A stretch of 64,000 nt of DNA from a virus. Made by a program: the position numbers and the translations under genes. The notes beneath the pieces were generated by a model. The model saw nothing but the letters and a program-made list of their open reading frames with translations. It ran no database searches and was not told where the DNA came from. The stretch covers positions 18,362 to 82,361 of IMG/VR virus record IMGVR_UViG_3300013307_000002, one strand, 5' to 3'. This document shows positions 1-64,000 of the stretch, piece by piece (positions within the stretch are counted from its first letter, which is position 1; each line of letters opens with the position of its first letter).

Positions 1-970
1 TAATACCAATATCGACACCAGCAACACGACGCCAGTGATCAGGGATTGGGAACGATTCACAACGAATCATTTCATCTGACACGTCATAGATTAGACCACT
101 ACCCATAACTGGTTCACCTCTTGAACGCATCTGAACTTGCCAGTCTGGAATAGCCGCTAACATATTTTTAATATCTTCCTCAGTGATATGCGGAGCATCC
201 CACCAAGTTGCATTTTGCCAATAGAGATCCCCATCTTTGTTGACCATGAACTTATCAACTAACTCAGTACGTCCGTTCTCTGGTGTAGCTGTTAACACTA
301 CCAAGCCTCTTGTTGTCAGAGTACGTGTAACACACTGAGAAAAGATGTTCATGCTATCGTAGGGATCTTCTTCATCTAGCCAAATGAAATCTACTGTAGC
401 ACCCATGAGTGCGTGTTCACCCTGTTGGGTAGAACGGAATTCTAATGTACTTGTTCCATCAAATTCGCCTCTCGCGTTGAAGTGTTTAACTTGTACAATT
501 AGAATCTTGTTACCATCTTTTTCTATTGTGTCAAAGTCGATGCAGTCACGCGGGATAGCTCCTGTACCAAGTGCTCCCAAATCTTTGGCTACCGGCGTAC
601 CGAACAATTCTTTTTGCAGAACCTTTCTTGTTGAGTCTCCAGTAATACCAACTGCCCAAGCGAGGATGGGCTTATTAAACCTATGACCAGTCCACCACGT
701 TGGATACCTTCCGGTTAAATGACATGCCATCTCATATGCTTCACTGTAGGATTTCCCGACACGGTTAGCTGCACAGAGAAACCTAAAGCGATAGTCTTTG
801 CTAGCACTATAGAATTGTTTTTGAAAATCGTAAGCATGGAAGTAATTCATCTTGTTATACTTCCGAAGGTTTTCCTTTTCCTGTAGCATTCGGAACAACT
901 CAGCCTTTTGTTCTTTATTCATTGTTCTCAGTGCGATTTCAATTTCTTGTGATAAATCAATATTAGACAT
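1..970 (-). CDS. terL: Terminase large subunit (N-terminal ATPase part; runs off the window start)
   Basis: Manual translation from ATG at 970 (RBS GGAGG) gives AANRVGKS (Walker A), FIWLDEE (Walker B), VLTATP coupling motif and the start of the nuclease domain (AGVDIG). Not in the ORF track because it is truncated. Confidence 0.9.
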   Translation of the reverse strand, partial: MSNIDLSQEIEIALRTMNKEQKAELFRMLQEKENLRKYNKMNYFHAYDFQKQFYSASKDYRFRFLCAANRVGKSYSEAYEMACHLTGRYPTWWTGHRFNKPILAWAVGITGDSTRKVLQKELFGTPVAKDLGALGTGAIPRDCIDFDTIEKDGNKILIVQVKHFNARGEFDGTSTLEFRSTQQGEHALMGATVDFIWLDEEDPYDSMNIFSQCVTRTLTTRGLVVLTATPENGRTELVDKFMVNKDGDLYWQNATWWDAPHITEEDIKNMLAAIPDWQVQMRSRGEPVMGSGLIYDVSDEMIRCESFPIPDHWRRVAGVDIGI

Positions 971-986
971 CTTTCCTCCATCCATG

Positions 987-1020
987 AAAAAAGGGCTAGA
1001 CCCTGTATTAGAGCTAGCCC
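987..1020 (-). terminator. Intrinsic terminator between terS and terL
   Basis: Minus-strand GGGCTAG...CTAGCCC stem followed by a T run, just upstream of the terL RBS. Confidence 0.6.
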
Positions 1021-1036
1021 CTTCCTATATTAACCT

Positions 1037-1453
1037 TTAGTCGTCTTCTGAATCCTCTTCTTTAGACGGAGGCAAAACATCTCCACCCAAACTCGCAGAT
1101 AAGAAGTCACGGATTTTATTATCCAGTTGATCTTCAGTGAGAGCATCATGCTCGTCCATCTTAACTTCAATCGAAGCAGCTTTCGGATATACCAGATCGG
1201 CAACCTTAGCAGCAGCTTTGAATCTCAGGTCAGGTGGAATGGTTGGATCTTGATAAATATCAATCATGACTTCATCAGGGGACAAACCAGCTTGTGCAAC
1301 TCTATCTAACATAGCTTGAGTTAATTTGTTTCGTTTACCTTTAGCTCTTCCGAACTTGTTTCCTTTTTCGAACTTACCTGACTGTGGGTTCATACCTTTA
1401 ACTTCATATTCATCAGTAACCCCAGCCAACCTTTTGAGTTGTTCGTTATCCAT
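1037..1453 (-). CDS. terS: Terminase small subunit
   Basis: Directly upstream of terL; GKFEKGNKFGRAKGKRNKLT motif typical of TerS N-termini. Confidence 0.75.
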   Translation of the reverse strand: MDNEQLKRLAGVTDEYEVKGMNPQSGKFEKGNKFGRAKGKRNKLTQAMLDRVAQAGLSPDEVMIDIYQDPTIPPDLRFKAAAKVADLVYPKAASIEVKMDEHDALTEDQLDNKIRDFLSASLGGDVLPPSKEEDSEDD

Positions 1454-1703
1454 TTATCAGTTCTCCTTTTCTTTCATTATAAATATTTTCGCGCCGGTTC
1501 CACCTCCGCCCCCAGCTACGCGGGGTCGTCGGCGTGTCGCTTACGCTCCTTCCTCTGAAAGAAAGAGAAGTAAGTCTATAAATGGCATGTTTGTTATGAA
1601 TGGCAGGTCAGCTATGAATGCACACCCAATACCATGAAGGGCAGGTTTCTCTCTGATAGATACTCCCCACCCCTCATAGCTTACGTACTCTTTACTACTT
1701 TCA

Positions 1704-2267
1704 TTAGCTCAGTACAATCTTACCTGTCTTTAATCCTTCCATGATTTCATCGTACGCTGGATGTTCATGAACAGGGATGGTGTTGTACTCATATGAATGG
1801 AATGGTTCTAAGCAATTGAGCTTACCATCTTTATCAACTTCTACTCGACAACCATTGATGATGTTGCCTGAATGCACATCTTGTTTAGCTAGGCCATTAA
1901 TGCGATGGTAGGCTTGAGGCCCATTCACCATTTCCATAAATCTGTTAGCAGAATCTTCTACTTCTTTGTTATCAACAATATGATAGAAAGTGTTGTGAAG
2001 GGGGTTCTTACCACCAGATAAGAAATTCTCATAATCCTCTAACTTGTTTGGATTATTCACTTCTCTCTCATATTCTTCTTCCAGAGAGATTGCATGACCT
2101 GCGATGTTAAGGGCATGTTCCTTATCATAAATATCATTAACAGCACCACCACGTAAGCTACTAACTAATTCAGTGAATTCAGTAGGAGTGATGTGACCTT
2201 CATTCAGTAGCTCATTCAGGATTGCTACTCTCTCATTAAAATTACTATTCATTAAATATGTCTCCAT
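1704..2267 (-). CDS. Hypothetical protein
   Basis: 187-aa ORF overlapping the HNH gene end. Confidence 0.6.
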   Translation of the reverse strand: METYLMNSNFNERVAILNELLNEGHITPTEFTELVSSLRGGAVNDIYDKEHALNIAGHAISLEEEYEREVNNPNKLEDYENFLSGGKNPLHNTFYHIVDNKEVEDSANRFMEMVNGPQAYHRINGLAKQDVHSGNIINGCRVEVDKDGKLNCLEPFHSYEYNTIPVHEHPAYDEIMEGLKTGKIVLS

Positions 2268-2740
2268 GTTTTTCTGTGTACTACATTATGGATGGTAGTT
2301 CTACCAACACCATACCTAGTAGCTAAAGCCCGAACCCCGTAAGTACGAGACTCCGGTATAAACTCTTTCCGTATCTGGAGAACATCTTCTTCAGTAAGTA
2401 CGTGTTTTCCGTGACGTTCAGAATATAAATTATTATTTACTGCGTGTTCTACATTAATCTTTTGTGTACACCACTCTAGGTTGTCTATGTGGTTGTTAAG
2501 CTTATTACCATCTTTGTGATTAACAACTAAACCTTCGTAGCTTTCTTGTGGATGCCAAGTCATAGCAATCAATCTATGAATGGGGAGGTAGTGAACTTTT
2601 TTGTCAACTGTAACCTTAACTTCTAAATATCCTGCAAGATTGATTCTGCAATATCTTTGTTTCTTATTTGTTGGTTTTCTTATTTCACCAGTCTCGTTTA
2701 CCTCTAACCAAGACTCCCAACCATTTACGAGTTTGAACAT
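2252..2740 (-). CDS. HNH homing endonuclease (HNH_3 plus C-terminal HTH)
   Basis: IHRLIA...VNHKDGNKLNNHIDNLEW motif; C-terminal LATRYGVGRTTI helix-turn-helix. Confidence 0.9.
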   Translation of the reverse strand: MFKLVNGWESWLEVNETGEIRKPTNKKQRYCRINLAGYLEVKVTVDKKVHYLPIHRLIAMTWHPQESYEGLVVNHKDGNKLNNHIDNLEWCTQKINVEHAVNNNLYSERHGKHVLTEEDVLQIRKEFIPESRTYGVRALATRYGVGRTTIHNVVHRKTWRHI

Positions 2741-3037
2741 AATGCCTCCAATAATATCTATACATCTTATTCATTATTGAAAGGTGGAATAGGGTTCCGT
2801 AATAGGGACACTTTTATTCTCAAAAATCCGACGAGTGGGGTATAGAGCTTTTGGCGAAAAGGCAGAAAGGGGAGTCCTCATTTGGTTTTTCCTAAACAGA
2901 ACTATCCTTGTTTGTCAATCGGAACTATCCTAAATCGCTAGCCATTCACCGCTATGCATACCTATGCACTACCTACCCCTACCCATTAATAACAGGGGGT
3001 TTTATTCAGAGGATAAACTATTCAGTGTTATATCTTA

Positions 3038-3858
3038 TAAACTATTGATTCATATAATATAAAAAATGTAGGAAATAACCCGTATTTATGTTGACAACGT
3101 GATGCCGATATGATAGGCCCGACTATAGAACTAAGCATAGACTATACTCTGAGTAACTAAGCATTCATTGCTATTGCATAACCATTCATTATCCGCTGAG
3201 AAAGATAAAGTCTAAAGCATTAATAGCTAAAGAATGATTACATTTCCCAGGGTTAATAAACGTAGATTATTCAGTAGGTTAGTTGTAGTAGAGTTAGTAA
3301 GTTGTTGATTCTTCTCTCTTTTCTTCAGAGTGTGTTTGAGTGTAACGAAAACGTTAAAGATGTTAGTAGAGAGTTATATGCCTGTTAAGTAATTGTAATT
3401 AGATTGTTAATAGGATGTTATTCATACTTAGAATAAATATAGTAACTTAATGAAATAATTCTTGACATTTACTATTAAATATGTTATAATATACTATTAG
3501 AATGATAGTAATAAGTTATAATGTTTTATAGAATTATTATTAATTGAAATATTATTATTAGAAATTATAACTCTTAGAATTATTAACAAGGTTAACTCTA
3601 TTACATTCAGATCCGTAGTCTATAAGTACCAGATTATAGAGTGATTATTGAGCAGTTAGATTAAGTGGTTGATTTATAAGAAGTTTTATTTGTTGATTGT
3701 TGGAACTGTACAAGATACGCATGTACGCGTTCTATCTACTGAGCGATGATTGATTGGTACTAGATAGATAAACTGTTTATAAATCAGTAACTTAGATGTT
3801 TAGTGCGATGGGATGATAAGAATTTAGAGATTATTTTCTCTTTAGAATCAATAACTTA
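3038..3858. promoter_or_regulatory. Cluster of five IHF-consensus sites
   Basis: WATCAANNNNTTR matches at 3038-3050(-), 3298-3310(-), 3662-3674(-), 3846-3858(+), and a one-mismatch copy at 3782-3794(+). Confidence 0.6.
3462..3490 (+). promoter_or_regulatory. Consensus sigma70 promoter
   Basis: TTGACA-17 bp-TATAAT perfect match with AT-rich upstream sequence. Confidence 0.85.
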
Positions 3859-3890
3859 GAAGAAAGATTGAAAATAGTTAGACAAAATGG

Positions 3891-3918
3891 TTGCAGTGAA
3901 GGGCGATTCTGATATTAT
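3891..3918 (+). promoter_or_regulatory. Early sigma70 promoter P1
   Basis: TTGCAG-16-TATTAT with extended -10 TGn. Confidence 0.6.
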
Positions 3919-3968
3919 GTATCTCAAGCCAGCAGCAACGGCTCAGACAACTAGAAGTTTGGTTGTCG

Positions 3969-3981
3969 TGCTCTTTAACAA
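3969..3981 (+). promoter_or_regulatory. boxA antitermination element 1
   Basis: TGCTCTTTAACAA, the rrn leader boxA consensus, immediately preceded by hairpin GACAACTA/TGGTTGTC. Confidence 0.8.
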
Positions 3982-4106
3982 TCAGACTGTTATGTTATCC
4001 CTTTAGTAACGATGTTACAAGCTAACGAGAATTAACTAGATTGCCGTTGAGGTTGTTACTGGAAACAGTGACTTAGCAAAAAGGTTAATTGAGAGTGAAA
4101 AAGAGA

Positions 4107-4134
4107 TTGACAGATTAAAACAGTCTGATAGAAT
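4107..4134 (+). promoter_or_regulatory. Early sigma70 promoter P2
   Basis: TTGACA-16-TAGAAT with TGn extension and GC-rich discriminator GGGCACC. Confidence 0.75.
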
Positions 4135-4206
4135 GGGCACCAAGTTGAACGGAAAGCCGCGCTGAATAAGTTTAGTAAGCCCCGCAAGATGTTTAGCTAG
4201 TAGTAC

Positions 4207-4219
4207 CGCTCTTTAAAAA
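4207..4219 (+). promoter_or_regulatory. boxA antitermination element 2
   Basis: CGCTCTTTAAAAA about 70 nt downstream of P2. Confidence 0.75.
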
Positions 4220-4272
4220 TTTAACTTCAGTCTGGTCTGATAAACTATCTACTTAGCAGGGGAAGGTTTATC

Positions 4273-4461
4273 ATGGCAAGAAATACTCTTAAACGTGTGA
4301 TGTTAGGTTATATCCTAATTGATAACGAAACGGGCGCTGTATTCGACAGAGGCCCACACGACAGAGAGTGGTCACTAGTGATTAATAAGTCACTGGCAGA
4401 TACTCTCAGAGATTGGGGCGGCAAGGCTGCCATAGTCGGGCAAAACGTTGTGTTTAAGTGA
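4273..4461 (+). CDS. Small early hypothetical protein
   Basis: 62-aa ORF with purine-rich RBS (AGGGGAAGG). Confidence 0.6.
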   Translation: MARNTLKRVMLGYILIDNETGAVFDRGPHDREWSLVINKSLADTLRDWGGKAAIVGQNVVFK

Positions 4462-4518
4462 TGATAGACTGGCGCTCAGGCGCTGGTTTATCAGACTAGA
4501 TTGAAGTTGAAAAAATTG

Positions 4519-4546
4519 TTGACCTGACCGGCGATTGCTGTATAAT
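4519..4546 (+). promoter_or_regulatory. Early sigma70 promoter P3
   Basis: TTGACC-16-TATAAT with upstream A-tract; shares CAAGTTGA start-site sequence with P2. Confidence 0.8.
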
Positions 4547-4604
4547 GGTTAACAAGTTGAGGCGATAAGCCTTAACAGATAACGGTGTAACAGCTTGTTG
4601 TCGA

Positions 4605-4617
4605 CGCTCTTTAACAA
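4605..4617 (+). promoter_or_regulatory. boxA antitermination element 3
   Basis: CGCTCTTTAACAA about 60 nt downstream of P3. Confidence 0.8.
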
Positions 4618-4620
4618 ACA

Positions 4621-4924
4621 GGATGATTACTTAACTAGCGAAAGCAATCGCTTAGAATGACGCTCAGGCGCTTCTATGATGGTTGTTAGTAGGTTGGTTG
4701 TGTGTAGCGGGTAAATAAGCACAATCGACAAGGTTAGTAGCGAAACAGAAAGCTGATTATCATATCGGGCTTTTGTAGCAGTCTGCCTATCCGGTGAGAC
4801 TAAGCGCAATAGCTGTAAACGGTAGATGAAAGGTTAATAAGAAGTGCGAACGCCCACTAAGTTAAGATGACAATACAGAATGTAACAATTCGCTTTTGTC
4901 TATCATCCGAGCGGCTAACGCCGC
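4621..4924 (+). ncRNA. Candidate structured ncRNA A
   Basis: No credible ORF; nested and crossing helices read by hand (see findings). Confidence 0.55.
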
Positions 4925-4926
4925 GC

Positions 4927-5181
4927 CCCGTTTAACAATATGGTTTTGATTCTATCCAAGTATGAGACTAGCGAGATAGTTTAGTGTTGAGGATTGAAAG
5001 CAGATAACTCCCTGTTGTAGTTTGATATAGTGATTCTGTGAGTAGTGGCTTAACGATAATCGCTGATAGTAAAAGTAGGGCATGAGTACGTGATAGGCCG
5101 GAAAGTGTGCGAACTGAAAACGGTGATTAGTGCGGCGTTAGAGATTATTTGGATTAAATAGAATCGCCTTTGTTAAACGGG
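4927..5181 (+). ncRNA. Candidate structured ncRNA B
   Basis: Closed by a long interrupted stem (4927-4938 with 5170-5181, plus GATTCTAT/ATAGAATC and CCAAGTA/TATTTGG); no ORF. Confidence 0.5.
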
Positions 5182-5297
5182 AGGATAAAATGTAAAGCGT
5201 AAAGGTTTACAACCTAAATTAATGTGAGGTGGCTTGGTGCCTTAATCTGAAAAAGATTATGTGAGCATGAGCCTCTTTACCTGTTGTCAGTGCGGTT

Positions 5298-5309
5298 ACT
5301 ACTGTGACG
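5298..5309 (+). repeat. Dispersed 12-mer ACTACTGTGACG (first of 7 copies)
   Basis: Exact copies at 5298, 7641, 8264, 12219, 17167, 42263 (+) and 57390-57401 (-). Confidence 0.85.
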
Positions 5310-5364
5310 GCGCTGATAATGGTAAACAGGTTTTTAAACAACACCTTAGCAGGGAGTGAAGTAA

Positions 5365-5661
5365 ATGGAAAAAATAACACTGGTTAGAATGTTTAGACAA
5401 TTACTTGTTAGTTCAATCGACAAGTTAGGCGCAGGCGGTATGAAACCGGAGGCTGTTTATCGGGAGTTTATCGCTCGCAAGGCTAACATCCTCGAAAATG
5501 TACACTCTACCACTAACCGCAAAGAGCATTTAGCGTTAATGCTTATTGCAAACAAAGTTTATGTGAACCCCACTAAAAAGGGCAGTAGCGAACTGTTAAA
5601 GAAAGAGTTTGAAACGTGTTTAAACAAACTCCCTTCAGCAGTTAACGGTTTTAAAAAGTAG
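5365..5661 (+). CDS. Early hypothetical protein
   Basis: 98-aa ORF with AGGGAG RBS. Confidence 0.65.
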   Translation: MEKITLVRMFRQLLVSSIDKLGAGGMKPEAVYREFIARKANILENVHSTTNRKEHLALMLIANKVYVNPTKKGSSELLKKEFETCLNKLPSAVNGFKK

Positions 5662-5728
5662 TAAACTGTAGTACAATCCGAGTGTAATAACTCAATCTCA
5701 TAAATAAATACTTTGAAAGGTAAATAAA

Positions 5729-6610
5729 ATGTCTAAAGTTGAAATCGTAAAAGGTCAAGATAACATCCGTAGCGTAATTGGCGCAATCGCTGGTAAAGCT
5801 AAAGCGTACAAAACCGTTATTTCTAGCGCAATCCTCTCTGCTTATCAGCACTACCGTTTACACGGTGATTACACCCTGCTGCAAGAAGCGTTAGACACTG
5901 TTTTCTCTATCAATTACCGTGATTACTCCGCCGTTGCTGATTTTGTTCGCTCTTACACTGAGCTGGAATGTGTTACTCTTAATCAGGGCCGCCGTCAGCG
6001 TGTTGAGATCGCTGGAACAATTGAATCTCAGATGGAACGCCCGGAAAATATGTCCATGAAAGATTGGAACGCTAAGCTGGAGTCTAAGCGTAGTGAAATG
6101 ATCATCCGTAATGGTCGCTTTGACGATTTTGCTACCGGCAAGCCGATCCCAATGAAGAATCCTAATTGGGTACAGGGTATGCCTAAAGATGAAAAGCAGG
6201 AAGGCGTAGTTTACGACGGCGACATCTTTGCATGGCATGATGATGTTAAATGGCTGCGCACTGCTGCCCCTACTGTTGGCGGTGAAAGCACTGAAAACCT
6301 GCGAGAGCTGCCGGTAGAGCAAGCGGTAAACGTCGCTGTTAAACTGGAAGATCGTGTCCTGAAATCCAGCAACAAGCCAGTGTTTGCTGTCCTGATTCAT
6401 ATGATGGAACGTTTTGAAGCTGAAACCGGCGTGTATGCTACTGATGAAGAGATTGAAACTTTCCAGCGCCGTGTAAATGCACTGCTGGAGCGCACCAAAG
6501 CGCGGTCAGAAAGCAAAGCAGAACGTGAAGCTGCTGAAAAGCAGGCTGCTGAAGAAAACAGCGGTGAGCAGGTAGTAACAACAGAGCAGGGCGAACCACT
6601 GCCTTACTAA
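5729..6610 (+). CDS. Early phage protein, probably highly expressed
   Basis: 293 aa; strong host-optimal codon bias (ctg, cgt, gct, aaa); H..HGD.T motif reminiscent of early podophage proteins. Confidence 0.75.
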   Translation: MSKVEIVKGQDNIRSVIGAIAGKAKAYKTVISSAILSAYQHYRLHGDYTLLQEALDTVFSINYRDYSAVADFVRSYTELECVTLNQGRRQRVEIAGTIESQMERPENMSMKDWNAKLESKRSEMIIRNGRFDDFATGKPIPMKNPNWVQGMPKDEKQEGVVYDGDIFAWHDDVKWLRTAAPTVGGESTENLRELPVEQAVNVAVKLEDRVLKSSNKPVFAVLIHMMERFEAETGVYATDEEIETFQRRVNALLERTKARSESKAEREAAEKQAAEENSGEQVVTTEQGEPLPY

Positions 6611-6764
6611 TACCTGATTGTATAAAAGTCAAAGGGCATAATCTAACAGGTTGTGCCCTTTATTGTATGCAATTATAAGATTTATGTTTACCCCGTCTTA
6701 AATGTAACCCTGCTAAGTTATTAGGCGGGGTAGACATACCCATTATTACTAGGAAAAATTATCA

Positions 6765-7163
6765 ATGTCTGAATTTGTACAGATGAAAGATGCTCAAACC
6801 GCTGAAGAGAAAGCAGCATCTATCGCAGCTATTGCAGCCCGTAGTAAAACACGCCACCTAACTAACTTTGGTTTAAGCCGTGGTGCTCTGCGAGTGTCTA
6901 AGCAGTCTGAAAATAGTGATGTCCGTAGCAGCGTAACATCTCGCTTTCGTAAACCTGCGGAACGTGGTACGTTAGAACATCGTGAGACGCGCAAAGTAAC
7001 TAAAGGCCGTCAGAAAGTTAAAGGTAAAACTATTGAGCCTGACGGCTGGTATACTCTTTCTCAGGGCGCTGATTGTGTGATGGGGCGTGATGAAAACAAA
7101 CGCACCAAAGCTACCACGTCACAAGGCGTTTTTGTGAACGGAAAGAATAAAGGGTTTAAATGA
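6765..7163 (+). CDS. Basic hypothetical protein
   Basis: 132 aa, K/R-rich, AGGA RBS. Confidence 0.7.
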   Translation: MSEFVQMKDAQTAEEKAASIAAIAARSKTRHLTNFGLSRGALRVSKQSENSDVRSSVTSRFRKPAERGTLEHRETRKVTKGRQKVKGKTIEPDGWYTLSQGADCVMGRDENKRTKATTSQGVFVNGKNKGFK

Positions 7164-7193
7164 TCAACTGCTGTTTATAAGGTAACTTTACCT

Positions 7194-7222
7194 AGCCACT
7201 CCTCCGGGGGTGGCTTTTTTTT
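7194..7222 (+). terminator. Intrinsic terminator
   Basis: AGCCACTCC-TCCG-GGGGTGGCT stem followed by a T tract. Confidence 0.85.
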
Positions 7223-7264
7223 GCTTAAAGAAAAGTGTAACCTTTTGTATAGGAATGTCTAACA

Positions 7265-7621
7265 ATGAAACAGCAAACAATATCTAAAGAGCGTCGCAAT
7301 GCGATGCATCGTAATTACAAGGCATACATAGGCAGGCTGATTGCCTTGTTCCCTGAAGTGTTTGACCGTGAAAACCCTAAGCCGCTGGCTATCGGTACTG
7401 CTGAAATGCTTCTCAGTCTGCCAGCGTTAAAGATGGATGATGATCTAGTGTCTGACGTGCTGGCTTGTTGGTGTAGCCGCCGGGAGTATATCCGTGCTGC
7501 TTATCAACTGCGGGAACGTTGGAACGTGGTCGGTGTGCCTGTTGGCCCTATCATTGATTGGCAACAGAAACGTTTTGACACTCTTTATCACAAGATGGTC
7601 AAGCGTGGTTTGTATAACTAA
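7265..7621 (+). CDS. ProQ/FinO-domain RNA chaperone-like protein
   Basis: LFPEVF...PKPLAIGT...WCSRREY...RWNVVGVPVGPI aligns by eye with the FinO/ProQ core (FP..F...PLKIGI...Y....Y...R.DL.G...G.). Confidence 0.8.
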   Translation: MKQQTISKERRNAMHRNYKAYIGRLIALFPEVFDRENPKPLAIGTAEMLLSLPALKMDDDLVSDVLACWCSRREYIRAAYQLRERWNVVGVPVGPIIDWQQKRFDTLYHKMVKRGLYN

Positions 7622-7681
7622 GCTATACGGGGCAGGTTTTACTACTGTGACGCCGCGCCCCCTCAGTAAAAGGAATTACTA

Positions 7682-8080
7682 TTGATCTCTACGGCTATAT
7701 TATATGTCGCTCTCACTACTTACCATGAGGCAAGAGGTGAGCCAAAATTGTGTCAGTTATTAGTGGCTGAGACAGTGAGCAACCGTATGAAAAGCCGTGA
7801 TTTAACAGCTAAGCAGGTTGTAAGACAAAAGAATCAATTCTCATGGGTATCTGTCTTAAAGGGCAGAAGTGTTAGACAGGAATATAAAAGAATACAAAGG
7901 ACAGCAGAACCTGCTGATAGGAAAGCACTAGATGATTCAATCAATCTGGCTAATTGGGTTCTCTCTCCTTTGTATGTTTCAGTGAGTGATGCTGAATATT
8001 TCCACGATACTAGCATACGTACCCCTAAACACTTTAAACATAGGATAACGTGTGGAGGTAAGCTAGTTTTTTCTAGGTAA
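7682..8080 (+). CDS. SleB/CwlJ-like cell wall hydrolase (Hydrolase_2)
   Basis: YHEARGE...VAETVSNR...QFSW...YFH motifs. Confidence 0.85.
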   Translation: MISTAILYVALTTYHEARGEPKLCQLLVAETVSNRMKSRDLTAKQVVRQKNQFSWVSVLKGRSVRQEYKRIQRTAEPADRKALDDSINLANWVLSPLYVSVSDAEYFHDTSIRTPKHFKHRITCGGKLVFSR

Positions 8081-8293
8081 ATCAATATGGATAAATGCGT
8101 ATTCTGTAAGCAGCCGATTGGTTTGCTACAAGAAATAATCTTAATCAATTGGCGTAAGCGTAAAGGTGAGCGCCGTATTGTTATTGCTTATAGCTGCACT
8201 GGTTGTGGTGAAGATCGTATAACTGACTTCTGCCAGCCTGAAAGGCCAGTGTTCAAATAAACAACTACTGTGACGTTTTTGTGAGGAATTGCC

Positions 8294-8764
8294 ATGCGTA
8301 AATTATTGTTGTTGGCTGTGTCAGTCTCGTTAGTTTTCACCGCCCCGGCAATGGCTCGTGGCAATTACAATTCATCCTCTGAAAATTACCAGAAATATCA
8401 GCAGGATACTCGTACCCCTGAAGAGATTGAAGAGGACGAGGATTATGAAGATGGTGTTACAGATTGGGAAGATCACACTGTACCATCTCCTCAGCATGAC
8501 TCTCAGAACGCCTCTTTAGCTATGTGCGGTAAACACACTGTCTTTATAAATCAAGATGATAATGTGCTTACAGTGGATGGTTTAAGCTATCAGTTGCTGG
8601 GTTTTGATTATAAGGTAGTTAACTCAGAACCTGTTCTAATTGATCACTATGCTCTTGGCAATAAGATTGCTAACTTAGCAGTATTTCAAAACTCTAAGAA
8701 AATGATCTTCTTTCTTCAGGGTGAAAAACACTCTGTTGAATGTGTTCCATATCAGTGGAACTAA
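8294..8764 (+). CDS. Secreted/periplasmic hypothetical protein
   Basis: Classical signal peptide ending APAMA. Confidence 0.7.
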   Translation: MRKLLLLAVSVSLVFTAPAMARGNYNSSSENYQKYQQDTRTPEEIEEDEDYEDGVTDWEDHTVPSPQHDSQNASLAMCGKHTVFINQDDNVLTVDGLSYQLLGFDYKVVNSEPVLIDHYALGNKIANLAVFQNSKKMIFFLQGEKHSVECVPYQWN

Positions 8765-8864
8765 GAGTATATTTCTCATAATGGACTCAAAGCATGAGCT
8801 TAACGCTAGCGTTGGATCGCTTGCTTCTGCACATGCTTAGTATTCTTTTGTATAGGAGTTCATT

Positions 8865-9053
8865 ATGGCTAAGATTAACGTTAAAACAGCCAAAAAACCT
8901 CTTAATAATAAAGAGGATAAGGCAAAAGATCCAGATGTGAATGATGTTAAACGTAAGTTAGCAGCACTACTTCTGTTTCAACAACTCCACAAAGAGAAGC
9001 CCAAGAAAGGTAGCCTATCTAAAGTGGATTCAAACGACAAACCCTCTGAGTAA
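8865..9053 (+). CDS. Small basic hypothetical protein
   Basis: AGGAG RBS; 62 aa. Confidence 0.55.
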   Translation: MAKINVKTAKKPLNNKEDKAKDPDVNDVKRKLAALLLFQQLHKEKPKKGSLSKVDSNDKPSE

Positions 9054-9084
9054 TCAGGGGGTTTTCTTTTATCAGGGTTAATAT

Positions 9085-9360
9085 ATGTACGAAGATTTCG
9101 GTAGTATATGGGTAACAGCGTTGCTGGTTTACCTTATCGTTTTCTTTATCGATTTTGTGTGGATGAATAAAGTAGACAAAGAGAATCAAGGTGTTATGAC
9201 TAAAGCAGATTACTTTATTAATCTGGTTGAAAGCATGATGTGGCCTATCCTCTTACCACTTGAGATCATCTTCTTTCTTATCATTACAGTGTTCTCACTA
9301 ACTCTTGAGTCTTTGTTCTGGATTCGTCGTAAGGTTAAAACGCTGTGTAAGCAATTCTAG
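9085..9360 (+). CDS. Small membrane protein
   Basis: Two hydrophobic segments with a WP motif. Confidence 0.65.
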   Translation: MYEDFGSIWVTALLVYLIVFFIDFVWMNKVDKENQGVMTKADYFINLVESMMWPILLPLEIIFFLIITVFSLTLESLFWIRRKVKTLCKQF

Positions 9361-9369
9361 GAGGCGTCA

Positions 9370-9588
9370 ATGGATGCCGGGTACATTCTTACTATCTTCT
9401 GGTTTTTCTTTGCCTGCATCACATTTGGCTGCCTTGTAGGTGGTGATACACCTAAAGAGTTCATCAAGCCTACTAAGGGTTTTGTCTTAAAGGCTTGGTT
9501 TATCTCTGTATTCTGGCCTATAGCTTTCCTCTTAGTTACTATCGAATATCTTGCTAAGAAAACTTCTTGGTTAGGTGGTTGGAGATAA
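9370..9588 (+). CDS. Small membrane protein
   Basis: Two hydrophobic segments with an FWP motif; GGAGG RBS. Confidence 0.65.
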   Translation: MDAGYILTIFWFFFACITFGCLVGGDTPKEFIKPTKGFVLKAWFISVFWPIAFLLVTIEYLAKKTSWLGGWR

Positions 9589-9651
9589 AATAGTTGGTAG
9601 TGTTTATATACTATAGCGAATGGATATAGTATATAACCAGTAACTAATTAT

Positions 9652-9727
9652 GATTCTGTAGTTCAGTTGGTAGAACGGTGGACTGTTAATCCATATGTCG
9701 CAGGTTCAAATCCTGCCAGAATCGCCA
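9652..9727 (+). tRNA. tRNA-Asn(GTT)
   Basis: Acceptor GATTCTG/CAGAATC, anticodon loop CTGTTAA, TTCAAAT T-loop, encoded CCA. Confidence 0.95.
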
Positions 9728-9733
9728 AACAAT

Positions 9734-9802
9734 GGGAACCTGAGCACTCTAGGGGACTAGAATATGAGCAATGGTTAATGACACTCGTGATGGTTCCCAC
9801 CA
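9734..9802 (+). ncRNA. CCA-terminated tRNA-like small RNA
   Basis: GGGAACC/GGTTCCC stem plus ACCA end, but no D-, anticodon or T-loop consensus. Confidence 0.55.
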
Positions 9803-9808
9803 TTCAAT

Positions 9809-9895
9809 GTTGGATTACTCAAGCGGCAACGAGAGCAGACTGTAAATCTGTGGCCCATATGGGCTTCGAAGGTTCGAGTCCTTCATCCAACACCA
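9809..9895 (+). tRNA. tRNA-Tyr(GTA)
   Basis: Acceptor GTTGGAT/ATCCAAC, loop CTGTAAA, long variable arm, CCA. Confidence 0.95.
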
Positions 9896-9930
9896 AACAA
9901 TGCACCTATAGTTAATTTTTGAGGTTTACT

Positions 9931-10140
9931 ATGGCAGACTGTAATCGTTGTGGGGATTCTGGGGGAAAGTACTCCCCAAATGAAAACTCTAATAATGGGG
10001 TTTTCTGTTACAACTGTATTGATATTGTGTTAGCTGGGGGCGGAGGAGGTGACTGTAACCCTCGTTACTCTGATAACCCCGGCACAAGGGAAGCTTATAG
10101 AAGACTTATGAGCGCCCCAAACTCAGAGTACAAGTATTAA
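9931..10140 (+). CDS. Small CxxC...CxxC protein inserted in the tRNA cluster
   Basis: ATG at 9931 after GAGG; CNRC and CYNC; flanked by a 17-bp direct repeat. Confidence 0.6.
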   Translation: MADCNRCGDSGGKYSPNENSNNGVFCYNCIDIVLAGGGGGDCNPRYSDNPGTREAYRRLMSAPNSEYKY

Positions 10141-10153
10141 TCAAATATATAAT

Positions 10154-10228
10154 GCACCTATAGTTAAATGGATATAACAGGAGCCTTCTAAGCTCTAGTT
10201 CTAGGTTCGATTCCTAGTGGGTGTGCCA
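10154..10228 (+). tRNA. tRNA-Arg(TCT)
   Basis: Loop CTTCTAA, TTCGATT T-loop, CCA. Confidence 0.95.
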
Positions 10229-10234
10229 TATTTA

Positions 10235-10323
10235 GCCCGGATGATGAAACTGGTAAACATAGGAGACTTAAAATTTCCCGTCTCGTAAGAGGCTTGCGGG
10301 TTCGACCCCCGCTCCGGGCACCA
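10235..10323 (+). tRNA. tRNA-Leu(TAA)
   Basis: Acceptor GCCCGGA/TCCGGGC, loop CTTAAAA, variable arm, CCA. Confidence 0.93.
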
Positions 10324-10356
10324 AACAAAGTAACTTTCAGTTCAGTGAGATAAAGT

Positions 10357-10554
10357 ATGAACAGAGAGCAGTCCTTGCACTGGAGGGGTTGGTTAGAAAA
10401 ACAGCCCATGTTTAATGCGAGAGTTTACTGTGTTAGATGTATGGCACCTTATAAAATAGGTGAATGTCAAGAGACACTAGATTCTCCGGGTTGCTATTGG
10501 AAGGAGAGTAAATGCCCTTCATGTGGGTGTAAACTTTATTACAGCCATCTATAG
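10357..10554 (+). CDS. Small zinc-ribbon protein
   Basis: CVRC...CPSC. Confidence 0.6.
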   Translation: MNREQSLHWRGWLEKQPMFNARVYCVRCMAPYKIGECQETLDSPGCYWKESKCPSCGCKLYYSHL

Positions 10555-10584
10555 TAATACATCTAGCAAGAATAACCAAACAAT

Positions 10585-10659
10585 AGGGCTATCGTATAAT
10601 GGTTATTACATCGGCCTTTGACTCCGATAATCCACGTTCGATTCGTGGTAGCTCTGCCA
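10585..10659 (+). tRNA. tRNA-Gln(TTG)
   Basis: Acceptor AGGGCTA/TAGCTCT, loop CTTTGAC, TTCGATT T-loop, CCA. Confidence 0.9.
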
Positions 10660-10689
10660 ATTTAAATGTGTAAACTAAAGGTGGCTAAT

Positions 10690-11109
10690 ATGAAAAAGCT
10701 TTCACTGGTATTGTGTGCTTTAGCATTAGCAGGTTGTGCTCATACTTCCACCGAAGTTAGTGAGCCGATTGCTTGCAGTGCAGATTGTGATGCACGGTTT
10801 GAGAACATCAGAGCTGTTGCTACTAAGTTCTTGGGCTATACAATCACTCACGAAACTTCTAATAGTTTCACGGCTCAATTAGTAAATCTTGATAAATCTG
10901 TTGTGGTAACAAGTGCAATGAATGTATTCAAGATGCCAGAACAAATCTTCGTTGACGTAGAAACATCAGGCGTATCTGATATTACTACAGCGGCTAACAT
11001 CTCTAACCTTACTAGCCATGAAGATTTCAGAACTATCAAAGTTCATAAAACAGAGAGTGTTGTAATACCAAACACTTATACAGAAAACCTGTTTAGGATT
11101 CCTCACTAA
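10690..11109 (+). CDS. Lipoprotein
   Basis: MKKL...LALAGC lipobox. Confidence 0.75.
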   Translation: MKKLSLVLCALALAGCAHTSTEVSEPIACSADCDARFENIRAVATKFLGYTITHETSNSFTAQLVNLDKSVVVTSAMNVFKMPEQIFVDVETSGVSDITTAANISNLTSHEDFRTIKVHKTESVVIPNTYTENLFRIPH

Positions 11110-11555
11110 TGTCAATGGCTAGTAAATATAACGCTATTTGCGAGAAGTGTGAGTCAGATATGGAAGAAGGCCCAGTTCTTTATTCAGAAGTTATGGACTG
11201 TGTTGTTCAGTCTTATATCTGTCCTCTTTGTAATCATGAGCAAGAGGAGGTAGTAGAGTGAGTATCATCTGGTATCTGCTCATTCGTTATAACAAGTTTA
11301 GCGATGATGCTTTGTTCGGGTTCAGTATCATAGGTGTGGTAGAGATGATTATTGAATTTGCTCTACTGGCAAACTTTATTCTTTAGTATAAAGACCCGGA
11401 AGTATAGGGTCTTTTCAATTGACAACATGAAAGATCATTACCCACTTCCTTCTATTAGTGTTCGGTTATGACATTCCGCTGGTAGTGGTCTTTCAGGTGT
11501 TCATTGAATATCGCTTGGAATCGATAATCCTGTTTAGCCAGCATCAATGGCAATA

Positions 11556-11645
11556 GTTACAGGTCGTCTAGTGGACTAGGACAACAGCCAAGTAATTCTT
11601 AGGAATGAAACGCGGGAAACGTAGGTTCAAATCCTGCTCTGTAAC
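11556..11645 (+). pseudogene. Degenerate/altered tRNA-like element
   Basis: Acceptor GTTACAGG/TCTGTAAC, D-arm GTCTAGTGGACTAGGAC and T-arm GTAGG-TTCAAAT-CCTGC are intact; the anticodon arm is expanded and unpaired, and CCA is absent. Confidence 0.65.
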
Positions 11646-11690
11646 ATCTCAAATACTGAAAATGATACGTCTCTTCAGAGGAAATATAAA

Positions 11691-12050
11691 ATGGGCAACA
11701 AAAAATCTAACGCAGGTAAAGGTTCACTGGCAGCATACAAATCAAACAATAGCTTTGGTAAAAATAAAGTTCGTAAGCTGCAAACTCACCTGAAAAAGCA
11801 TCCTGAAGATGCTGTTGCTGCTGCAACCCTGTCGGCTGTAAGCCGTTCTATTGCTACCTCCCCTCGTTGGGGTCATAAGCGTGTAGGTAATCTGAATGCA
11901 TCTCAGCGCCTGCAAGATCAAACTGTAAGCAAAGTGAAGTCTGGCCTGCGTCAGCTCTCTTTCCTGTCTCGCCACGACAATGTTGAAATGGTTGACGGTA
12001 ACTACACCTCTGATCAAATCAAAGAGCGTGCTGCACGTAAAGCCGCGTAA
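11691..12050 (+). CDS. Basic hypothetical protein
   Basis: GAGGA RBS, K/R-rich, followed by a terminator. Confidence 0.75.
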   Translation: MGNKKSNAGKGSLAAYKSNNSFGKNKVRKLQTHLKKHPEDAVAAATLSAVSRSIATSPRWGHKRVGNLNASQRLQDQTVSKVKSGLRQLSFLSRHDNVEMVDGNYTSDQIKERAARKAA

Positions 12051-12241
12051 TTCTGCCGGGGAGCCTTTTGGCTCCTCTTCTTTTTTTTATATGTGAGAGA
12101 TGCTGTAATGATTGAGAATGCTGACGACAACGATATCCTGAATATTGCAATCGTTGCTTGTGTGGTTTGTATTGCTCTGGTTCTGTGTGTAGCCATCCCT
12201 GCTGCATACTTTTTATTTACTACTGTGACGGGTGGTGCGTA

Positions 12242-12544
12242 ATGTCAAAACCAATTCAACTTTATGCGGTTCATGAAAAGCAGGATGGCGTGCAGTGCAG
12301 TCATATCAAAACTGCGTACAATATCAATGCCCTCTTCCGTGCGCTGAATCTTCAGCCTGATATGAATGACGTAAACTCTCAGCGGTGTGTTGAAGCCATT
12401 AAAAGTAATGGCAAAATGTTTGTTTATCTCTCTCCTGAAATTAAGAAGTTTCATTTTTCCCGTGAAGCTCTTATGGAAGAGTTGATGTATTATCGTCAAC
12501 AAAAACAGCTATTGTCTGCTGTTGAGTCATTAGATAATACCTAA
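12242..12544 (+). CDS. Hypothetical protein
   Basis: Likely start at MSKPIQ after GGTGG. Confidence 0.6.
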   Translation: MSKPIQLYAVHEKQDGVQCSHIKTAYNINALFRALNLQPDMNDVNSQRCVEAIKSNGKMFVYLSPEIKKFHFSREALMEELMYYRQQKQLLSAVESLDNT

Positions 12545-12550
12545 CAAAAT

Positions 12551-13020
12551 ATTGACCATTCATATATTAAACATTTAATTGTGAATATAGAAAGTTAAAC
12601 CCTAATTATTAGGGGGGTTCGGGAAACCTAGTTTTACTAACAAAACTTAAACTATCACGAATGGTCAATCTTTTGTTAGGTAGCGCATCTGGTATATGTG
12701 AGTTATAGAATGTAGCGTATCTCACCTCCGTGTAAAGAGGGTTGTTTCGGCCCGATTGAATGCCCATGTGTGAGTGAGCATTCTCCGCACATCTATATGT
12801 AATATACAAGCCATCCAGTCTGAGATAAGGTGGTAGGAGCGCCACTGGCGACAAAGCTCCAACCTTTAAGTTTTCATTATAATACAGCTCTGTCATTCTT
12901 TTACTTTAACGTAATCTGACGACACCTTCACTGGACAGATAAAGCTGTATTCTAATGAAAATTTAGCCCTACAATAAGAATGCTGGAAACCTTGCAAGTA
13001 GGTTCGGGGCTTACAGAAAC
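12551..13020 (+). ncRNA. Candidate large structured ncRNA C
   Basis: Plus-strand ORF-free gap of about 650 bp with many long helices and a probable pseudoknot. Confidence 0.5.
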
Positions 13021-13192
13021 GTCTCCATATCCTAACTCGAAATTAGGATGAATTATATTCATTAGTTTAATTGGTAAAACATGGAGCCATTTCTATGGAT
13101 CTCGTTTATTTATATTCTGTACTTCTACTCTCCATAGGAGCGCTAATCTTTTGCCTTAGAGAGTTATTCATCCACCTTCTGAGGATCTTTGA

Positions 13193-13405
13193 ATGAAGCG
13201 TCTGTTAGTATCAGTAGCTGTTGTTATTTCACTGGCTGCATGTTCCACACCACCTGTTGTAAAGTCTGCTATTGAACGTGATTCCGCTTATCACAAAGCA
13301 GTAGATTTTTGTGGAGATAAAGATAATATCTCCTATTTTTTCTACAAACAACAAGTAGCATCCTTTAAAGTCTACTGCATGGATGGTCGAGGTCGTGAGC
13401 TATAA
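13193..13405 (+). CDS. Small lipoprotein
   Basis: LAAC lipobox; 70 aa. Confidence 0.7.
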   Translation: MKRLLVSVAVVISLAACSTPPVVKSAIERDSAYHKAVDFCGDKDNISYFFYKQQVASFKVYCMDGRGREL

Positions 13406-13679
13406 AAACTGCAATTCAGTAAGACGACACTACATTAAACAAGGTAAAAGTTTGCATACAGTTAAGTGTAAACTTAAAGAAAGTCGTAAAGCTAAGTACT
13501 TAGCTACAAGACTTCGCCTTGCTGAGTCTGAAAGAGAGGTTGATTATTATAAACGATTGATTGCATATTATGCTAAAAATGGTTTATTTGGCGGTGTCCA
13601 CTGGTATAACGCTAAATCCAATCTCATGCTCTATGCACAACAAGTTAAGGATCTTTCTCATGCTCTTGGACATGATTAA
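13383..13679 (+). CDS. Hypothetical protein
   Basis: ORF coupled to neighbouring genes. Confidence 0.55.
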   Translation: MVEVVSYKNCNSVRRHYIKQGKSLHTVKCKLKESRKAKYLATRLRLAESEREVDYYKRLIAYYAKNGLFGGVHWYNAKSNLMLYAQQVKDLSHALGHD

Positions 13680-14060
13680 AGAGTATAAACTCTCTGTCAT
13701 TTTTGGTGGTATGGAAGAACCTCCGCTGCCCCCAGTATGGCATGTTATTTCTCCATTCATCAGAGATAACCTCCCTAGATTCTCTGCCTCTAACGAAGAT
13801 TTAGAGGCTGCAATCTACGATGTTGTTGGGATGATTGACAGGGGAAGTAAGTGATTTGGATATATAACTTCTTTTGTGGCATCTGGCTGGGGGTCTGTTA
13901 CTTCTGGTTTCCTGAAGATTTCTGGACTAATTTTGCTATCCTTGTTCCTAATATGATTTTGTGGACACTAATTTTCGACCTATAAAACTGCCCTGACCAG
14001 AAATGGTTGGGGCTTTTTTTTTGTTTAAAGTATAACCCACTGAAATAAATAGGAATAAAT

Positions 14061-15281
14061 ATGACTGGTCAAATGTTCGATGTTCGTGGAAAGCGCGTTT
14101 TTACTGCATCTGATCGTGGTACAGAAGTTAGTGTGATTCCTGCCAGTGTTTACACTGTGGAGTTCAACCCCATGACTGGTTGGTATCTGGAGCGTGCTGC
14201 TATCCCTTCCCGACCGAAGCGTCTGTACGGCGATGTGGCAGACCGTGCTCAACGTATTCTGAACACTTATCATGATCGTCTGAACCAGCCCGGTAAAAAC
14301 ACAGCGGCGCTGCTGTCAGGTAATAAAGGCTCAGGCAAAACTATGCTGTCTGCTGAAGTTGCTGTAGCTGCTATTGAATCTGGTCTGCCAGTTATTCTGG
14401 TTGAAGCGGGCCACACTGATCCTAGCTTCTTTAAGTTCCTGAACTCAATCACCCAGCCTTCTATCGTTCTGATTGACGAGTTCGAGAAGAAGTATAAAGA
14501 CGATGAAGAGCAAAATGCTCTGCTCGGTCTGTTGGACGGTATCAATGCTGGCGGTAAGCTTTTCATTCTTACCTCAAACAACAGCACCGTATCTCAGTTC
14601 CTCATGTCTCGTCCGAGTCGTATCTTTTACCACTACCGCTATGAAAAGCTGGACGAAGCAACTGTGGTTGGTTACTGTAACGACAATCTGACCGATGCAG
14701 CTAAGCATCATCAAGTGAATATCAAAACTCTGTGGGATTTCTCTACAGATTTTAACTTCGATATTCTTCAGTGTCTGGTCGAAGAGCTTAATCGTTATCC
14801 AGCGATCAATTTTGTTGAATGTCTGAAAGTTCTGAACATTGTGGTTAATGGCCTCACTGAGCGCCGTTTTGTTCTGGAGAAATTCACCCTTGATGGTGTA
14901 GATATTTCCAGAAGTAAAGGTCAGATGTTCAGCATCAACGTGGCAACTTTCGTAGATGGCTATCAAGGCTTAGCTGTCAACGGATTCTTTTCACAAGAAG
15001 AAGACATGTTGCAGCTTGAACGTTGTGCCGGTAAGAGTATGTATCATCACAATATTAACTACTTTAAGCTAAAAGCTGAAACTGGTAAAGCCGCATCTGA
15101 TGATTATTATGATGGAGATTTTACTTATTATGTTAAAGCAGACCCCTCTCATGTCTCTGTTTCTGCTGAAGAAATTAGCGGTATGTGGGACATTGAAGGC
15201 CGTCGCCTTGAAGTTAAAGCTGTTGTTTCTCGCAAGTCTTCAGAGCAAGACCTGTATGAAAAAATCTTTGTTAGCAATTAA
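14061..15281 (+). CDS. AAA+ ATPase
   Basis: GNKGSGKT Walker A, IVLIDEFEK Walker B, LTSN sensor, SRPSR arginine finger. Confidence 0.9.
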   Translation: MTGQMFDVRGKRVFTASDRGTEVSVIPASVYTVEFNPMTGWYLERAAIPSRPKRLYGDVADRAQRILNTYHDRLNQPGKNTAALLSGNKGSGKTMLSAEVAVAAIESGLPVILVEAGHTDPSFFKFLNSITQPSIVLIDEFEKKYKDDEEQNALLGLLDGINAGGKLFILTSNNSTVSQFLMSRPSRIFYHYRYEKLDEATVVGYCNDNLTDAAKHHQVNIKTLWDFSTDFNFDILQCLVEELNRYPAINFVECLKVLNIVVNGLTERRFVLEKFTLDGVDISRSKGQMFSINVATFVDGYQGLAVNGFFSQEEDMLQLERCAGKSMYHHNINYFKLKAETGKAASDDYYDGDFTYYVKADPSHVSVSAEEISGMWDIEGRRLEVKAVVSRKSSEQDLYEKIFVSN

Positions 15282-15796
15282 CAAATGATGTGGGAGTTAT
15301 TGCTCTATCGTAAGCCACGTTAAAAAGTATAGAAAGAGCATGAAGAATATAATAGTCGGACTATCAATCCACGGAATGCATACACCCACAAAGTAGTATG
15401 TGGCTATTATGTTTCTTCGCTGCAAGCCTTCCAGTTTTCGGTCTGGGTTATCAAAACCGTTTAACTAAAGAGGTTAATATGTCAAAACCAACTAAAGCTA
15501 TCTGTATTTATCCTTTTACTTTTGAAGTGATAGAAAAGTCTGGAAATATTTATAGACACTCGGTTCCAGTTGGAACTATTGCAGACTTAGAGGAAGGTAA
15601 ATGGTTAATCTGGTGTGGTGATATATCAAAGGAAGTTAAACAGTATTTTAGACCACTACTGGAATGGTAAGTATTCGGTACTCATGTTATGTTAGTGAAA
15701 ATGTACAAAAGATATAACAAGAAAGAAATTTCCTCTGTTATCCACCCGTAACGCTAATAGACAATTGGATTGTCGCTAACCTGAAAGGTAATCTAC

Positions 15797-16537
15797 ATGG
15801 GAAAACAACGTAATTCTCGCAGATCTAACCGTCAAATGGATGTTGAAAACATGGGGACTCCAGCTAATGTTGAACACCTCCACCTCGTCACGAAAACCAA
15901 ACGCGATTCTTCGCCCATCGAGCCTCGCACTAGCAATCAAGCTAAATATATCGACGCTATTAACACTAAGCTCCTCGTCTTTGCTACAGGAGATGCCGGT
16001 TGTGGCAAGACATTCCTCAGTTCCGCCCTCGCTGCTGAGAGATTGTGGAATAAAGAAGTAGACAAGATTATTGTTACTCGTCCTGTACTGCAAGCTGATG
16101 AAGATCTCGGCTTCTTACCGGGAGATGTAGCAGAGAAGTTTGCTCCTTATTTCCGTCCAGTGTATGACGTATTGCAGAAGCGTCTCGGTGCATCTTTCCT
16201 TGAATACTGCTTGAAACCTCAAGTAGCTAAGGTAGAGATTGCTCCTTTTGCTTATATGCGTGGTCGTACTTTTGAGAATGCTTTTGTTATTCTTGATGAA
16301 GCACAGAACGTAACTCCTTCACAAATGAAAATGTTCCTCACTCGTATTGGTGAAAACTGTACAGTGATTGTGAATGGCGATGTTACTCAGTGCGACCTTC
16401 CAAATAAAGCGTCAAATGGTCTGGCTGATGCCCTCACTCGTTTTGGTGTAGATGATCAAGTTGACTTGATTCAGTTCACTGTAGACGATTGTGTGCGTTC
16501 TGAGATTTGCCAGAAAGCATTGTTTGCATATCGCTAA
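15797..16537 (+). CDS. phoH: PhoH-family ATPase
   Basis: GDAGCGKT, LGFLPGD, YMRGRT, LDEAQN, GDVTQCD motifs. Confidence 0.95.
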   Translation: MGKQRNSRRSNRQMDVENMGTPANVEHLHLVTKTKRDSSPIEPRTSNQAKYIDAINTKLLVFATGDAGCGKTFLSSALAAERLWNKEVDKIIVTRPVLQADEDLGFLPGDVAEKFAPYFRPVYDVLQKRLGASFLEYCLKPQVAKVEIAPFAYMRGRTFENAFVILDEAQNVTPSQMKMFLTRIGENCTVIVNGDVTQCDLPNKASNGLADALTRFGVDDQVDLIQFTVDDCVRSEICQKALFAYR

Positions 16538-16703
16538 TAACGTAAAGGCTACTTTTTGTATTGAGTGGCCTTTGAGTTGTGTAGTGAAGCACACAACAAC
16601 TAACCTATCTTATCAACCCAAAGCGGTGTTGGATGGTGTTAGCCCTGACATAATGTACTGTCTAGGGTGAGTGTATTGCAGCACTCCCCTATTTATTCTA
16701 TAG

Positions 16704-16736
16704 AGGCTCGCTACTTAACGGTAGCGGGCTTTTTTC
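16704..16736 (+). terminator. Intrinsic terminator
   Basis: AGGCTCGCTAC...GTAGCGGGCTTTTTT. Confidence 0.8.
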
Positions 16737-16770
16737 GTTTGTAGTTCTCGTAAATTAAAAGGTAAAGTTT

Positions 16771-17160
16771 ATGACCGATATTACCCCTGAGTCACTGCTG
16801 GAAGAGAGTAAAGTATTGGCATCAAAAGCGGCTGGCGCTACTGTCGAAAGTGTGTTGATTGGCAACCTGAAGCGTTGGGATACCAATCTGAAAATTGCTC
16901 GTGACAACATTTCAACCTACAAAATGACCTCGAAAGCTACCGGCCTTCTGCTGTCTAAGCTTAAAGCTAAGCGTCTGGTTGCAGATCGTAATGGTGGCGG
17001 TAATATCACTTCTCGCCTGACCAAGCAAATCAACACTGGTCGTAATATCATCAACGAATCTCGTCAGATGATTGAAGAAGAAATCACCTCTGCCCAGCGG
17101 TTTTATGAAATCCGCAAAAGTGTTCTCGGCGCTCTGCGTCTTTATTATTCTCAGATGTAA
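16771..17160 (+). CDS. Coiled-coil hypothetical protein
   Basis: 129-aa ORF with good codon bias. Confidence 0.7.
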   Translation: MTDITPESLLEESKVLASKAAGATVESVLIGNLKRWDTNLKIARDNISTYKMTSKATGLLLSKLKAKRLVADRNGGGNITSRLTKQINTGRNIINESRQMIEEEITSAQRFYEIRKSVLGALRLYYSQM

Positions 17161-17172
17161 GAGGTAACTACT

Positions 17173-17640
17173 GTGACGGATTTTGTTTTGGAAGCATCTA
17201 AATTAGCGGCTCAGTTTCATCAGGGTCAAAAGTATGGCAACCTCGATTACTTCGAGGGTCATATTGATTCAGTCGCAACTCAAGCTGATGTAATTGCATA
17301 TGGTTTGAAGTTTAGTAGTGAAGAAATCCGCCATGTGGTTGCCGCTGCGTATCTTCATGATATTCTTGAGGATACTTTCTGTGAAGCTAAAACTCTCCTT
17401 GAGAAAGGTATACCGCATGTTGTTGTAACTGCTGTCGGTGTTCTGACTAAAGGGTGCGAGTCTAAGAGTCAGTATTTAGCGGCTATCTCTTGTAGTAGAA
17501 TAGCTACTGTCGTTAAATTGGCTGACAGCATGGTGAACTTAAGGGCTTGTATTGCTGATGGCAAATTTGTCAAAGCTCTTAAGTATTCAGACAACATCAA
17601 CTTTCTTACGACTGTTATTAGTCGTTGGAGTGGTCAATGA
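17173..17640 (+). CDS. HD-domain hydrolase (SpoT/Mesh1-like small alarmone hydrolase)
   Basis: H.GQKYG..Y..HI...AAAYLHDILEDT...VKLAD..NL motifs. Confidence 0.85.
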   Translation: MTDFVLEASKLAAQFHQGQKYGNLDYFEGHIDSVATQADVIAYGLKFSSEEIRHVVAAAYLHDILEDTFCEAKTLLEKGIPHVVVTAVGVLTKGCESKSQYLAAISCSRIATVVKLADSMVNLRACIADGKFVKALKYSDNINFLTTVISRWSGQ

Positions 17641-17852
17641 AAAAAGCTGTATTAGTTTTAATCGCTGTAGCAGCACTGCTTTTGATTTTCCGTGGTTACG
17701 GTCTGGTCAAATGTACTGTTGCTCAGTATGACCTTAAGCGTCCTACCCATTACAGTTTCGTAACTGGTAACTGTATGGTAGACACTGAAAAAGGTCGCAT
17801 CTACCTGAAATCTCTTCGTGGCTATGGAGATGCTGATAGTGAGTCACACTGA
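17637..17852 (+). CDS. Small membrane-anchored protein
   Basis: N-terminal hydrophobic helix; start coupled to the upstream stop. Confidence 0.6.
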   Translation: MKKAVLVLIAVAALLLIFRGYGLVKCTVAQYDLKRPTHYSFVTGNCMVDTEKGRIYLKSLRGYGDADSESH

Positions 17853-17987
17853 GCCAGTTAATATGATGGATCGTGCTCCCTTTTTAGTAGGTGAGCTGGT
17901 AGGTCATCGTCCATTCATCTTTTATAAATTCGACAAGCGTTACTATATGTCGATTGTCAACAAACCAAATCAAAAGGTAATTCACTA

Positions 17988-18422
17988 ATGTTCGGACTGA
18001 AAAAGAAACTGCAATCCCTGATCTCTTCCATCAAAAAGATCGAAAATAAATCTGCATTCCAAGCTGCTGTAGCTTCTGCTGTTTGGGTAGCTGCTGCTGA
18101 TGGCTCTATCGACGATAACGAACTGGATCTGCTGGAAAAACTGATCAAAGGCAACGATAAGCTGTCTAACTTCTCCAGCGAAATCGATTCTGAAATGGGC
18201 AAATGGGTTGCTGCCTTCACTGGCGGTGGTAAGCGTTCTGCAATGCTTCAGGTAAACGCTCTGCTGGATTCCATCAAAACTGACCGTGCTGCTGCTGAGC
18301 AGGTACTGGTTACTGTCATTGATGTGGCAGATACTGATAATAACATCGACGAAAATGAAGCGGCTGTCGTTCGTCAGGTTGCTTCCCGCCTCGGCCTGAA
18401 TGCTTCTAATTACGGCCTGTAA
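17988..18422 (+). CDS. terB: TerB-family tellurite-resistance protein
   Basis: VAAADGSIDDNE...VADTDNNIDENE duplicated metal-binding motif. Confidence 0.9.
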   Translation: MFGLKKKLQSLISSIKKIENKSAFQAAVASAVWVAAADGSIDDNELDLLEKLIKGNDKLSNFSSEIDSEMGKWVAAFTGGGKRSAMLQVNALLDSIKTDRAAAEQVLVTVIDVADTDNNIDENEAAVVRQVASRLGLNASNYGL

Positions 18423-18565
18423 TAAATGCTGATGGTCTTTCTTCAACTGTGGTGGATAGTGGCAGTGTTCGTAATAATACTGCTTTATACGTTCTAAGTT
18501 GATTACTTATAAGCCTCTACGGGGGCTTATTATTGATTAATCTTTGTGACAATAAGAGGTTCAAT

Positions 18566-19447
18566 ATGATTCGTCTTAAAATTAATAATGTCGATGTAGC
18601 CTTAAATCAGGTTTCATTCTCAGATGGAGCTAAGAGCTTATCACTTCGTGGTGCCTTACCTACCTACTGTAATAACGCCACCATTGAAGCAACACCCGAT
18701 GGCAGCCTTCCAGAGCTTTTCTTTGAAATTGCTCAATGTGTAGATGTTCTTCGTCAGAAGAATAATCGCATTGAAATTAAACTGATCATGCCTTACATTC
18801 CATATGCAAGACAAGATCGTCCAATGGTGCGCAACGATTCCTTCTCTCTCAGAGTGTTCGCTGATTTACTCAACAGCTTAAACCTCGATAAAGTTATTGT
18901 TGTCGATGCCCATAGCAATGTAAGCACCGCGTTAATTCGTAACTGTGTGCATATCGAGCAGCATCAGCTCATTTCATATTCTCCGATTCTGGTTATCTTC
19001 CCTAAAGATTGCGTTCTGGTTGCTCCAGACGAAGGATCTCTGAAGAAGATTAATAAGGTTGCTGATGTTGTTAAGCCTGCTGGCGTTGTTGTAATGTCTA
19101 AAGAGCGTGACGTTTCGACAGGACAAATTATTGGATCTTCGATTGTGTCTAGCCCTTTCCAATCGTTAGAAGGTCGAACCTGTACGATTGTTGATGATAT
19201 CTGCGATGGCGGAGCAACATTCATCAGTATCGCACAAAAGCTTAAAGAAGCTGGAGTTGAGCGTGTGTATCTCTGGGTTACTCATGGCATATTCAGTAAA
19301 GGTCTGACACCTTTGCTAGAGCAGGGTATTGATGGTGTCTACACCACAAACAGCCTGAACCAGTCTAAGCAACTTGACAAAGATTGGCGTGGTAAATTCT
19401 GCTCTTTCAACCTCTCTCCTATGATTTCCGCAAGAAGTTTAATGTGA
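18566..19447 (+). CDS. PRPP-synthetase-like protein (probable NARP1 ADPR-PP synthetase, Adps)
   Basis: FSDG, MPYIPYARQDR, VDAHS, APDEG, IVDDICDGGATF, VTHGIFS motifs; adjacent to a NAMPT-like gene. Confidence 0.9.
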   Translation: MIRLKINNVDVALNQVSFSDGAKSLSLRGALPTYCNNATIEATPDGSLPELFFEIAQCVDVLRQKNNRIEIKLIMPYIPYARQDRPMVRNDSFSLRVFADLLNSLNLDKVIVVDAHSNVSTALIRNCVHIEQHQLISYSPILVIFPKDCVLVAPDEGSLKKINKVADVVKPAGVVVMSKERDVSTGQIIGSSIVSSPFQSLEGRTCTIVDDICDGGATFISIAQKLKEAGVERVYLWVTHGIFSKGLTPLLEQGIDGVYTTNSLNQSKQLDKDWRGKFCSFNLSPMISARSLM

Positions 19448-19474
19448 TTACTATCTCTGATAATAGGATGTAAA

Positions 19475-21109
19475 ATGGATCTGAATCCGATTTTTGCAAT
19501 TGATGGCTATAAAACTTCACATCGTGACCAATACCCATCAGGCACTGAGAAGGTGTACGGCAACTTTACCCCTCGCAGTAATAAGCACTTTGACTCTCCA
19601 TTCTTTGCTAAACGCAAAGGTGGTAGCCCTCTGATTTGGGCTGGCTCTCAGGCGCTGGTTCTTCAGTGGTTGTGCAAAAACTTCAATCAGTATTTCTTCA
19701 ATGCTGATAAAACTCGCACGGTCAATGAGTTCAAATCTTTTATGGACTCATATCTCGGCAAAAATGCTGTTTCTGTAGATGGCATTGCTGCACTTCATGA
19801 CCTCGGATATCTGCCTCTGGAGATTAAATCTCTCCCTGAAGGTAGTTTCGTTGAAATGAAAACGCCAGTGCTTACCATCACAAATACTCTGCCTGAATTC
19901 TTCTGGCTGGTTAACTATCTGGAAACCCTGTTCAGCGCTGAGCTTTGGCCTGTAGCAACTGCTGCCACGATCGGTTTCAACTACCGCTGTATTGGCGAGT
20001 ATTGGGCAGCCAAGACTTGTGACAATTCAGAGCACATTGGTTGGCAGTTCCATGACTTCTCTGCCCGTGGTGACATGGGTATGTGGGCTAACACTCTGGT
20101 TGGTATGGGGCATCTGTTCTCCTTCACCGGCACTGATTCAGTGGCTGCTCTGCGTCGTCTGCAAATGCAGTATGAGATTGATTGTCTGGATGGTGGTTCT
20201 ATCCCAGCGACAGAGCATAGCGTGATGTGTATGGGGACTAAGGACGGTGAACTTGAAACGTTCCGCCGTCTTGTTCAAGATATCTATCCATCAGGCCCAA
20301 TGGCAGCAGTGGGTGATACTTGGGATTGGTGGAAAGTCCTTCTTGAGTATGCTTCCCAACTGAAAGAGATTATTTTGTCCCGCGAAGGCAAAGTAGTTTT
20401 CCGTCCAGACTCAGGTGACCCGGTAGATATTATCTGCGGTGAGCAGTTCATCGATCTGGATAGTTGTACTCATCTTGGCGAAGCACTTACTACTATGCTG
20501 CGTGCTAGAGCTGAAGGTCTTGTTTGCCGTTTTAATGGCGAATATTTCCGTCTAGTTGACGGTGGCTTTGTTCAAGTTCCTGAACACATCATCAAAGGCT
20601 CTATTCAGTTGCTGTGGGAAATCTTTGGTGGCACGATCAATAAGAAGGGCTTCAAAGTTCTGAACCCTAAAGTTGGTCTGATTTATGGTGATAGCATCAC
20701 TATGGAACGTGCTGAAGAGATTTTCGAACGCTTAGCCAATAAGAGCTTTGCGTCGTCCAACGTAGTGCTGGGTATTGGTTCTTATACCTATCAGTATGTT
20801 ACTCGTGACACGTTTGGTTTTGCCATGAAAGCTACTTATGGCGTTGTTAATGGCGAACCTCGTGAAATCTTTAAAGACCCTGCTACCGATGATGGGACTA
20901 AGAAGTCTCTGAAAGGTCTGCTATGCCACACGGTTAATGATCGTGGTGAATGGTCAGTTAAAGATCAAGTAACCCCTGAAGAAGAGGCTAAGAGCGAGCT
21001 GACCACTATCTTTAAAGATGGTAAGGTCACTGGTCACACTTCCCTTCAGGAAATTCGTAACCGCGTATCTTATGCGGTGTCTAAATTCGTGGCAGAACGT
21101 TCTGTCTAA
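19475..21109 (+). CDS. Nicotinamide phosphoribosyltransferase-like protein (probable NARP1 Namat)
   Basis: DGYKTSH, HDFSARG, PATEHSVM, RPDSGDP, LIYGDSI, TRDTFGFAMKAT motifs. Confidence 0.92.
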   Translation: MDLNPIFAIDGYKTSHRDQYPSGTEKVYGNFTPRSNKHFDSPFFAKRKGGSPLIWAGSQALVLQWLCKNFNQYFFNADKTRTVNEFKSFMDSYLGKNAVSVDGIAALHDLGYLPLEIKSLPEGSFVEMKTPVLTITNTLPEFFWLVNYLETLFSAELWPVATAATIGFNYRCIGEYWAAKTCDNSEHIGWQFHDFSARGDMGMWANTLVGMGHLFSFTGTDSVAALRRLQMQYEIDCLDGGSIPATEHSVMCMGTKDGELETFRRLVQDIYPSGPMAAVGDTWDWWKVLLEYASQLKEIILSREGKVVFRPDSGDPVDIICGEQFIDLDSCTHLGEALTTMLRARAEGLVCRFNGEYFRLVDGGFVQVPEHIIKGSIQLLWEIFGGTINKKGFKVLNPKVGLIYGDSITMERAEEIFERLANKSFASSNVVLGIGSYTYQYVTRDTFGFAMKATYGVVNGEPREIFKDPATDDGTKKSLKGLLCHTVNDRGEWSVKDQVTPEEEAKSELTTIFKDGKVTGHTSLQEIRNRVSYAVSKFVAERSV

Positions 21110-21133
21110 CAACCCAAAACAGAGGCTTAACTG

Positions 21134-22063
21134 ATGGGTAATCCATTCTGGTTGTATGTTGCACTAGCTGTAACTTTGGTAGTGTCTATCTTTGTTGATT
21201 TTATTGGTCACAAGGAAGGCAAAGAACAAACTTTGGCCTCAAGCGTTGTATGGTCATTGTTCTGGATTGCAGCAGCCGTAACACTCGGTGGTTATATCTA
21301 CCTTGTTTATGGGTCAACTGCTGCCAGTGAATACTTCTCAGGCTATGCAATGGAGAAAGCACTCTCTATTGATAACTTGATGGTGTTTGTTGCTATCTTC
21401 TCGTTCTTCGGTATCAAAGACAGTTATCGAAAGCATAAGATCCTGCTATGGGGTATTGCTGGAGCACTTGTGTTCCGTGCAATATTTGTAGCTTTAGGTA
21501 CTACGTTGTTCCATCTACATTGGAGCGTCGAAGTTATCTTTGGCTTACTGGTTATCTTTTCAGCTTACGCTTTGGTCAAAGGTGGAGATGATGAAGAAGA
21601 GGAAAACTATAATGAAAAACCGTACATCAGGCTGGTTCGCAAGTTCTACCCTGTGGACTCAGACTCTAACAGTAGCCGCTTTTTTACTGTTAATAACGGT
21701 GTTCGTTATGTTACGCCTATGTTTCTTTGTCTGCTCACTGTTGAGCTTAGCGACATTATGTTTTCGTTCGACTCCGTGCCAGCAGTTATCGGAATCACGA
21801 AAGAGCCACCTCTGGTATATGCGGCGATGATTATGGCCATTCTTGGCCTGAGAGCGCTGTTCTTCGTACTAGGCTGGATGATGAAGCATCTGACACGTCT
21901 CGACGCTTTCGTAGCACTTATTCTAGTGTTTGTTGGTGTTAAACTTGTTGGACACCCTTTTGGGTTGGAAATCGGGGCAACGCAAAGTCTTTATGTGGTG
22001 CTCGGTTTGCTGTTGGCTGGCGTACTTGTTTCTTTGGTTCTCCCTAAGAAAGAGAACGATTAA
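21134..22063 (+). CDS. terC: TerC/Alx-family integral membrane protein
   Basis: EKALSIDNL, ELSDIMFSFDSVPA, AILGLRALFF signatures. Confidence 0.93.
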   Translation: MGNPFWLYVALAVTLVVSIFVDFIGHKEGKEQTLASSVVWSLFWIAAAVTLGGYIYLVYGSTAASEYFSGYAMEKALSIDNLMVFVAIFSFFGIKDSYRKHKILLWGIAGALVFRAIFVALGTTLFHLHWSVEVIFGLLVIFSAYALVKGGDDEEEENYNEKPYIRLVRKFYPVDSDSNSSRFFTVNNGVRYVTPMFLCLLTVELSDIMFSFDSVPAVIGITKEPPLVYAAMIMAILGLRALFFVLGWMMKHLTRLDAFVALILVFVGVKLVGHPFGLEIGATQSLYVVLGLLLAGVLVSLVLPKKEND

Positions 22064-22325
22064 ACAGCATCACATATTGGACTCTAACAAGGAGGTTCAA
22101 TATGTTCCACTTTCTGTTTATGTCAATGCTAACTTTTGCAACAGGTTATGCAGCTTGGCATGTCGTAGGATTCTTTATTGGTTGGATTCTTGAGCTGTTA
22201 GGTTATCAGTTAGAGTTCACGAACGATAAAGATGACGAAGATTCTGACGAAGAATAAGAGAGTTTTTAACTTCGAGGGTGTCAGTTATTCTGACTTCCCT
22301 CTTTTAAACATTCTCAGGAGGTAAT

Positions 22326-22682
22326 ATGTTTAGAGGTAAAAAATGGACTCCTGAAGCTATTGAAGCTTTTGGTAAGTCCTATGAAACAGATGGCCCGAAA
22401 GCAACCGCTGCTAAATACGGTTTAACAGTAAAACATACGTATTCCTTAGCAGGTCGGTATGGTTTTAAATCTAATCCCCATAAGAACAATTGGGATGAAG
22501 GTGATGATTATTTAGTGGTTGGCCTTCATTTAGAAGGTGTGAGCCACAAAGAGATAGCACGTAAGATGGATAAGACAGAGTGGCAAATTAGCGCTCTTAT
22601 TGCCTCTTTACGGGCTAAAGGTAAGTTTGACGACTTAATGAATCGTCATGTCCGTTCTAAGTTTAAATGGGTGAAACAATGA
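22326..22682 (+). CDS. HTH DNA-binding protein
   Basis: WT..E and GVSHKEIARKM motifs. Confidence 0.65.
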   Translation: MFRGKKWTPEAIEAFGKSYETDGPKATAAKYGLTVKHTYSLAGRYGFKSNPHKNNWDEGDDYLVVGLHLEGVSHKEIARKMDKTEWQISALIASLRAKGKFDDLMNRHVRSKFKWVKQ

Positions 22683-22966
22683 AATCTACAGCAGTTTTGA
22701 CTAATCCAGTGGTTATTTGTACTGGAACTGCTATTGAAGCAGAAACAGGCACTGCAATCTGGTTAGGGTGGGGAAACATCAAAGATGATACTTCTTCAGT
22801 CGGAGATCGTCCTTTTCCTGATGGGACGCAAATTCGCACTTCTCCCATCGAAGATATCGTAACTGAGGACGGAAAGCAGTATTTAGTCACCCGTAACTCA
22901 GTTTATGAGATTTCTGGCGAAATTAACTATCAAGGGCCAGTTTTCATTAAAAAAGCTGGTAATTGA
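22679..22966 (+). CDS. Conserved phage hypothetical protein
   Basis: FPDGTQIRTSPI...TRNSVYE motif seen in small phage proteins. Confidence 0.65.
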   Translation: MKSTAVLTNPVVICTGTAIEAETGTAIWLGWGNIKDDTSSVGDRPFPDGTQIRTSPIEDIVTEDGKQYLVTRNSVYEISGEINYQGPVFIKKAGN

Positions 22967-23035
22967 GTTTTAGCCCCTTTTCGGAGGGGTTTTTACTGAA
23001 TTACTACACTAAACTCAATAATAGAAGGAAATATC

Positions 23036-23236
23036 ATGTTTAAGCCAAAACCAACCCACGCTTCAGCTATGAAACTGTTCACCGAAGCGAAAAACGAGCT
23101 GGAAGCAGCTCAAGAGATCAACCGTGCTGAAAAAGCTGAACTGACTGAAAAAATGTCAGCAGTTGAGAAAGAAGAAGCAGCTATTAACCAGTCTCTGTCC
23201 TTCTTCAACACCCTTTTCGGTACAAACAATGCATAA
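23036..23236 (+). CDS. Small coiled-coil protein
   Basis: AAGGA RBS; 66 aa. Confidence 0.65.
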   Translation: MFKPKPTHASAMKLFTEAKNELEAAQEINRAEKAELTEKMSAVEKEEAAINQSLSFFNTLFGTNNA

Positions 23237-23699
23237 GCAGCGTTTTCTGATTCCAAGCCTCATTTTAGGGGCTTTTCTCTTATCAGGGTGCGATGATAGT
23301 GATGTGTCTCGCACTAAATTCACTGCTGAACAGCAAATCCGGCTGGCAGAGATTAAATCTCAAGAACGTATTGAGTTAGCGCGTATTTCTAAAGAAGAAA
23401 ATCGCCGAAATCTGCAAGCCCAACAGGAAGCTTCATATAATGAAGATCGTGAAGTGTATCTCGATAGTTCTAATCGTCATAGCACTAGCGATGCTAACTA
23501 TGATGGCGGGAATGGTGTGGGGTCTCACGTTCTTGCTGCCAGTGCTGGGGCTGTAGGCGGATATTTAGCTGGTAAAGCTATATCTAAGCCTGATAATCAG
23601 CAAAAAGTTTCTCAGTATAAGCGTAAAGCCTATACTCAATACCGCTTTGCTAAAAGCAAGGCATCTTCAAAATATCGTTCTCTGAAAAAACGCAAATAA
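23229..23699 (+). CDS. Lipoprotein
   Basis: LLSGC lipobox; glycine-zipper-like AGAVGGYLAG. Confidence 0.7.
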   Translation: MHKQRFLIPSLILGAFLLSGCDDSDVSRTKFTAEQQIRLAEIKSQERIELARISKEENRRNLQAQQEASYNEDREVYLDSSNRHSTSDANYDGGNGVGSHVLAASAGAVGGYLAGKAISKPDNQQKVSQYKRKAYTQYRFAKSKASSKYRSLKKRK

Positions 23700-23712
23700 A
23701 AGGTAATAGCAA

Positions 23713-23988
23713 ATGCTTAAAATTCACGTAAAGTTGTTAGCTAAAATTCGTTTAATTTCTCTGCGTGACATGGAAGTCGGCATGGTCTATCGAGGGTATA
23801 AGGGATTACCCAAAATCGTAGTCCATAAAACTCGTTGTACTGTTGTTGTTCGTAATCTTGGGGAGGAAAAAACATTCCCCTTCAGTATTACACGAAAAGC
23901 AGGCACTAAGCCTTTCCAAGTATTTGCTTTTACTCGTAATGACCAGAGTGATATTGATACACTGGTAAGTAAAACCCCTGCCAAATAA
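23713..23988 (+). CDS. Hypothetical protein
   Basis: ORF in operon. Confidence 0.6.
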   Translation: MLKIHVKLLAKIRLISLRDMEVGMVYRGYKGLPKIVVHKTRCTVVVRNLGEEKTFPFSITRKAGTKPFQVFAFTRNDQSDIDTLVSKTPAK

Positions 23989-23997
23989 GGATCTGTC

Positions 23998-24375
23998 GTG
24001 GCTAAACTTCGTCCAATTGTCGGTACTGTAGCAAATCTGTCTCTTCTTACTGAAATCGCTGAGCGTAATGTTGTTTCAGCACAAGAGCAGGCTCAGTATT
24101 TCTTCAAAGCCATTCAGGCAGCTCGTAAAAAGCTGAATGAAACGATCAGTCGTCAAAAAAACATCAAAGCAACAATTCGTCGTCGTGCTAAGTTGGGTAA
24201 TATGCCGAAAGGCGCTTTTAAAGACCTGCTTAACATGAAAGCTGAGGCTGCTTACAAAGAGTCTCAGATTCGTGCTGAAATTGAAAGCTTCAAATCTAAT
24301 TTGAATGTTTGTCGTGAAGTAGAATTCAGCTACGCTTCAATGTTGAAGTTGATTGACCTTCAATCCGATAAGTAA
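23998..24375 (+). CDS. Coiled-coil hypothetical protein
   Basis: ORF in operon. Confidence 0.6.
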   Translation: MAKLRPIVGTVANLSLLTEIAERNVVSAQEQAQYFFKAIQAARKKLNETISRQKNIKATIRRRAKLGNMPKGAFKDLLNMKAEAAYKESQIRAEIESFKSNLNVCREVEFSYASMLKLIDLQSDK

Positions 24376-24383
24376 GGGTATTT

Positions 24384-25553
24384 ATGTTCCCGGTGACTCT
24401 TGAAAGCGTCGGGGGTTTGTTGCAAACGTATCAGACCCCTTGTTATGGTTTCCTTCATGAAGGTGAGTGGTGGAGTGAGAATTATGCATTCGTTGATGGC
24501 TGGCAAAACATGGTCAGTTATCCGTATCATTCCGCTTCACCACAACAGCCTTTTGGGTTCTACTGCCTACAAAACTATGGGTCTACGGTTTTTTCAGAAG
24601 AAGATAGAATCGAGTTAGATGATCTTCGTTATATCTGGAATAGTGGCGCTGTTCTTCCGACTGTAGGTTTGGGTAAAGATAATAATCCCAAAAACCCTAT
24701 TGCTAAGCAGCATTGGGGTAGCTCAAAGATCTCCTATGGTGAAGAACCAGCAACACCAGTGGATAATGTAGCTCTGTGGAGCCAAGCATCTGGAATACCT
24801 TACACTCGTAAGGAGTTCTTAGAAGCTCTTGAATCTTGGATTGATGCTGGAAGAAGTTCCGCAATGGTTTGGGATCATCGTGGCTTCATGGGTGTTCGAG
24901 CTGATGTTCCTGCTGACAGGGCTTTGTTTTATCTCATGGTAGATAGAGAGCTTTGGGATAATGATGTGAAGTCTAAGACTAACTTCATTATGGATCAGAT
25001 TCATAAGAAGGGACGTAATCCTATGATTGCCTTCCTCATGAGTCGATTAGTCTCGATTGAAACCAATGCTGTTGGTCAGACTAAGATGTACTACACTGGC
25101 AACACAGGGGATAACTGTATTTTACCTGATTCTTTACTGGTTAAAGGGTTAGGTTCTAAGTACAAAGAACCTCTTGCTGTCGAGTGGGAGCAATCTTGCT
25201 ATTCTGACAACTGTCCGCATGAAAGGGATGAAGATATCGATGAAAGAAAAGGTGGCTGGTACTTCGAATCAGAAGAGTTCTGCGCTACTGTTTCCAACTC
25301 AATGTTTAACCCACTGTTCATGCTAGAGCAAAGCAGCACCTCTGCCGTCTCCCTGATTGGGGAAGGTGAAGAAGCTACTCCGATTAATAAGCTATTCGGG
25401 ATTGAAGTGCTAGGTGAGTCTGTATTCCGATCTAGTAACTATCGATATTGGGAAATTGGTGAAATTATCAATGCCCTATCGGAAAGCGACGAAACAAAAA
25501 TCCCTTCCTCAGAGTGGGAAGATGTTATGTATAAACTCCTTATGGGTGAATAA
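24384..25553 (+). CDS. Hypothetical protein heading the amidoligase cluster
   Basis: 389-aa ORF. Confidence 0.7.
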   Translation: MFPVTLESVGGLLQTYQTPCYGFLHEGEWWSENYAFVDGWQNMVSYPYHSASPQQPFGFYCLQNYGSTVFSEEDRIELDDLRYIWNSGAVLPTVGLGKDNNPKNPIAKQHWGSSKISYGEEPATPVDNVALWSQASGIPYTRKEFLEALESWIDAGRSSAMVWDHRGFMGVRADVPADRALFYLMVDRELWDNDVKSKTNFIMDQIHKKGRNPMIAFLMSRLVSIETNAVGQTKMYYTGNTGDNCILPDSLLVKGLGSKYKEPLAVEWEQSCYSDNCPHERDEDIDERKGGWYFESEEFCATVSNSMFNPLFMLEQSSTSAVSLIGEGEEATPINKLFGIEVLGESVFRSSNYRYWEIGEIINALSESDETKIPSSEWEDVMYKLLMGE

Positions 25554-25556
25554 AAA

Positions 25557-26408
25557 ATGTCAACATCCTTTCTGTCCGCTCCCTCTGTCCCTCTACGAAA
25601 TGGGAGAGTAGTGGAGCAATCCCGTAGAGCGTGCTTCGGTGAGTATAATCGACTTTCTGATGAAGCTAGAAGCACACTGGAAGTCATGGAGTGGCACCCA
25701 GAAACATCTAACGGGTATAAACAGGCAAAGGAATGTCGTGAATTTATTAGCAGCTTTGGTTTCTGGAAAGATGTGTATCGAGTGACAACACTGAGTGGAA
25801 TGGCTGCTGATATCCGAGATAAACCTGCTGATTTAATTATCACTGGTTTCATGGCGGCAAGAAACTTTAGCCAGCGTCAGTATGAGTTTTTGGCAGATGG
25901 CGGTTCTTTCCCTGAAGGAACTACCTATCTTGATTCGTGCCGATACAGCTTTCTTGCCTCAGTGATTGGCGGGTCTGTTGGGGCTTTTGGTTTCAACTAC
26001 ACCGACCCGCGTAATGGCGAGAGTGGTCTTTGTCGTTTGTTAGAAGAAGATGATGCTTATGGCTTATATCTTCTGGCGTTTGGTAGTAAAGAAGAGTGTG
26101 AAGGGGCTTTCTTTCAACATCCACTGTTTACTCCGGGCACCCCTAATGACAACGGTTATCTGAGAGATGATCACCGTACCACTGCACGGAGCATGATGCG
26201 CCAGATGGGCTACACACCTCAGCAAGTAGATGTGTGGCGATCAATGTCTGATTGGCTCCGGCTGTTCCTGACCTCATCTAAAGCTCAGGCTTCTGGTAAG
26301 TTAGGTCGCTTAACTGTAGGACAGTTTATCTCTCGTCATTCACAACGTGGTAATGATATTACTACCTTCGTATCTATGTTTGAAGAACTTAAGGATATGT
26401 ACTCATGA
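25557..26408 (+). CDS. Hypothetical protein of the amidoligase cluster
   Basis: 283-aa ORF coupled to the downstream ligase. Confidence 0.7.
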   Translation: MSTSFLSAPSVPLRNGRVVEQSRRACFGEYNRLSDEARSTLEVMEWHPETSNGYKQAKECREFISSFGFWKDVYRVTTLSGMAADIRDKPADLIITGFMAARNFSQRQYEFLADGGSFPEGTTYLDSCRYSFLASVIGGSVGAFGFNYTDPRNGESGLCRLLEEDDAYGLYLLAFGSKEECEGAFFQHPLFTPGTPNDNGYLRDDHRTTARSMMRQMGYTPQQVDVWRSMSDWLRLFLTSSKAQASGKLGRLTVGQFISRHSQRGNDITTFVSMFEELKDMYS

Positions 26409-27199
26409 GTTTCACTATCGGAACCGATCCAGAGCTGTTCACCCGTCGTCAAGGCAAAATCTCCTCAGTAGCAGGTCTGCTGGGCTGTAGTAAGTCTGAG
26501 AAGTTGCATCTTAGTCAGAACGTTCGTCTGCAAGAAGATAATGTTCTTGCTGAATTCGATATTAACCCTTGTAAGGGTTTTGAGCAGTTCGATGCAACTG
26601 TGCAGGAAGGTCTGGATCTTACTCAGGCGCTTCTGGCTAAGCATGGCCTTGAGATTGCTAACGGTGTTAGTAGTCACATTTTCTCTGAAGAAGAGATGAA
26701 AAGCTTCCATAAGAGTGCTTTTGAGTTTGGATGTACTCCAGACTATAATGCTTTTACTGGTCGTCAGAACGCTTCTCCTTCAGCAGCAGATCCCGGCCTT
26801 CGTACTGCCGGTGGTCACATCCACATCGGTTATGCTGAAACAATTCCAGTCACCAAACAAAACCAGTTAACTGCTGGCGTTCTGTGTGACTATTTCCACT
26901 CACTTCCAGCGATGTTTATGGATGGTGATGAACGTCGTAAAGAGCTTTACGGCAAAGCAGGTGCAATTCGTTTCAAAGATTACGGTATCGAATATCGTTC
27001 TCTTAGTAATTTCTGGGTAACAGATAAGAATCTGCGTCGTGTCATTTACGACCAGACAGAGAAAGTTGTTCAGTTCTTGGGAACAGATAAGCTGCTTCAG
27101 CTCAACTCCCTGCTGCCTGTACAGCGTTTACAGACCATCATTAACACTAATGATAAGCGTACAGCAGAATCTTTCTTATCTCGTTTGGGTATTATTTAA
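26405..27199 (+). CDS. phiEco32-like COOH-NH2 ligase type 2
   Basis: IGTDPELF, QEDNVLAEF, FGCTPD, RTAGGHIHIG, RKELYGKAG, YGIEYRSLSNFW. Confidence 0.92.
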   Translation: MSFTIGTDPELFTRRQGKISSVAGLLGCSKSEKLHLSQNVRLQEDNVLAEFDINPCKGFEQFDATVQEGLDLTQALLAKHGLEIANGVSSHIFSEEEMKSFHKSAFEFGCTPDYNAFTGRQNASPSAADPGLRTAGGHIHIGYAETIPVTKQNQLTAGVLCDYFHSLPAMFMDGDERRKELYGKAGAIRFKDYGIEYRSLSNFWVTDKNLRRVIYDQTEKVVQFLGTDKLLQLNSLLPVQRLQTIINTNDKRTAESFLSRLGII

Positions 27200-27208
27200 G
27201 GGGGCTAT

Positions 27209-27814
27209 ATGAGCTTGCTTCGTGACTATAATCACTATTACCAGCAATCTTGGGTAGGGGTGAAAGAGGGTAATCTTCTTCTCCCTATCTATGTTGAGCA
27301 GGTTATTGACAGTAGTGATTATGACAGAGATGATTACTCGGAAGAACACAGAGCGCGTCTTGAAATACACGGTTATCGCTACACTAAGAATAGTCGTGGT
27401 CGCGTGTCTGGTTCTCGTTTTTCTATCTCTGTTCTTGATGAAAGTCTTGTTCTGGAATCTCCAGACGTAGGTTACATCTCAAACGGTCATGATGTTCGTT
27501 GGGCGGTTATCCGTCCAGTTCGTCAGCGCATGAAAGGCATGGTAAGCAATAAGGTTGTTGGTACAAGTTTGGGTCGTAGCAATGAAAATGCTTCGATTAT
27601 CTACAACCTGTTTAATCCTGAATTTGAAGGTATGATTAATCGCTATATGTTTGTAGCTCCGTCTGACAATCACATCTATTATAAAGGTGCGAAAGTTGGG
27701 GTAATTACAGAAACTGGTGTTAATATTATCTCTCGGTTCTCTTACCTGCTTCCTATGCTTACCGCGTGTGAGCAGTATCGTGATTTACCTGTAACTCCTG
27801 TAGAGGCTCTATGA
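27209..27814 (+). CDS. Hypothetical protein of the amidoligase cluster
   Basis: 201-aa ORF coupled to the amidoligase. Confidence 0.7.
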   Translation: MSLLRDYNHYYQQSWVGVKEGNLLLPIYVEQVIDSSDYDRDDYSEEHRARLEIHGYRYTKNSRGRVSGSRFSISVLDESLVLESPDVGYISNGHDVRWAVIRPVRQRMKGMVSNKVVGTSLGRSNENASIIYNLFNPEFEGMINRYMFVAPSDNHIYYKGAKVGVITETGVNIISRFSYLLPMLTACEQYRDLPVTPVEAL

Positions 27815-28947
27815 CCACTGTACAGTCTGTATTTAATCATCGTCCCCCACGGCTTAGCAGCCCGCATCCAAAAATCGCATTCAATGCCGGCGTTGGTATT
27901 GAGTTAGAGGTTGAGGGTGTAAGTCACATTGATGTACCCCTCTGGAACTGCACTGAAGATGGCTCACTTCGTAATGGTTGTGAGCTGGTTTGTGCTAATC
28001 CTTACTCTGGCGTTCAGTTGTATGAAGCGATTGAAAACCTCAGCGAATCAGTAACTCGTAGCGGTGCTCAAGGCACTTGGCGCTGTTCCACTCACGTTCA
28101 CTTAGATGTTCGTGATTGTGATGATAACACGCTGAAGAAAGTCATTCTTGCATGGGCTTTTTATGAAAAGCTCCTGTTTAAATGCTCTGGTTTCCATCGT
28201 TATCGTAGTAACTTCTGTCCGGCGTTTGCTGTTGTTCAGGCTCAGCTTTTAAACGCTTCTATAGCGTTCAATCATTCTGGTGAAAACTTCTTTCATCGTC
28301 TGGTTAGTTGCTGGGATAAATACACTTCACTGAATCTGCTCCCTTTGATGCAGTTCGGTAGTGTTGAATTCAGAATTTCTGAGCCTAAGTGGAAGCGTAC
28401 TAACCTGTTGAATCTGGTTAACCGTTTCTTAACTCTGAAAAAACTGGCTGTAGAAAACAGTCATCTGACACATCAAGCTTTTATTGATATGTTACGTGAT
28501 TTAGGTTTCTCTGCAATGATGGAATATCTGCCGCTTGATTATATGCTTGACCAGAGAGATCTGGATGATGGGTATATTCTGGCGAATGATGTTCTTAATG
28601 TTCGTGCAAGAGAGACTACTGTTGTTTCTCGTGTTACTCTTAATGTTCTGAATGCTGAAGCTATTGATAACTACGTAGTGGAAGATGTTCGTTCTGTATT
28701 GAATAACTGGACACACTATGCAGGGCACTGTGTATCTAAGAATGAGTTGTACGCTAACATTTTTAGAGAGATCTTTTCGACAGGTTCACCTCGTTCTGTA
28801 GATAGTTGTAATCTCGGAATGATTAGCCGGTTGATCGAAGAGTGGAAAGTTATTGCGCAAAGTCGTGCCGACACTGACAGTGAGATCAATGAGATTATCC
28901 TGTCGAACTGGACTAATGAATTAAGTCGTTTTATTGAAAATCTTTAA
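27811..28947 (+). CDS. Putative amidoligase (glutamine synthetase-like COOH-NH2 ligase)
   Basis: GIELEVE, EDGSLR, CSTHVHLD, KYTSLN, SVEFR motifs. Confidence 0.9.
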   Translation: MTTVQSVFNHRPPRLSSPHPKIAFNAGVGIELEVEGVSHIDVPLWNCTEDGSLRNGCELVCANPYSGVQLYEAIENLSESVTRSGAQGTWRCSTHVHLDVRDCDDNTLKKVILAWAFYEKLLFKCSGFHRYRSNFCPAFAVVQAQLLNASIAFNHSGENFFHRLVSCWDKYTSLNLLPLMQFGSVEFRISEPKWKRTNLLNLVNRFLTLKKLAVENSHLTHQAFIDMLRDLGFSAMMEYLPLDYMLDQRDLDDGYILANDVLNVRARETTVVSRVTLNVLNAEAIDNYVVEDVRSVLNNWTHYAGHCVSKNELYANIFREIFSTGSPRSVDSCNLGMISRLIEEWKVIAQSRADTDSEINEIILSNWTNELSRFIENL

Positions 28948-28964
28948 AAATAGAGGATTATAAG

Positions 28965-30992
28965 ATGTGTGGAATCGTATTGGCAGGTGGTAACTTATTC
29001 GCTACAGAAGCAGATATTTTTAGTAATCTTCTGTATGCTGATGTATTTCGTGGTATTCATGCAACTGGTGTTTATGCAAAGCGTGGTACTGAAGGTATCG
29101 TAATGGCTAAAGATGCCGTGCCTTCTTATACTTTCCTTAACACGAAAGCTTATAAAGAAGTGCTGACTGGTAAAACAACAGCTAACGTATTTCCTTCTTT
29201 CATCGTTGGGCATAACCGCCATGCAACACGGGGTAACTCAGATGATCCTAAAGGTGCCCACCCGTTCCAGCACGGTAAAATAACGCTGGTTCATAACGGT
29301 ACTCTGTATGACACTTCTCACTTACCAGAGCACGAGAAGTTTGTTGTGGACAGTGAAAACATCTGTTACTCGATTGATAAGATTGGAGCGGAAGCGACCA
29401 TTCAGAAACTGGATGGTGCCTTTACTCTTATTTGGCACGATGCCAATGATGAAACAGTGCATATCATTCGTAACAGTGAGCGTCCATTCCATCTTGCCAA
29501 AGCAGGCGCTGATTGGTTTGGTGCTTCTGAAGAAGAGATGCTGATGTGGATTCTGAATCGCAGCAAATCTGTAGGCAAACGTAAAATTGAACACTTCGAA
29601 TGCGAAGTAGGTGTTGAATACATCTTCGACGTTAGTGGTGTCGGTAAGAAGTTTGAACTTAAATCTCAGGTCAAACACACTCTCCCAACTTTTACGTACG
29701 CCAGTCGTTATGGAGCGCTGGGAAGCGGTTGGCAAAACAGCTATGGAAACAAGAGAAGCTACTATCCAGCGGTAAGTCAGGAAGAAAGAAAGGCAACCGC
29801 AAACGCAGGCTATAATGCTATTGCTATTCGTAATGGCCTTAAAGTTCGTGTTGATCATCGTGTTGACTTTATTCCAACATCTTTCTTCCCCTACAGCAAC
29901 AACAGTAATGTAGGTAAGATGATGGGCTACTTCATGGATAATGACACTGAGTACCTTGAAGTTGATGTGTTCGGTGTTAAGAAAGAATTGTATGACGAGT
30001 CTCAGAGAGATTTGAACTTCGTCTTTACTGGCACTGTTCAGTCTATCATTGAGCTGAAACCTGCTGCCTCTGCCCATAGCAACCGCCCTATTCCTCGTCT
30101 GATTGTGACTGGTATTTCTTTGCTTAGTCCAGAAGCAAAAAAAACAAGGGATACGATTGACGAAGAGTTAACTGAACTCGCTGATGATGTACCTTTTGAG
30201 CATGAAGGGGGTGATACGGATTCTCCGGACTCCTTTCGTACCATTGGAGGTACAGAGATTACTCGCGACTTTTGGATGAAGCATGACCACGGTGTCTGCA
30301 TGGGTTGTAACAAAACAATCCCGTGGAGTAAGGCGAAGGATGCAGCATATGCATACCAAGCTTTCTGGCATCCAGAATGTTTAGCTCGTACAGAGAAAGA
30401 AGAGGCTGATGTTCGTGAACAGTCTAATAATACTTTCTACTGTGGTTCATGTGGTAGTGAAAAGGATATGAAATTCCTCGACACCACTGCATCAGCGAAG
30501 AACGAAACTGACACTTGCTCAGCTTGCGGCTCTGAAGAACGTCGTCGTGGCGCTGTTCAGGGGAATGATTACGTCACCGCTTCTTTCAAAGTTTCGGATA
30601 GTTCAGGTAATGTTAAAATGACGTCTCGTGTGTTTAATCGTCGTGAGTTTGAACACATGATTCGTGAACGTGGTAGTGATAGTGTGGAGTTCAAAAACTT
30701 AGCAGATGCGAATATTACACTTCGCGGAAGCAATGTGTTTGCTTATTTCTATAAGAAAGATGGTAGTCACAAAGCTGTAGCTAAGGAGGAAACCAGCACT
30801 CAAGCTGGAAGCTTTCCCACAGCAAAGTTCATCAAAAAGTCTGATGGAACAAGCTACAAAGTCTCAAAAGCCCTCTGGCTTCAAATCGGTTCTTGCGTCC
30901 ATTGTCGGAGCACTGTTCCGTGGATAGATGTTGAGAAGTGTTCATTTACTGAAAATGGTAAAGTGGTCTGCAAAGATTGTAAAGGTGAATAA
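28965..30992 (+). CDS. Class II (Ntn) glutamine amidotransferase with Zn-finger C-terminus
   Basis: MCGIV N-terminus, GHNRHAT, HPF, VHNGT, VDSE; several CxxC pairs in the C-terminal third. Confidence 0.92.
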   Translation: MCGIVLAGGNLFATEADIFSNLLYADVFRGIHATGVYAKRGTEGIVMAKDAVPSYTFLNTKAYKEVLTGKTTANVFPSFIVGHNRHATRGNSDDPKGAHPFQHGKITLVHNGTLYDTSHLPEHEKFVVDSENICYSIDKIGAEATIQKLDGAFTLIWHDANDETVHIIRNSERPFHLAKAGADWFGASEEEMLMWILNRSKSVGKRKIEHFECEVGVEYIFDVSGVGKKFELKSQVKHTLPTFTYASRYGALGSGWQNSYGNKRSYYPAVSQEERKATANAGYNAIAIRNGLKVRVDHRVDFIPTSFFPYSNNSNVGKMMGYFMDNDTEYLEVDVFGVKKELYDESQRDLNFVFTGTVQSIIELKPAASAHSNRPIPRLIVTGISLLSPEAKKTRDTIDEELTELADDVPFEHEGGDTDSPDSFRTIGGTEITRDFWMKHDHGVCMGCNKTIPWSKAKDAAYAYQAFWHPECLARTEKEEADVREQSNNTFYCGSCGSEKDMKFLDTTASAKNETDTCSACGSEERRRGAVQGNDYVTASFKVSDSSGNVKMTSRVFNRREFEHMIRERGSDSVEFKNLADANITLRGSNVFAYFYKKDGSHKAVAKEETSTQAGSFPTAKFIKKSDGTSYKVSKALWLQIGSCVHCRSTVPWIDVEKCSFTENGKVVCKDCKGE

Positions 30993-30993
30993 A

Positions 30994-31218
30994 ATGGAAG
31001 TGAAGAAAATTTTACTGGATGATGTAGCGGTTGTACGTAAAATCCCTATGTCAGAGAAAGGATGCGACAATCTCCGAGCTATTCAGAAGTATCTCGTTGA
31101 TGGACTATCAGCAAAAATGGGTAAGCCTGTTGAGCTGCCATACCCTACCGTGATTAACATGGTTCTTGCTGAGTTTGTACAGAGGCACAATATCCATGTC
31201 CCAGGTAAGTCAAGTTGA
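30994..31218 (+). CDS. Small putative DNA-binding protein
   Basis: ORF in operon; likely start MEVKK. Confidence 0.5.
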   Translation: MEVKKILLDDVAVVRKIPMSEKGCDNLRAIQKYLVDGLSAKMGKPVELPYPTVINMVLAEFVQRHNIHVPGKSS

Positions 31219-31410
31219 GTTTTCACTAGCTTTCATCATGGGTCGACTCTCCGCTCTTGTGGCGGAGCAGTCTCGTGCCTATGTTTATGCTTTCGATATC
31301 GAAGCACCCTCTGATGAAGTTTATTTTCAATCATTAGAAGATTACATATTCCTAGCAGAACAAATCCAATACTGCTTAATTGAACTCGATCAAATCAAAA
31401 GGTTATTAAA

Positions 31411-32664
31411 ATGACTCGTATTGCTATCCTTCCTTATGGCCCATCTGACTCTTGTACTGCACTGCGTGATGCTCTTATTGCTCAGTTTGAAGGTGACAAC
31501 ACTACTTCTGTTCGTAAACTTCGTAGTGATAATAGCAGCACTTTTCGTGGTCGTGCTGGTGATATCATCATCAACTATGGCAATCGTTCAGCCCCTGAAG
31601 AACGTTTCGGTAATGCCTTTGTCTTAAACAGTCAGGGTGCTCTGAGAAATGCAGCTAACAAGCTGAATGCCTTGAATACGATGCGTAATAACAACGTGTC
31701 AACTGTCCCATTCACTGTAAACTCAGAAGAAGCTCGTATTTGGGCGGCATCTGGTTCAGTTGTATATGCTCGTACAACTTTGAATGGTCACTCTGGTGAA
31801 GGTATTGTTGTTGTCAATGCTAATAACATTGATGCTATGCCGGAAGCACCTCTGTACACCAAGGGTATTACTGGTCGTCGTCGTGAATGGCGTGTTCATG
31901 TTTTCGATGGTGTAATCACTCATGTTCAGGTTAAACGTCGTCGTAACGGTTATGCTGAAGATCCTAACTATCGTGATGATGTACGTAACCATCAAACTGG
32001 TTGGATTTATGCAACTGAAAACATCAACCCATCTCAGGCAGTTCTGCGTAATGCAGTGAATGCTGTTGCTTGTATGGGTCTTGACTTCGGTGCTGTTGAT
32101 ATCATCAGTCTTGGTGATGAAGCTTGGGTTCTGGAGGTTAATACTGCTCCGGGTCTTCAGGCAGAAACTACTATGACAGCTTTTGTCAATGCTCTAACTG
32201 CGAAAATTCATAACATTCGCTTCCGGGGTGCGCCTCAAATGGTTATCACTCCAGCGTTCCAACTGGAACCAGAGGTACAGGAAGAAGATGCTTTTACTCC
32301 AGAAGAAATTGCTGCTGAAGAAGATGATCTTGCTGGTAGTTATGACCCAGAAGCCGCAGCCTTCTTTAATGCGGGAGCTTTTGGCACTGATCGTCCGGCA
32401 GCCATGTCAGCTCCTCAAGTACAAATGACTGCTGAAGGTACTCTCCCTGAAGCAGAAACTCGCAATGTTCCAGATGGCTATTATCTTGCAAATATTCAGC
32501 GAATGGACGATCGTTCAACTGCAATGAATGTAATTGTGTGGGTTTCTAGTGGTCTTGTATATCGACACGGTTGGAACTCTCCGATTCGTCTGAGTCAAGT
32601 TCGTGGCCTTCGTGCCATCACCTCTGTAGTGTCTGGTAACGAAACTGTAGCTGTTTCTGTATAA
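31411..32664 (+). CDS. ATP-grasp ligase
   Basis: ANKL, GHSGEGI, EWRVHV, VRNH, LDFGAVDI...VLEVNTAPG motifs. Confidence 0.9.
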   Translation: MTRIAILPYGPSDSCTALRDALIAQFEGDNTTSVRKLRSDNSSTFRGRAGDIIINYGNRSAPEERFGNAFVLNSQGALRNAANKLNALNTMRNNNVSTVPFTVNSEEARIWAASGSVVYARTTLNGHSGEGIVVVNANNIDAMPEAPLYTKGITGRRREWRVHVFDGVITHVQVKRRRNGYAEDPNYRDDVRNHQTGWIYATENINPSQAVLRNAVNAVACMGLDFGAVDIISLGDEAWVLEVNTAPGLQAETTMTAFVNALTAKIHNIRFRGAPQMVITPAFQLEPEVQEEDAFTPEEIAAEEDDLAGSYDPEAAAFFNAGAFGTDRPAAMSAPQVQMTAEGTLPEAETRNVPDGYYLANIQRMDDRSTAMNVIVWVSSGLVYRHGWNSPIRLSQVRGLRAITSVVSGNETVAVSV

Positions 32665-32694
32665 CTTTTTAAACAACTTATTAAGGGTATTAGT

Positions 32695-32931
32695 ATGTCA
32701 ATGGAAGACATTTTAGATCGCGGTTTTATGGAAGAAAAAGAGCCTATGATTGTCCACTCTCGCAAAGTTCTTAAAGGGCTTTGTGAAGAGTATGGAATCA
32801 CCAATCAGCGTCGAGTTAGCAGCGAGTATTCAGCTTTCGTTACCTTCATGAATCGTGGTGATGAAGAAAGTGCTCGTCGTATGCTGACTCAGTGGCAAGA
32901 AGATGAAGCTGTAACTAAAATCCCTCACTAA
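32695..32931 (+). CDS. Hypothetical protein
   Basis: 78-aa ORF with RBS. Confidence 0.6.
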   Translation: MSMEDILDRGFMEEKEPMIVHSRKVLKGLCEEYGITNQRRVSSEYSAFVTFMNRGDEESARRMLTQWQEDEAVTKIPH

Positions 32932-33575
32932 TAACTGAAACAACAGCCCGGCGGTGTTCGGGCTTATGGAGTTCTTATGGCTATTGTAACTGCTAAGAAA
33001 GTATTTACTGCACTGAATCCTGAAAATGGTCTTATGTTAGACATTGTTGCTAACAGCTTTATTCGTAATGGAGATCATTTTGAGTTTGCCGACAGTACAA
33101 GTATTATTGCTTTTATCCCTGATAATTTTATTGTGGCACTGAAGGATAACATCGTAAATGAATAATACAGCCAAGTAAGGCAAAAGTAATTAATTACTAC
33201 AAGGCATTCTTTTGAGTGCCTTGTGTTGATTATGTTGGAGAATACTTATGTTGAAATACAGTATTCATGGAAGGATGGATAAGGATGATGATTGGCATTT
33301 TATTGGAGTCTTCTCTGAAGAGGAGTTGGAAGATAAAATTGATTATTATCTAATCTTCTGGAGATACCTAAAGCGTCAAGCTTTTATAGGATATTTATGA
33401 AAATCGGAAGTCCTGAACACAAGAAGTTTCAAGAAGAAAATGGTCGTAAGCTCCGAGAAAGGCTTCAGAAAGAAGTTGAAGCCGGGCCAAAAAGTGATGG
33501 CATGTTTGACCGCTTATCACATAACTTTTCTTCAAATCTGTTAAATTCACTCAACACTCGTAAGGTAGTTAAATA

Positions 33576-33977
33576 ATGTCAGATGTTCAACTGGTAGCTG
33601 TATATGGATCACTTCGTTCAGGGATGCAGAACTTTCACGTTAACAATCGAGCTGGAGCTGCTCTGGTTGGTAAGGGTGCTACTGTAGATAACCACGATCT
33701 GTTTCGTTATGCAGGTTGCTACTTCCCATCAGTTTCTCTGGCACATTCAGAGTCAGGTAAACCTGTTGTAGTGGAAGTATTCGCCACAGATGAAGCAGGA
33801 CTGACTGGCCCGTATGATGCTCTTGAGGGTTATCCAAACTTCTATAATCGTACTCAGATTCCAGTTAAACTGGATGATGGTCGCGATGTTATGGCTTGGA
33901 TTTATCACATTGATGAAGAGCAATCTGATCGTGTTGAATCTGGTGATTGGGTTGAATATTGCAAAGGGGATAAATAA
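33576..33977 (+). CDS. Gamma-glutamyl cyclotransferase (AIG2/YtfP-like)
   Basis: VYGSLRSG...YDALEGYPNFYNR...AWIY...SGDW. Confidence 0.9.
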   Translation: MSDVQLVAVYGSLRSGMQNFHVNNRAGAALVGKGATVDNHDLFRYAGCYFPSVSLAHSESGKPVVVEVFATDEAGLTGPYDALEGYPNFYNRTQIPVKLDDGRDVMAWIYHIDEEQSDRVESGDWVEYCKGDK

Positions 33978-34399
33978 TGGGCTTAGTTAATCTGGAAACT
34001 TTAAACAGAATTAAAGAAGAAAGACGACAAGCTTATCTATCTGGTAACTACGGGGTTTCTCAAGCTTTAAGGGCTTTAGATTCTGCTATCGCACAACTCG
34101 AACAGATAGATTTAGTGACCAAAAATCTTGAATTAAAGGTTGTTGAGAAAGGATAACCTATGTGCTCCAAAGTTGAAGAAGTAAGGCAGCTTCAACAAAA
34201 ACTATGCTTCTTCAAATGGAAAATCCGTACATTCGAAAAATACTGGTCAGAGCAAAAGCTGACCGGTTCAAGAAACACAATCGAATATGCGGAGAAGAGC
34301 ATTAAAGCCTATGAAGCCGCCGCTGATACTTGTCTTAGGCGTATTGGCGAATTAATAGGATAAAGTAATTATGCTCATGGAACTCAAGGAGAGAAGAGC

Positions 34400-36196
34400 G
34401 TGAAAACAGATAAAGTAATCGTAGGTGATACAGCTTGTCCAGAATGTCGCTCTCATGGACGTGACAAGTCAGGCAATCACCTAATCCTTTTTCACAACAC
34501 TCAGACAGATGAGCGGTGGGGCAAATGTGGTCGTTGTGGTCACTATGAGGTATTTGATAAGGGTAATATGCCTGAAGTCAAAGAGAAGAAGGAGCTAACT
34601 CCAGAAGAGCTTAAAGAGCTTTTGGATGAAGTTCTGGAACTTCCTCAGAAAGACCTCACTGACAGATTGATTCCTAAATCTGTTGCTGAACGCTTCGGTG
34701 TTCGTATTGGTCTTAGTTGTGAAGATGGTCAGACCCCTGTAAGTTATTTCTTTCCTCGTGAGAAGGAAGGGGATATTCAGGGGTATGAAGTTAAAGGTAT
34801 TGAACGTAAATATTTTTACTTCGTAGGTAATGTCAAAGAGTCTGATTTCTTTGGACTCTCTCAAGCACAGCGTGGCGATGTTTATAACAAGAAGCTTTTC
34901 ATCTTTGAGGATGCTTTGAGTTGTATGTCTGGTTTCCATGTCCTGACTCAGTTCACGACAGCCACTAACATCAAACCAGCTTGTGTTGCACTTCCAAACG
35001 GTGCAGGAAGCATCTCTTCAGTCATGTCTCGCAATCGTGAGTTTCTTAACGGCTTTGATGAAATTGTTATCTGTATGGATAATGATTCTGCTGGAGAGGA
35101 AGCTCTGATTAAAGGTCGTGCTCTTTATCCGAATGCCAAGTTTGCAAGGATTCCGAAAGGTATCTTTACTTACAAAGGTAATGAGAAAGAGATGAAGGAT
35201 GCCAATGATATGCTTCTGGCAGGTCGTGGTCAGGAACTCTTTAACATTCTCAAGTATTCAGCGAAACGTGAATCTCCAGCAGGTTCTGTTACGGTGTTTG
35301 ATTGCTTAGAGGATGCTCTAAAGAAACCTGAGTGGGGTATTCCATATCCGTGGGAGACTCTGAACAACATGACCTTTGGTATTCGTTGGGGTGAGATGGT
35401 CGCTATTGGTGGCGGTGTAGGGTCTGGTAAGACTCTGATTGCTCATGAACTAGTAGCGTGGCTTTGCCTCAAGCACGGATTTAATGGCGGTGGATTCTTC
35501 TTAGAAGAAAAAGTCGGCATGTCCGTTAAGAATATCGCTGGTAAAGCAGCAAGTATTCCATTCCATCGTCCAGATATCGAGTATGACCAAGATGTTCTGT
35601 ACAACGAAGCTTTGAAGTTCGCTGATAAGTTCTTCCTGTACGACAACTTTGGTCAGAATGACTGGAGTGATATTAAGCAGTGTATTCGTTTTTGGGTTGT
35701 TGAGAATGATTGTAAGTTTATTATTCTTGATAACATCACAGCCCTTGTCTCACATCTTACTCCTTCAGAGATCAATACTGAGATTAGTAAGATTGCATCT
35801 GAGCTTGCTGGTATGTGTCAGGAACTGAACTTCACTGCTTTTGTTCTGTCTCACTTGAACTCACCAACATCAGGCAATCCTCATGAAGAGGGCGGTCAGG
35901 TTAAAGAGGTGCAGTTCACTGGTTCTCGTTCACTTATGCGTTGGTGCCAGTGCATCATCGGCTTTGAGCGTAACAAACAGGCAGATGGTAATGGAAAGAA
36001 CTTGTCCTTGATTCGACTTCTCAAGGAACGTAACTATGGTCAGACAGGTATCTGTTATACCAAGTACGAACCAGCCACAGGGCGTCTCTTAGAGCGTACT
36101 GAGGAAGAAGTGGATGAAGGTAATCCTTTTGCTTGCATGGAAGATGTAATCGCAATGGAAGAAGGTGCGAAAGAGAATGACAAGTCTCCGTGGTAA
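34400..36196 (+). CDS. T7 gp4-like primase-helicase
   Basis: N-terminal CPEC/CGRC Zn finger, TOPRIM (FED, MDNDSAG, KDAND), GGVGSGKT Walker A, ILDNIT, LSHL. Confidence 0.95.
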
Positions 36197-36713
36197 TAAA
36201 AAGATCTATGCGTTCGATATTGAATCCAACGGTCTGTATGATGATATTACAACCGTTTGGTGTGTCTTTATCGAGGACATTCTCACAGGAGAGAAGTGGG
36301 GGTATCGCCCCCATGAGATTGAATTTGCTATTGAGAAACTGAAAGATGCTGATATTCTCGTAGGGCATAACATCATTGACTACGACTTACCAGCTCTTGC
36401 TAAAGTTTATGGGCAGCTTAAGGGCTGCTCTTTCAATGTAGTAGATACTCTCTGCCTGAGTCGTTTTCTTCAACCAGACCGTAACTTTGAATCTCCTCCG
36501 GGACACTCCTTAAAATCTTGGGGTATCAGGTTAGGTGATGCAAAAGGTGCTTATGGTGATGAAGTAGAAAACGCTTGGGACGTCTTCAGTGAGGAGATGT
36601 TTGAATATTGTGAGCAGGATGTTCACGTAACTGTTCTGCTGTACAAAACACTGTGTAGGGCGGCTGGTTATGATGTTGCAGACCCGCCGACTATCACTAA
36701 TACGTTAAATTGA
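36177..36713 (+). CDS. 3'-5' exonuclease domain of split DNA polymerase
   Basis: FDIESNG (ExoI), GHNIIDYD (ExoII), EYCEQDV (ExoIII). Confidence 0.9.
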
Positions 36714-36729
36714 TTATTAGGATAATCCA

Positions 36730-37569
36730 ATGCAAGTATGTTCTCTTGGAACCGCTCTAGCTTCTATTGCTCCAAATCAACGGCTTAATACGGGGATTGA
36801 TTTCTTAAGACTTTTGAGGTCTGAAGGTATTTGTCCTTTAGGGGAAGGGTTATCCCCTGCTATCATGGGAGGTGCTCCCAGAGATGTGTTCTTTTCAGGA
36901 ACTAACCCCAATGATATCGATATCTTCTTTTTTGCAAACCTAAACTATCAGAGAGCCTCTTCTACAAGGGTTTTAAATAATCTGAAAGAGGATTTAATTG
37001 TTTGGTTGGAAGATCAAAACATTGACTACGAATCTCTTCTCAACGAAGCTAGTAGTGAATATGGAAACGAAAATCGATTCTTGGATATTATCTCTTTTAA
37101 TTGGAGAGATACAAAGATCCAAGTAATGATTCCTAGTAGTCATCTTAATACCTCTGGTGATGTATTCTCTTTAGTTAATTCTATGCCGTTGTTCAGCTCA
37201 ATAGCTGTCACTCAGGAGAATCTTGTTATTGCTAATACATTCTTAGCTGCGTATAAGATGTCTGAAAGTAATCTGTATCCATTTACAAGTTATAAGGATG
37301 TTGCCTATATACGTAAAAAACGTCCTAATGGTAATTTAATCCATGTATCATCAGGAGATGCTTTAAATTATTTAGCTTTTGGTGAGGATGCAAGGAGTGT
37401 GTATATTCCTCCTAGTGACCAAAGATCTCCAGAAATGATTTACAGATCTTCTAATCCCGTAAGAAGAAGTGTGCTATCACGGAGAGAGATCTCTCGTAGA
37501 TTCTCCGGGCCTGTTGCATCATCTTTCCGTGATACTTTGAGTGTCACAAGTTTGAATGAAACGCTTTAA
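36730..37569 (+). CDS. Nucleotidyltransferase (CCA/polyA polymerase head-like)
   Basis: GGAPRD...DIDIFF motif. Confidence 0.75.
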   Translation: MQVCSLGTALASIAPNQRLNTGIDFLRLLRSEGICPLGEGLSPAIMGGAPRDVFFSGTNPNDIDIFFFANLNYQRASSTRVLNNLKEDLIVWLEDQNIDYESLLNEASSEYGNENRFLDIISFNWRDTKIQVMIPSSHLNTSGDVFSLVNSMPLFSSIAVTQENLVIANTFLAAYKMSESNLYPFTSYKDVAYIRKKRPNGNLIHVSSGDALNYLAFGEDARSVYIPPSDQRSPEMIYRSSNPVRRSVLSRREISRRFSGPVASSFRDTLSVTSLNETL

Positions 37570-37584
37570 TAATTTAAAACAAGG

Positions 37585-38127
37585 ATGTTTATAATGAGTT
37601 TATTAGGTTCTAAAGAATTACATGATGTAATCGATCAAGGTTTTCTGGATGCTAAGCATGAGTTTGTTAATGCAGCATCTATTGATATTCGTATTGGCGA
37701 CACCATTCTGGTAGAAGTTGCTGCGAGTGGTGTTGTTGATATTGATAAGAAAGAGAATCTTAACTGGAAAGAAGTTGTTATTCCAGATGAAGGTTATGTG
37801 GTGAAGCCCGGTGAGTTCTTCTTGGCTCATAGTGTTGAAGAGTTTAACCTCCCTGATAATATCAGTGGACAGTTTATTCTCCGTAGCTCTATGGCTCGTT
37901 GTGGTATGAATCACGCATTTGCCGGTTGGGTGGATGCAGGCTTCACTAAAAGTAAACTAACTTTTGAATTTTATAATATAACCCAGCATCATAGCTTGAG
38001 GATTAAGAAGGGGATGCGTGTTGGTCAAATGGTATTTTCTGAACACTCACCTGCTGGAGACCACTCATATGCTGTGAAAGGTAACTACAACAACAGTGCG
38101 AGTGTAAGAGCAAGTAATGGTGTTTGA
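37585..38127 (+). CDS. dcd: dCTP deaminase
   Basis: AASIDIRIG, RSSMARCG, VDAGF, LTFE, GQMVF, GNY motifs. Confidence 0.88.
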   Translation: MFIMSLLGSKELHDVIDQGFLDAKHEFVNAASIDIRIGDTILVEVAASGVVDIDKKENLNWKEVVIPDEGYVVKPGEFFLAHSVEEFNLPDNISGQFILRSSMARCGMNHAFAGWVDAGFTKSKLTFEFYNITQHHSLRIKKGMRVGQMVFSEHSPAGDHSYAVKGNYNNSASVRASNGV

Positions 38128-38575
38128 TTTACCAGAAATTAAAAGAAGGTTTGATTACCATCAAGATGGGTATTTGATCTGGAAAATTTCTCCTTCTAAT
38201 AATGTAAAAGTGGGCGACATAGCTGGGTGTTTAAATAGGGATGGTTATTATAGAGTAACTATAAATAACAGAATTTACCTTCTTCATAGGATTATTTATT
38301 TTTGGCATCACGGAGTTCTTCCTGAACTTATTGACCATAAAGACAGGAATCCTTTGAATAATAAAATAGATAACCTGAGAAGCTCAGATAAAACAAGAAA
38401 CGGCCTAAACAGAGGTGCTAATAAAAATAGCAAATCTGGCATAAAAGGTGTTTCATTTGATGTATCAAGAACTAAGTGGAAAGCTCAACTAAAAATCGGA
38501 TCTAAAGTTTATTCTAAAAGGTTTGATAGTTGTGATGATGCAGTAGCTTGGTTAGAAAATTTAAGGAAGGTATAA
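38117..38575 (+). CDS. HNH endonuclease with AP2-like domain
   Basis: LHRII...IDHKDRNPLNNKIDNLR...SGIKGVS...WKAQ. Confidence 0.9.
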   Translation: MVFDLPEIKRRFDYHQDGYLIWKISPSNNVKVGDIAGCLNRDGYYRVTINNRIYLLHRIIYFWHHGVLPELIDHKDRNPLNNKIDNLRSSDKTRNGLNRGANKNSKSGIKGVSFDVSRTKWKAQLKIGSKVYSKRFDSCDDAVAWLENLRKV

Positions 38576-39064
38576 TGTCTCAAGTAAAAGTGTCAAAAGA
38601 AGATGGTCGCTATTTCATCCAAATCGATGAAGGGGAAACTGGAGTAAATCTTTTTGTAAAAGAAGATACTCTTCCACTCTTACAAGAGGCTATCACCACT
38701 CAATTTAACTCAGAAATCGTTCTGGATGATTTTGTCCTAGACGATGATGACTGTGCGGGGTGCAAGATTTAATGATTGTAAAAGATAGAAAGGGTGATTG
38801 GGTTGCTCGTATTTACACACAAAATCCCGGTGAGGACTTTAAGGTGATTTGTGAGCAGTATTATGCTACCAGAGCTGAAATGCGTGATGGTATTCAGTTG
38901 TGGAAAAAGCTAACAGCTAGCTCCACCACTAAAGTAAAAATCAAAAGCTATCGAATTAAAATTTTAGGGGAGTCTATTGTCACCCCTATGGGCGTCTTCA
39001 ACACAGTGGTATACAAAGAAGCTCGATAATGGAAAAAAGGGTGGGACTTTTGTCCTGCCCTTTA

Positions 39065-39073
39065 TAATGTATA
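39065..39073 (+). promoter_or_regulatory. Candidate phage-sigma promoter
   Basis: TAATGTATA matches the consensus reported for the phiEco32 gp36 sigma; intergenic, upstream of thioredoxin. Confidence 0.55.
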
Positions 39074-39111
39074 TAATAGTATCTATGTACACATGAATAA
39101 GGATATTCAAA

Positions 39112-39369
39112 ATGGTATTGACTAAATTATATACTGATAGCTGCCAGCCTTGTAAGGATATGGCTCCTGTCATTGAAAAAGTTCTGGAAGATTTCCCTGA
39201 GATTGAATTTAAGGAAGTAAATGCTCGCACGGAAGAAGGTGCTGCTAAAGCGGCTGAGCTGGGTGTTCGTTCCGTTCCTACCCTGTTCCTTAATAATGAC
39301 TATAAGCATAGCGGCCCAATGTCTGAATCTCAGCTAAGGTCGTGGCTTAGTAATTATCAAGGAGCATAA
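39112..39369 (+). CDS. Thioredoxin
   Basis: CQPC active site; GVRSVPT cis-Pro motif. Confidence 0.9.
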   Translation: MVLTKLYTDSCQPCKDMAPVIEKVLEDFPEIEFKEVNARTEEGAAKAAELGVRSVPTLFLNNDYKHSGPMSESQLRSWLSNYQGA

Positions 39370-39692
39370 TGATGATTGATCTCAGACAAGTTGCTCCTCC
39401 TGAAGAAGTCGTAGCCCAATCAAGGGTTATGCAAAAGTATTATCACCGAGATATGCTAGGTCGTTATATCAAGAACCGAGATATTGTGGCTTGGTCTATC
39501 GGCAATCAAGGTTATCTGTTGAAGGTTCTCCAAGTAGTAGGAAGCACAGCTAAGCGTGTTAAAGTCTATGACCCTGAGAAGGGTAAGTCTAAGGATGTTT
39601 TACCAACTAACTGTATTGTGATCACACAGCAGGTGTTGGATAATATTCAGAGAAACGTAGCTCATTCCGAAAACGTAGATGGAGATGTATAA
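39369..39692 (+). CDS. Hypothetical protein
   Basis: Coupled ORF; DMLGR.I..D.VA motif. Confidence 0.6.
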   Translation: MMIDLRQVAPPEEVVAQSRVMQKYYHRDMLGRYIKNRDIVAWSIGNQGYLLKVLQVVGSTAKRVKVYDPEKGKSKDVLPTNCIVITQQVLDNIQRNVAHSENVDGDV

Positions 39693-40135
39693 TGATTGAA
39701 ACTTCAATGGGTCGCCTTGATGCAATGCAAAATCTTATCAGTGGATATAATTCAGAGACAGACGTTCTTAATGATTTGTCTCGACATGCACTGACTGTAT
39801 TAACTAATGCACATGTCGCTGAGTATAGCGATGATAAATGTGATTTAATACATCAACTTATTGATGATTTTTCTTGTCACTACTCTAAAATTGCTCGTCG
39901 CCTTCAGATTAAAGGTCGAACTATGACCTTAAGCGACATTCCTTGTTGCAGTTTCGTTTCAGAAGAAATGGTTATCCCTCAATTGCTCTCCTTAATTTCA
40001 GAAATGCGGGACTGCCTGCTCTCTGGTATTAATGTAATGAGTATAGGAGATAAATATATTCTAGGTGAAATTGCTGCTAAGTTAGATGATACTATCTATT
40101 GTCTATCTGAATGCTTAATGAACGACGATGAATAA
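39692..40135 (+). CDS. Divergent Dps/ferritin-like protein
   Basis: Four-helix pattern (NAH...H.LID...IARRLQIKG); similar position to Dps in phiEco32-like phages. Confidence 0.5.
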   Translation: MIETSMGRLDAMQNLISGYNSETDVLNDLSRHALTVLTNAHVAEYSDDKCDLIHQLIDDFSCHYSKIARRLQIKGRTMTLSDIPCCSFVSEEMVIPQLLSLISEMRDCLLSGINVMSIGDKYILGEIAAKLDDTIYCLSECLMNDDE

Positions 40136-40194
40136 TTTCCTGAATTACCCTGCATGATGCGGGGTTTTCTTGTCCTCAATATAAGGAGAGTAGC

Positions 40195-42141
40195 TTGACA
40201 CAAACAGCAGAGGTAGTATTAGCAGAAGGTTTTAATGAATCAGTAGCTGGAATTGCTCAGCAGCAGATTGATGCATTCTCTAATGGTATTGAATCGTTTG
40301 ATAAGTTAAGAAATAGGACACCGAGATTTGAAGGTGAACGAGTATACCTAAAGTCTTGGAATGAAGGTGTTGGTAAGGGTGGTGGTTTCTTTGTTGGTAA
40401 ATTGACTAGACAAGCTGACGATGGTGGTTACATTGCTTCTGTAGGAAGTAATTATCACTGGAAGCGTGAATGTGTAGACATTGACCATCTGACAGTTCTA
40501 GACTTTGGAGCTGTAGGTGATGGAACAACTGATGACGCTCCTGCTGTTCGTAGGATGATTGATTTCTCTTATAGTAATTACGCTAAGACAATCAGTATTC
40601 ATGCTGGTCGTGTTGGTGTTAGATTTCCAACTGGATCTTTCAACGTAAGCCCTATTGATATTACAGATAAAGGAGAAGTTCCTGAATTTGTTATCTTTGC
40701 TCCGTGGATGATCTTTGGTGTAATGCCTCTGACGACTATCACCTCAGATAAGAGTGATAAACCTGTATTCCTTGTAAAAGCTCGTCGTATGACAGTGCAT
40801 GGAATCAATTGGGATGGTCAACAGACTACTCCAATTAATCGTAGGAATGAAAGTAACCCGACAGGCACTAATATGCTTGTAGGCGCTACTCTGGGTATCT
40901 TTAATGATACAGCAAGTAATAAACAATCATTCCTAAGAAATATTTGTTCAGGTGGTGAATATGTTCGAATCCACTGTTTCCGTGCTTATCGTACTGGCGG
41001 TGTGGTATTCGATACCCTTGATACGTTGGATACTAAACTTGATCAAGTATATGGCAATATGACAGCAGCTCCGTTTATTACAGCGGGCTGGTCAAATCAG
41101 TCATGGGCTTCATGGGATCATTCAACAGCATTAGAGCTTTCAAATGCGAACTTCCAGTTCTGTATGGCTCCTGCTATTTATGCTCCTCGTTGTGCTCAGT
41201 CTATCTTTGATAATGTTTGGTTTGAACATGGAGCTATTCCTTTCGACATTAACAACGGTCACTTCCGACTGATGAATGTTAGTGTTGAAGATTGTGTTTA
41301 CAATCCTGTTGCTTGGAAAGCTCGACTGAATATTCAAGGTTGGTCTGGCCCTACTGGTAATAAACTAGACACTACAACCACTCCTACTGATGCAGCATGG
41401 CCTAGCTATCCTACTAATCCTGATGGTCAACCTATCACTGGTTGGTTATCTGGTTATGAAGATGGTAAGTTTGAATTAGAGCATTACGGCGCTCGGTTTG
41501 ATTGCCCTGTTCGTATTCTCTGGAGTGAGGGTAATGTTCGTGGTCGTAATAACACCGGTTCTTCAGTGTGGGTTAAACTCTGTAGATTGCAGTCTCAAAC
41601 AGTGGGTCAGCAATGGGAGTTAGAAATCCTATCTAAGAATGGTTATAGTGGACTGAGAGCAGCACCTAAGCCTACTGGCGATGGTACAGCAGGTAAGACA
41701 GTAATTCGAGTACAGAGGGGCGCTGGTTCAGCTCCTATTCTCTCTATGCATCATGAAGGTTTTAATGGTATTCTAGAGGCTCAGTATACTGCTCCTTATA
41801 GTAATATCGTAGAGATTTGGGTGAAAGTAGCTGCTTGGTGTGGTGAATATGCAATGTTCGCTAAATCAACAGGAGTCACTCGTTATGATGCAGGAGCTTG
41901 TTGTATCTTCACCCCTTATGGTGATCAACAGACAGATGCTCCGGGTCTTACACCTATTGCCCCTATGTTCAGTTTACATAATGGACAGGCAGGAGTTGGT
42001 GCTTATGGAGATACGATTGCGTTTGATACAGCGTTTGTAGCAGCCAATCAAATCGATACAAGTAAAACACCTGTATATGTTAAAGTCCGATTTAACGGGA
42101 AAGACTATGCATTAGCTTTAAGTAGCTTGCTAGCTTCCTAA
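40195..42141 (+). CDS. EPS depolymerase / tailspike-like beta-helix enzyme (AmsF/WceF-like)
   Basis: LR...P.FEGERVYLKSW...GGGFF...DDGGYIA N-domain; DFGAVGDGTTDD beta-helix entry motif. Confidence 0.8.
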   Translation: MTQTAEVVLAEGFNESVAGIAQQQIDAFSNGIESFDKLRNRTPRFEGERVYLKSWNEGVGKGGGFFVGKLTRQADDGGYIASVGSNYHWKRECVDIDHLTVLDFGAVGDGTTDDAPAVRRMIDFSYSNYAKTISIHAGRVGVRFPTGSFNVSPIDITDKGEVPEFVIFAPWMIFGVMPLTTITSDKSDKPVFLVKARRMTVHGINWDGQQTTPINRRNESNPTGTNMLVGATLGIFNDTASNKQSFLRNICSGGEYVRIHCFRAYRTGGVVFDTLDTLDTKLDQVYGNMTAAPFITAGWSNQSWASWDHSTALELSNANFQFCMAPAIYAPRCAQSIFDNVWFEHGAIPFDINNGHFRLMNVSVEDCVYNPVAWKARLNIQGWSGPTGNKLDTTTTPTDAAWPSYPTNPDGQPITGWLSGYEDGKFELEHYGARFDCPVRILWSEGNVRGRNNTGSSVWVKLCRLQSQTVGQQWELEILSKNGYSGLRAAPKPTGDGTAGKTVIRVQRGAGSAPILSMHHEGFNGILEAQYTAPYSNIVEIWVKVAAWCGEYAMFAKSTGVTRYDAGACCIFTPYGDQQTDAPGLTPIAPMFSLHNGQAGVGAYGDTIAFDTAFVAANQIDTSKTPVYVKVRFNGKDYALALSSLLAS

Positions 42142-42147
42142 ATAAAT

Positions 42148-42174
42148 AACCTCGCTTCGGCGGGGTTTTCTTTT
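42148..42174 (+). terminator. Intrinsic terminator
   Basis: ACCTCGC-TTCG-GCGGGGT stem plus T tract. Confidence 0.8.
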
Positions 42175-42187
42175 CTCTGGAGTAAGT

Positions 42188-42502
42188 ATGAAAAATCTTC
42201 CACAGCTTATTAATCTTTGTCGTAAAGCTCTTATGCCGCCTGCTTCTCCAGTAGAAGAGAAGACTACTGTGACGCCTAAAAAGTTTTCTTTATCAGAAGC
42301 TCACGCTATTCTATGTATTGCTGAGGAAGAGCGTAGACGTTCTTGTAATCAGTTACGGTTAGGGCAGGCTATCTGGAACGTAGCGAGAGATAAAAATCCA
42401 GATCTTATGTCAGCGCATTGTGCTACTGATAAAGATTTCTTCTATTTTAGAGATCCTCATAAGGCTTTAGAATACTTCAACACTTATTATGTAGAGCATT
42501 AA
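42188..42502 (+). CDS. Hypothetical protein
   Basis: RLGQAIWN...DFFY motif of small phage proteins. Confidence 0.65.
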   Translation: MKNLPQLINLCRKALMPPASPVEEKTTVTPKKFSLSEAHAILCIAEEERRRSCNQLRLGQAIWNVARDKNPDLMSAHCATDKDFFYFRDPHKALEYFNTYYVEH

Positions 42503-43109
42503 AATGAAATGCTTTAGTTGTAGTAGTCCTCAAGTGAATCTAAGATATTACTCTATGCAAGAGTTAAAGAAGGGTTCACCCACTAGAGGGAAGAATAAAG
42601 AGTATGTTACTGTTAAAGTTAAACATGCAACCTGTAAAGTTTGTCAAGCTCAATCAGCGGAGTATTCATGAAAGTAGCTATTTTAATTTGCGATGCTGGG
42701 GATGGCTCAGCATATTTGGACTGGTTTAAAAATGTTGAACTGGCAAAGTCTATTAGCAATAAACATGAAGATTATTATATGAACGAAGGATCTCCAAACA
42801 TTATTGAGGTTCCAGATGGTTGGTCGCCTCCGAGTGGATTCTCTGATGATATGTTTTCAGACAATGGAGAGGAAGAATAATGGCTGTAAATAACTCTCGT
42901 CGTTTTCGTGTAGCAGAACCTCCTGCTTCTTCTCCAGATAAGTTTAGAGTTACCCTCACTCAGTGGAATCCTGAGTTTACAGAGGTTCGTTGGCAGGATG
43001 TTAAAGTAGCTAAAACAATGGGTCAGGCTGCTAAGATTAAAGGCGACTTTGAGGCAGAGCATTTTACCAACATCGGAAATATTGAATCAATTTAAGTAAG
43101 GAGTCATGG

Positions 43110-43766
43110 ATGACTGCGGAAGTAAAACTAGTAAGTATTACCCCTGATGCAGAAGCAACTATGGGTTACATCGCTCGTGTATCAAACCCAGCTAATCAGA
43201 ACAACCCAAATGTTGCAGGTCTGCTTTCTTATTGTCTACGTCATGGTCACTGGTCTGTATTTGAACAGGCTACAATGACTCTGGAGATTAAGACAACGAG
43301 AGCTATCTCAGCTCAGATTCTTCGTCATCGAAGCTTCACTTTCCAAGAGTTTAGTCAGCGGTATGCTGAAGTCAGTTCGGAGTCTCTGGAAGTTCCAGAA
43401 CTCAGAGCACAAGACACTACAAATCGTCAGAACTCTTTTGTTGTAGAAGGTGAAGAACAGAAAGCGGTATTTGAAGGCTTTCAAAAAGAAGCTGAAATAC
43501 TCTTTGAAGAGATTATGGATCTCTATGAAGAGATGCTTAGATTCGGTGTTGCTAAAGAATGTGCTCGAATGATTCTTCCTATGTGTTCACCTACCACGAT
43601 TTATATGACTGGTAATGTTCGTAGTTGGATTAATTATATTAACCTCCGTGCTGCTAATGGTACACAGAAAGAGCATATGGAAGTAGCTGAGCTGGCTAAG
43701 AAAGTATTTGTAGAACAACTACCTATTGTTTCAAAAGCATTAGGTTGGGTTTCTGAGACTGAGTAA
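43110..43766 (+). CDS. thyX: FAD-dependent thymidylate synthase
   Basis: HWSVFE, QILRHRSFTFQEFSQRY (RHRx7S), KECARMILP, TQKEH. Confidence 0.95.
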   Translation: MTAEVKLVSITPDAEATMGYIARVSNPANQNNPNVAGLLSYCLRHGHWSVFEQATMTLEIKTTRAISAQILRHRSFTFQEFSQRYAEVSSESLEVPELRAQDTTNRQNSFVVEGEEQKAVFEGFQKEAEILFEEIMDLYEEMLRFGVAKECARMILPMCSPTTIYMTGNVRSWINYINLRAANGTQKEHMEVAELAKKVFVEQLPIVSKALGWVSETE

Positions 43767-44217
43767 GAGGAGAGTAGAATGAATATTATCTACGTTGCGT
43801 TTATTGTTTATATCGTATTGTCAGCTATTCCTGTTTATCTTCTTTTCCGCTGGAAACGAAAGCATGAACAAGACCTTAGAAACCTAGCTATGCAATCTGG
43901 TAAAATGGCAGTAGCACAATTAAATCAGACTCTTCTTATCAGTGACCTCTCAGAACGAATGACATCGTTAGAGTCTAAGACAGAGGAGTCTAAAACTCAA
44001 TGATGGCAAGTATGGAGGTTAAAATGGGAGTTGATACAGTGAAATGGTGTGACGATAAAATGAAAGAGGCTATCGAAGGTGGTAAGCAACAAGAAGCTGC
44101 TGCCTATGCTAGACTCAAACATATGTGGGAAGAAAGAGTAAATGATCCGAGTAAGAAACCTGATAACGGGTAAGATTGAAGAAGCTCACTTTGACAACGA
44201 CTTTTGGAGATTGAAAG

Positions 44218-44727
44218 ATGAAGTACGTACAAGGGAATCTGTTGACGGCTCTACAATCTGGCAAGCTGGATGTGATCGCCCATCAGACGAACTGCTTCTG
44301 CAAGGGTCGTCGTGGAATAGCACCTCAAATCTTTGATGCCTTTCCTGAAGCTAAGCTTGCTGACGATAAAACAGAAGTAGGCGATGCAAGCAAGATGGGC
44401 AACTTTACTGTAGCGACCACTATGTGTGGTGGTCGTGTTTATAACCTCTATGGTCAATATCATTTTGATAACAGGAAGTCTGACTATGGAACTCATTATC
44501 CCTCTTTGCAGAACTCTTTATATGAAATGGCTTGTGATTTGCGAGAAGTTTATAGAAGCTCTACCGATGATACTCCTATTAGGGTTGGCTTTCCTCTCAT
44601 TGGCTGCGGCCTTGCCGGGGGTGATTGGAATCGTGTTTCAGAGTTTATAAAGAATGCCTTTGATGGCCCAGAATATGATGTTTATATTTATACTTTAAAT
44701 AAAATGGATGGTGTTCAATATGTCTAA
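44218..44727 (+). CDS. Macrodomain ADP-ribose binding/hydrolase protein
   Basis: GNLL...IAHQTNC...GIA...YNLYGQ...FPLIGCGLAGGDW. Confidence 0.88.
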   Translation: MKYVQGNLLTALQSGKLDVIAHQTNCFCKGRRGIAPQIFDAFPEAKLADDKTEVGDASKMGNFTVATTMCGGRVYNLYGQYHFDNRKSDYGTHYPSLQNSLYEMACDLREVYRSSTDDTPIRVGFPLIGCGLAGGDWNRVSEFIKNAFDGPEYDVYIYTLNKMDGVQYV

Positions 44728-44957
44728 GATTAGTAAAATTGCTTTACATCTGGATGTACTTTTCTGGTTTATTATTGTTGTTTCTACCACAGTTTTTGAC
44801 ATGATATTTTCACCGACCTTCTGGGTGTTTGTTGCAATCTGCGGTTTGATTGAAGCATGTGCTCGTTTGTTAAAATCAGACTAATTAGCACTCTAGACTC
44901 CTTCAGATGAATGAATATGTATTGTATACGTATACACTTATCTACAAGGAGTTTAAG

Positions 44958-45275
44958 ATGCCATCAAGTAAAGGATACATTCGCAATTATGATCAAGAAA
45001 GAAAAACAGCCATCTCCAGAGGGGAAACTGGAAAAGGATCTAATTCTGGAGATGCAGTACGTCACCGCGCACGTAGGATCGTTGAAAAACGCTCTGGTAA
45101 GAGTGCAATCGCTGGAAAAGATGTTGACCACATTAAAACCATCAAGTCAGGTGGCAGTAATGAATCACACAACTTACGTATTAGATCAGCTTCCGCAAAT
45201 CGCTCAGATGGTGGAAAGTCTGGCTCTGTCAGCGGAAAAGCTAAAGGCGGAAGAAAAGGAGCTTTAAACAGTTGA
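44958..45275 (+). CDS. Small HNH protein (T7 gp7.7-like)
   Basis: GKDVDH...GGSN...NLR...ANRS; AGGAG RBS before ATG 44958. Confidence 0.8.
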   Translation: MPSSKGYIRNYDQERKTAISRGETGKGSNSGDAVRHRARRIVEKRSGKSAIAGKDVDHIKTIKSGGSNESHNLRIRSASANRSDGGKSGSVSGKAKGGRKGALNS

Positions 45276-45553
45276 GTGTAACTATAACAGTTCCTGATTA
45301 CCAAGTGCTGGAGAGCTTAACATCATCAACCGTTGTTGAGTTCTTTGGAAACGATCTTCTTACCTACTTCAGCGAATCAAGTTTAATTGAAGCTGCGGGA
45401 GGGTTAGAACATCTTGTCAGTTATTTACCTGATGATAAGATTGACGAAGAGTTTCTCCATAGGCACCCAAATCCTAGCGAAATCCTAGACTACCTAGATG
45501 ATGAAGCTATTATGGATTACCTTATTAATAAAGGTTACAATATCGAAATGTAA
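45272..45553 (+). CDS. Acidic hypothetical protein
   Basis: Coupled ORF followed by a terminator. Confidence 0.55.
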   Translation: MSVTITVPDYQVLESLTSSTVVEFFGNDLLTYFSESSLIEAAGGLEHLVSYLPDDKIDEEFLHRHPNPSEILDYLDDEAIMDYLINKGYNIEM

Positions 45554-45609
45554 AACAACCCGCTAGAGGGATCTAGTGGGTTTTCTTGTCTCTAAATTAG
45601 GATTAGCAT

Positions 45610-45897
45610 ATGTCTAAAAATATCCCTTCAAATTCAGTAGCATCTGTAGCGGTAGCTGACGTGTTCAATGACTTCGTTATGTTCCATACTTATAAAGCGT
45701 ATGACGTTAGCGAGTTTGAGAACGTAAGCATGTGGATTGAAGCAATCAATCTGTTCCAAAATAACACTGCTCGTACTAATGTTATCATCCGAGGAAGAGA
45801 CGGTAAATTCATTAGCTACAAAGATGTTCCTGCTCTTCGTGATACCGTAGCAGCATTAAAACCTTTCCCTGTTGTTGGTGAAACTGTCGGAGTTTAA
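45610..45897 (+). CDS. Hypothetical protein
   Basis: RGRDGKF motif; AGGA RBS. Confidence 0.6.
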   Translation: MSKNIPSNSVASVAVADVFNDFVMFHTYKAYDVSEFENVSMWIEAINLFQNNTARTNVIIRGRDGKFISYKDVPALRDTVAALKPFPVVGETVGV

Positions 45898-46238
45898 TAT
45901 GAAAGTCAGTATTCGTGCAGTGGTTCGTGAGGCTTTAATCAATCACGTATCAAGACCTGCTCAGCTATTTTTTATAATGAAAATTCTTGGCGTATCTAAA
46001 GATAAAGCAAAAGAACTTCTGTTTGCATTTCTATATAACGCTGAGGATGAATACTTAATGAGTTTAGCTCTCAAGGATTAATTATGGATATACTTCTCTG
46101 GCCCAATAACATTTGGGTGTTCAAGGATGATTACACAGAAGAAGAGTATAGCTGGTTGAGTGATGATTATCATGTCGTCACTCAATATACCCCTGAATGG
46201 TATTCTCTTGTTGGTGATGATTTTAAGGAGTAATTTGA

Positions 46239-46787
46239 TTGAGATATTACACAGGTATCGGAAGTAGGGAAACCCCTTTGCATATCACAGAGCTTATGAA
46301 TCGGATTGGAGAAATCTGTGCTAAGCATAACATCATCCTTAGAAGTGGAGGTGCCGAAGGCGCTGACTCTGCTTTTGAGATGGGGTGTGACTCTGTAAAT
46401 GGTGAAAAAGAAATCTTCATTCCGTGGAACAACTTCAATGGTCGTAGGTCATCTATGAAAGGTGTTTACGTCAGAGGAGATGATGTTCACTCAAGGGTGA
46501 TTGCCCACAGCCTGCATCCTGTTTTTGACAGGCTTGGGAGAGGCGCTCAAGCCCTCCATACAAGAAATGTTAATCAGGTTCTTGGGAAAGATTCAGGCAG
46601 CCCTGAGCCTAGTAGCTTTGTCTTATTCTATGCTCCTGAAACATCATCAGGCAACGTTAAAGGTGGAACAGCTACTGCCGTGAATCTCGCTAAGCGTAAT
46701 AATATTCCTTGCTGGAATATGTGGTCTAATTCTAGTTATGACCAAATCCTAGATTGGATTGATAGTATCTTTAAAGAAAAACAATAA
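46239..46787 (+). CDS. SLOG/DprA-like nucleotide-binding protein
   Basis: YTGIGSRETP...LRSGGAEGAD...RN..QV...GGTATA motifs. Confidence 0.8.
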   Translation: MRYYTGIGSRETPLHITELMNRIGEICAKHNIILRSGGAEGADSAFEMGCDSVNGEKEIFIPWNNFNGRRSSMKGVYVRGDDVHSRVIAHSLHPVFDRLGRGAQALHTRNVNQVLGKDSGSPEPSSFVLFYAPETSSGNVKGGTATAVNLAKRNNIPCWNMWSNSSYDQILDWIDSIFKEKQ

Positions 46788-46802
46788 GGAGCTTTTAGGT
46801 AC

Positions 46803-48638
46803 ATGGAGAGTGAAAAGAATGTGAACTATGACCCATTTAAAATTGAAATGTGTGTCGCTGATATTATTAGTCGTCAGTCAAAACATGGAGTAAATTTTAA
46901 TGGTCGTCAAGCACGTTGGTTTGTTCATGTCTTAACAGAGTATATTCTGAATATTGATATTGAACTTATCCCTCTCCTACCCAAAATGCGTGTCGATGGA
47001 ACCTCGTACAGAAAGCCTTTCAAATTGAATGGTGACCTGTCAAAATTTCCTAAGCAGTATGCTGATAGGGTAGGTTTGACAAGAGAGGAAATCGGTGGGC
47101 CGTTTACTGCAATTGAGTATGTAGACTTTGACCCCTCGAAAGTACAACGTGTTAAAGAAGCACTTATGGATGAAGGTTTTCTTCCTCCTGAGTGGAATAG
47201 TGTCAAGAAGCCGTGGAACGTACACGAGTTTCGTCGTGACTTACAACGTATGACTTATGCTGAATGGGTTAACTCCTACAGCAGAGGGAATGCTAGAGAG
47301 CGTCAGATTGCCGCAATGGTTGATGCTGATGTTCAGAAATTTATTCAAAAGCATTTCAAACTACGTACTGTTAATTATATGAAGGCTTATCTTTATGGAT
47401 TAGGCTTCAATGCAAAAACAAGACCACCGACTTTTGATCAAATCAAGAAGAGACTTGCTCTTTCAGATAAGTGGATTACTGCACCAAAAGACTTAGAGGA
47501 GACGCTGGATGAAAGTCTAGGCGGTGACTTAGGTCGAGTAGGTGGACTGCTTAAAAAGCGTATGGTGGCTTCTCACCGTATGGGATTGATTAAAGGTTTG
47601 ATTGACAAGGAGCGCAGTGATGGTAAGTTATCAGCGGATGCTAACCCTTGCGCTACTCCGACTTTTCGTTTCAAGCACCGTGTTGTTGTTAATATTCCTT
47701 CTAGGGGATTCTTTGGTCACGAATGTCGTAGTCTATTCCAGTCTGACATTAGTTCCGATGTTTCTCATAGTAATGCTTTCATTATCACTAACAGTATTCC
47801 TGACGGTTGCTACCTTAAAACAGGTACTAACGTTATTTATGACCAGAAGAAGAATAAGCCGGTAGGTATCTATCAGTATTATGTTCCTGCTGGCTATCAG
47901 GTATTTGTTGGTTATGATGGTTCAGGATTAGAACTTCGTATGCTTGCTCACTACCTCATTGACGAGTGTAGGGAGATGCTTGCTGAAGCTATAGCGGAGA
48001 ATAATCTAGCTAAGAAAGCAACAGCAGAGCGTGGATTAGCTTCAGCTATTCTTTATCGTGATATTCTTCTTGATGGTGACATTCATTCACACAACCAGAA
48101 ACTGGCAGGTCTACCAACTCGTGATAACGCTAAGACGTTTATCTATGCGTTTAACTACGGTGCTGGCGACCTTAAGCTTGGTAGTATCACTGGTGGTGGT
48201 AAAGAGGAAGGGGCTATCATGAGAGAGCGTTTCTTAGCAGAGAATCCTTGTATTGCAATCTTAATTGAGCGCATGACAGAGAAAGCTAAGAAAGGTTATA
48301 TCACTGGTGTTGATGGTCGTAAGATTACAATGCGTAGAGATGCTCAAGGTAAAGTCATGACACACAAAGCTCTGAATACGCTTCTACAGAGTGCTGGTGC
48401 AATTGTCATGAAGTATGCAATGATCTTCTTAGATAAGTGGATTAAGCGTGATAAGCTTCGTTGTGCTAAAGTTATCGACATGCATGATGAAGGTCAGTTT
48501 ACTTGCCACCGTGAAGATGTCACTCCTCTGTGTGATTTAATGAAACTGTGCGTCAAGCAAGCTGGTGAATATCTGAAGATGGAATGTCCTCTAGCTTCTG
48601 ATTGTCAGGTTGGTGTTAACTGGTTACATACTCATTAA
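46803..48638 (+). CDS. DNA polymerase family A, polymerase domain
   Basis: Motif A YDGSGLELRMLAHY, motif B RDNAKTFIYAFNYG, motif C MHDE. Confidence 0.95.
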   Translation: MESEKNVNYDPFKIEMCVADIISRQSKHGVNFNGRQARWFVHVLTEYILNIDIELIPLLPKMRVDGTSYRKPFKLNGDLSKFPKQYADRVGLTREEIGGPFTAIEYVDFDPSKVQRVKEALMDEGFLPPEWNSVKKPWNVHEFRRDLQRMTYAEWVNSYSRGNARERQIAAMVDADVQKFIQKHFKLRTVNYMKAYLYGLGFNAKTRPPTFDQIKKRLALSDKWITAPKDLEETLDESLGGDLGRVGGLLKKRMVASHRMGLIKGLIDKERSDGKLSADANPCATPTFRFKHRVVVNIPSRGFFGHECRSLFQSDISSDVSHSNAFIITNSIPDGCYLKTGTNVIYDQKKNKPVGIYQYYVPAGYQVFVGYDGSGLELRMLAHYLIDECREMLAEAIAENNLAKKATAERGLASAILYRDILLDGDIHSHNQKLAGLPTRDNAKTFIYAFNYGAGDLKLGSITGGGKEEGAIMRERFLAENPCIAILIERMTEKAKKGYITGVDGRKITMRRDAQGKVMTHKALNTLLQSAGAIVMKYAMIFLDKWIKRDKLRCAKVIDMHDEGQFTCHREDVTPLCDLMKLCVKQAGEYLKMECPLASDCQVGVNWLHTH

Positions 48639-49167
48639 TAGGGAACATGAATGTCAGATGCAGTAACAAGCGAATTAAAAGATACCACCGAATATGATGT
48701 TTGGTGGTATTTAAAGAACTATAATAAACCTCAATGGGTTAATTCCCATGAGGTTGCATGGCGATACAGAATGTACGGTAAAAAATATAATCTACCAAAA
48801 CCAATAAAAGGTGAGAAATGAAAAGGTATTTTTGGATTGTAGATGAATGGGGGTGTATGAATTTCTTTGATAATATCTCAGATTTTCGACATGCTCGTAA
48901 ACACATTCACGGAATGATGGAGGGGGATACCTTCCATTATGGCAACTTTATGGCAGAGAATGTAGAAGATTGTTGGGCTACGGAAGATGTTCTTAAATGG
49001 AAAGATGGAATCTCCAATGACTGAAATGATTATTTATTATCACACTTACTATGTCAGCAGCGGTAAAGGCCACAGGAAAATTCATAAGGTTTACTTCACT
49101 AAAGAGGAGGCAGACGAGCATCTGCTTCTTATGGGAGGTGAGATGAAACCTTTCAAGGAGATTAGCA

Positions 49168-49650
49168 ATGACGACATTAGCTGAAATACGTGCAGCATTA
49201 GACAGATCTCAATGGGAATCAATAACTCGACATTTTGAAGCTGTCTCACACCAACATGAATTACGTATGACACCTGACGACTGGAGAGGTGATGCATCTT
49301 CATCTTTGGTTTCTACGACCCCTTATGAGGGGATGTTTAGATGGACAGTCAGATGCAACTCTTGTGGAACAATCATTGAAGGAGATTCCTGTGACTATGA
49401 GCGGTGTGAAAGAGTAGCATCTGCGGGAATAGTCAACGGAGTTATGACAGTAACAGATCATTTAGGAATAGAGAGAGCTAGGATAGGAGACATATCCACT
49501 GTTAATGATCATAATATTCCAAGAGGGTGGGTAGTAGCTGATGGTCGTGCTGTTAGTAGTGGAAGGTATGGTAGCTCTATCTCTAATATGGATGCGAATA
49601 GAGGGGGGTATGGATGGGGACTAAGCTCCAGAATAGGTTCGAGCCGCTGA
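49168..49650 (+). CDS. Hypothetical protein with tail-fibre-like fragments
   Basis: CxxC; DHLGIERARIG and IPRGWVVADGRAV segments. Confidence 0.55.
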   Translation: MTTLAEIRAALDRSQWESITRHFEAVSHQHELRMTPDDWRGDASSSLVSTTPYEGMFRWTVRCNSCGTIIEGDSCDYERCERVASAGIVNGVMTVTDHLGIERARIGDISTVNDHNIPRGWVVADGRAVSSGRYGSSISNMDANRGGYGWGLSSRIGSSR

Positions 49651-50045
49651 GAATAGCATTAGATTATGATGATACATTCTCCGCTGATAAGCCGATGTGG
49701 GCTAATATAGTAGCTTTCATGAAGGCTAATGGATGTGATGTAAGATTCGTAACATCTAGATTTGAATCAACTAATAAATATAGTAATGAAGATATTCTTC
49801 AAGACTCTGATAGAATAAATATTCCTATCATCTTTTGTAATGGTAAATCAAAACAAGAAGTAGTTGATAGAGTTAATTTCAAAGTTAATATCTGGATAGA
49901 TGATTATCCTTTATGGATACCTAGTCATAATGACATGGTTAAACTTCTATCTAAATCTTCTAGTTTACCAGAGACTAATGTTAATCTCTCTTCTTCTACT
50001 TCAGAGGAAAAATATTCAACAGAAACTCTAGTTATTCCTAGATAA
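49614..50045 (+). CDS. HAD-superfamily phosphatase-like protein
   Basis: ALDYDDT, VTSR, K, WIDD motifs. Confidence 0.75.
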   Translation: MGTKLQNRFEPLRIALDYDDTFSADKPMWANIVAFMKANGCDVRFVTSRFESTNKYSNEDILQDSDRINIPIIFCNGKSKQEVVDRVNFKVNIWIDDYPLWIPSHNDMVKLLSKSSSLPETNVNLSSSTSEEKYSTETLVIPR

Positions 50046-50191
50046 GTGGTACTCTAGCCTTACTCTATATAATGGATAAAGCATATAGCTTAGCTTAGCT
50101 TTGATATGCTAGCTTTGCTAGATGCTTCCAATCAGAAGTTAATAATACTCTTGTCCAAGATGGACACAATTCAAATAAGGATATACATAAT

Positions 50192-50938
50192 ATGTCAATG
50201 ATTCCACAGATGGCTTCTACTTCTACTGCTAAGAAATTCACCTACAACGTTATTCCTGATGGTGAGTACGAAGCTCGTATCGTTCGTTTTATTGGTCTTG
50301 GTGTTCACAAGCAAGATCCTTGGACTGACCCTAAAACGAAAGAAGTGAAAGAGAAGCAACCTGCATTCCGTGCTGATGTGACTTTCGAGTTGATTGGTCA
50401 GGATGCAACTGGAGTTGATTCAGAAGGTAAGCCACTGGAAGCTCGTCCAGCTTGTCAGTTTAAGACTTACCCAGTTAATCCTCGTGCTAAGAACTCCGGT
50501 ATGCTGGATCTTTGCAAAATGATTGACCCATCCATTCAGGCTCTGAAAGGTGATCTGAACTGGTTCAAAGAAGTTCTGTTAGGTCAGCCAGTCAACATCA
50601 CGATTGGTAACTACACTAACAAAGCAGGTGAAGTTAAGAATAAGATTGTTCGTATCGACCCAATCCCAGCTAAGTATCGTGGTGGTGTTGGTGAAGCTCG
50701 TACCGATCTGGTATTCTTCGAACCATATGCAACCACTGACGAGAACGTAGCGTCTTACAATAAGATCTACCCTTATCAGCGTAACCTTCTGGTTGATGCT
50801 ATGGATGCTAAGAATATTCCACTGGCAGGCAAAGAAGTTGAGAAAGCTGCTAGCACAGAAATGCAAGAACCTAAAGCTACTGTTGAAACTATCGACAAAG
50901 AGCCAAACATTGTACTGGATGATGATATCCCGTTTTAA
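50192..50938 (+). CDS. Single-stranded DNA-binding protein-like
   Basis: IPDGEYEARI N-terminus; acidic DDDIPF tail; high codon bias. Confidence 0.75.
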   Translation: MSMIPQMASTSTAKKFTYNVIPDGEYEARIVRFIGLGVHKQDPWTDPKTKEVKEKQPAFRADVTFELIGQDATGVDSEGKPLEARPACQFKTYPVNPRAKNSGMLDLCKMIDPSIQALKGDLNWFKEVLLGQPVNITIGNYTNKAGEVKNKIVRIDPIPAKYRGGVGEARTDLVFFEPYATTDENVASYNKIYPYQRNLLVDAMDAKNIPLAGKEVEKAASTEMQEPKATVETIDKEPNIVLDDDIPF

Positions 50939-50957
50939 TGTTAGGTTAAACTAATAA

Positions 50958-50986
50958 GAGGCTGCCTTCGGGTGGCCTTTTTCTTT
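50958..50986 (+). terminator. Intrinsic terminator
   Basis: AGGCTGCC-TTCG-GGTGGCCT plus T tract. Confidence 0.85.
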
Positions 50987-50997
50987 CTGGAGCATAT

Positions 50998-51348
50998 ATG
51001 TTCGATAAATGTAAGAAATGTGGTAAACGTTATTTTCTAAAAGCATCTGCATTAATATGTGCAGTGAACGATTATGAAAATGAACGGTCTAACTTAGAAA
51101 TCTTAATGAAAGCAAGCAGGAGAATCTCTATGGATATTCGTACCCGTCGTGAAAAAGAAGAGAATGAACGTCGCCGTCGCAGTAATAGTGGTTCATCAAG
51201 CAGATCTTCGTCTACATCAAATATGATTACAGATAGTGTGATTTACTCTGGGGCTTATGATAGTTATTCTTCCAGCTCTAGCTCAAGTTCATACGATTCG
51301 GGCAGCAGTTGTGATTCTTCCTCCTCTTCATCATCTTCGTGTGATTAA
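50998..51348 (+). CDS. Ser-rich hypothetical protein
   Basis: N-terminal CxxC; poly-Ser tail. Confidence 0.6.
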   Translation: MFDKCKKCGKRYFLKASALICAVNDYENERSNLEILMKASRRISMDIRTRREKEENERRRRSNSGSSSRSSSTSNMITDSVIYSGAYDSYSSSSSSSSYDSGSSCDSSSSSSSSCD

Positions 51349-51371
51349 TGTTGAACTTGAGGATGAACTAG

Positions 51372-51740
51372 ATGCAATTAAGCGTAACAACAATTGACAG
51401 GGCTTTGTCTATTGCATTGTTCGTAGCAACCTTTGCAGGGGGTTATTATGTAAAAGGTTTAGTTACTGATAAAGATGCACTAGCCCAAGAAAAGATTTCT
51501 CAACAGATTGTTCAGAAACAAGATGAAGCTGCTAGTGCAGTGGCTACTAAGGTTCTGGATAACCTGTCTGCATGGAGGCAGAATACACGAGATGTTGTTA
51601 AAGAAATCCACACTGAAACAAGCAACCCTGTGTTTGTTAATGTCTGCGCTACTGATAAGTACGTCGAGTTGTTCAACCAGAGGCAGCGCCAAGCCAGAGC
51701 GGCCCTTGCCGGTGAACTTAAAGCAGAAGTGCAGCATTGA
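51372..51740 (+). CDS. i-spanin (Rz-like)
   Basis: N-terminal TM helix, coiled coil, late Cys; overlapped by a lipoprotein in another frame. Confidence 0.8.
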   Translation: MQLSVTTIDRALSIALFVATFAGGYYVKGLVTDKDALAQEKISQQIVQKQDEAASAVATKVLDNLSAWRQNTRDVVKEIHTETSNPVFVNVCATDKYVELFNQRQRQARAALAGELKAEVQH

Positions 51741-51873
51741 TGTACCAGAGCTAACAGGGCCAACAGGTTTAGCTCTAACGAAAATAAATGATTGGTATCA
51801 GGATGAATACACACAATGTGCAGCCAATCATAATGGATTAATTGATGCTCTCAAGGAAAGAGGTATCCAATAA
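51592..51873 (+). CDS. o-spanin (Rz1-like lipoprotein)
   Basis: LISTSSC lipobox, Pro-rich region, Y..C...HNGLI tail; overlaps the i-spanin. Confidence 0.8.
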   Translation: MLLKKSTLKQATLCLLMSALLISTSSCSTRGSAKPERPLPVNLKQKCSIDVPELTGPTGLALTKINDWYQDEYTQCAANHNGLIDALKERGIQ

Positions 51874-52070
51874 TGTTTTTAGTCTTTGCCGGTCAAGGAT
51901 CATTTGACTATAATAGGGCAGGTGGTTGGAACGACTTCATTGAAGAGTTTCATCAAGAAGAGGTTGCTTTAGCTTTTGGTGAAAAACTTAAAAGTCAGTA
52001 TGCATGGGTTCAAGTTGTAGATTCAGATGTTAGAAAGATTATTTGGGAATATTAATGACATGGAGGTCAT

Positions 52071-52718
52071 ATGGCTGGTAAAACTACAGCAACCCGTTAT
52101 CGTATTCATGGTATCCCTATTGTGTATTGTGACAACTACACAGAGTTCTATAAAAAGAACTGGGGAGTAGTACACAAGTTCTTCATGTATGATTTAAAAG
52201 ATTATCATGAAGCTGAGGATATTACTCAGGATATCTTTATCAACGTCTGGAGATTTATCTTTGAACGCGATGAAAAGATTTATCGACTGCTTCCATCCCA
52301 CCAAGAGAATATGACTTATCAGGTTAAGAATATTATCTGGTCTATTCGTTCTAACCGAAACACAATGCTTGAACGTCGTATTGATGTATTGACTGAGAGT
52401 ATGATGTTTGATAATCCTAATAGTGATGAAACCCCTCTAGAAACGGTTGTAAACCGCTGTCATAGTGTAGGCGACCCATTCACTGAGTCTCGTGTTTATT
52501 TCTTCTTAGAAGACCTTCAGGAGTCTTATAGCGATAAGAAAGTAAGTGATATGTTCACACTAATTTTCTTAGGTTTCTCTCACGATGAAATTCAACAGAA
52601 ACTGAACATCTCACACGGAACATTCTACCGTCGTTATAAAGATCACAAAGCTAAATACGAAACTATTGCTTTGAATCACTTTTCATCAGAGGAGATGGAG
52701 CTTCATGAAGGAAATTAA
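52071..52718 (+). CDS. ECF-type RNA polymerase sigma factor (phiEco32 gp36-like)
   Basis: Region 2 EAEDITQDIFINVW; region 4 GFSHDEIQQKLNISHGT. Confidence 0.85.
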   Translation: MAGKTTATRYRIHGIPIVYCDNYTEFYKKNWGVVHKFFMYDLKDYHEAEDITQDIFINVWRFIFERDEKIYRLLPSHQENMTYQVKNIIWSIRSNRNTMLERRIDVLTESMMFDNPNSDETPLETVVNRCHSVGDPFTESRVYFFLEDLQESYSDKKVSDMFTLIFLGFSHDEIQQKLNISHGTFYRRYKDHKAKYETIALNHFSSEEMELHEGN

Positions 52719-52888
52719 GTCTTTCGGTTTTTACACTGTTTATTTTGTTAAGTATGTCCAGAAGTATTGGGTAATCAATACCGCTGAAGATGTTCTTGAA
52801 GCTGTACCAGATTCCTTACCGGAGGCTTTGGCGGTTGCCGAAGCTTTCAATAATAGCCTTGCTAAATTTATTATGGAAAACGATGCAA

Positions 52889-53482
52889 ATGACTAAAGTA
52901 GTTATTCTGAATGGCCCACCACGTAGCGGTAAAGATACTATTGGAACCTTTGCTGCTGATGATTGGGGGTTTGCTACTCTGGCTTTTAAAGAGCCTATGT
53001 ATCGTATTGCAGCAGATACTATTGGCATGAGTTATGAAGATTTCATGTTCAATTATGAAACTGATGGATGGAAAGATACTAAGGTAAAGGGTTGGGGAGG
53101 TAAGTCTGTTAGGGATCTGATGATTGCTATTAGTGAGACTTACATTAAACCTTTCTTTGGTGAAGATTACTTCGGTCGTAAAGTGGCTGAGAAGATGGAA
53201 AAGATGTCCCCATACGTAGCTCATTATATTATGACTGATGGGGGTTTCTTTGCTGAAGTTGATGCATTAGTAAAAGCGGGGATTGACGTTTACGTCGTCC
53301 ATATGTTCCGAGACGGTTGCACATTCGAGGGCGATTCTAGAGATTACATAGATCACCCGGAAGTAACAACCCTTATGCTGGAAAACAACGGAACGATTGA
53401 AGAAGCTCTAGAAGAACTGACAAGGATGTTAAGTGCTTATGGATTACCAACTTGCCCCGGAGACGATAACCCCGTCCTATGA
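52889..53482 (+). CDS. Deoxynucleoside monophosphate kinase
   Basis: ILNGPPRSGKDT, AFKEP, TDGGF..E, DSR motifs. Confidence 0.8.
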   Translation: MTKVVILNGPPRSGKDTIGTFAADDWGFATLAFKEPMYRIAADTIGMSYEDFMFNYETDGWKDTKVKGWGGKSVRDLMIAISETYIKPFFGEDYFGRKVAEKMEKMSPYVAHYIMTDGGFFAEVDALVKAGIDVYVVHMFRDGCTFEGDSRDYIDHPEVTTLMLENNGTIEEALEELTRMLSAYGLPTCPGDDNPVL

Positions 53483-54284
53483 TTATACGTTAGCTCTTGT
53501 CGATGCCGATGTTCTTCGATATGAGATAGGAGCTATTCAGACTGATCACCCCTTCTTGGCTGGGAATAAAATCCCGGCTAACCCTGAGTTTATCTATCAA
53601 CGGATTGAGGATAGACTTAGGAGAATCAAAGAAGCAACAAGCTGTTATAATATGTTCCTAGTATTCAGTGGACAAGGTAATTTCAGATACGAACATGCTA
53701 CCCTTGAACCATATAAAGGAAAGCGTACAGGTGTCGAAAAGCCCCACCACTGGATTACAGTAGATAACTACTTGAAGCAACATTATGATCACATCATAAT
53801 TAATAGTCGTGAAGCAGATGATTATTTAGCAGAGCGACAACGAGTAGATAAGAATACAATTATCTGTACTCGTGATAAGGATTTGTTAGTGACTCCCGGA
53901 TGGCATTATCGCTGGGCTTGCGGAGAGAATCAACCTGAAGTACCTCCTCATTATGTAACCGAGCTAGAAGCTTGGAGAAACTTCTTCTATCAAATGCTCA
54001 TTGGAGATAACACTGATAATATTATTGGTTGTGGTGAAAGACGACCTGTTATCAGAGGTGGTAAGGAAGTAATGTGGAGGTTTGGTATAGGTTCTAAAGC
54101 AGCCAAAAAGCTCTTATCTGGTTGTCAAACAACTACTGGCATGTATCATACTGTTAGAGCAGAATACTTGAGACTATTCCCTGATAAATGGGAATGTAAT
54201 ATGTTAGAGAACGCTAGACTACTATTTGTCGGACAAAGAGAAGATGATTTGTTTGATTGGTCTTGGCTAACTAAAGAATGGTAA
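53433..54284 (+). CDS. 5'-3' exonuclease (T7 gp6-like)
   Basis: VDAD, NFR, YKGKR, EADD, DKDL, GDNTDNI motifs. Confidence 0.9.
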   Translation: MLMDYQLAPETITPSYDYTLALVDADVLRYEIGAIQTDHPFLAGNKIPANPEFIYQRIEDRLRRIKEATSCYNMFLVFSGQGNFRYEHATLEPYKGKRTGVEKPHHWITVDNYLKQHYDHIIINSREADDYLAERQRVDKNTIICTRDKDLLVTPGWHYRWACGENQPEVPPHYVTELEAWRNFFYQMLIGDNTDNIIGCGERRPVIRGGKEVMWRFGIGSKAAKKLLSGCQTTTGMYHTVRAEYLRLFPDKWECNMLENARLLFVGQREDDLFDWSWLTKEW

Positions 54285-54448
54285 CATATTACTCAAGGAT
54301 GATATATGAAAGTAGATTACAGCCGCTATGAAGAGATGGAAACTCGTCAATCAACTCGTGATGTTCGTATTAAAAATCACCTGATGGATAAGCGTGGTAA
54401 TAAGTCTCGTACATACAAGACCTCCCATCGTGTTGAAAAACGTCGAGA

Positions 54449-54889
54449 TTGGGAGGAATAAGATTGGCTAGAAAAACTTCGGGGAGCAAGTCTCCCCTCA
54501 CAAGATGTTCTGGCAGATGGACTGAAGCTAGATATAATAGTTTTGTTAAGTCTGCAATAAGAAGTATGAGTGGTAGATGGCCTGTTAAATATGATGCTAT
54601 GAAGAAAGCTCAAGTAGGTATCATGATTAATGAAAAGACAGGACGTAAAGCAATGCACTATAAATGTGCTTGTTGTGGTTTAGACTTCCCCGCTAAAGAA
54701 GTTCAAGTTGACCACATCGAACCTCTCGTTCCTACTGATGGAGCTTCTCAGAACGATTGGAATATCATTATTGGCAGAGCTTTAGTAGAGGTTGACGGCT
54801 TTCAGGTTCTTTGCAAACCTTGCCATAAAGTAAAAACTAGTGAGGAAAACAATGAGCGTAGAAACAGTCGAAAGCACACAGACTCCTGA
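54449..54889 (+). CDS. HNH endonuclease
   Basis: CACC...VDH...LCKPCH..KT. Confidence 0.85.
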   Translation: MGGIRLARKTSGSKSPLTRCSGRWTEARYNSFVKSAIRSMSGRWPVKYDAMKKAQVGIMINEKTGRKAMHYKCACCGLDFPAKEVQVDHIEPLVPTDGASQNDWNIIIGRALVEVDGFQVLCKPCHKVKTSEENNERRNSRKHTDS

Positions 54890-55088
54890 AATGACTTTTC
54901 TTTATACTAATTATAAAGGTGAGACAGATTTGAGAACTGTAGTAACACCAAGCATCACTTACGGTGTTTCAGAGTATCATAATGATGGTGAACCTTGTTG
55001 GTTACTGGTAGCGTTTGACACTAAGAAAGGTGATTGGAGATCTTTTGAAGTGTCAAGCATCCGAAGTTTTGAACAAATCCCATTTTAA
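54852..55088 (+). CDS. Stand-alone WYL-domain protein
   Basis: F.YTNYKGE...R.V....I.YG...WLL.AFD..K...RSF. Confidence 0.8.
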   Translation: MSVETVESTQTPEMTFLYTNYKGETDLRTVVTPSITYGVSEYHNDGEPCWLLVAFDTKKGDWRSFEVSSIRSFEQIPF

Positions 55089-55387
55089 GGAAATGTTATG
55101 AAAAATCTGATGGATAGAAAAAGAGAGGGAATGAAAGCTCTTAAAAAGTCATGGGACAAACATGAACAAGAGCAAGTAAATAAACTTCTTGATCAAATGG
55201 AGTTTTGTGCTAGCAATATTAAAGCTTTGTGTGAAAAAATTAAAAGTTAAGGTATCAGATGAAGATAATATCTATAGTTGTTTATTGCCCACAATGTCAC
55301 TCATCTAATATTCAATCTAGTACTTACACAGATTATTGTGGTGACTGTAATTATATACTTCAAACCTATTAAAAGTTAAATAAAAAT

Positions 55388-55420
55388 AAACCCCCTTGGA
55401 TTTCTCCTTGGGGGTTTTCT
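55388..55420. terminator. Bidirectional terminator at convergence of the two arms
   Basis: AAACCCCC...GGGGGTTTT stem with A/T tracts on both sides. Confidence 0.75.
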
Positions 55421-55424
55421 TGTT

Positions 55425-58400
55425 TTAGTCTCTCTTCAGATTAAGCCTTCTGGCTCTCACCTTGTATCGACTTCTCACTGGCTTGCCTGAATTAGCATCC
55501 AGCAGGGCAGCCCTAGCCTTAGCATTATCCAGTGAAACCTTCTTAGTCAACTCACCTGAATCCACTTTCTTAGCAAATTCTTCCCTCTGAGCATTAGTCA
55601 TTAACTTAACCTCTTCAGGATTCTTACCAAGAACTGTTCTAACAATCTGAGACTTAAGACCATTAGCATGTGTGCTGTTACTCTTAGAGAGATTAGCAAC
55701 ATCTTCACTTGATAACCACAGAGCAGGTTGGTCAGGATACGTATCTTTATAAGATTTAGACTTCTGTAGCATTCTCACATATTGACGCAGAGAATGACCA
55801 GCAGGAGAGTTATCCCCATAATATACTTTAGACAGGACGTTAGCAGCATCAACTACATCTTCTAAACTATCACCGTCTCTCAGAGCCTTTTCAGCCCTAT
55901 CCACAATCTCACCACTCAAAGCATCTTGTGCTTCTTTCACATCACCTGCATTAGATTTATTGATAGTCTTCTTCAGAGAATCAATCTCTTTATGCAGAGC
56001 TTCCAGTTCTGGATTTGCTTCAGATAATGGGCCAGTAGAACCTGACAGCTCCATCTCTTTCTCAGCAGGAGTAGCATCTTTCTGAAGTTTCTTAGAGTAA
56101 CGTTCAGCAGCATTACGAGCCTTAGTGTAAGCTTCTTCCATTCTACCTTGAGCCAGAGGCTGACGAGTCAGGTTGAAGTTCCTATCCATATAAGCATCGA
56201 TAAAGTCTTGAACATCTTTAGGGTCAGCATCAGTCTTAAACTCTTTCTTCATGTCAGAACTAATCTTGTCCATCTGAACAGATAAGTCATGCAAGTCTTG
56301 AATTTGTTTAGCAGTCTTGATAGCTTCAGATTTCTTCTTCTCAGCAGCTTCAGCTTCAGCAGCCTGTTTCTCTGCATTACCTTCCAACTCCTGAGCTTTA
56401 CGCTTAGCCTCTTCCGCTTCTTTTTGCTTCCCTAGTCTCTTGTTAATAACTTCTTCTTGATTAAAGATCTTTTTCCACAGAGAATTAGATTCGGATGGTG
56501 TTAATGGTTTACCAGTTTTCTCAGCAGCTCTGAACGCCTGATTAATCATAGGCATAACAGCTTTCTGAACATCAGGATGCATATCACCAACTGAATTGAA
56601 ATATCCATCTCTCTGGTCATTCCATTTAACAGCTTCAACAGTAGGAGTGTTATCTACCGTACCATCTGACTTAGGAACCAAAGACTTCTCATAAGCTTTC
56701 TCAGCCCTAACCTTAATATCGTTAATACCTAAGACTTTAGAGTGAGTTAAACCTTTAGCACGAATAGCATCACTAATAAAACCCCAAGGGATATTAAAGT
56801 CTTTACTCCAGCTCTGAAGTTCATTCATGTTGATTTCGTGTTGCTTATCTTCACGAATTCTTCTAGCTCTATTGACTTGTTCTACAGAATGATTTAAAGC
56901 TTCAACATTATTAGCAACATCTTCCCTTCTCATTTGTTTCAAGAACTCTTTATCATTTTTGTTATTATGATTAATTTGATCTTTAACTTGCTGAGTAGTG
57001 AATTGATCTTTAACAGTGTTAAGTTTACGATCTTCAATAGCTTGTACAGCCTTAGACATAGCATCCATATCCTCTCTAGGAGTCTTTGTAGGAGCTTCTG
57101 GCTCTGGGGTAGGCTCAGCTACTGGTTCTTCTGTAGGACGCTGCTCAGGACGTCTCACGAGCGTCTGGTCGATAGTAGGAGTAGGCTCAGGCACTGGCTC
57201 TGGAGTAGGCTCTTCCACAACAGGTTCTTCAGCTTGTTTAGGGGCTTCAGGACGTCTTGCAAGAATCTGGTCTGGCTCAGGCTTAGTCTCAACTACAGGC
57301 TGCTCTTCTACAGGAGCTTCCTCTGGTCTAGAAGGTCTACGTACTAACGCTTGGTCAGGTTCAGGAGTAACAACAGGTTGTGGTTCTTCCGTCACAGTAG
57401 TTTCTTCTACAACAGGTTCCTCTACCTTTCTTGGAGCAGGTCTACGAACAAGAGCTTGGTCTGGCTGTGGTGCAGGAGTTGCTTCAGGGGTTGGTGCTAC
57501 ATCAGGTTGATCATACTGAAGTTCAGGAGTGTTCTCTTCAATACTATTAGAGTTTTCCATATCAGCACGAGCATCATCTACAGCAGCTCTAGTCCTTTGA
57601 GCAGCAAAATCACCACGAGCAAGATCTCTTACTTGGTTAAGGTTATTAGCTTGTTCCCTTCTCAGAGCACGTTTTGCATGACCTGACTTAAGAGCATCTA
57701 CAGTTGTACCTACAACCTTATCAATAAAGCCGCCAGAACTTACTGTAGCGTTACGACCAGCAGTAGGGTTAGTTCTACCATTCCTAAAGTTAGGGTGCAT
57801 ATTGTCAAGCTGATTATAAACAGCATTGTACTCAGCAGCATGTGCAATAGGATTAAACCCTTCAGTAAAACCTTTAGGGGCAGTATAATTCTCATTGAAA
57901 TGAGTCTTAAAGTAATCAGGAGTTCTGTCAAAAGAATCTTGAACCTGCTTAGCTTTATTCAGAAGTGATTGCTGCCTTGCTGGGTCAGTAGAACCTTTAT
58001 CACGTTTCATCATAGATACGTAATCATTTAAGTTCTTCTGGAATCTATCTACTCCTGCCAACTCTGCATTGATAGTTGAGTTATAACTGTTAGTGTCTCC
58101 CTCTGAAGCATATCTGCTCTTCAAGTCTTTCACAAAATCATCTGTATTAAGTTTAGCTGTATTTAAGCTATCCTCAACGTTCTTAACAATAGCAGAACCT
58201 TTATTTTCAATATCAGATTTAGTAACAGCCATTCTACCAGTATCACCATCTTTAGTAACAAATGGTAATCTTGCGTTGGTAGCTGAATCTCTACCTGCAT
58301 CCATCGATTTAAACACATCATCCTGAGTCTTACCAAAAGCAGCCTGAGCAGAAGCATCGTTGTTAAGACGACTATCTAACAGAGGAACACCTTGGTCAGC

Positions 58401-59381
58401 TAGGATTTGACTACCACGAACAGCGTTGTAACGACCACCATTTGCATAAGCGCCTAAGAGTTCATCAGAGGATTTAGCATTAGCAATAGTCTGAGACTCT
58501 GCATCAATATCAGCTCTAGCATTCTCAGGGGTTGAATCAAGAACATCTCTAGCAGCCTTACCACCACGAGAAAGTAAATGAGATGCACCACCAAAAGCTC
58601 CACCGAAAGCAGCACCATAACCACCACCTTCAACAGCTCCTGTCAGAACATCACCTAAGTCACCTTCAGGATTATTGTTTGCTTCATTAGCAGCACCTAC
58701 TACAGCACCACCTCCAGCACCTACAGCAGCATTCCTACCAACTGTACCTGCCATCTCCATAGACTTACCGAGAAGGCTTTCAGCAACACGACTACCAGAA
58801 CCCGGAAGAAGTCTGTTTGCGATGTAGTTAGCACCACCCACGTTTACTGCGTCTGTAAGGCTCTCTTGGCCTTCTTTCTGGTTAGCATAGGCATTACCCA
58901 TCTCGCGCATAGCAATGCCCGGAATAGCGAACTCAGGAGCTACAATCATTGCTCCCACATCAGCAGCTATCCTACCACCAGTTTCGCCAATAGAACGACC
59001 AGTAGTGTCTCCAATATTGTCCTGACGTTTCTTATATAAATCATCAGCGTTCTGTTCCATTCGTCTACCATAAGCAGACAGGGAACTAGCATCCCTACCA
59101 ATAAGATTATTAGCAGCTTTATCACCCATCTGAACAAGACCAGCAATACCTCTAGCAACATCATGGCTAACTGTGTTAGCGCCTGATTGGATAGTGTCTG
59201 CTAAGAAGTTACCAACCGTACCAGCAACAGAATCATCTTTAGGTGCAGGAGCTGGAGCTGCTTGGGGGATTACTCCCCCTGCATTCTTATACTTAGCCTG
59301 CATTTCTACTTTCTGATCTTCGCTCGCATTCTGATAGGTTGGAGAAGCAGTAATCTCACTCCAATCTTTTAAAGAAGCCAT
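55425..59381 (-). CDS. Large internal virion/DNA ejection protein
   Basis: 1318 aa; Gly/Ala-rich membrane-like segments and a Pro/Glu repeat linker; located in the ejection-gene block. Confidence 0.7.
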   Translation of the reverse strand: MASLKDWSEITASPTYQNASEDQKVEMQAKYKNAGGVIPQAAPAPAPKDDSVAGTVGNFLADTIQSGANTVSHDVARGIAGLVQMGDKAANNLIGRDASSLSAYGRRMEQNADDLYKKRQDNIGDTTGRSIGETGGRIAADVGAMIVAPEFAIPGIAMREMGNAYANQKEGQESLTDAVNVGGANYIANRLLPGSGSRVAESLLGKSMEMAGTVGRNAAVGAGGGAVVGAANEANNNPEGDLGDVLTGAVEGGGYGAAFGGAFGGASHLLSRGGKAARDVLDSTPENARADIDAESQTIANAKSSDELLGAYANGGRYNAVRGSQILADQGVPLLDSRLNNDASAQAAFGKTQDDVFKSMDAGRDSATNARLPFVTKDGDTGRMAVTKSDIENKGSAIVKNVEDSLNTAKLNTDDFVKDLKSRYASEGDTNSYNSTINAELAGVDRFQKNLNDYVSMMKRDKGSTDPARQQSLLNKAKQVQDSFDRTPDYFKTHFNENYTAPKGFTEGFNPIAHAAEYNAVYNQLDNMHPNFRNGRTNPTAGRNATVSSGGFIDKVVGTTVDALKSGHAKRALRREQANNLNQVRDLARGDFAAQRTRAAVDDARADMENSNSIEENTPELQYDQPDVAPTPEATPAPQPDQALVRRPAPRKVEEPVVEETTVTEEPQPVVTPEPDQALVRRPSRPEEAPVEEQPVVETKPEPDQILARRPEAPKQAEEPVVEEPTPEPVPEPTPTIDQTLVRRPEQRPTEEPVAEPTPEPEAPTKTPREDMDAMSKAVQAIEDRKLNTVKDQFTTQQVKDQINHNNKNDKEFLKQMRREDVANNVEALNHSVEQVNRARRIREDKQHEINMNELQSWSKDFNIPWGFISDAIRAKGLTHSKVLGINDIKVRAEKAYEKSLVPKSDGTVDNTPTVEAVKWNDQRDGYFNSVGDMHPDVQKAVMPMINQAFRAAEKTGKPLTPSESNSLWKKIFNQEEVINKRLGKQKEAEEAKRKAQELEGNAEKQAAEAEAAEKKKSEAIKTAKQIQDLHDLSVQMDKISSDMKKEFKTDADPKDVQDFIDAYMDRNFNLTRQPLAQGRMEEAYTKARNAAERYSKKLQKDATPAEKEMELSGSTGPLSEANPELEALHKEIDSLKKTINKSNAGDVKEAQDALSGEIVDRAEKALRDGDSLEDVVDAANVLSKVYYGDNSPAGHSLRQYVRMLQKSKSYKDTYPDQPALWLSSEDVANLSKSNSTHANGLKSQIVRTVLGKNPEEVKLMTNAQREEFAKKVDSGELTKKVSLDNAKARAALLDANSGKPVRSRYKVRARRLNLKRD

Positions 59382-59402
59382 CAGCTCCCCTCCTTACTTA
59401 TA

Positions 59403-61094
59403 TTAGTTATACATCCAAGAATCATCTGTAGATAAAGCACCACCGGTACGAGATCTAACTTCATTTTCGCCAGCTTCTTCAAAAACACCATAAGGGTCAT
59501 GGAATCCACTACCGTAAGCTCTGTTAACAAGAGCTGTTGCCCTTTCTTTTCCGAGGGTTCTCGCAACAGATTTAATCCTCTGAATTTTGATTCTCTGAAT
59601 ATTAGAATCCGCAGATTTAGAACCTACATCATTGGCTTTATCAAGATAGTCAATAGCTCTAAGAGTTGGACTCCAACCAGCTTTAAGGCTAATCTTGTTT
59701 GTACCCTTAGTGAAGATGCTTGGGTCTTCTGCAAAGCCAGAAACATCAGCTTCTTGAAGTGAACGGTTCTCACCAATCTCACCCCTTGCAGAGTTAAACG
59801 CAGCCTGTTGGTACGCAGCAGCAGCAGCTTGAGGGTCACCCTTAGCAATCGCATCTCTAGCAAGTTCCAAGTCCTTCTTAGCAGCATCAAAGTAACCTTG
59901 CTTAACACTCCAAGACTTAATTACAGAACCTTCTGGTGTATTCTTCTCAGCATTAAGATCTCTCGAAGTGAAGTTATAATCATTAGCAGCAGCTTTAGCA
60001 GCAGCTTGTTTGATTCTATCTCTTTCATTGAGTAATTCTTTCTGTTGAGCAAACCTAGCATTCTGTAGCTTCTCTTGTTGAGCAGCTCTTGCATCAGCAG
60101 CTCTGTTAGTAGCTTCCAGTCTCTGAGAAAATCTCTGATCTTCTTGGGCACTAGTAATAGCATTACGTCTTCCCCATTCAGCATTGGTAGCATCCATTTT
60201 ATCTGCATCCGACATTTGTTGCTGTCTTAACAGTTTAGGATCTCCAGCAGCAATAGCCGCAGCTACCGAGTCAGGAGTATATTGCTGTAACAGATACTCT
60301 CTATTGTTCTTGAGTTGATCTTTAACTTCTGCATTTTCCATAGCCTGAGAACCAGCTTGGAATGCTTGCATAGGATTAGCCCCAGACATAATAGCCAGAC
60401 CAGTATTCATCATACCAGTATAGAAGTTAGAGTTCTTATAGAAAGGATCTTGTTTAACTTCCTGCCATGCAGCTTTAGGATCTTTTGCTTGAGCAATAGA
60501 AGCCATATCACTTTTAATTCTACTAGCATCTAAACTCTGAGATTCAGCAGACATTGCATTCTGTGGATTCTGAGAAGAGATTCCAATATCAACACTCTGT
60601 AAGCCATTAGATAAAGCAGCTTGAGAATATTGTTTGGTGTCATTAGTAGGATTCTGAGAGATTTGCTTAGGAGCAGAAGTTGGTAACAGTCCATTATCAG
60701 CCATAGTCTGTTCATCTTTAAATGCTTCCGTACCTCCCTGAGTGGGTTGTGGGGAACCAATATCGATACCAGCTAAGTTACCACCAGAGATTTGACCAAT
60801 TAACTGATTAATATCCACAGGAGCAGGTTGCTGTCCTTGAGGTTGATTAATATCGTAGTCAGGTCTGGTAATCTGTTGCATATCCTGTTGAGCATTACCA
60901 ACTAAAGTAGATAGGTCAATGCCTTGAGGAGTTTGAACTTGACCCTGTGTTGGGTTGATATTATTTTGTTTTAAATAGTCCTGTAACGCCTGCATGTTAA
61001 TCCTATTTCTCGGAGGAGCAACAGCCATTGGATTACTAGGGACAGCCTGAGAAGGGGCCGAAGCCCCCGTTCTCTGTGAATAAATGGTATCCAT
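59403..61094 (-). CDS. Internal virion/ejection protein
   Basis: Q/P-rich N-terminus, coiled coil; gene context. Confidence 0.65.
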   Translation of the reverse strand: MDTIYSQRTGASAPSQAVPSNPMAVAPPRNRINMQALQDYLKQNNINPTQGQVQTPQGIDLSTLVGNAQQDMQQITRPDYDINQPQGQQPAPVDINQLIGQISGGNLAGIDIGSPQPTQGGTEAFKDEQTMADNGLLPTSAPKQISQNPTNDTKQYSQAALSNGLQSVDIGISSQNPQNAMSAESQSLDASRIKSDMASIAQAKDPKAAWQEVKQDPFYKNSNFYTGMMNTGLAIMSGANPMQAFQAGSQAMENAEVKDQLKNNREYLLQQYTPDSVAAAIAAGDPKLLRQQQMSDADKMDATNAEWGRRNAITSAQEDQRFSQRLEATNRAADARAAQQEKLQNARFAQQKELLNERDRIKQAAAKAAANDYNFTSRDLNAEKNTPEGSVIKSWSVKQGYFDAAKKDLELARDAIAKGDPQAAAAAYQQAAFNSARGEIGENRSLQEADVSGFAEDPSIFTKGTNKISLKAGWSPTLRAIDYLDKANDVGSKSADSNIQRIKIQRIKSVARTLGKERATALVNRAYGSGFHDPYGVFEEAGENEVRSRTGGALSTDDSWMYN

Positions 61095-61106
61095 TATAAC
61101 TCCTTA

Positions 61107-62081
61107 TTAAGATGCAAGACCGCCAAGAGCACCACCTGCTAAAGCACCCCACGGGCCAAATGCAGAACCAGCAGCAGCACCAGACATAACACCACCAAGT
61201 AATCCAGAGCCACCACCAGAAGTGGTTGACTTAGTTGTCATACCCTGAGCACCATTAAGAACAGAAGTTGCATTGATCATATTTTGAATCTGTGACCAAT
61301 CGTAATTCTGATTGTTAAGTGCATTGTTGTAGTTATTATTCAGATTAGCCTGTTCATTCTGTTGCATCATATTACCAGCGTTAAGAGCATTCTGATTAGC
61401 CTGATTAGCAAACTGAGCACCAGTGTTAGCAAGACCGGCAGCATTAGCCCCGTTCTGAGCTAGAGCACCTAAAGCACTAAACTGACTCTGCCTATTACCA
61501 GAGAGAATACTATTAGCCTGACTTACTGCATTATTATATGCTTGGTCGGTAATATTAGAAGCATCATTCTGCATCTGAGATAGAGCAGCAGTACGTGCAT
61601 TATCTTTAGCCATTCTAGAAGCACTACCACCTCCACCACCCTGCATAGTTTGCTGAGCAATATTAGTAAGTTGGTTCTTAGCTAGGTTTTGTTTTGTACC
61701 ATAATTAGTTGCATCAATTGCACCCTCGACAGCGCCTTTATCATAAAGCTGACCAGCTAGCCCACTAATTTGATCGGAAGTAATTCCACCATTAGTAGCT
61801 AAACCTTGTAGTTGAGAGTAAGCATTGTTCAAAGTATCTAAGCCTGCTTGACCACCTTGAATAAGTTGACCAGACAAACTGTTCAGTTGATCTGAGTTGA
61901 TTAACTGATTTAAAGCATCCTGTTGTGTTTGATTTAATCCAGCATACTGTTGATTAACATAACTACCGTTGTTAGTGTTATTAACTTGGTTTGTCAGAGA
62001 ATCAATCATATTCTGAATGTAGTCAGGACGAGTCATGCTGCTGGTAGTAGTTTTACTACCCCCACCGAATAATCCCATCAT
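61107..62081 (-). CDS. DNA injection/pilot protein
   Basis: MGLFGGGSKTTT start, N/Q/G/A-rich, terminal glycine zipper. Confidence 0.7.
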   Translation of the reverse strand: MMGLFGGGSKTTTSSMTRPDYIQNMIDSLTNQVNNTNNGSYVNQQYAGLNQTQQDALNQLINSDQLNSLSGQLIQGGQAGLDTLNNAYSQLQGLATNGGITSDQISGLAGQLYDKGAVEGAIDATNYGTKQNLAKNQLTNIAQQTMQGGGGGSASRMAKDNARTAALSQMQNDASNITDQAYNNAVSQANSILSGNRQSQFSALGALAQNGANAAGLANTGAQFANQANQNALNAGNMMQQNEQANLNNNYNNALNNQNYDWSQIQNMINATSVLNGAQGMTTKSTTSGGGSGLLGGVMSGAAAGSAFGPWGALAGGALGGLAS

Positions 62082-62090
62082 ATACCTCCA

Positions 62091-63059
62091 TTAAGAAAAC
62101 ATGTTAAACAAACCGTTTAGAGCACCAGTACCGCCTTTGTTATAAAGTTGGTTAGTGTAGTTACCCTGAGCATTAGTATTTCCTGTACCAGAGAACCCAC
62201 CTAAACTACCAACAATACCAAGACCAGTAATACCAGCACCAAGTAACTGTTGTCCAACACCTTGTCCCGGAGTATTACTTGTAGTCGTATAACCTGCCAT
62301 TGGGCTTAATGAATTAAGTACATTAAGTTTATTGTTGAGCTGGTTCCAGTCGAACTGTTGTGAACCCATCTGGTTCTGCCAAGTGTTATTGTATTCATTC
62401 TGAGTCTGAGACTGCATCTGATTACCAGCATTCAGAGCATTCATGAGTGCAGATTGAGTAAGACCAGCAGACTGATTACCGAGATTAATATTGGAGTTAG
62501 CAACATTACCGAGTAAGTTAGCAGCACCAAGCTGAGATGAATTATTTCCTTGAAGTACATTAACACCTAAATTGTTCAGCGACTGCTGCCTGTTGTTGTT
62601 TGTTAGAGCAGAGATGTTATTTGAGTTAGCTCGGTTGGCTGCTCGAACAGCAGCACCGCCACCAAGACTTTGAGCAGCATTACCTGCACTAAGTCCTTGA
62701 GAGATAGCACCTCTGTTAACGGAACTACCCATCATACCATTAGTAAAGTCTTTTACTTGCTGGCCTGTAACTCCATTGTTAGCCACACCTTGAAGTAGCT
62801 GATTCACATCCCCTAGTTGACCTAATCCCTGTTTAGTTAAACCACCATACATTCCTGCAACTTGATTCAGAGCTGAGCTATCAGTTAAAGCCTGAAGCGC
62901 ATTATTCTGAGTATCATTTAAACCAGCAATGTCATGATTGATATAGCCACCAACATCCATGTTGTTTGTCATCGAAGCAATTTGTCTCAGAAGATCAGCA
63001 ACATTATCGGATGGTTTAACTGTGTTGGTGGTTTTAGTAGAACCTCCAAATAAACCCAT
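62091..63059 (-). CDS. DNA injection/pilot protein (paralog of 61107-62081)
   Basis: Shares MGLFGG.TK, AGLN.TQ..AL..L and ALNAGN.MQ...DW.Q motifs. Confidence 0.7.
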   Translation of the reverse strand: MGLFGGSTKTTNTVKPSDNVADLLRQIASMTNNMDVGGYINHDIAGLNDTQNNALQALTDSSALNQVAGMYGGLTKQGLGQLGDVNQLLQGVANNGVTGQQVKDFTNGMMGSSVNRGAISQGLSAGNAAQSLGGGAAVRAANRANSNNISALTNNNRQQSLNNLGVNVLQGNNSSQLGAANLLGNVANSNINLGNQSAGLTQSALMNALNAGNQMQSQTQNEYNNTWQNQMGSQQFDWNQLNNKLNVLNSLSPMAGYTTTSNTPGQGVGQQLLGAGITGLGIVGSLGGFSGTGNTNAQGNYTNQLYNKGGTGALNGLFNMFS

Positions 63060-63070
63060 ATACCCTCCTA

Positions 63071-63859
63071 TTATCTATTGAAAGAAGAACCACCGATACT
63101 TCCGAGAATCTGCATAACCCTCTGAGTGTCGTTATTCCAACCTGAAGCACCTCTACCTATTCCAGAATGACCTTCCACCGTTACAGACTTAGGCTTCGTT
63201 CCTGCTAAAGTTGATAAAGCAGCTAAAGCAGCATTACCCCATTGACCACTTCCTTGATTCTCTACTGGAGCATTTTGAGAAACAATAGGAAGAGCAGCAC
63301 CCATTTGAGCTTCTGCTTGATTAGGAGCATTCTGAGCAATAGTCCTGTCAAGTAGAGCAGGAGTAAATTGATTAGAAGGTTTTCTTGAAGCAAGTGCTCC
63401 TACAGGATCTAATACATCATCTATATTTTCTGGTGTTGAATACTGAGAAGGTACATTAGAGGATACAAAGTTTCTGAAGTTAGGATTTCGAATATACTTA
63501 AAACCCTCTTCAGGCATGTTACGTTTACCAGAGATGATTTGTCTAGCACCACCAGTACCTTGATTGTATCCTAACAAAGCTTTAGGGACGTTACCCTGAA
63601 AAGCTCTGAGGTTGTCTGCGAGATACCTAGCACCCATTTCAATATTCTTAGCAGGATCATATCTATCTTGAGGGTTATATCCATAATCTTTAGCAACAGC
63701 CCTACTAACCTGCATAAGACCTACAGGGCCAGTACCTGATTCTGCATTAGGATTACCACTAGATTCTGCCTGTATGACAGAGGTGATAAGCTCCGCTGGA
63801 ATACCATATCTAGCTGAAGCATTATTAATTAATGCCCCATAATTCTTTTGAATAGTCAT
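63071..63859 (-). CDS. Virion-associated lytic transglycosylase (SLT domain)
   Basis: IQAESSGNPNA...GLMQV...NIEMGARYL...GYNQG. Confidence 0.9.
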   Translation of the reverse strand: MTIQKNYGALINNASARYGIPAELITSVIQAESSGNPNAESGTGPVGLMQVSRAVAKDYGYNPQDRYDPAKNIEMGARYLADNLRAFQGNVPKALLGYNQGTGGARQIISGKRNMPEEGFKYIRNPNFRNFVSSNVPSQYSTPENIDDVLDPVGALASRKPSNQFTPALLDRTIAQNAPNQAEAQMGAALPIVSQNAPVENQGSGQWGNAALAALSTLAGTKPKSVTVEGHSGIGRGASGWNNDTQRVMQILGSIGGSSFNR

Positions 63860-64000
63860 TCAGCGACTCCTTTAAAGCGTCTATATATTATTCATCCTTC
63901 CGACTGTAATATAGTTCCAAATCAGAAGTAATCAGCAGCATCCAAGCAAGGTAGGTTGAACCCCATTTGTGCTCTAACTGGAGAAGTATAAAAGTACACA

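Follow-up and report, generated by a model that had tools for sequence, protein, structure and literature searches.

An RNA fold absent from catalogued families, set in an rrn-like cassette of an uncultured phiEco32-related phage

The locus considered here raises the question of what a phage makes from some 300 nucleotides that lie directly behind a promoter and a boxA and in which no gene can be read. It belongs to the window, the 64,000 nucleotides of DNA from base 18362 to base 82361 of an IMG/VR virus record that has direct terminal repeats and is 82,361 bp long. A sequence-only reading had described positions 4621-4924 as a compact, pseudoknotted RNA of the plus strand that stands alone and could not be assigned to a family. 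The analysis confirmed the observation behind this description in part and supports its interpretation in part. Positions 4621-4908 (D1) are a conserved, independently folding non-coding RNA domain on the plus strand, and the compact, multi-branched shape is upheld by compensatory pairs. D1 is an RNA fold absent from the catalogued families, set in an rrn-like phage cassette. It is not a stand-alone RNA, being the first of three structured blocks (D1, D2, and D3) of a 750-nt untranslated early leader that heads a long rightward early operon, with a positional counterpart in phiEco32-like coliphages.

The window phage is an uncultured phiEco32 relative. Kuravirus and Suseptimavirus coliphages (phiEco32 group, Gordonclarkvirinae) have primase/helicases 78-79% identical to its own, whereas its GlmS-like protein is only 41% identical. 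Genes of the window are directed leftward up to ~2740 and rightward from ~4270 to 54,284, with an ORF-poor region in between. The early ORFs gave no Pfam match except for a ProQ domain and a cell-wall hydrolase. The phage is also equipped with ribosome-modifying and NAD-salvage genes, encoding a RimK-like “ribosomal protein S6 glutaminyl transferase” (phrog_2599) and a PRPP synthetase/NAMPT pair (31411-32664; 18533-21109).

The ORF-poor region contains three promoter-like sites, all on the plus strand with 11-12 of 12 hexamer matches, although promoter-like sites taken together are not enriched in 2700-6000 (11 versus 9.6 in shuffles). Two of the three, 4107-4134 and 4519-4546, each lie 60 to 75 nt upstream of a boxA. 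The boxA-type 12-mer occurs three times with at most one mismatch (3970, 4208, and 4606), always on the plus strand, where 0.54 copies are expected; three copies were reached in 1 of 100 shuffles. The 12-mer of the third copy, boxA3, is what we take to be the rrn boxA core. Thus, 4606-4617 shows the arrangement of an rrn-type leader, with the boxA on the transcribed strand and a promoter upstream. D1 begins 3 nt past this third promoter-plus-boxA unit and ~70 nt past a near-consensus host-type promoter, and the start proposed from sequence, right after boxA3 and downstream of a sigma70-type promoter, was upheld. The features are collected in Table 1.

Table 1 Features of D1 and its surroundings, with window coordinates
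Feature	Coordinates	Strand	Remarks
Near-consensus sigma70-type promoter-like sites	3462-3490, 4107-4134, 4519-4546	+	In the ORF-poor region
Promoter P3 (early; TTGACC, 16-nt spacer, TATAAT)	4519-4546	+	11/12 hexamer matches; start predicted near 4553
boxA3 (GCTCTTTAACAA), third copy	4606-4617	+	60 nt after the -10 hexamer of promoter P3
Helix P1, closing	4621-4627/4902-4908	+	In all three independent MFE folds
Helix P2	4630-4638/4857-4866 (A4860 bulged)	+	9 pairs, 3 compensatory; 2 non-canonical cells
Helix P3	4643-4649/4681-4687 (span 4643-4687)	+	7 pairs, 2 compensatory
Helix P4 (hairpin)	4693-4703/4719-4729	+	In all three MFE folds; conserved apical loop region
Arm P5, long	4752-4787/4793-4834	+	Apical 5-nt loop within invariant 14-mer 4784-4797
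Hairpin P6	4870-4873/4896-4899 and 4878-4881/4888-4891 (span 4870-4899)	+	8 pairs, 4 compensatory; invariant 6-nt loop
Hairpin T	4911-4924	+	5 pairs, 1 compensatory; between D1 and the D2 stalk, outside the domain
Domain D2 (context)	4926-5181	+	61 pairs, 21 compensatory
Block D3 (context)	5182-5364	+	38 pairs, 8 compensatory

A long-range helix starts with its 5' strand 0 to 3 nt behind each true boxA copy; the three helices are 3981-3991/4119-4129, 4220-4257/4474-4511, and P1. As in an rrn leader, the helix adjoining each of the three boxA copies encloses untranslated structured RNA, and P1 covaries. The helix behind the first boxA is a perfect 11-bp duplex; the one behind the second is 38 nt long and 79% complementary, and encloses a 62-aa ORF (4273-4461). 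At the end of this ORF, the 10 nt at 4460-4469 are perfectly complementary to the 3' P1 strand (4898-4907). The pairing is absent from both relatives of the phage described below and was rejected; in transcripts from the upstream promoters the complement could compete with P1. A “boxA-like” run at 4926-4938 was likewise rejected as a fourth boxA, since it is included in the D2 stalk, of which it is the 5' strand. This stalk is an interrupted helix of ~30 bp (4927-4962/5146-5181, inverted repeat I2). D3 consists of a variable part followed by two conserved hairpins ahead of the ribosome-binding site of a 98-aa gene.

This gene (5365-5661) gave access to relatives of the phage, the contigs L002 (87,959 bp), with a protein 59% identical, and L074 (90,425 bp). 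D1 and hairpin T are present in only these two other phage contigs, so that the comparison rests on three full sequences, including the window. The leader is colinear across the three phages from 4500 to 5370, with invariant blocks alternating with variable stretches and indels. Both relatives retain the hexamers of promoter P3 and, with one change, boxA3. The nucleotide identity is 63 to 71% for D1 versus 62 to 64% for the neighbouring gene, and hence the rates of change are about equal.

Wider searches added no relatives of D1. Compared with 50,697 GenBank phage records, neither the leader DNA (blastn) nor the 98-aa gene (tblastn) gave a match. Three motif scans of IMG/VR returned 14, 50, and 8 stretches, among which only the already known contig was homologous by blastn, and a two-block motif recovered nothing there beyond the two relatives already known. 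Two candidates were dismissed as chance matches: a 27-nt match in L014, which lies in coding DNA, and the single match of the two-block motif in GTDB genomes, in a Ferruginibacter MAG contig (L078) that shows no further similarity. No locus came from a search with the 293-aa gene or from the protein alignment A2 compared with genome contigs. The 98-aa early protein, which has no Pfam or PHROG match, has nine further homologues in public assemblies and contains two invariant peptide blocks. Among public sequencing runs, 23 rows from 16 studies carry at least part of the stretch.

The three sequences were used to look for covariation. RNAalifold on the unedited MAFFT alignment gave 71 pairs, of which 26 have changes on both sides, compared with 10.8 ± 2.5 double changes in shuffles and 1 to 5 in slid controls; 92.5% of the cells are paired versus 81.3 ± 1.8 in shuffles. 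Five measures on this alignment were each unreached by any of 500 shuffles (0/500), a significance that is inflated by the relatedness of the sequences. In a second alignment, three gaps misplaced by MAFFT were moved without changing any letter. Unconstrained RNAalifold then also yields helix 4630-4638/4857-4866 and the full closing helix. The 81 pairs of this alignment include 33 that are invariant, 14 that vary on one side, and 29 that are compensatory (slid controls, 1 to 7), and 16 of 242 cells are non-canonical. Pairs that are both fully canonical and compensatory number 24, compared with a mean of 1.6 and a maximum of 6 on random re-pairing. An R-scape-type statistic is impossible with only three full sequences. 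The homologue collection and covariation check proposed with the sequence-only reading gave 26 to 29 compensatory pairs in three phages.

The eight complementary segment pairs listed from the window are all present there, and five of them are conserved in both relatives with compensatory changes: the closing helix (P1), P2, P4, hairpin T, and 4780-4784/4797-4801, which is part of the long arm P5. The other three are found only in the window. CGCTTAG/CTAAGCG has 7 of 7 canonical pairs in the window and 2 of 7 in each relative, and GCGCTTCT/AGAAGTGC has 8 of 8 in the window, 1 of 8 in L002, and 0 of 8 in L074, because the segment is deleted in both relatives. The third, ATGATGGTT/GATTATCAT (9 of 9 in the window, 4 of 9 in L002, and 2 of 9 in L074), clashes with the conserved helix P3. 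The pseudoknot loses its support with them, given that both of its helices are window-only and not conserved. Among the unpaired columns, a scan revealed no pseudoknot stack of at least 4 pairs that all three sequences can form canonically; the P4 and P5 loops may touch through 3 bp (4709-4711/4790-4792). A pairing between 4915-4924 and 5132-5141, absent from the relatives, was also rejected as window-only.

The conserved fold is organized around two junctions, a three-way junction of P1, P2, and P6 and a four-way junction where P2 opens into the arms P3, P4, and P5. P1 has one A-U pair that switches to G-C, and an inserted pair that reads U-A in L002 but A-U in L074; moreover, the best upstream complement of its 3' strand in both relatives is its own 5' strand. 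The hairpin inside helix P3 (4653-4657/4671-4675 in the window) is different in L002 and missing from L074, with deletions of 6 and 21 nt in this variable part. Six pairs of P4 change on both sides, one of them taking three different Watson-Crick types. P5 (helices 5 to 7 of the pair count) contributes 31 pairs, 11 with changes on both sides, and its middle part (helix 6) is only 75.8% paired. Folded independently, the three sequences have P1, P4, the P5 apex, P6, and T in common in their MFE structures. The GAAA-type loops noted earlier fared unevenly: within D1 they are not loops in the consensus, where CGAA 4639-4642 is a junction, whereas hairpin T has a GNRA loop (GCAA) in both relatives and GAAA in one further variant.

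The folding energy of the plus strand of the window is −90.7 kcal/mol (z = −2.86), with none of 100 shuffles as good, in line with the expectation that folding should surpass shuffled controls. The minus strand gave z = −1.69, with 7 of 100 shuffles as good. L002 folds with z = −4.59, while the own fold of L074 is no better than shuffles (z = −1.21; 23 of 200 as good). The predicted preference for the plus strand was also borne out by the pairs themselves, since 226 of 242 cells are canonical on the plus strand, 38 of them G-U, versus 192 if the pairs are read on the minus strand.

Natural variants were collected from four of the 24 runs listed, which stem from silage, soil, a coded organism, and a surface metatranscriptome, and 40 of their 79 differences are given. 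The variants given include 29 substitutions in 4621-4924, of which 13 fall at paired positions, and 10 of 10 substitutions in P3 to P6 keep or gain a canonical pair. Double switches were observed at 4783 and 4798 (C-G to U-A) and, in P6, at 4873 and 4896 (A-U to U-A). In P5, the variants at 4770, 4783 with 4798, 4810, 4822, and 4828 keep or gain pairing, that at 4810 by repairing a U-U mismatch. Hairpin T carries three substitutions and a 1-nt deletion; two cells are non-canonical in the fixed register, and the 5-bp stem is back in a shifted register that counts the deletion (read by hand). A 151-nt contig from an RNA library covers 4620-4763; it is possibly DNA carry-over and gives a faint hint of transcription of the D1 region.

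The absence of a known family was borne out by an Rfam scan. With Rfam 15, the whole window gave only five tRNAs, whose genes lie on the plus strand at 9652-10656, ~4 kb downstream of the leader. Between 3000 and 5700, with E values up to 10, the only matches were two chance matches to mir-8186 (5591-5643), and none of the self-cleaving ribozyme families of Rfam matched even at this threshold. Membership was taken as a score at or above the gathering score of the family, and no family model, those of riboswitches, tmRNA, RNase P, and 6S RNA included, scored so on D1. The roles proposed from sequence, as a ribozyme, decoy, or anti-defence RNA, gained no support. A covariance model of P4-P5 (R1) found no second copy in the window.

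The phiEco32-group coliphages have four units of promoter plus boxA and a structured leader of ~800 nt that carries no annotation. In IME267 (L084, 1781-3419, minus strand), four boxA cores on one strand and a gene-free stretch of 1.6 kb precede gp101, to which the 293-aa ORF of the window (5729-6610) is 22% identical (E = 2e-10). The leaders thus share the position after a promoter-plus-boxA array and before a homologous first gene of ~300 aa (gp124/gp101). Directly after the last boxA of the coliphages comes a first domain of ~315 nt, similar in size to D1, which is present in 98 GenBank coliphage records at 78 to 100% identity; among the 30 of these records that are listed, it is unannotated apart from one “hypothetical protein.” In IME267 this region folds with z = −2.59, and across five phages the domain has 90 pairs, 20 of them compensatory. 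Its branching is that of D1, with P1 enclosing P2, which carries three arms, and the P6 hairpin standing between the 3' strands of P2 and P1, while the arm lengths differ.

The two domains do not resemble each other in sequence. With nhmmer, D1 and the coliphage leader share one 21-nt run (E = 0.69). The covariance model of P4-P5 scores 144 to 160 bits on its three training sequences and at most 12.5 bits elsewhere; on the IME267 locus it reaches no more than 10.2 bits (E = 2.8), outside the first leader domain, in what is a weak test with 150 positions and three sequences. Since the similarity is undetectable in sequence or by the model, homology is inferred from position and shape only. D1 and the coliphage domain are positional and architectural counterparts, and their common descent is likely.

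A ProQ/FinO-domain gene is located at 7265-7621 of the window (PF04352; 46.7 bits, with a cut-off of 27). The domain is above the Pfam cut-off in the phage of L002, below it in IME267 (25.9 bits), and absent from phiEco32, and a link to D1 was rejected given this patchy presence.

Taken together, we consider it probable that the leader works as an rrn-operon-like cassette, in which boxA and the host Nus factors would provide Rho-resistant transcription and promote closing of the domain, and the folded D1 would bind an early partner. Host sigma70 RNA polymerase would initiate at promoter P3, and the nascent boxA would recruit NusB/S10 along with NusA, NusG, and SuhB. The polymerase may thereby become Rho-resistant over the 750 nt of long, untranslated, C-poor RNA, and perhaps over the whole 50-kb operon. 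Anchoring of boxA would keep the 5' strand of P1 close to the channel through which the RNA leaves, so that it is still there when its 3' partner strand appears 280 nt further on, and may in this way aid closing. Such looping and anchoring by boxA is proposed for the 16S leader-trailer helix in PMC10250234. The ~30-bp stalk of D2 is a plausible RNase III site, and its cleavage would release a 5' fragment of ~380 to 400 nt with the leader, boxA, D1, and hairpin T. P1 and P2 do not offer such a site, so that the expected 5' product is leader-boxA-D1-T and no free 290-nt RNA. Loops and junctions whose single-stranded sequence is invariant point to a protein or RNA partner that D1 would bind early in infection.

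A bolder version, which we regard as doubtful, is an “RNA operon” that imitates the rRNA operon. In it, the host NusB/S10, NusA, NusG, and SuhB would transcribe, fold, and mature stable D1 and D2 RNAs acting in trans as scaffolds or decoys, and the very abundant transcripts, with their three boxA copies, would draw these factors off the host rrn operons.

The alternative that survives best is that D1 is purely a cis-acting part of the leader. It would then be a structured, C-poor spacer that shields the transcript from Rho or RNases, or times the early operon, and would never be released or have a partner of its own. We hold this to be possible but clearly less probable than the rrn-like cassette with a bound partner. 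D1 runs on into D2, D3, and the first gene without a physical break, and 4600-5364 contains no terminator-like site. P1 and P2 are too short and too branched for an RNase III site, the leader is indeed low in C (15.9% C and 25.9% G), and D1 changes at a rate similar to that of the neighbouring gene. However, a spacer would have no need to keep loops and junctions invariant in phages that share only 59% identity in the neighbouring protein, nor to keep a fixed branching pattern, which recurs in phiEco32-like phages without sequence similarity.

A role of the DNA itself, as an origin of replication, a packaging site, or an array of protein-binding sites with inverted repeats that function in the double strand, would suit the position of D1, ~1.5 kb from the divergent AT-rich strand-switch region. 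This is very improbable, given that the 38 G-U cells would be mismatches in DNA, that the canonical cells fall from 226 to 192 on the other strand, and that the compensatory changes uphold RNA-type pairing.

Still less credence is due to the idea that the helices arise by chance from complementary stretches of an AT-rich non-coding spacer that has no functional RNA structure. The three window-only helices and the z score of L074 point in that direction, but the 26 to 29 compensatory pairs stand against 1 to 7 in slid controls and 10.8 in shuffles, and the natural variants preserve pairing, so that this reading is already contradicted. The same holds, at the same negligible probability, for conservation at the level of a small minus-strand protein (a 60-aa ORF, 4627-4809): a minus-strand ORF of 55 aa lies in this area of L002 and the deletions in the variable hairpin of helix P3 are multiples of three, but the ORFs of the window and L002 read the invariant 14-mer in different frames, and L074 has 5 to 8 stops per minus-strand frame and a longest open stretch of 37 aa. 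Across the three phages, no reading frame is conserved over D1; on the plus strand, the earlier statement that there is no ORF holds for frames of at least 30 aa across 4621-4924, the longest open frame in D1 being 22 aa.

If the rrn-like reading is true, lytic enterobacterial phages use the host machinery for rRNA transcription to make large folded RNAs of their own. Should the more doubtful RNA operon prove right, the phiEco32-like coliphages, which are easy to grow, bear the same device unnoticed. The counterpart is present in 98 coliphage records and, among the 30 listed, is unannotated but for the one “hypothetical protein,” which makes the idea directly testable in phiEco32 on E. coli K-12 derivatives. 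Such a test would show what this new RNA fold, whose three-way and four-way junctions are well defined, does for the phage. No paper found in our literature searches describes structured RNAs led by a boxA in lytic phages. The accessible text of the paper on phage 7-11 states that the antitermination strategy “remains to be defined,” and boxA is unmentioned in that text.

Among known systems, several large RNAs are comparable with D1. The RNAs GOLLD, ROOL, and OLE are large and intricately folded, their biochemical function is unknown, and GOLLD and ROOL are often borne by phages or prophages. D1 does not match their Rfam models; it is smaller, lies in an mRNA leader, and is led by a boxA. The boxA element is common to nut sites, and the boxA of the window phage is presumably of the rrn type and not of the nut type. 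The lambda nut and HK022 put sites are likewise RNA signals in an early phage transcript that render the host polymerase resistant to termination, according to the abstract of PMC2800207. In contrast, D1 has four times the size of put and branches far more.

The closest parallel is the rrn operon. Its leader likewise comprises a strong sigma70-type promoter, a hairpin, and a boxA, after which comes the 5' strand of a long-range helix; this helix closes off a large structured RNA that is not translated. The next domain, which is D2 in the phage, likewise lies within a second, long stalk. The spacing differs, with P1 starting 3 nt after boxA here, whereas boxC follows boxA by 18 to 19 nt in enterobacterial rrn operons, as given in PMC10250234. 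Moreover, the RNA enclosed here is not ribosomal RNA. Since no rRNA model of Rfam matched, the D1 cassette would work like an rrn cassette and is not one itself; unlike the rrn operon, it is borne by a phage and leads into protein-coding early genes.

Follow-up and report, generated by a model that had tools for sequence, protein, structure and literature searches.

Nicks at specific sites of packaged phage DNA were already known from T5, and we know of no nick-carrying phage in which their function is known or, outside T5 genetics, the enzymes responsible. According to the available part of the report on Pseudomonas putida phage tf (Glukhov et al. 2012, PMC3517423), its DNA carries 14 mapped nicks at 5'-TACT/RTGMC-3', 11 of them at TACTGTGAC, located by drops in sequencing signal, by primer extension and by denaturing gels of DNA treated or not treated with ligase. 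In LUZ24-like phages read ends pile up at GTACTATGAC (Essoh et al. 2013 and 2015; PMC3634792, PMC4482731), and in Rembedalsseter the Nanopore strand coverage drops at WACTRTGAC, a motif that ~60 related phages carry and whose enrichment, among the 250 closest genomes, was confined to its own cluster (Dougherty et al. 2025, PMC11780129). The same part of the tf report also cites programmed, sequence-associated one-strand breaks in the packaged DNA of phiKMV-like phages, T5 and BF23, with 5'-CGACxxxxxCCTA/CTCCGG-3' as the phiKMV-like nick sequence and the genes sciA and sciB mapped genetically in T5 (PMC3517423). In the literature searched, the TACTRTGAC motif is described only for ~45-kb Pseudomonas phages, and a term search of two papers on Salmonella phage 7-11, one of them PMC8948821, found no mention of it.

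The window analysed here, a stretch of 64,000 nucleotides, belongs to the 82,361-bp record of an uncultured phage related to phiEco32 and 7-11 (G000; its two closest relatives are G001 and G002). An exact search recovered all seven copies of the 12-mer ACTACTGTGACG that the initial annotation had reported, six on the + strand and one on the - strand, each at the position and on the strand given there. The word had been expected far less than once in 64 kb, and not one copy arose in any of 100 dinucleotide-preserving shuffles of the window. The full record contains the same seven copies and no others (backwards-read control, 0/0), and the k-mer count that had been suggested as a check ranked the word as the top-repeated 11-mer and 12-mer of the whole genome. 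The word is enriched also in 7-11 and PKM.Lu.22.1. Since the sequences around the copies have nothing in common, the 12-letter word is sharply delimited. Its core, TACTGTGAC, matches the experimentally mapped single-strand nick site of tf in every letter, which the initial annotation had not recognised. The tf consensus TACTRTGMC occurs eight times in the window against 1.98 expected, a count reached in 0/100 shuffles, and all eight listed sites fit it (seven TACTGTGAC and one TACTATGAC; seven on the + and one on the - genome strand).

Of the seven exact copies, five are intergenic or at a start codon and two are inside ORFs. The copy at 5298..5309 (+) is intergenic, 56 nt 5' of the ATG at 5365, within a terminator-like hairpin that is indeed long, is followed by a T run and folds with a z of -2.4, equalled in 1 of 200 shuffles. 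The copy at 7641..7652 (+) lies between ORF 7265-7621 and ORF 7682-8080; the GGGGC/GCCCC arms noted around it exist, but their fold is no better than that of shuffles (z -0.35), and the local fold at the word is significant in only one of the seven contexts. The next three stand near or over start codons, as had been described: 8264..8275 (+) ends 18 nt ahead of the ATG at 8294, 12219..12230 (+) lies directly 3' of a terminator-like hairpin (12185-12209) and 11 nt ahead of the ATG at 12242, and in 17167..17178 (+) the internal GTG (17173) is the start codon of ORF 17173-17640, which has a weak HD match. The two copies said to be inside ORFs, 42263..42274 (+) in ORF 42188-42502 and 57390..57401 (-) in a 1318-aa late gene (55425-59381, -), both read ACT ACT GTG ACG, encoding TTVT; the late gene had been called an ejection gene, whereas its match is PHROG 14629, of unknown function. 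Of the six + strand copies, five are no more than ~14 kb from the first early promoter; the arm spans ~51 kb. The suspicion that copies had been missed was borne out by ACTACTATGACA at 32167..32178 (+) and, beyond the window, by the near-copy ACTACTGTGATG at genome position 2627 (+), which is antisense to the late genes. The former is in sense orientation within an ATP-grasp ligase gene (31411-32664), and its core TACTATGAC fits TACTRTGMC, is a mapped nick in tf (sci1, by record annotation) and is the main form in LUZ24-like phages; it is probably an extra site, and neither G001 nor G002 has kept it at the corresponding position.

G001 and G002 have ~75% nucleotide identity to G000 over two thirds of the genome and contain the same 12-mer, with five exact copies and one variant in one and eight exact and three one-mismatch copies in the other. 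Absence from orthologous positions in relatives had been named as evidence against a signal; the word was present at five matched places, at which 11-12 of its 12 letters are identical while the ungapped flanks agree in 10-21 of 80 columns (three-way) or 23 of 80 (two-way). The 8264 and 17167 copies align with exact copies in both relatives (motif 12/12 against flanks of 21/80, three-way, and 15/80, respectively). By their offsets from flanking alignments, equivalents of the 7641 copy occur between genes in G001 (ACTACTATGACG) and G002, and in the place of the 5298 copy G002 carries one at a comparable offset; G001 has one at the place equivalent to 12219, and lacks the word at the place aligned with 42263. 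The late-arm copy has a (T/S)TVT-coding counterpart in the homologous large late protein of G001, phiEco32 and ECBP2, near the middle of the protein and in a stretch that is similarly acidic or rich in proline, although the phiEco32 and ECBP2 proteins are only 27-29% identical to that of G000. The protein of Aeromonas phage 4_4572 has a variant-spelled copy too, with a BLAST match to the G001 protein only. At the sequence level, these comparisons indicate that ACTACTGTGACG is under selection, kept while its flanks diverged.

The word and its strand bias extend to further phages. Salmonella phage 7-11 has 11 exact copies of the 12-mer and 13 core sites, and TACTRTGMC occurs there at a forward/reverse ratio of 1/12, with 7 of the 12 reverse-strand sites within the last 14 kb; PKM.Lu.22.1 likewise gives 1/12 and has the same 12-mer, and the AC prefix is found on 12 of 13 sites in each. 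Vibrio phage SJSY21 gives 0/8, in a GG-prefixed form, and tf and LUZ24 give 14/0 and 9/0. A one-letter variant, TACGGTGAC (T to G), occurs forward/reverse at 1/8 in GAP52 and 6/2 in Aeromonas phage 4_4572, and the Kuravirus genomes phiEco32 and ECBP2 have only three sites each, all followed by G, one of those in ECBP2 being the exact 12-mer. The tf sites themselves reach past the published 9-mer to CTACTGTGACG (six copies, single strand), so that the extended form has 11 of 12 letters in common with ACTACTGTGACG. Supportively, BLASTP of G000 against tf and LUZ24 matched the terminase (1e-109), portal, scaffold, capsid and tail proteins, the primase/helicase (5e-179), the split DNA polymerase and exonucleases including a 5'-3' exonuclease, and an amidoligase/GATase/ATP-grasp/GGCT module is common to all three, indicating by sequence that G000, tf and LUZ24 share ancestry.

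On the identity with a mapped site, the selection on the word and the shared phage ancestry, we consider it likely, with a probability of roughly 0.8, that a programmed DNA-nicking system of the tf/LUZ24-like kind recognises ACTACTGTGACG; the existence of nicks in G000, the exact bond and any function are what we infer here. By analogy with tf TACT/GTGAC, packaged G000 DNA would carry, in most virion molecules, a ligatable single-strand break (3'-OH/5'-P) at ACTACTGTGACG on the strand bearing the word, cut between T6 and G7, and in this lineage the core plus two left letters (AC) and one right letter (G) would be required. The predicted nicks fall between 5303 and 5304, 7646 and 7647, 8269 and 8270, 12224 and 12225, 17172 and 17173, and 42268 and 42269 on the + strand, and between 57396 and 57395 on the - strand. 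The word itself stands on the sense (non-template) strand in the early and the late arm alike, and is densest over the initial 14 kb of the early one.

The resemblance to tf includes a strong strand bias, an early-arm density peak and sites both within and between genes (as given in the available part of PMC3517423), start codons at sci1, sci4 and sci11 (RTG being the start, as at 17167 here), and the core phage genes common to both. The two differ in that the G000 word has two extra fixed left letters, that tf has 14 sites in 46 kb against 7 to 8 in 82 kb for G000, and that the nicks were physically mapped in tf whereas the G000 sites are known from sequence alone, all 14 public runs listed as containing this phage being assembled contigs, in which strand breaks do not show. 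Rembedalsseter and the LUZ24-like phages have the same core, a one-strand bias and clustering toward one part of the genome, but are ~45-kb Pseudomonas podophages, whereas the word is carried here by phages of 76-111 kb that infect enterobacteria and Vibrio, and its one-letter variant by a Cronobacter phage and an Aeromonas phage. The breaks of phiKMV-like phages, T5 and BF23 would be alike in being programmed, but their recognition sequences and lineages are unrelated to those of G000.

The strand rule also differs. The initial annotation had the word always on the transcribed (sense) strand and flipping with the direction of transcription; this is right for all seven exact copies and the 32167 variant, the 2627 near-copy being the exception. 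Across eight low-GC relatives, counting the late arm too, 72 of 77 sites have the sense orientation of the local genes. The one-physical-strand rule of tf does not hold in G000, in which one of seven exact copies is on the other strand; this late-arm copy is sense, whereas the two late-arm nicks of tf are on the top strand, antisense. The - strand copy is not noise, because it is an exact 12-mer and is kept in the homologous late gene of relatives. The rule in the G000 lineage is the sense strand, not one physical strand, and it is a conserved trait of the lineage.

Of the signals that the initial annotation had offered, a polar DNA signal is supported, and a processing site, a chaperone target, an antitermination loading site and a promoter element are not. 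That the word is a promoter element, or a binding site of a phage transcription or sigma factor marking early and middle units, appears improbable to us. It would fit the orientation that tracks transcription, the five of seven exact copies between genes or at a start codon, the 12 of 26 sites in G000, G001 and G002 outside same-strand ORFs (~12% expected), an excess that leaves some tie to gene boundaries possible, and the sigma factors that relatives encode (per the available text of PMC8948821). However, copies sit deep in genes (codon 26 in an ORF of 104 aa, codon 661 in the one of 1318 aa), 11 of the 13 sites of 7-11 are inside same-strand ORFs of at least 60 aa (by an ORF heuristic), the 17167 copy overlaps its start codon with no space for a leader, and the sites are not accompanied by sigma70-like hexamers. 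In the available part of PMC8948821, the mapped 7-11 promoters are of sigma70 type or GTAAtg-16-aCTA, none tied to the word, and a MEME search of 7-11 intergenic regions gave nothing else; by inspection, the 12-mer is unlike both that consensus and the phiEco32 consensus tAATGTAtA from the same source. Six of the seven exact copies lie in the early/middle arm, though phage sigma promoters sit upstream of middle or late genes, and in tf nicks were mapped to this very core (PMC3517423, available part).

Just as improbable is a role at the RNA level, whether in RNase processing, as a signal for translation or as the target of a chaperone, which would account for the sense-strand placement of the word, seen also in the eight low-GC relatives, and for the several copies just 5' of start codons or supplying them. 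Against it, the tf copies at 33846 and 37112 and the LUZ24 copy at 29861 run antisense to annotated genes and are nick sites all the same, the contexts have no common RNA or DNA fold (one of seven beating shuffles), the Rfam matches are tRNAs only, and physical mapping in three studies located the event in virion DNA.

Still less probable is a target of sequence-specific DNA modification, such as 7-deazaguanine inserted by a DpdA-type transglycosylase, with breaks secondary. Phage 7-11 encodes DpdA and has ~50 dADG per million nucleotides (from the available part of PMC6884629), by our arithmetic ~9 per 89.9-kb duplex genome, near its 13 motif sites, and DpdA is also in PKM.Lu.22.1. Six-frame searches (E <= 0.01) did not find DpdA in G000, G001, G002, GAP52, SJSY21, 4_4572, tf, LUZ24, phiEco32 or ECBP2; its absence from G000 means that it does not explain the word in the window, and Rembedalsseter has breaks only, without a modification motif (PMC11780129). 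Chance copies or functionless remnants of mobile or duplicated sequence, for which nothing speaks except the small copy number, have a negligible probability and are refuted by the shuffles, by unrelated flanks that argue against duplication, and by the exact word at matched places in ~75% identical genomes and in 27-29% identical late proteins. The word could in principle have another primary role, with nicking secondary.

The nickase was sought by comparing gene content. No gene family is in all motif-rich genomes and missing from both Kuravirus genomes. A T7-endonuclease-I-like nuclease is common to tf, LUZ24, 7-11, PKM.Lu.22.1, GAP52 and 4_4572; none was found in G000, G001, G002 or SJSY21, including by six-frame searches at E <= 1, and tf_47 (PHROG 221) has no counterpart in G000, G001, G002 or 7-11. 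A broader and doubtful, though not far-fetched, extension is that programmed nicking at (AC)TAC[T/G]RTGAC(G) is ancestral to the whole phiEco32 / 7-11 / LUZ24 super-lineage (Kuravirus, Grimontviridae, Lahexavirus, Bruynoghevirus and Krylovvirus). Because no accessory gene tracks the motif and Kuravirus has three sites, the nickase would then be among the ~20 core proteins that these phages share, perhaps the terminase or a replication protein, or else a small, rapidly evolving partner of such a protein, and the enterobacterial branch would keep breaks on the non-template strand in both arms. Non-template breaks, together with a late-gene site surviving 27-29% protein identity, would on this ancestral origin point to a role tied to the transcription direction of the incoming genome, such as breaks passable by RNA polymerase or 3'-OH ends that start DNA synthesis co-directional with transcription.

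If the nick-site prediction is true, the same system would be present in the cultured, tractable enterobacterial phages 7-11 and PKM.Lu.22.1, and phiEco32-type phages, with three sites, would also run it. The T to G change in GAP52 and the Aeromonas phage and the GG prefix in the Vibrio phage would be natural specificity variants, and carriers and variants together would give a comparative handle on the nickase and its function, along with one testable rule not shown by tf: nicks on the sense strand in both arms.

The 12-mer ACTACTGTGACG was found by exact string count in seven copies in the window, six on the plus strand (5298, 7641, 8264, 12219, 17167 and 42263) and one on the minus strand (57390-57401), which bears out the coordinates and strands listed for all seven in the initial annotation. 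The whole 82,361-bp IMG/VR record of this phage (G000), of which the window spans bases 18362-82361, held the same seven copies and the backwards-read control held none. The repetition as a whole is confirmed, since in 100 of 100 dinucleotide-preserving shuffles of the window the word did not occur once, and repetition by chance is excluded. Across the G000 genome, ACTACTGTGACG was the commonest repeated 11-mer and 12-mer. The 50 bases on each side of the copies had nothing in common, which makes ACTACTGTGACG a 12-mer with sharp boundaries rather than a piece of a longer repeat. The suspicion that degenerate copies had been overlooked also proved right, as two near-copies were found on the plus strand, ACTACTATGACA at window position 32167 and ACTACTGTGATG, which falls outside the window at genome position 2627. 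The degenerate 9-mer TACTRTGMC matched eight times in the window vs 1.98 expected, and 0/100 shuffles reached eight. Other repeated words in G000 were CTTGAGGGTTA, with four copies, every one on the plus strand, and the palindrome AATGATATCATT, with two copies per strand.

The core of the 12-mer, TACTGTGAC, exactly matches a nick site mapped in the Pseudomonas putida phage tf. Excerpts of the tf report describe 14 single-strand interruptions, all on the top strand and all within 5′-TACT/RTGMC-3′, with TACTGTGAC at 11 of them; they were found in >90% of molecules and were evidenced by sequencing-signal drops, ligase-sensitive fragments on denaturing gels and primer extension (PMC3517423). All 14 are annotated in the GenBank record. 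Beyond the published 9-mer, the tf sites extend to TACTGTGACG (nine copies) and CTACTGTGACG (six copies), all on one strand, and those of the related Pseudomonas phage LUZ24 extend to GTACTATGACG (six copies); thus the trailing G of ACTACTGTGACG is common to them too. An excess of read ends at GTACTATGAC in LUZ24-like phages (PMC3634792 and PMC4482731) backs the nick reading, as do drops in Nanopore strand coverage at WACTRTGAC in Pseudomonas phage Rembedalsseter (PMC11780129). In the mostly open-access literature searched on phiEco32, 7-11, Moazamivirus, Grimontviridae, the motif itself and nicks since 2013, the motif occurred in Pseudomonas-phage papers only, and a term search of transcription papers on 7-11 returned mention of neither the motif nor nicks. 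No function is assigned to such nicks in any phage in excerpts of the PMC3517423 Discussion and of PMC11780129.

In the window, a phage genome, a long early/middle arm running rightward is opposed by a leftward late arm. The early and middle arm carries NAMPT, PRPP synthetase and TerB/TerC-like genes, an amidoligase/GATase/ATP-grasp module, a primase/helicase and a split DNA polymerase. Five tRNA genes are found at 9652-10659. Identity to the phiEco32-type coliphages (Kuravirus) was 73-74% for the DNA polymerase and 78-79% for the primase/helicase. An accessory block at 17988-22063 without counterpart in Kuravirus comprises a TerB-like gene (17988-18422), PRPP synthetase (18533-19447), NAMPT (19475-21109) and a TerC-family membrane protein (21134-22063), and G000 has accessory genes in common with Salmonella phage 7-11 that are missing in Kuravirus. 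Three strong sigma70-like promoters, TTGACA-17-TATAAT at 3462 and 11/12 matches at 4107 and 4519, lead an ORF-poor low-GC stretch (promoters at 3462-4546; GC 0.34 at 2001-4000) ahead of the first early genes. The real ends of the genome are probably close to 3462-4546, and the record's 123-bp 'terminal repeat', located within the late gene block, looks like an assembly overlap. By BLASTP, G000 ORFs matched tf and LUZ24 in virion genes (terminase, portal, scaffold, capsid and three tail or virion proteins), in two amidoligases, GATase, ATP-grasp ligase and GGCT, and in replication genes (primase/helicase, exonuclease subunit, DNA polymerase and 5′-3′ exonuclease). On these protein matches, the motif match between G000 and tf/LUZ24 is one between related phages, not unrelated ones.

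In IMG/VR, G000 has two close relatives with ~75% DNA identity across about two thirds of the genome, namely G001 (88 kb) and G002 (90 kb). G001 carries five exact copies of ACTACTGTGACG plus ACTACTATGACG, and G002 carries eight exact copies plus three one-mismatch copies. Exact copies in both were aligned to window sites 8264 and 17167, and for sites 7641, 12219 and 5298 the offsets from flanking alignments put copies at the equivalent place in relatives. At these five places the word was 11-12/12 identical, and the ungapped 40-nt flanks were 10-21/80 identical in three-way comparison and 23/80 in two-way comparison. Three sites (42263, 32167 and genome position 2627) were not retained at the aligned place in the relatives. 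The comparison shows the word to be under selection. An IMG/VR search with the protein beside site 8264 gave no further relatives, a 19-nt pattern around site 17167 matched G002 alone, and a metagenome scan for more relatives yielded a contig of G001 alone. The 14 public sequencing runs listed were all in contig form, and relatives were present in X2, X3, X13 and X14.

The word was also found across the wider lineage. Counted as forward/reverse, TACTRTGMC occurred 7/1 times in G000, 1/5 in G001, 10/2 in G002, 1/12 in Salmonella phage 7-11, 1/12 in PKM.Lu.22.1, 0/8 in Vibrio phage SJSY21, 14/0 in tf, 9/0 in LUZ24, 1/2 in each of five Kuravirus records, 0/1 in GAP52, 0/0 in Aeromonas phage 4_4572 and 0/1 in Vibrio phage phivp506. 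The AC prefix was present at 12/13 sites in both 7-11 and PKM.Lu.22.1 and the G suffix at 12/13 and 11/13, respectively, which indicates that these two phages use the same 12-mer as G000. The SJSY21 sites carry a GG prefix instead, and the one-letter variant TACGGTGAC occurred 1/8 times (forward/reverse) in GAP52 and 6/2 times in 4_4572. Of the Kuravirus phages, phiEco32 and ECBP2 have three sites each, with a G after every one, and ECBP2 has the exact 12-mer plus its R=A form; judged from their sequence, these sites are not noise. Taken together, the variants and the Kuravirus sites indicate that the word, in dialects, runs through the whole lineage, with few copies in Kuravirus. Two other Kuravirus words were rejected as dispersed signals: TACTTTAGACAT, which reads antisense to a recurring gene start encoding MSKV, and TTTCCCCGTG, which lies mostly in or beside the terminal repeats, with 4/5 exact copies inside them. 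The phiEco32 copies of TTTCCCCGTG, on the minus strand at 65, 92, 77070, 77426 and 77453, in or beside the terminal repeats, may represent a packaging or end-recognition word.

When the local coding strand was assigned from ORFs of at least 100 aa, 72/77 sites in eight low-GC genomes lay on the sense strand, late-arm copies included, in agreement with the initial annotation that the word flips with transcription. The minus-strand copy in the window lies within a 1318-aa late gene and is translated TTVT. A copy coding for (T/S)TVT occurs about midway in the homologous large late protein of G001, phiEco32 and ECBP2, in a similar acidic/proline-rich stretch, with the phiEco32 and ECBP2 proteins being 27-29% identical to that of G000. 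The late protein of the Aeromonas phage has a copy in variant spelling and gave a BLAST match to the G001 protein only (25.5%). More sense-strand late-arm copies were found within a 258-aa gene of both 7-11 and PKM.Lu.22.1, as well as in GAP52 and G002, and the sole late-arm exception was position 27711 of 7-11. The sense orientation of the late-arm copies across relatives thus makes flipping with transcription a conserved trait in the lineage. This rule belongs to the G000 lineage, whereas tf differs: for the GC-rich tf and LUZ24, where ORF-based assignment is unreliable, the record annotation was used, and it places their late-arm sites antisense.

An RNA signal would agree with the sense-strand rule, but the antisense tf nicks, their physical mapping in DNA and the lack of a common fold argue against it. 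The element does not include a hairpin, since only site 5298 folded better than shuffles; terminator-like hairpins precede sites 12219 and 17167. A promoter or regulator site could be expected from the placement of five of the seven exact copies between genes or at a start codon, by reading of the ORFs. By a fixed rule, 12/26 sites in G000, G001 and G002 lay outside any same-strand ORF of at least 60 aa, vs ~12% of positions; the corresponding counts were 2/13 in 7-11 and 1/8 in SJSY21. This explanation is weakened by the copies within genes, by promoter mapping in 7-11 (PMC8948821) and by the overlap of the word with a start codon. At site 17167 the GTG of the motif doubles as start codon, as does the motif RTG in tf sci1, sci4 and sci11 (record annotation), and, by coordinates, in 7-11 the start codons of gp089 and of another gene, which begins at 83744, also fall within the motif. 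Sense-strand copies inside ORFs of the low-GC genomes use only the two stop-free frames, the third having TGA. A DNA modification target cannot apply here, since G000 has no DpdA, the gene being present among the 12 compared genomes only in 7-11 and PKM.Lu.22.1. The ~50 dADG per million nucleotides reported for 7-11 DNA (PMC6884629) correspond to ~9 per genome, and the similarity of this figure to the 13 motif sites of 7-11 may be coincidence.

Candidate nickases were sought by phyletic pattern, using BLASTP of all ORFs of at least 40 aa from the 12 genomes and single-linkage clusters. No cluster was present in all motif-rich genomes and missing from Kuravirus; the best non-shadow families missing there were PRPP synthetase and NAMPT (7/10 genomes each), followed by a 169-aa protein and a T7-endonuclease-I-like nuclease (6/10 each). 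Kuravirus keeps three flanked sites, and its use as the negative set therefore lost its meaning. The small T7-endonuclease-I-like nuclease was rejected, not being found in G000, G001, G002 or SJSY21 (profile E ≤ 10; tblastn E ≤ 1), as were a 56-82-aa family (7-11 gp077, tf_35) not in G000, LUZ24 or SJSY21, and the metallo-phosphoesterase tf_47 (PHROG 221), present in tf, LUZ24 and SJSY21 only and not in G000, G001, G002 or 7-11. Profile-profile comparison of tf/LUZ24-only with G000-clade-only families (7/47 families, 511 pairs) gave no match of at least 50% probability, and the only nuclease in Pfam scans of 20 clade-specific ORFs was an HNH endonuclease gene at 2252-2740 on the minus strand. 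That gene has relatives in LUZ24 (gp30) and G001, is missing in G002 and tf, which rejects it as the nickase, and is probably a mobile homing-type gene. As even Kuravirus keeps sites, the nickase would more likely be a core or fast-evolving protein.

Collectively, these comparisons show that the word matches a mapped nick site, is under selection and occurs in phages sharing ancestry with the mapped ones, and the best reading of ACTACTGTGACG is that of a programmed nick site of the tf type, here in a new host lineage where it is extended to 12 letters and keeps to the sense strand. In run X14, one contig stops at 12232, two nt beyond site 12219-12230, where Illumina adapter sequence takes over; a second adapter-type contig end, at 7168, lies away from sites, and both ends are single records, not nick evidence. 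As a programmed nick site, the word predicts that G000 virion DNA would be broken on the motif strand between T6 and G7, at bonds 5303/5304, 7646/7647, 8269/8270, 12224/12225, 17172/17173 and 42268/42269 on the plus strand and 57396/57395 on the minus strand. More tentatively, breaks confined to the non-template strand might allow the incoming genome to be transcribed, or, alternatively, their 3′-OH ends might be extended co-directionally with transcription.
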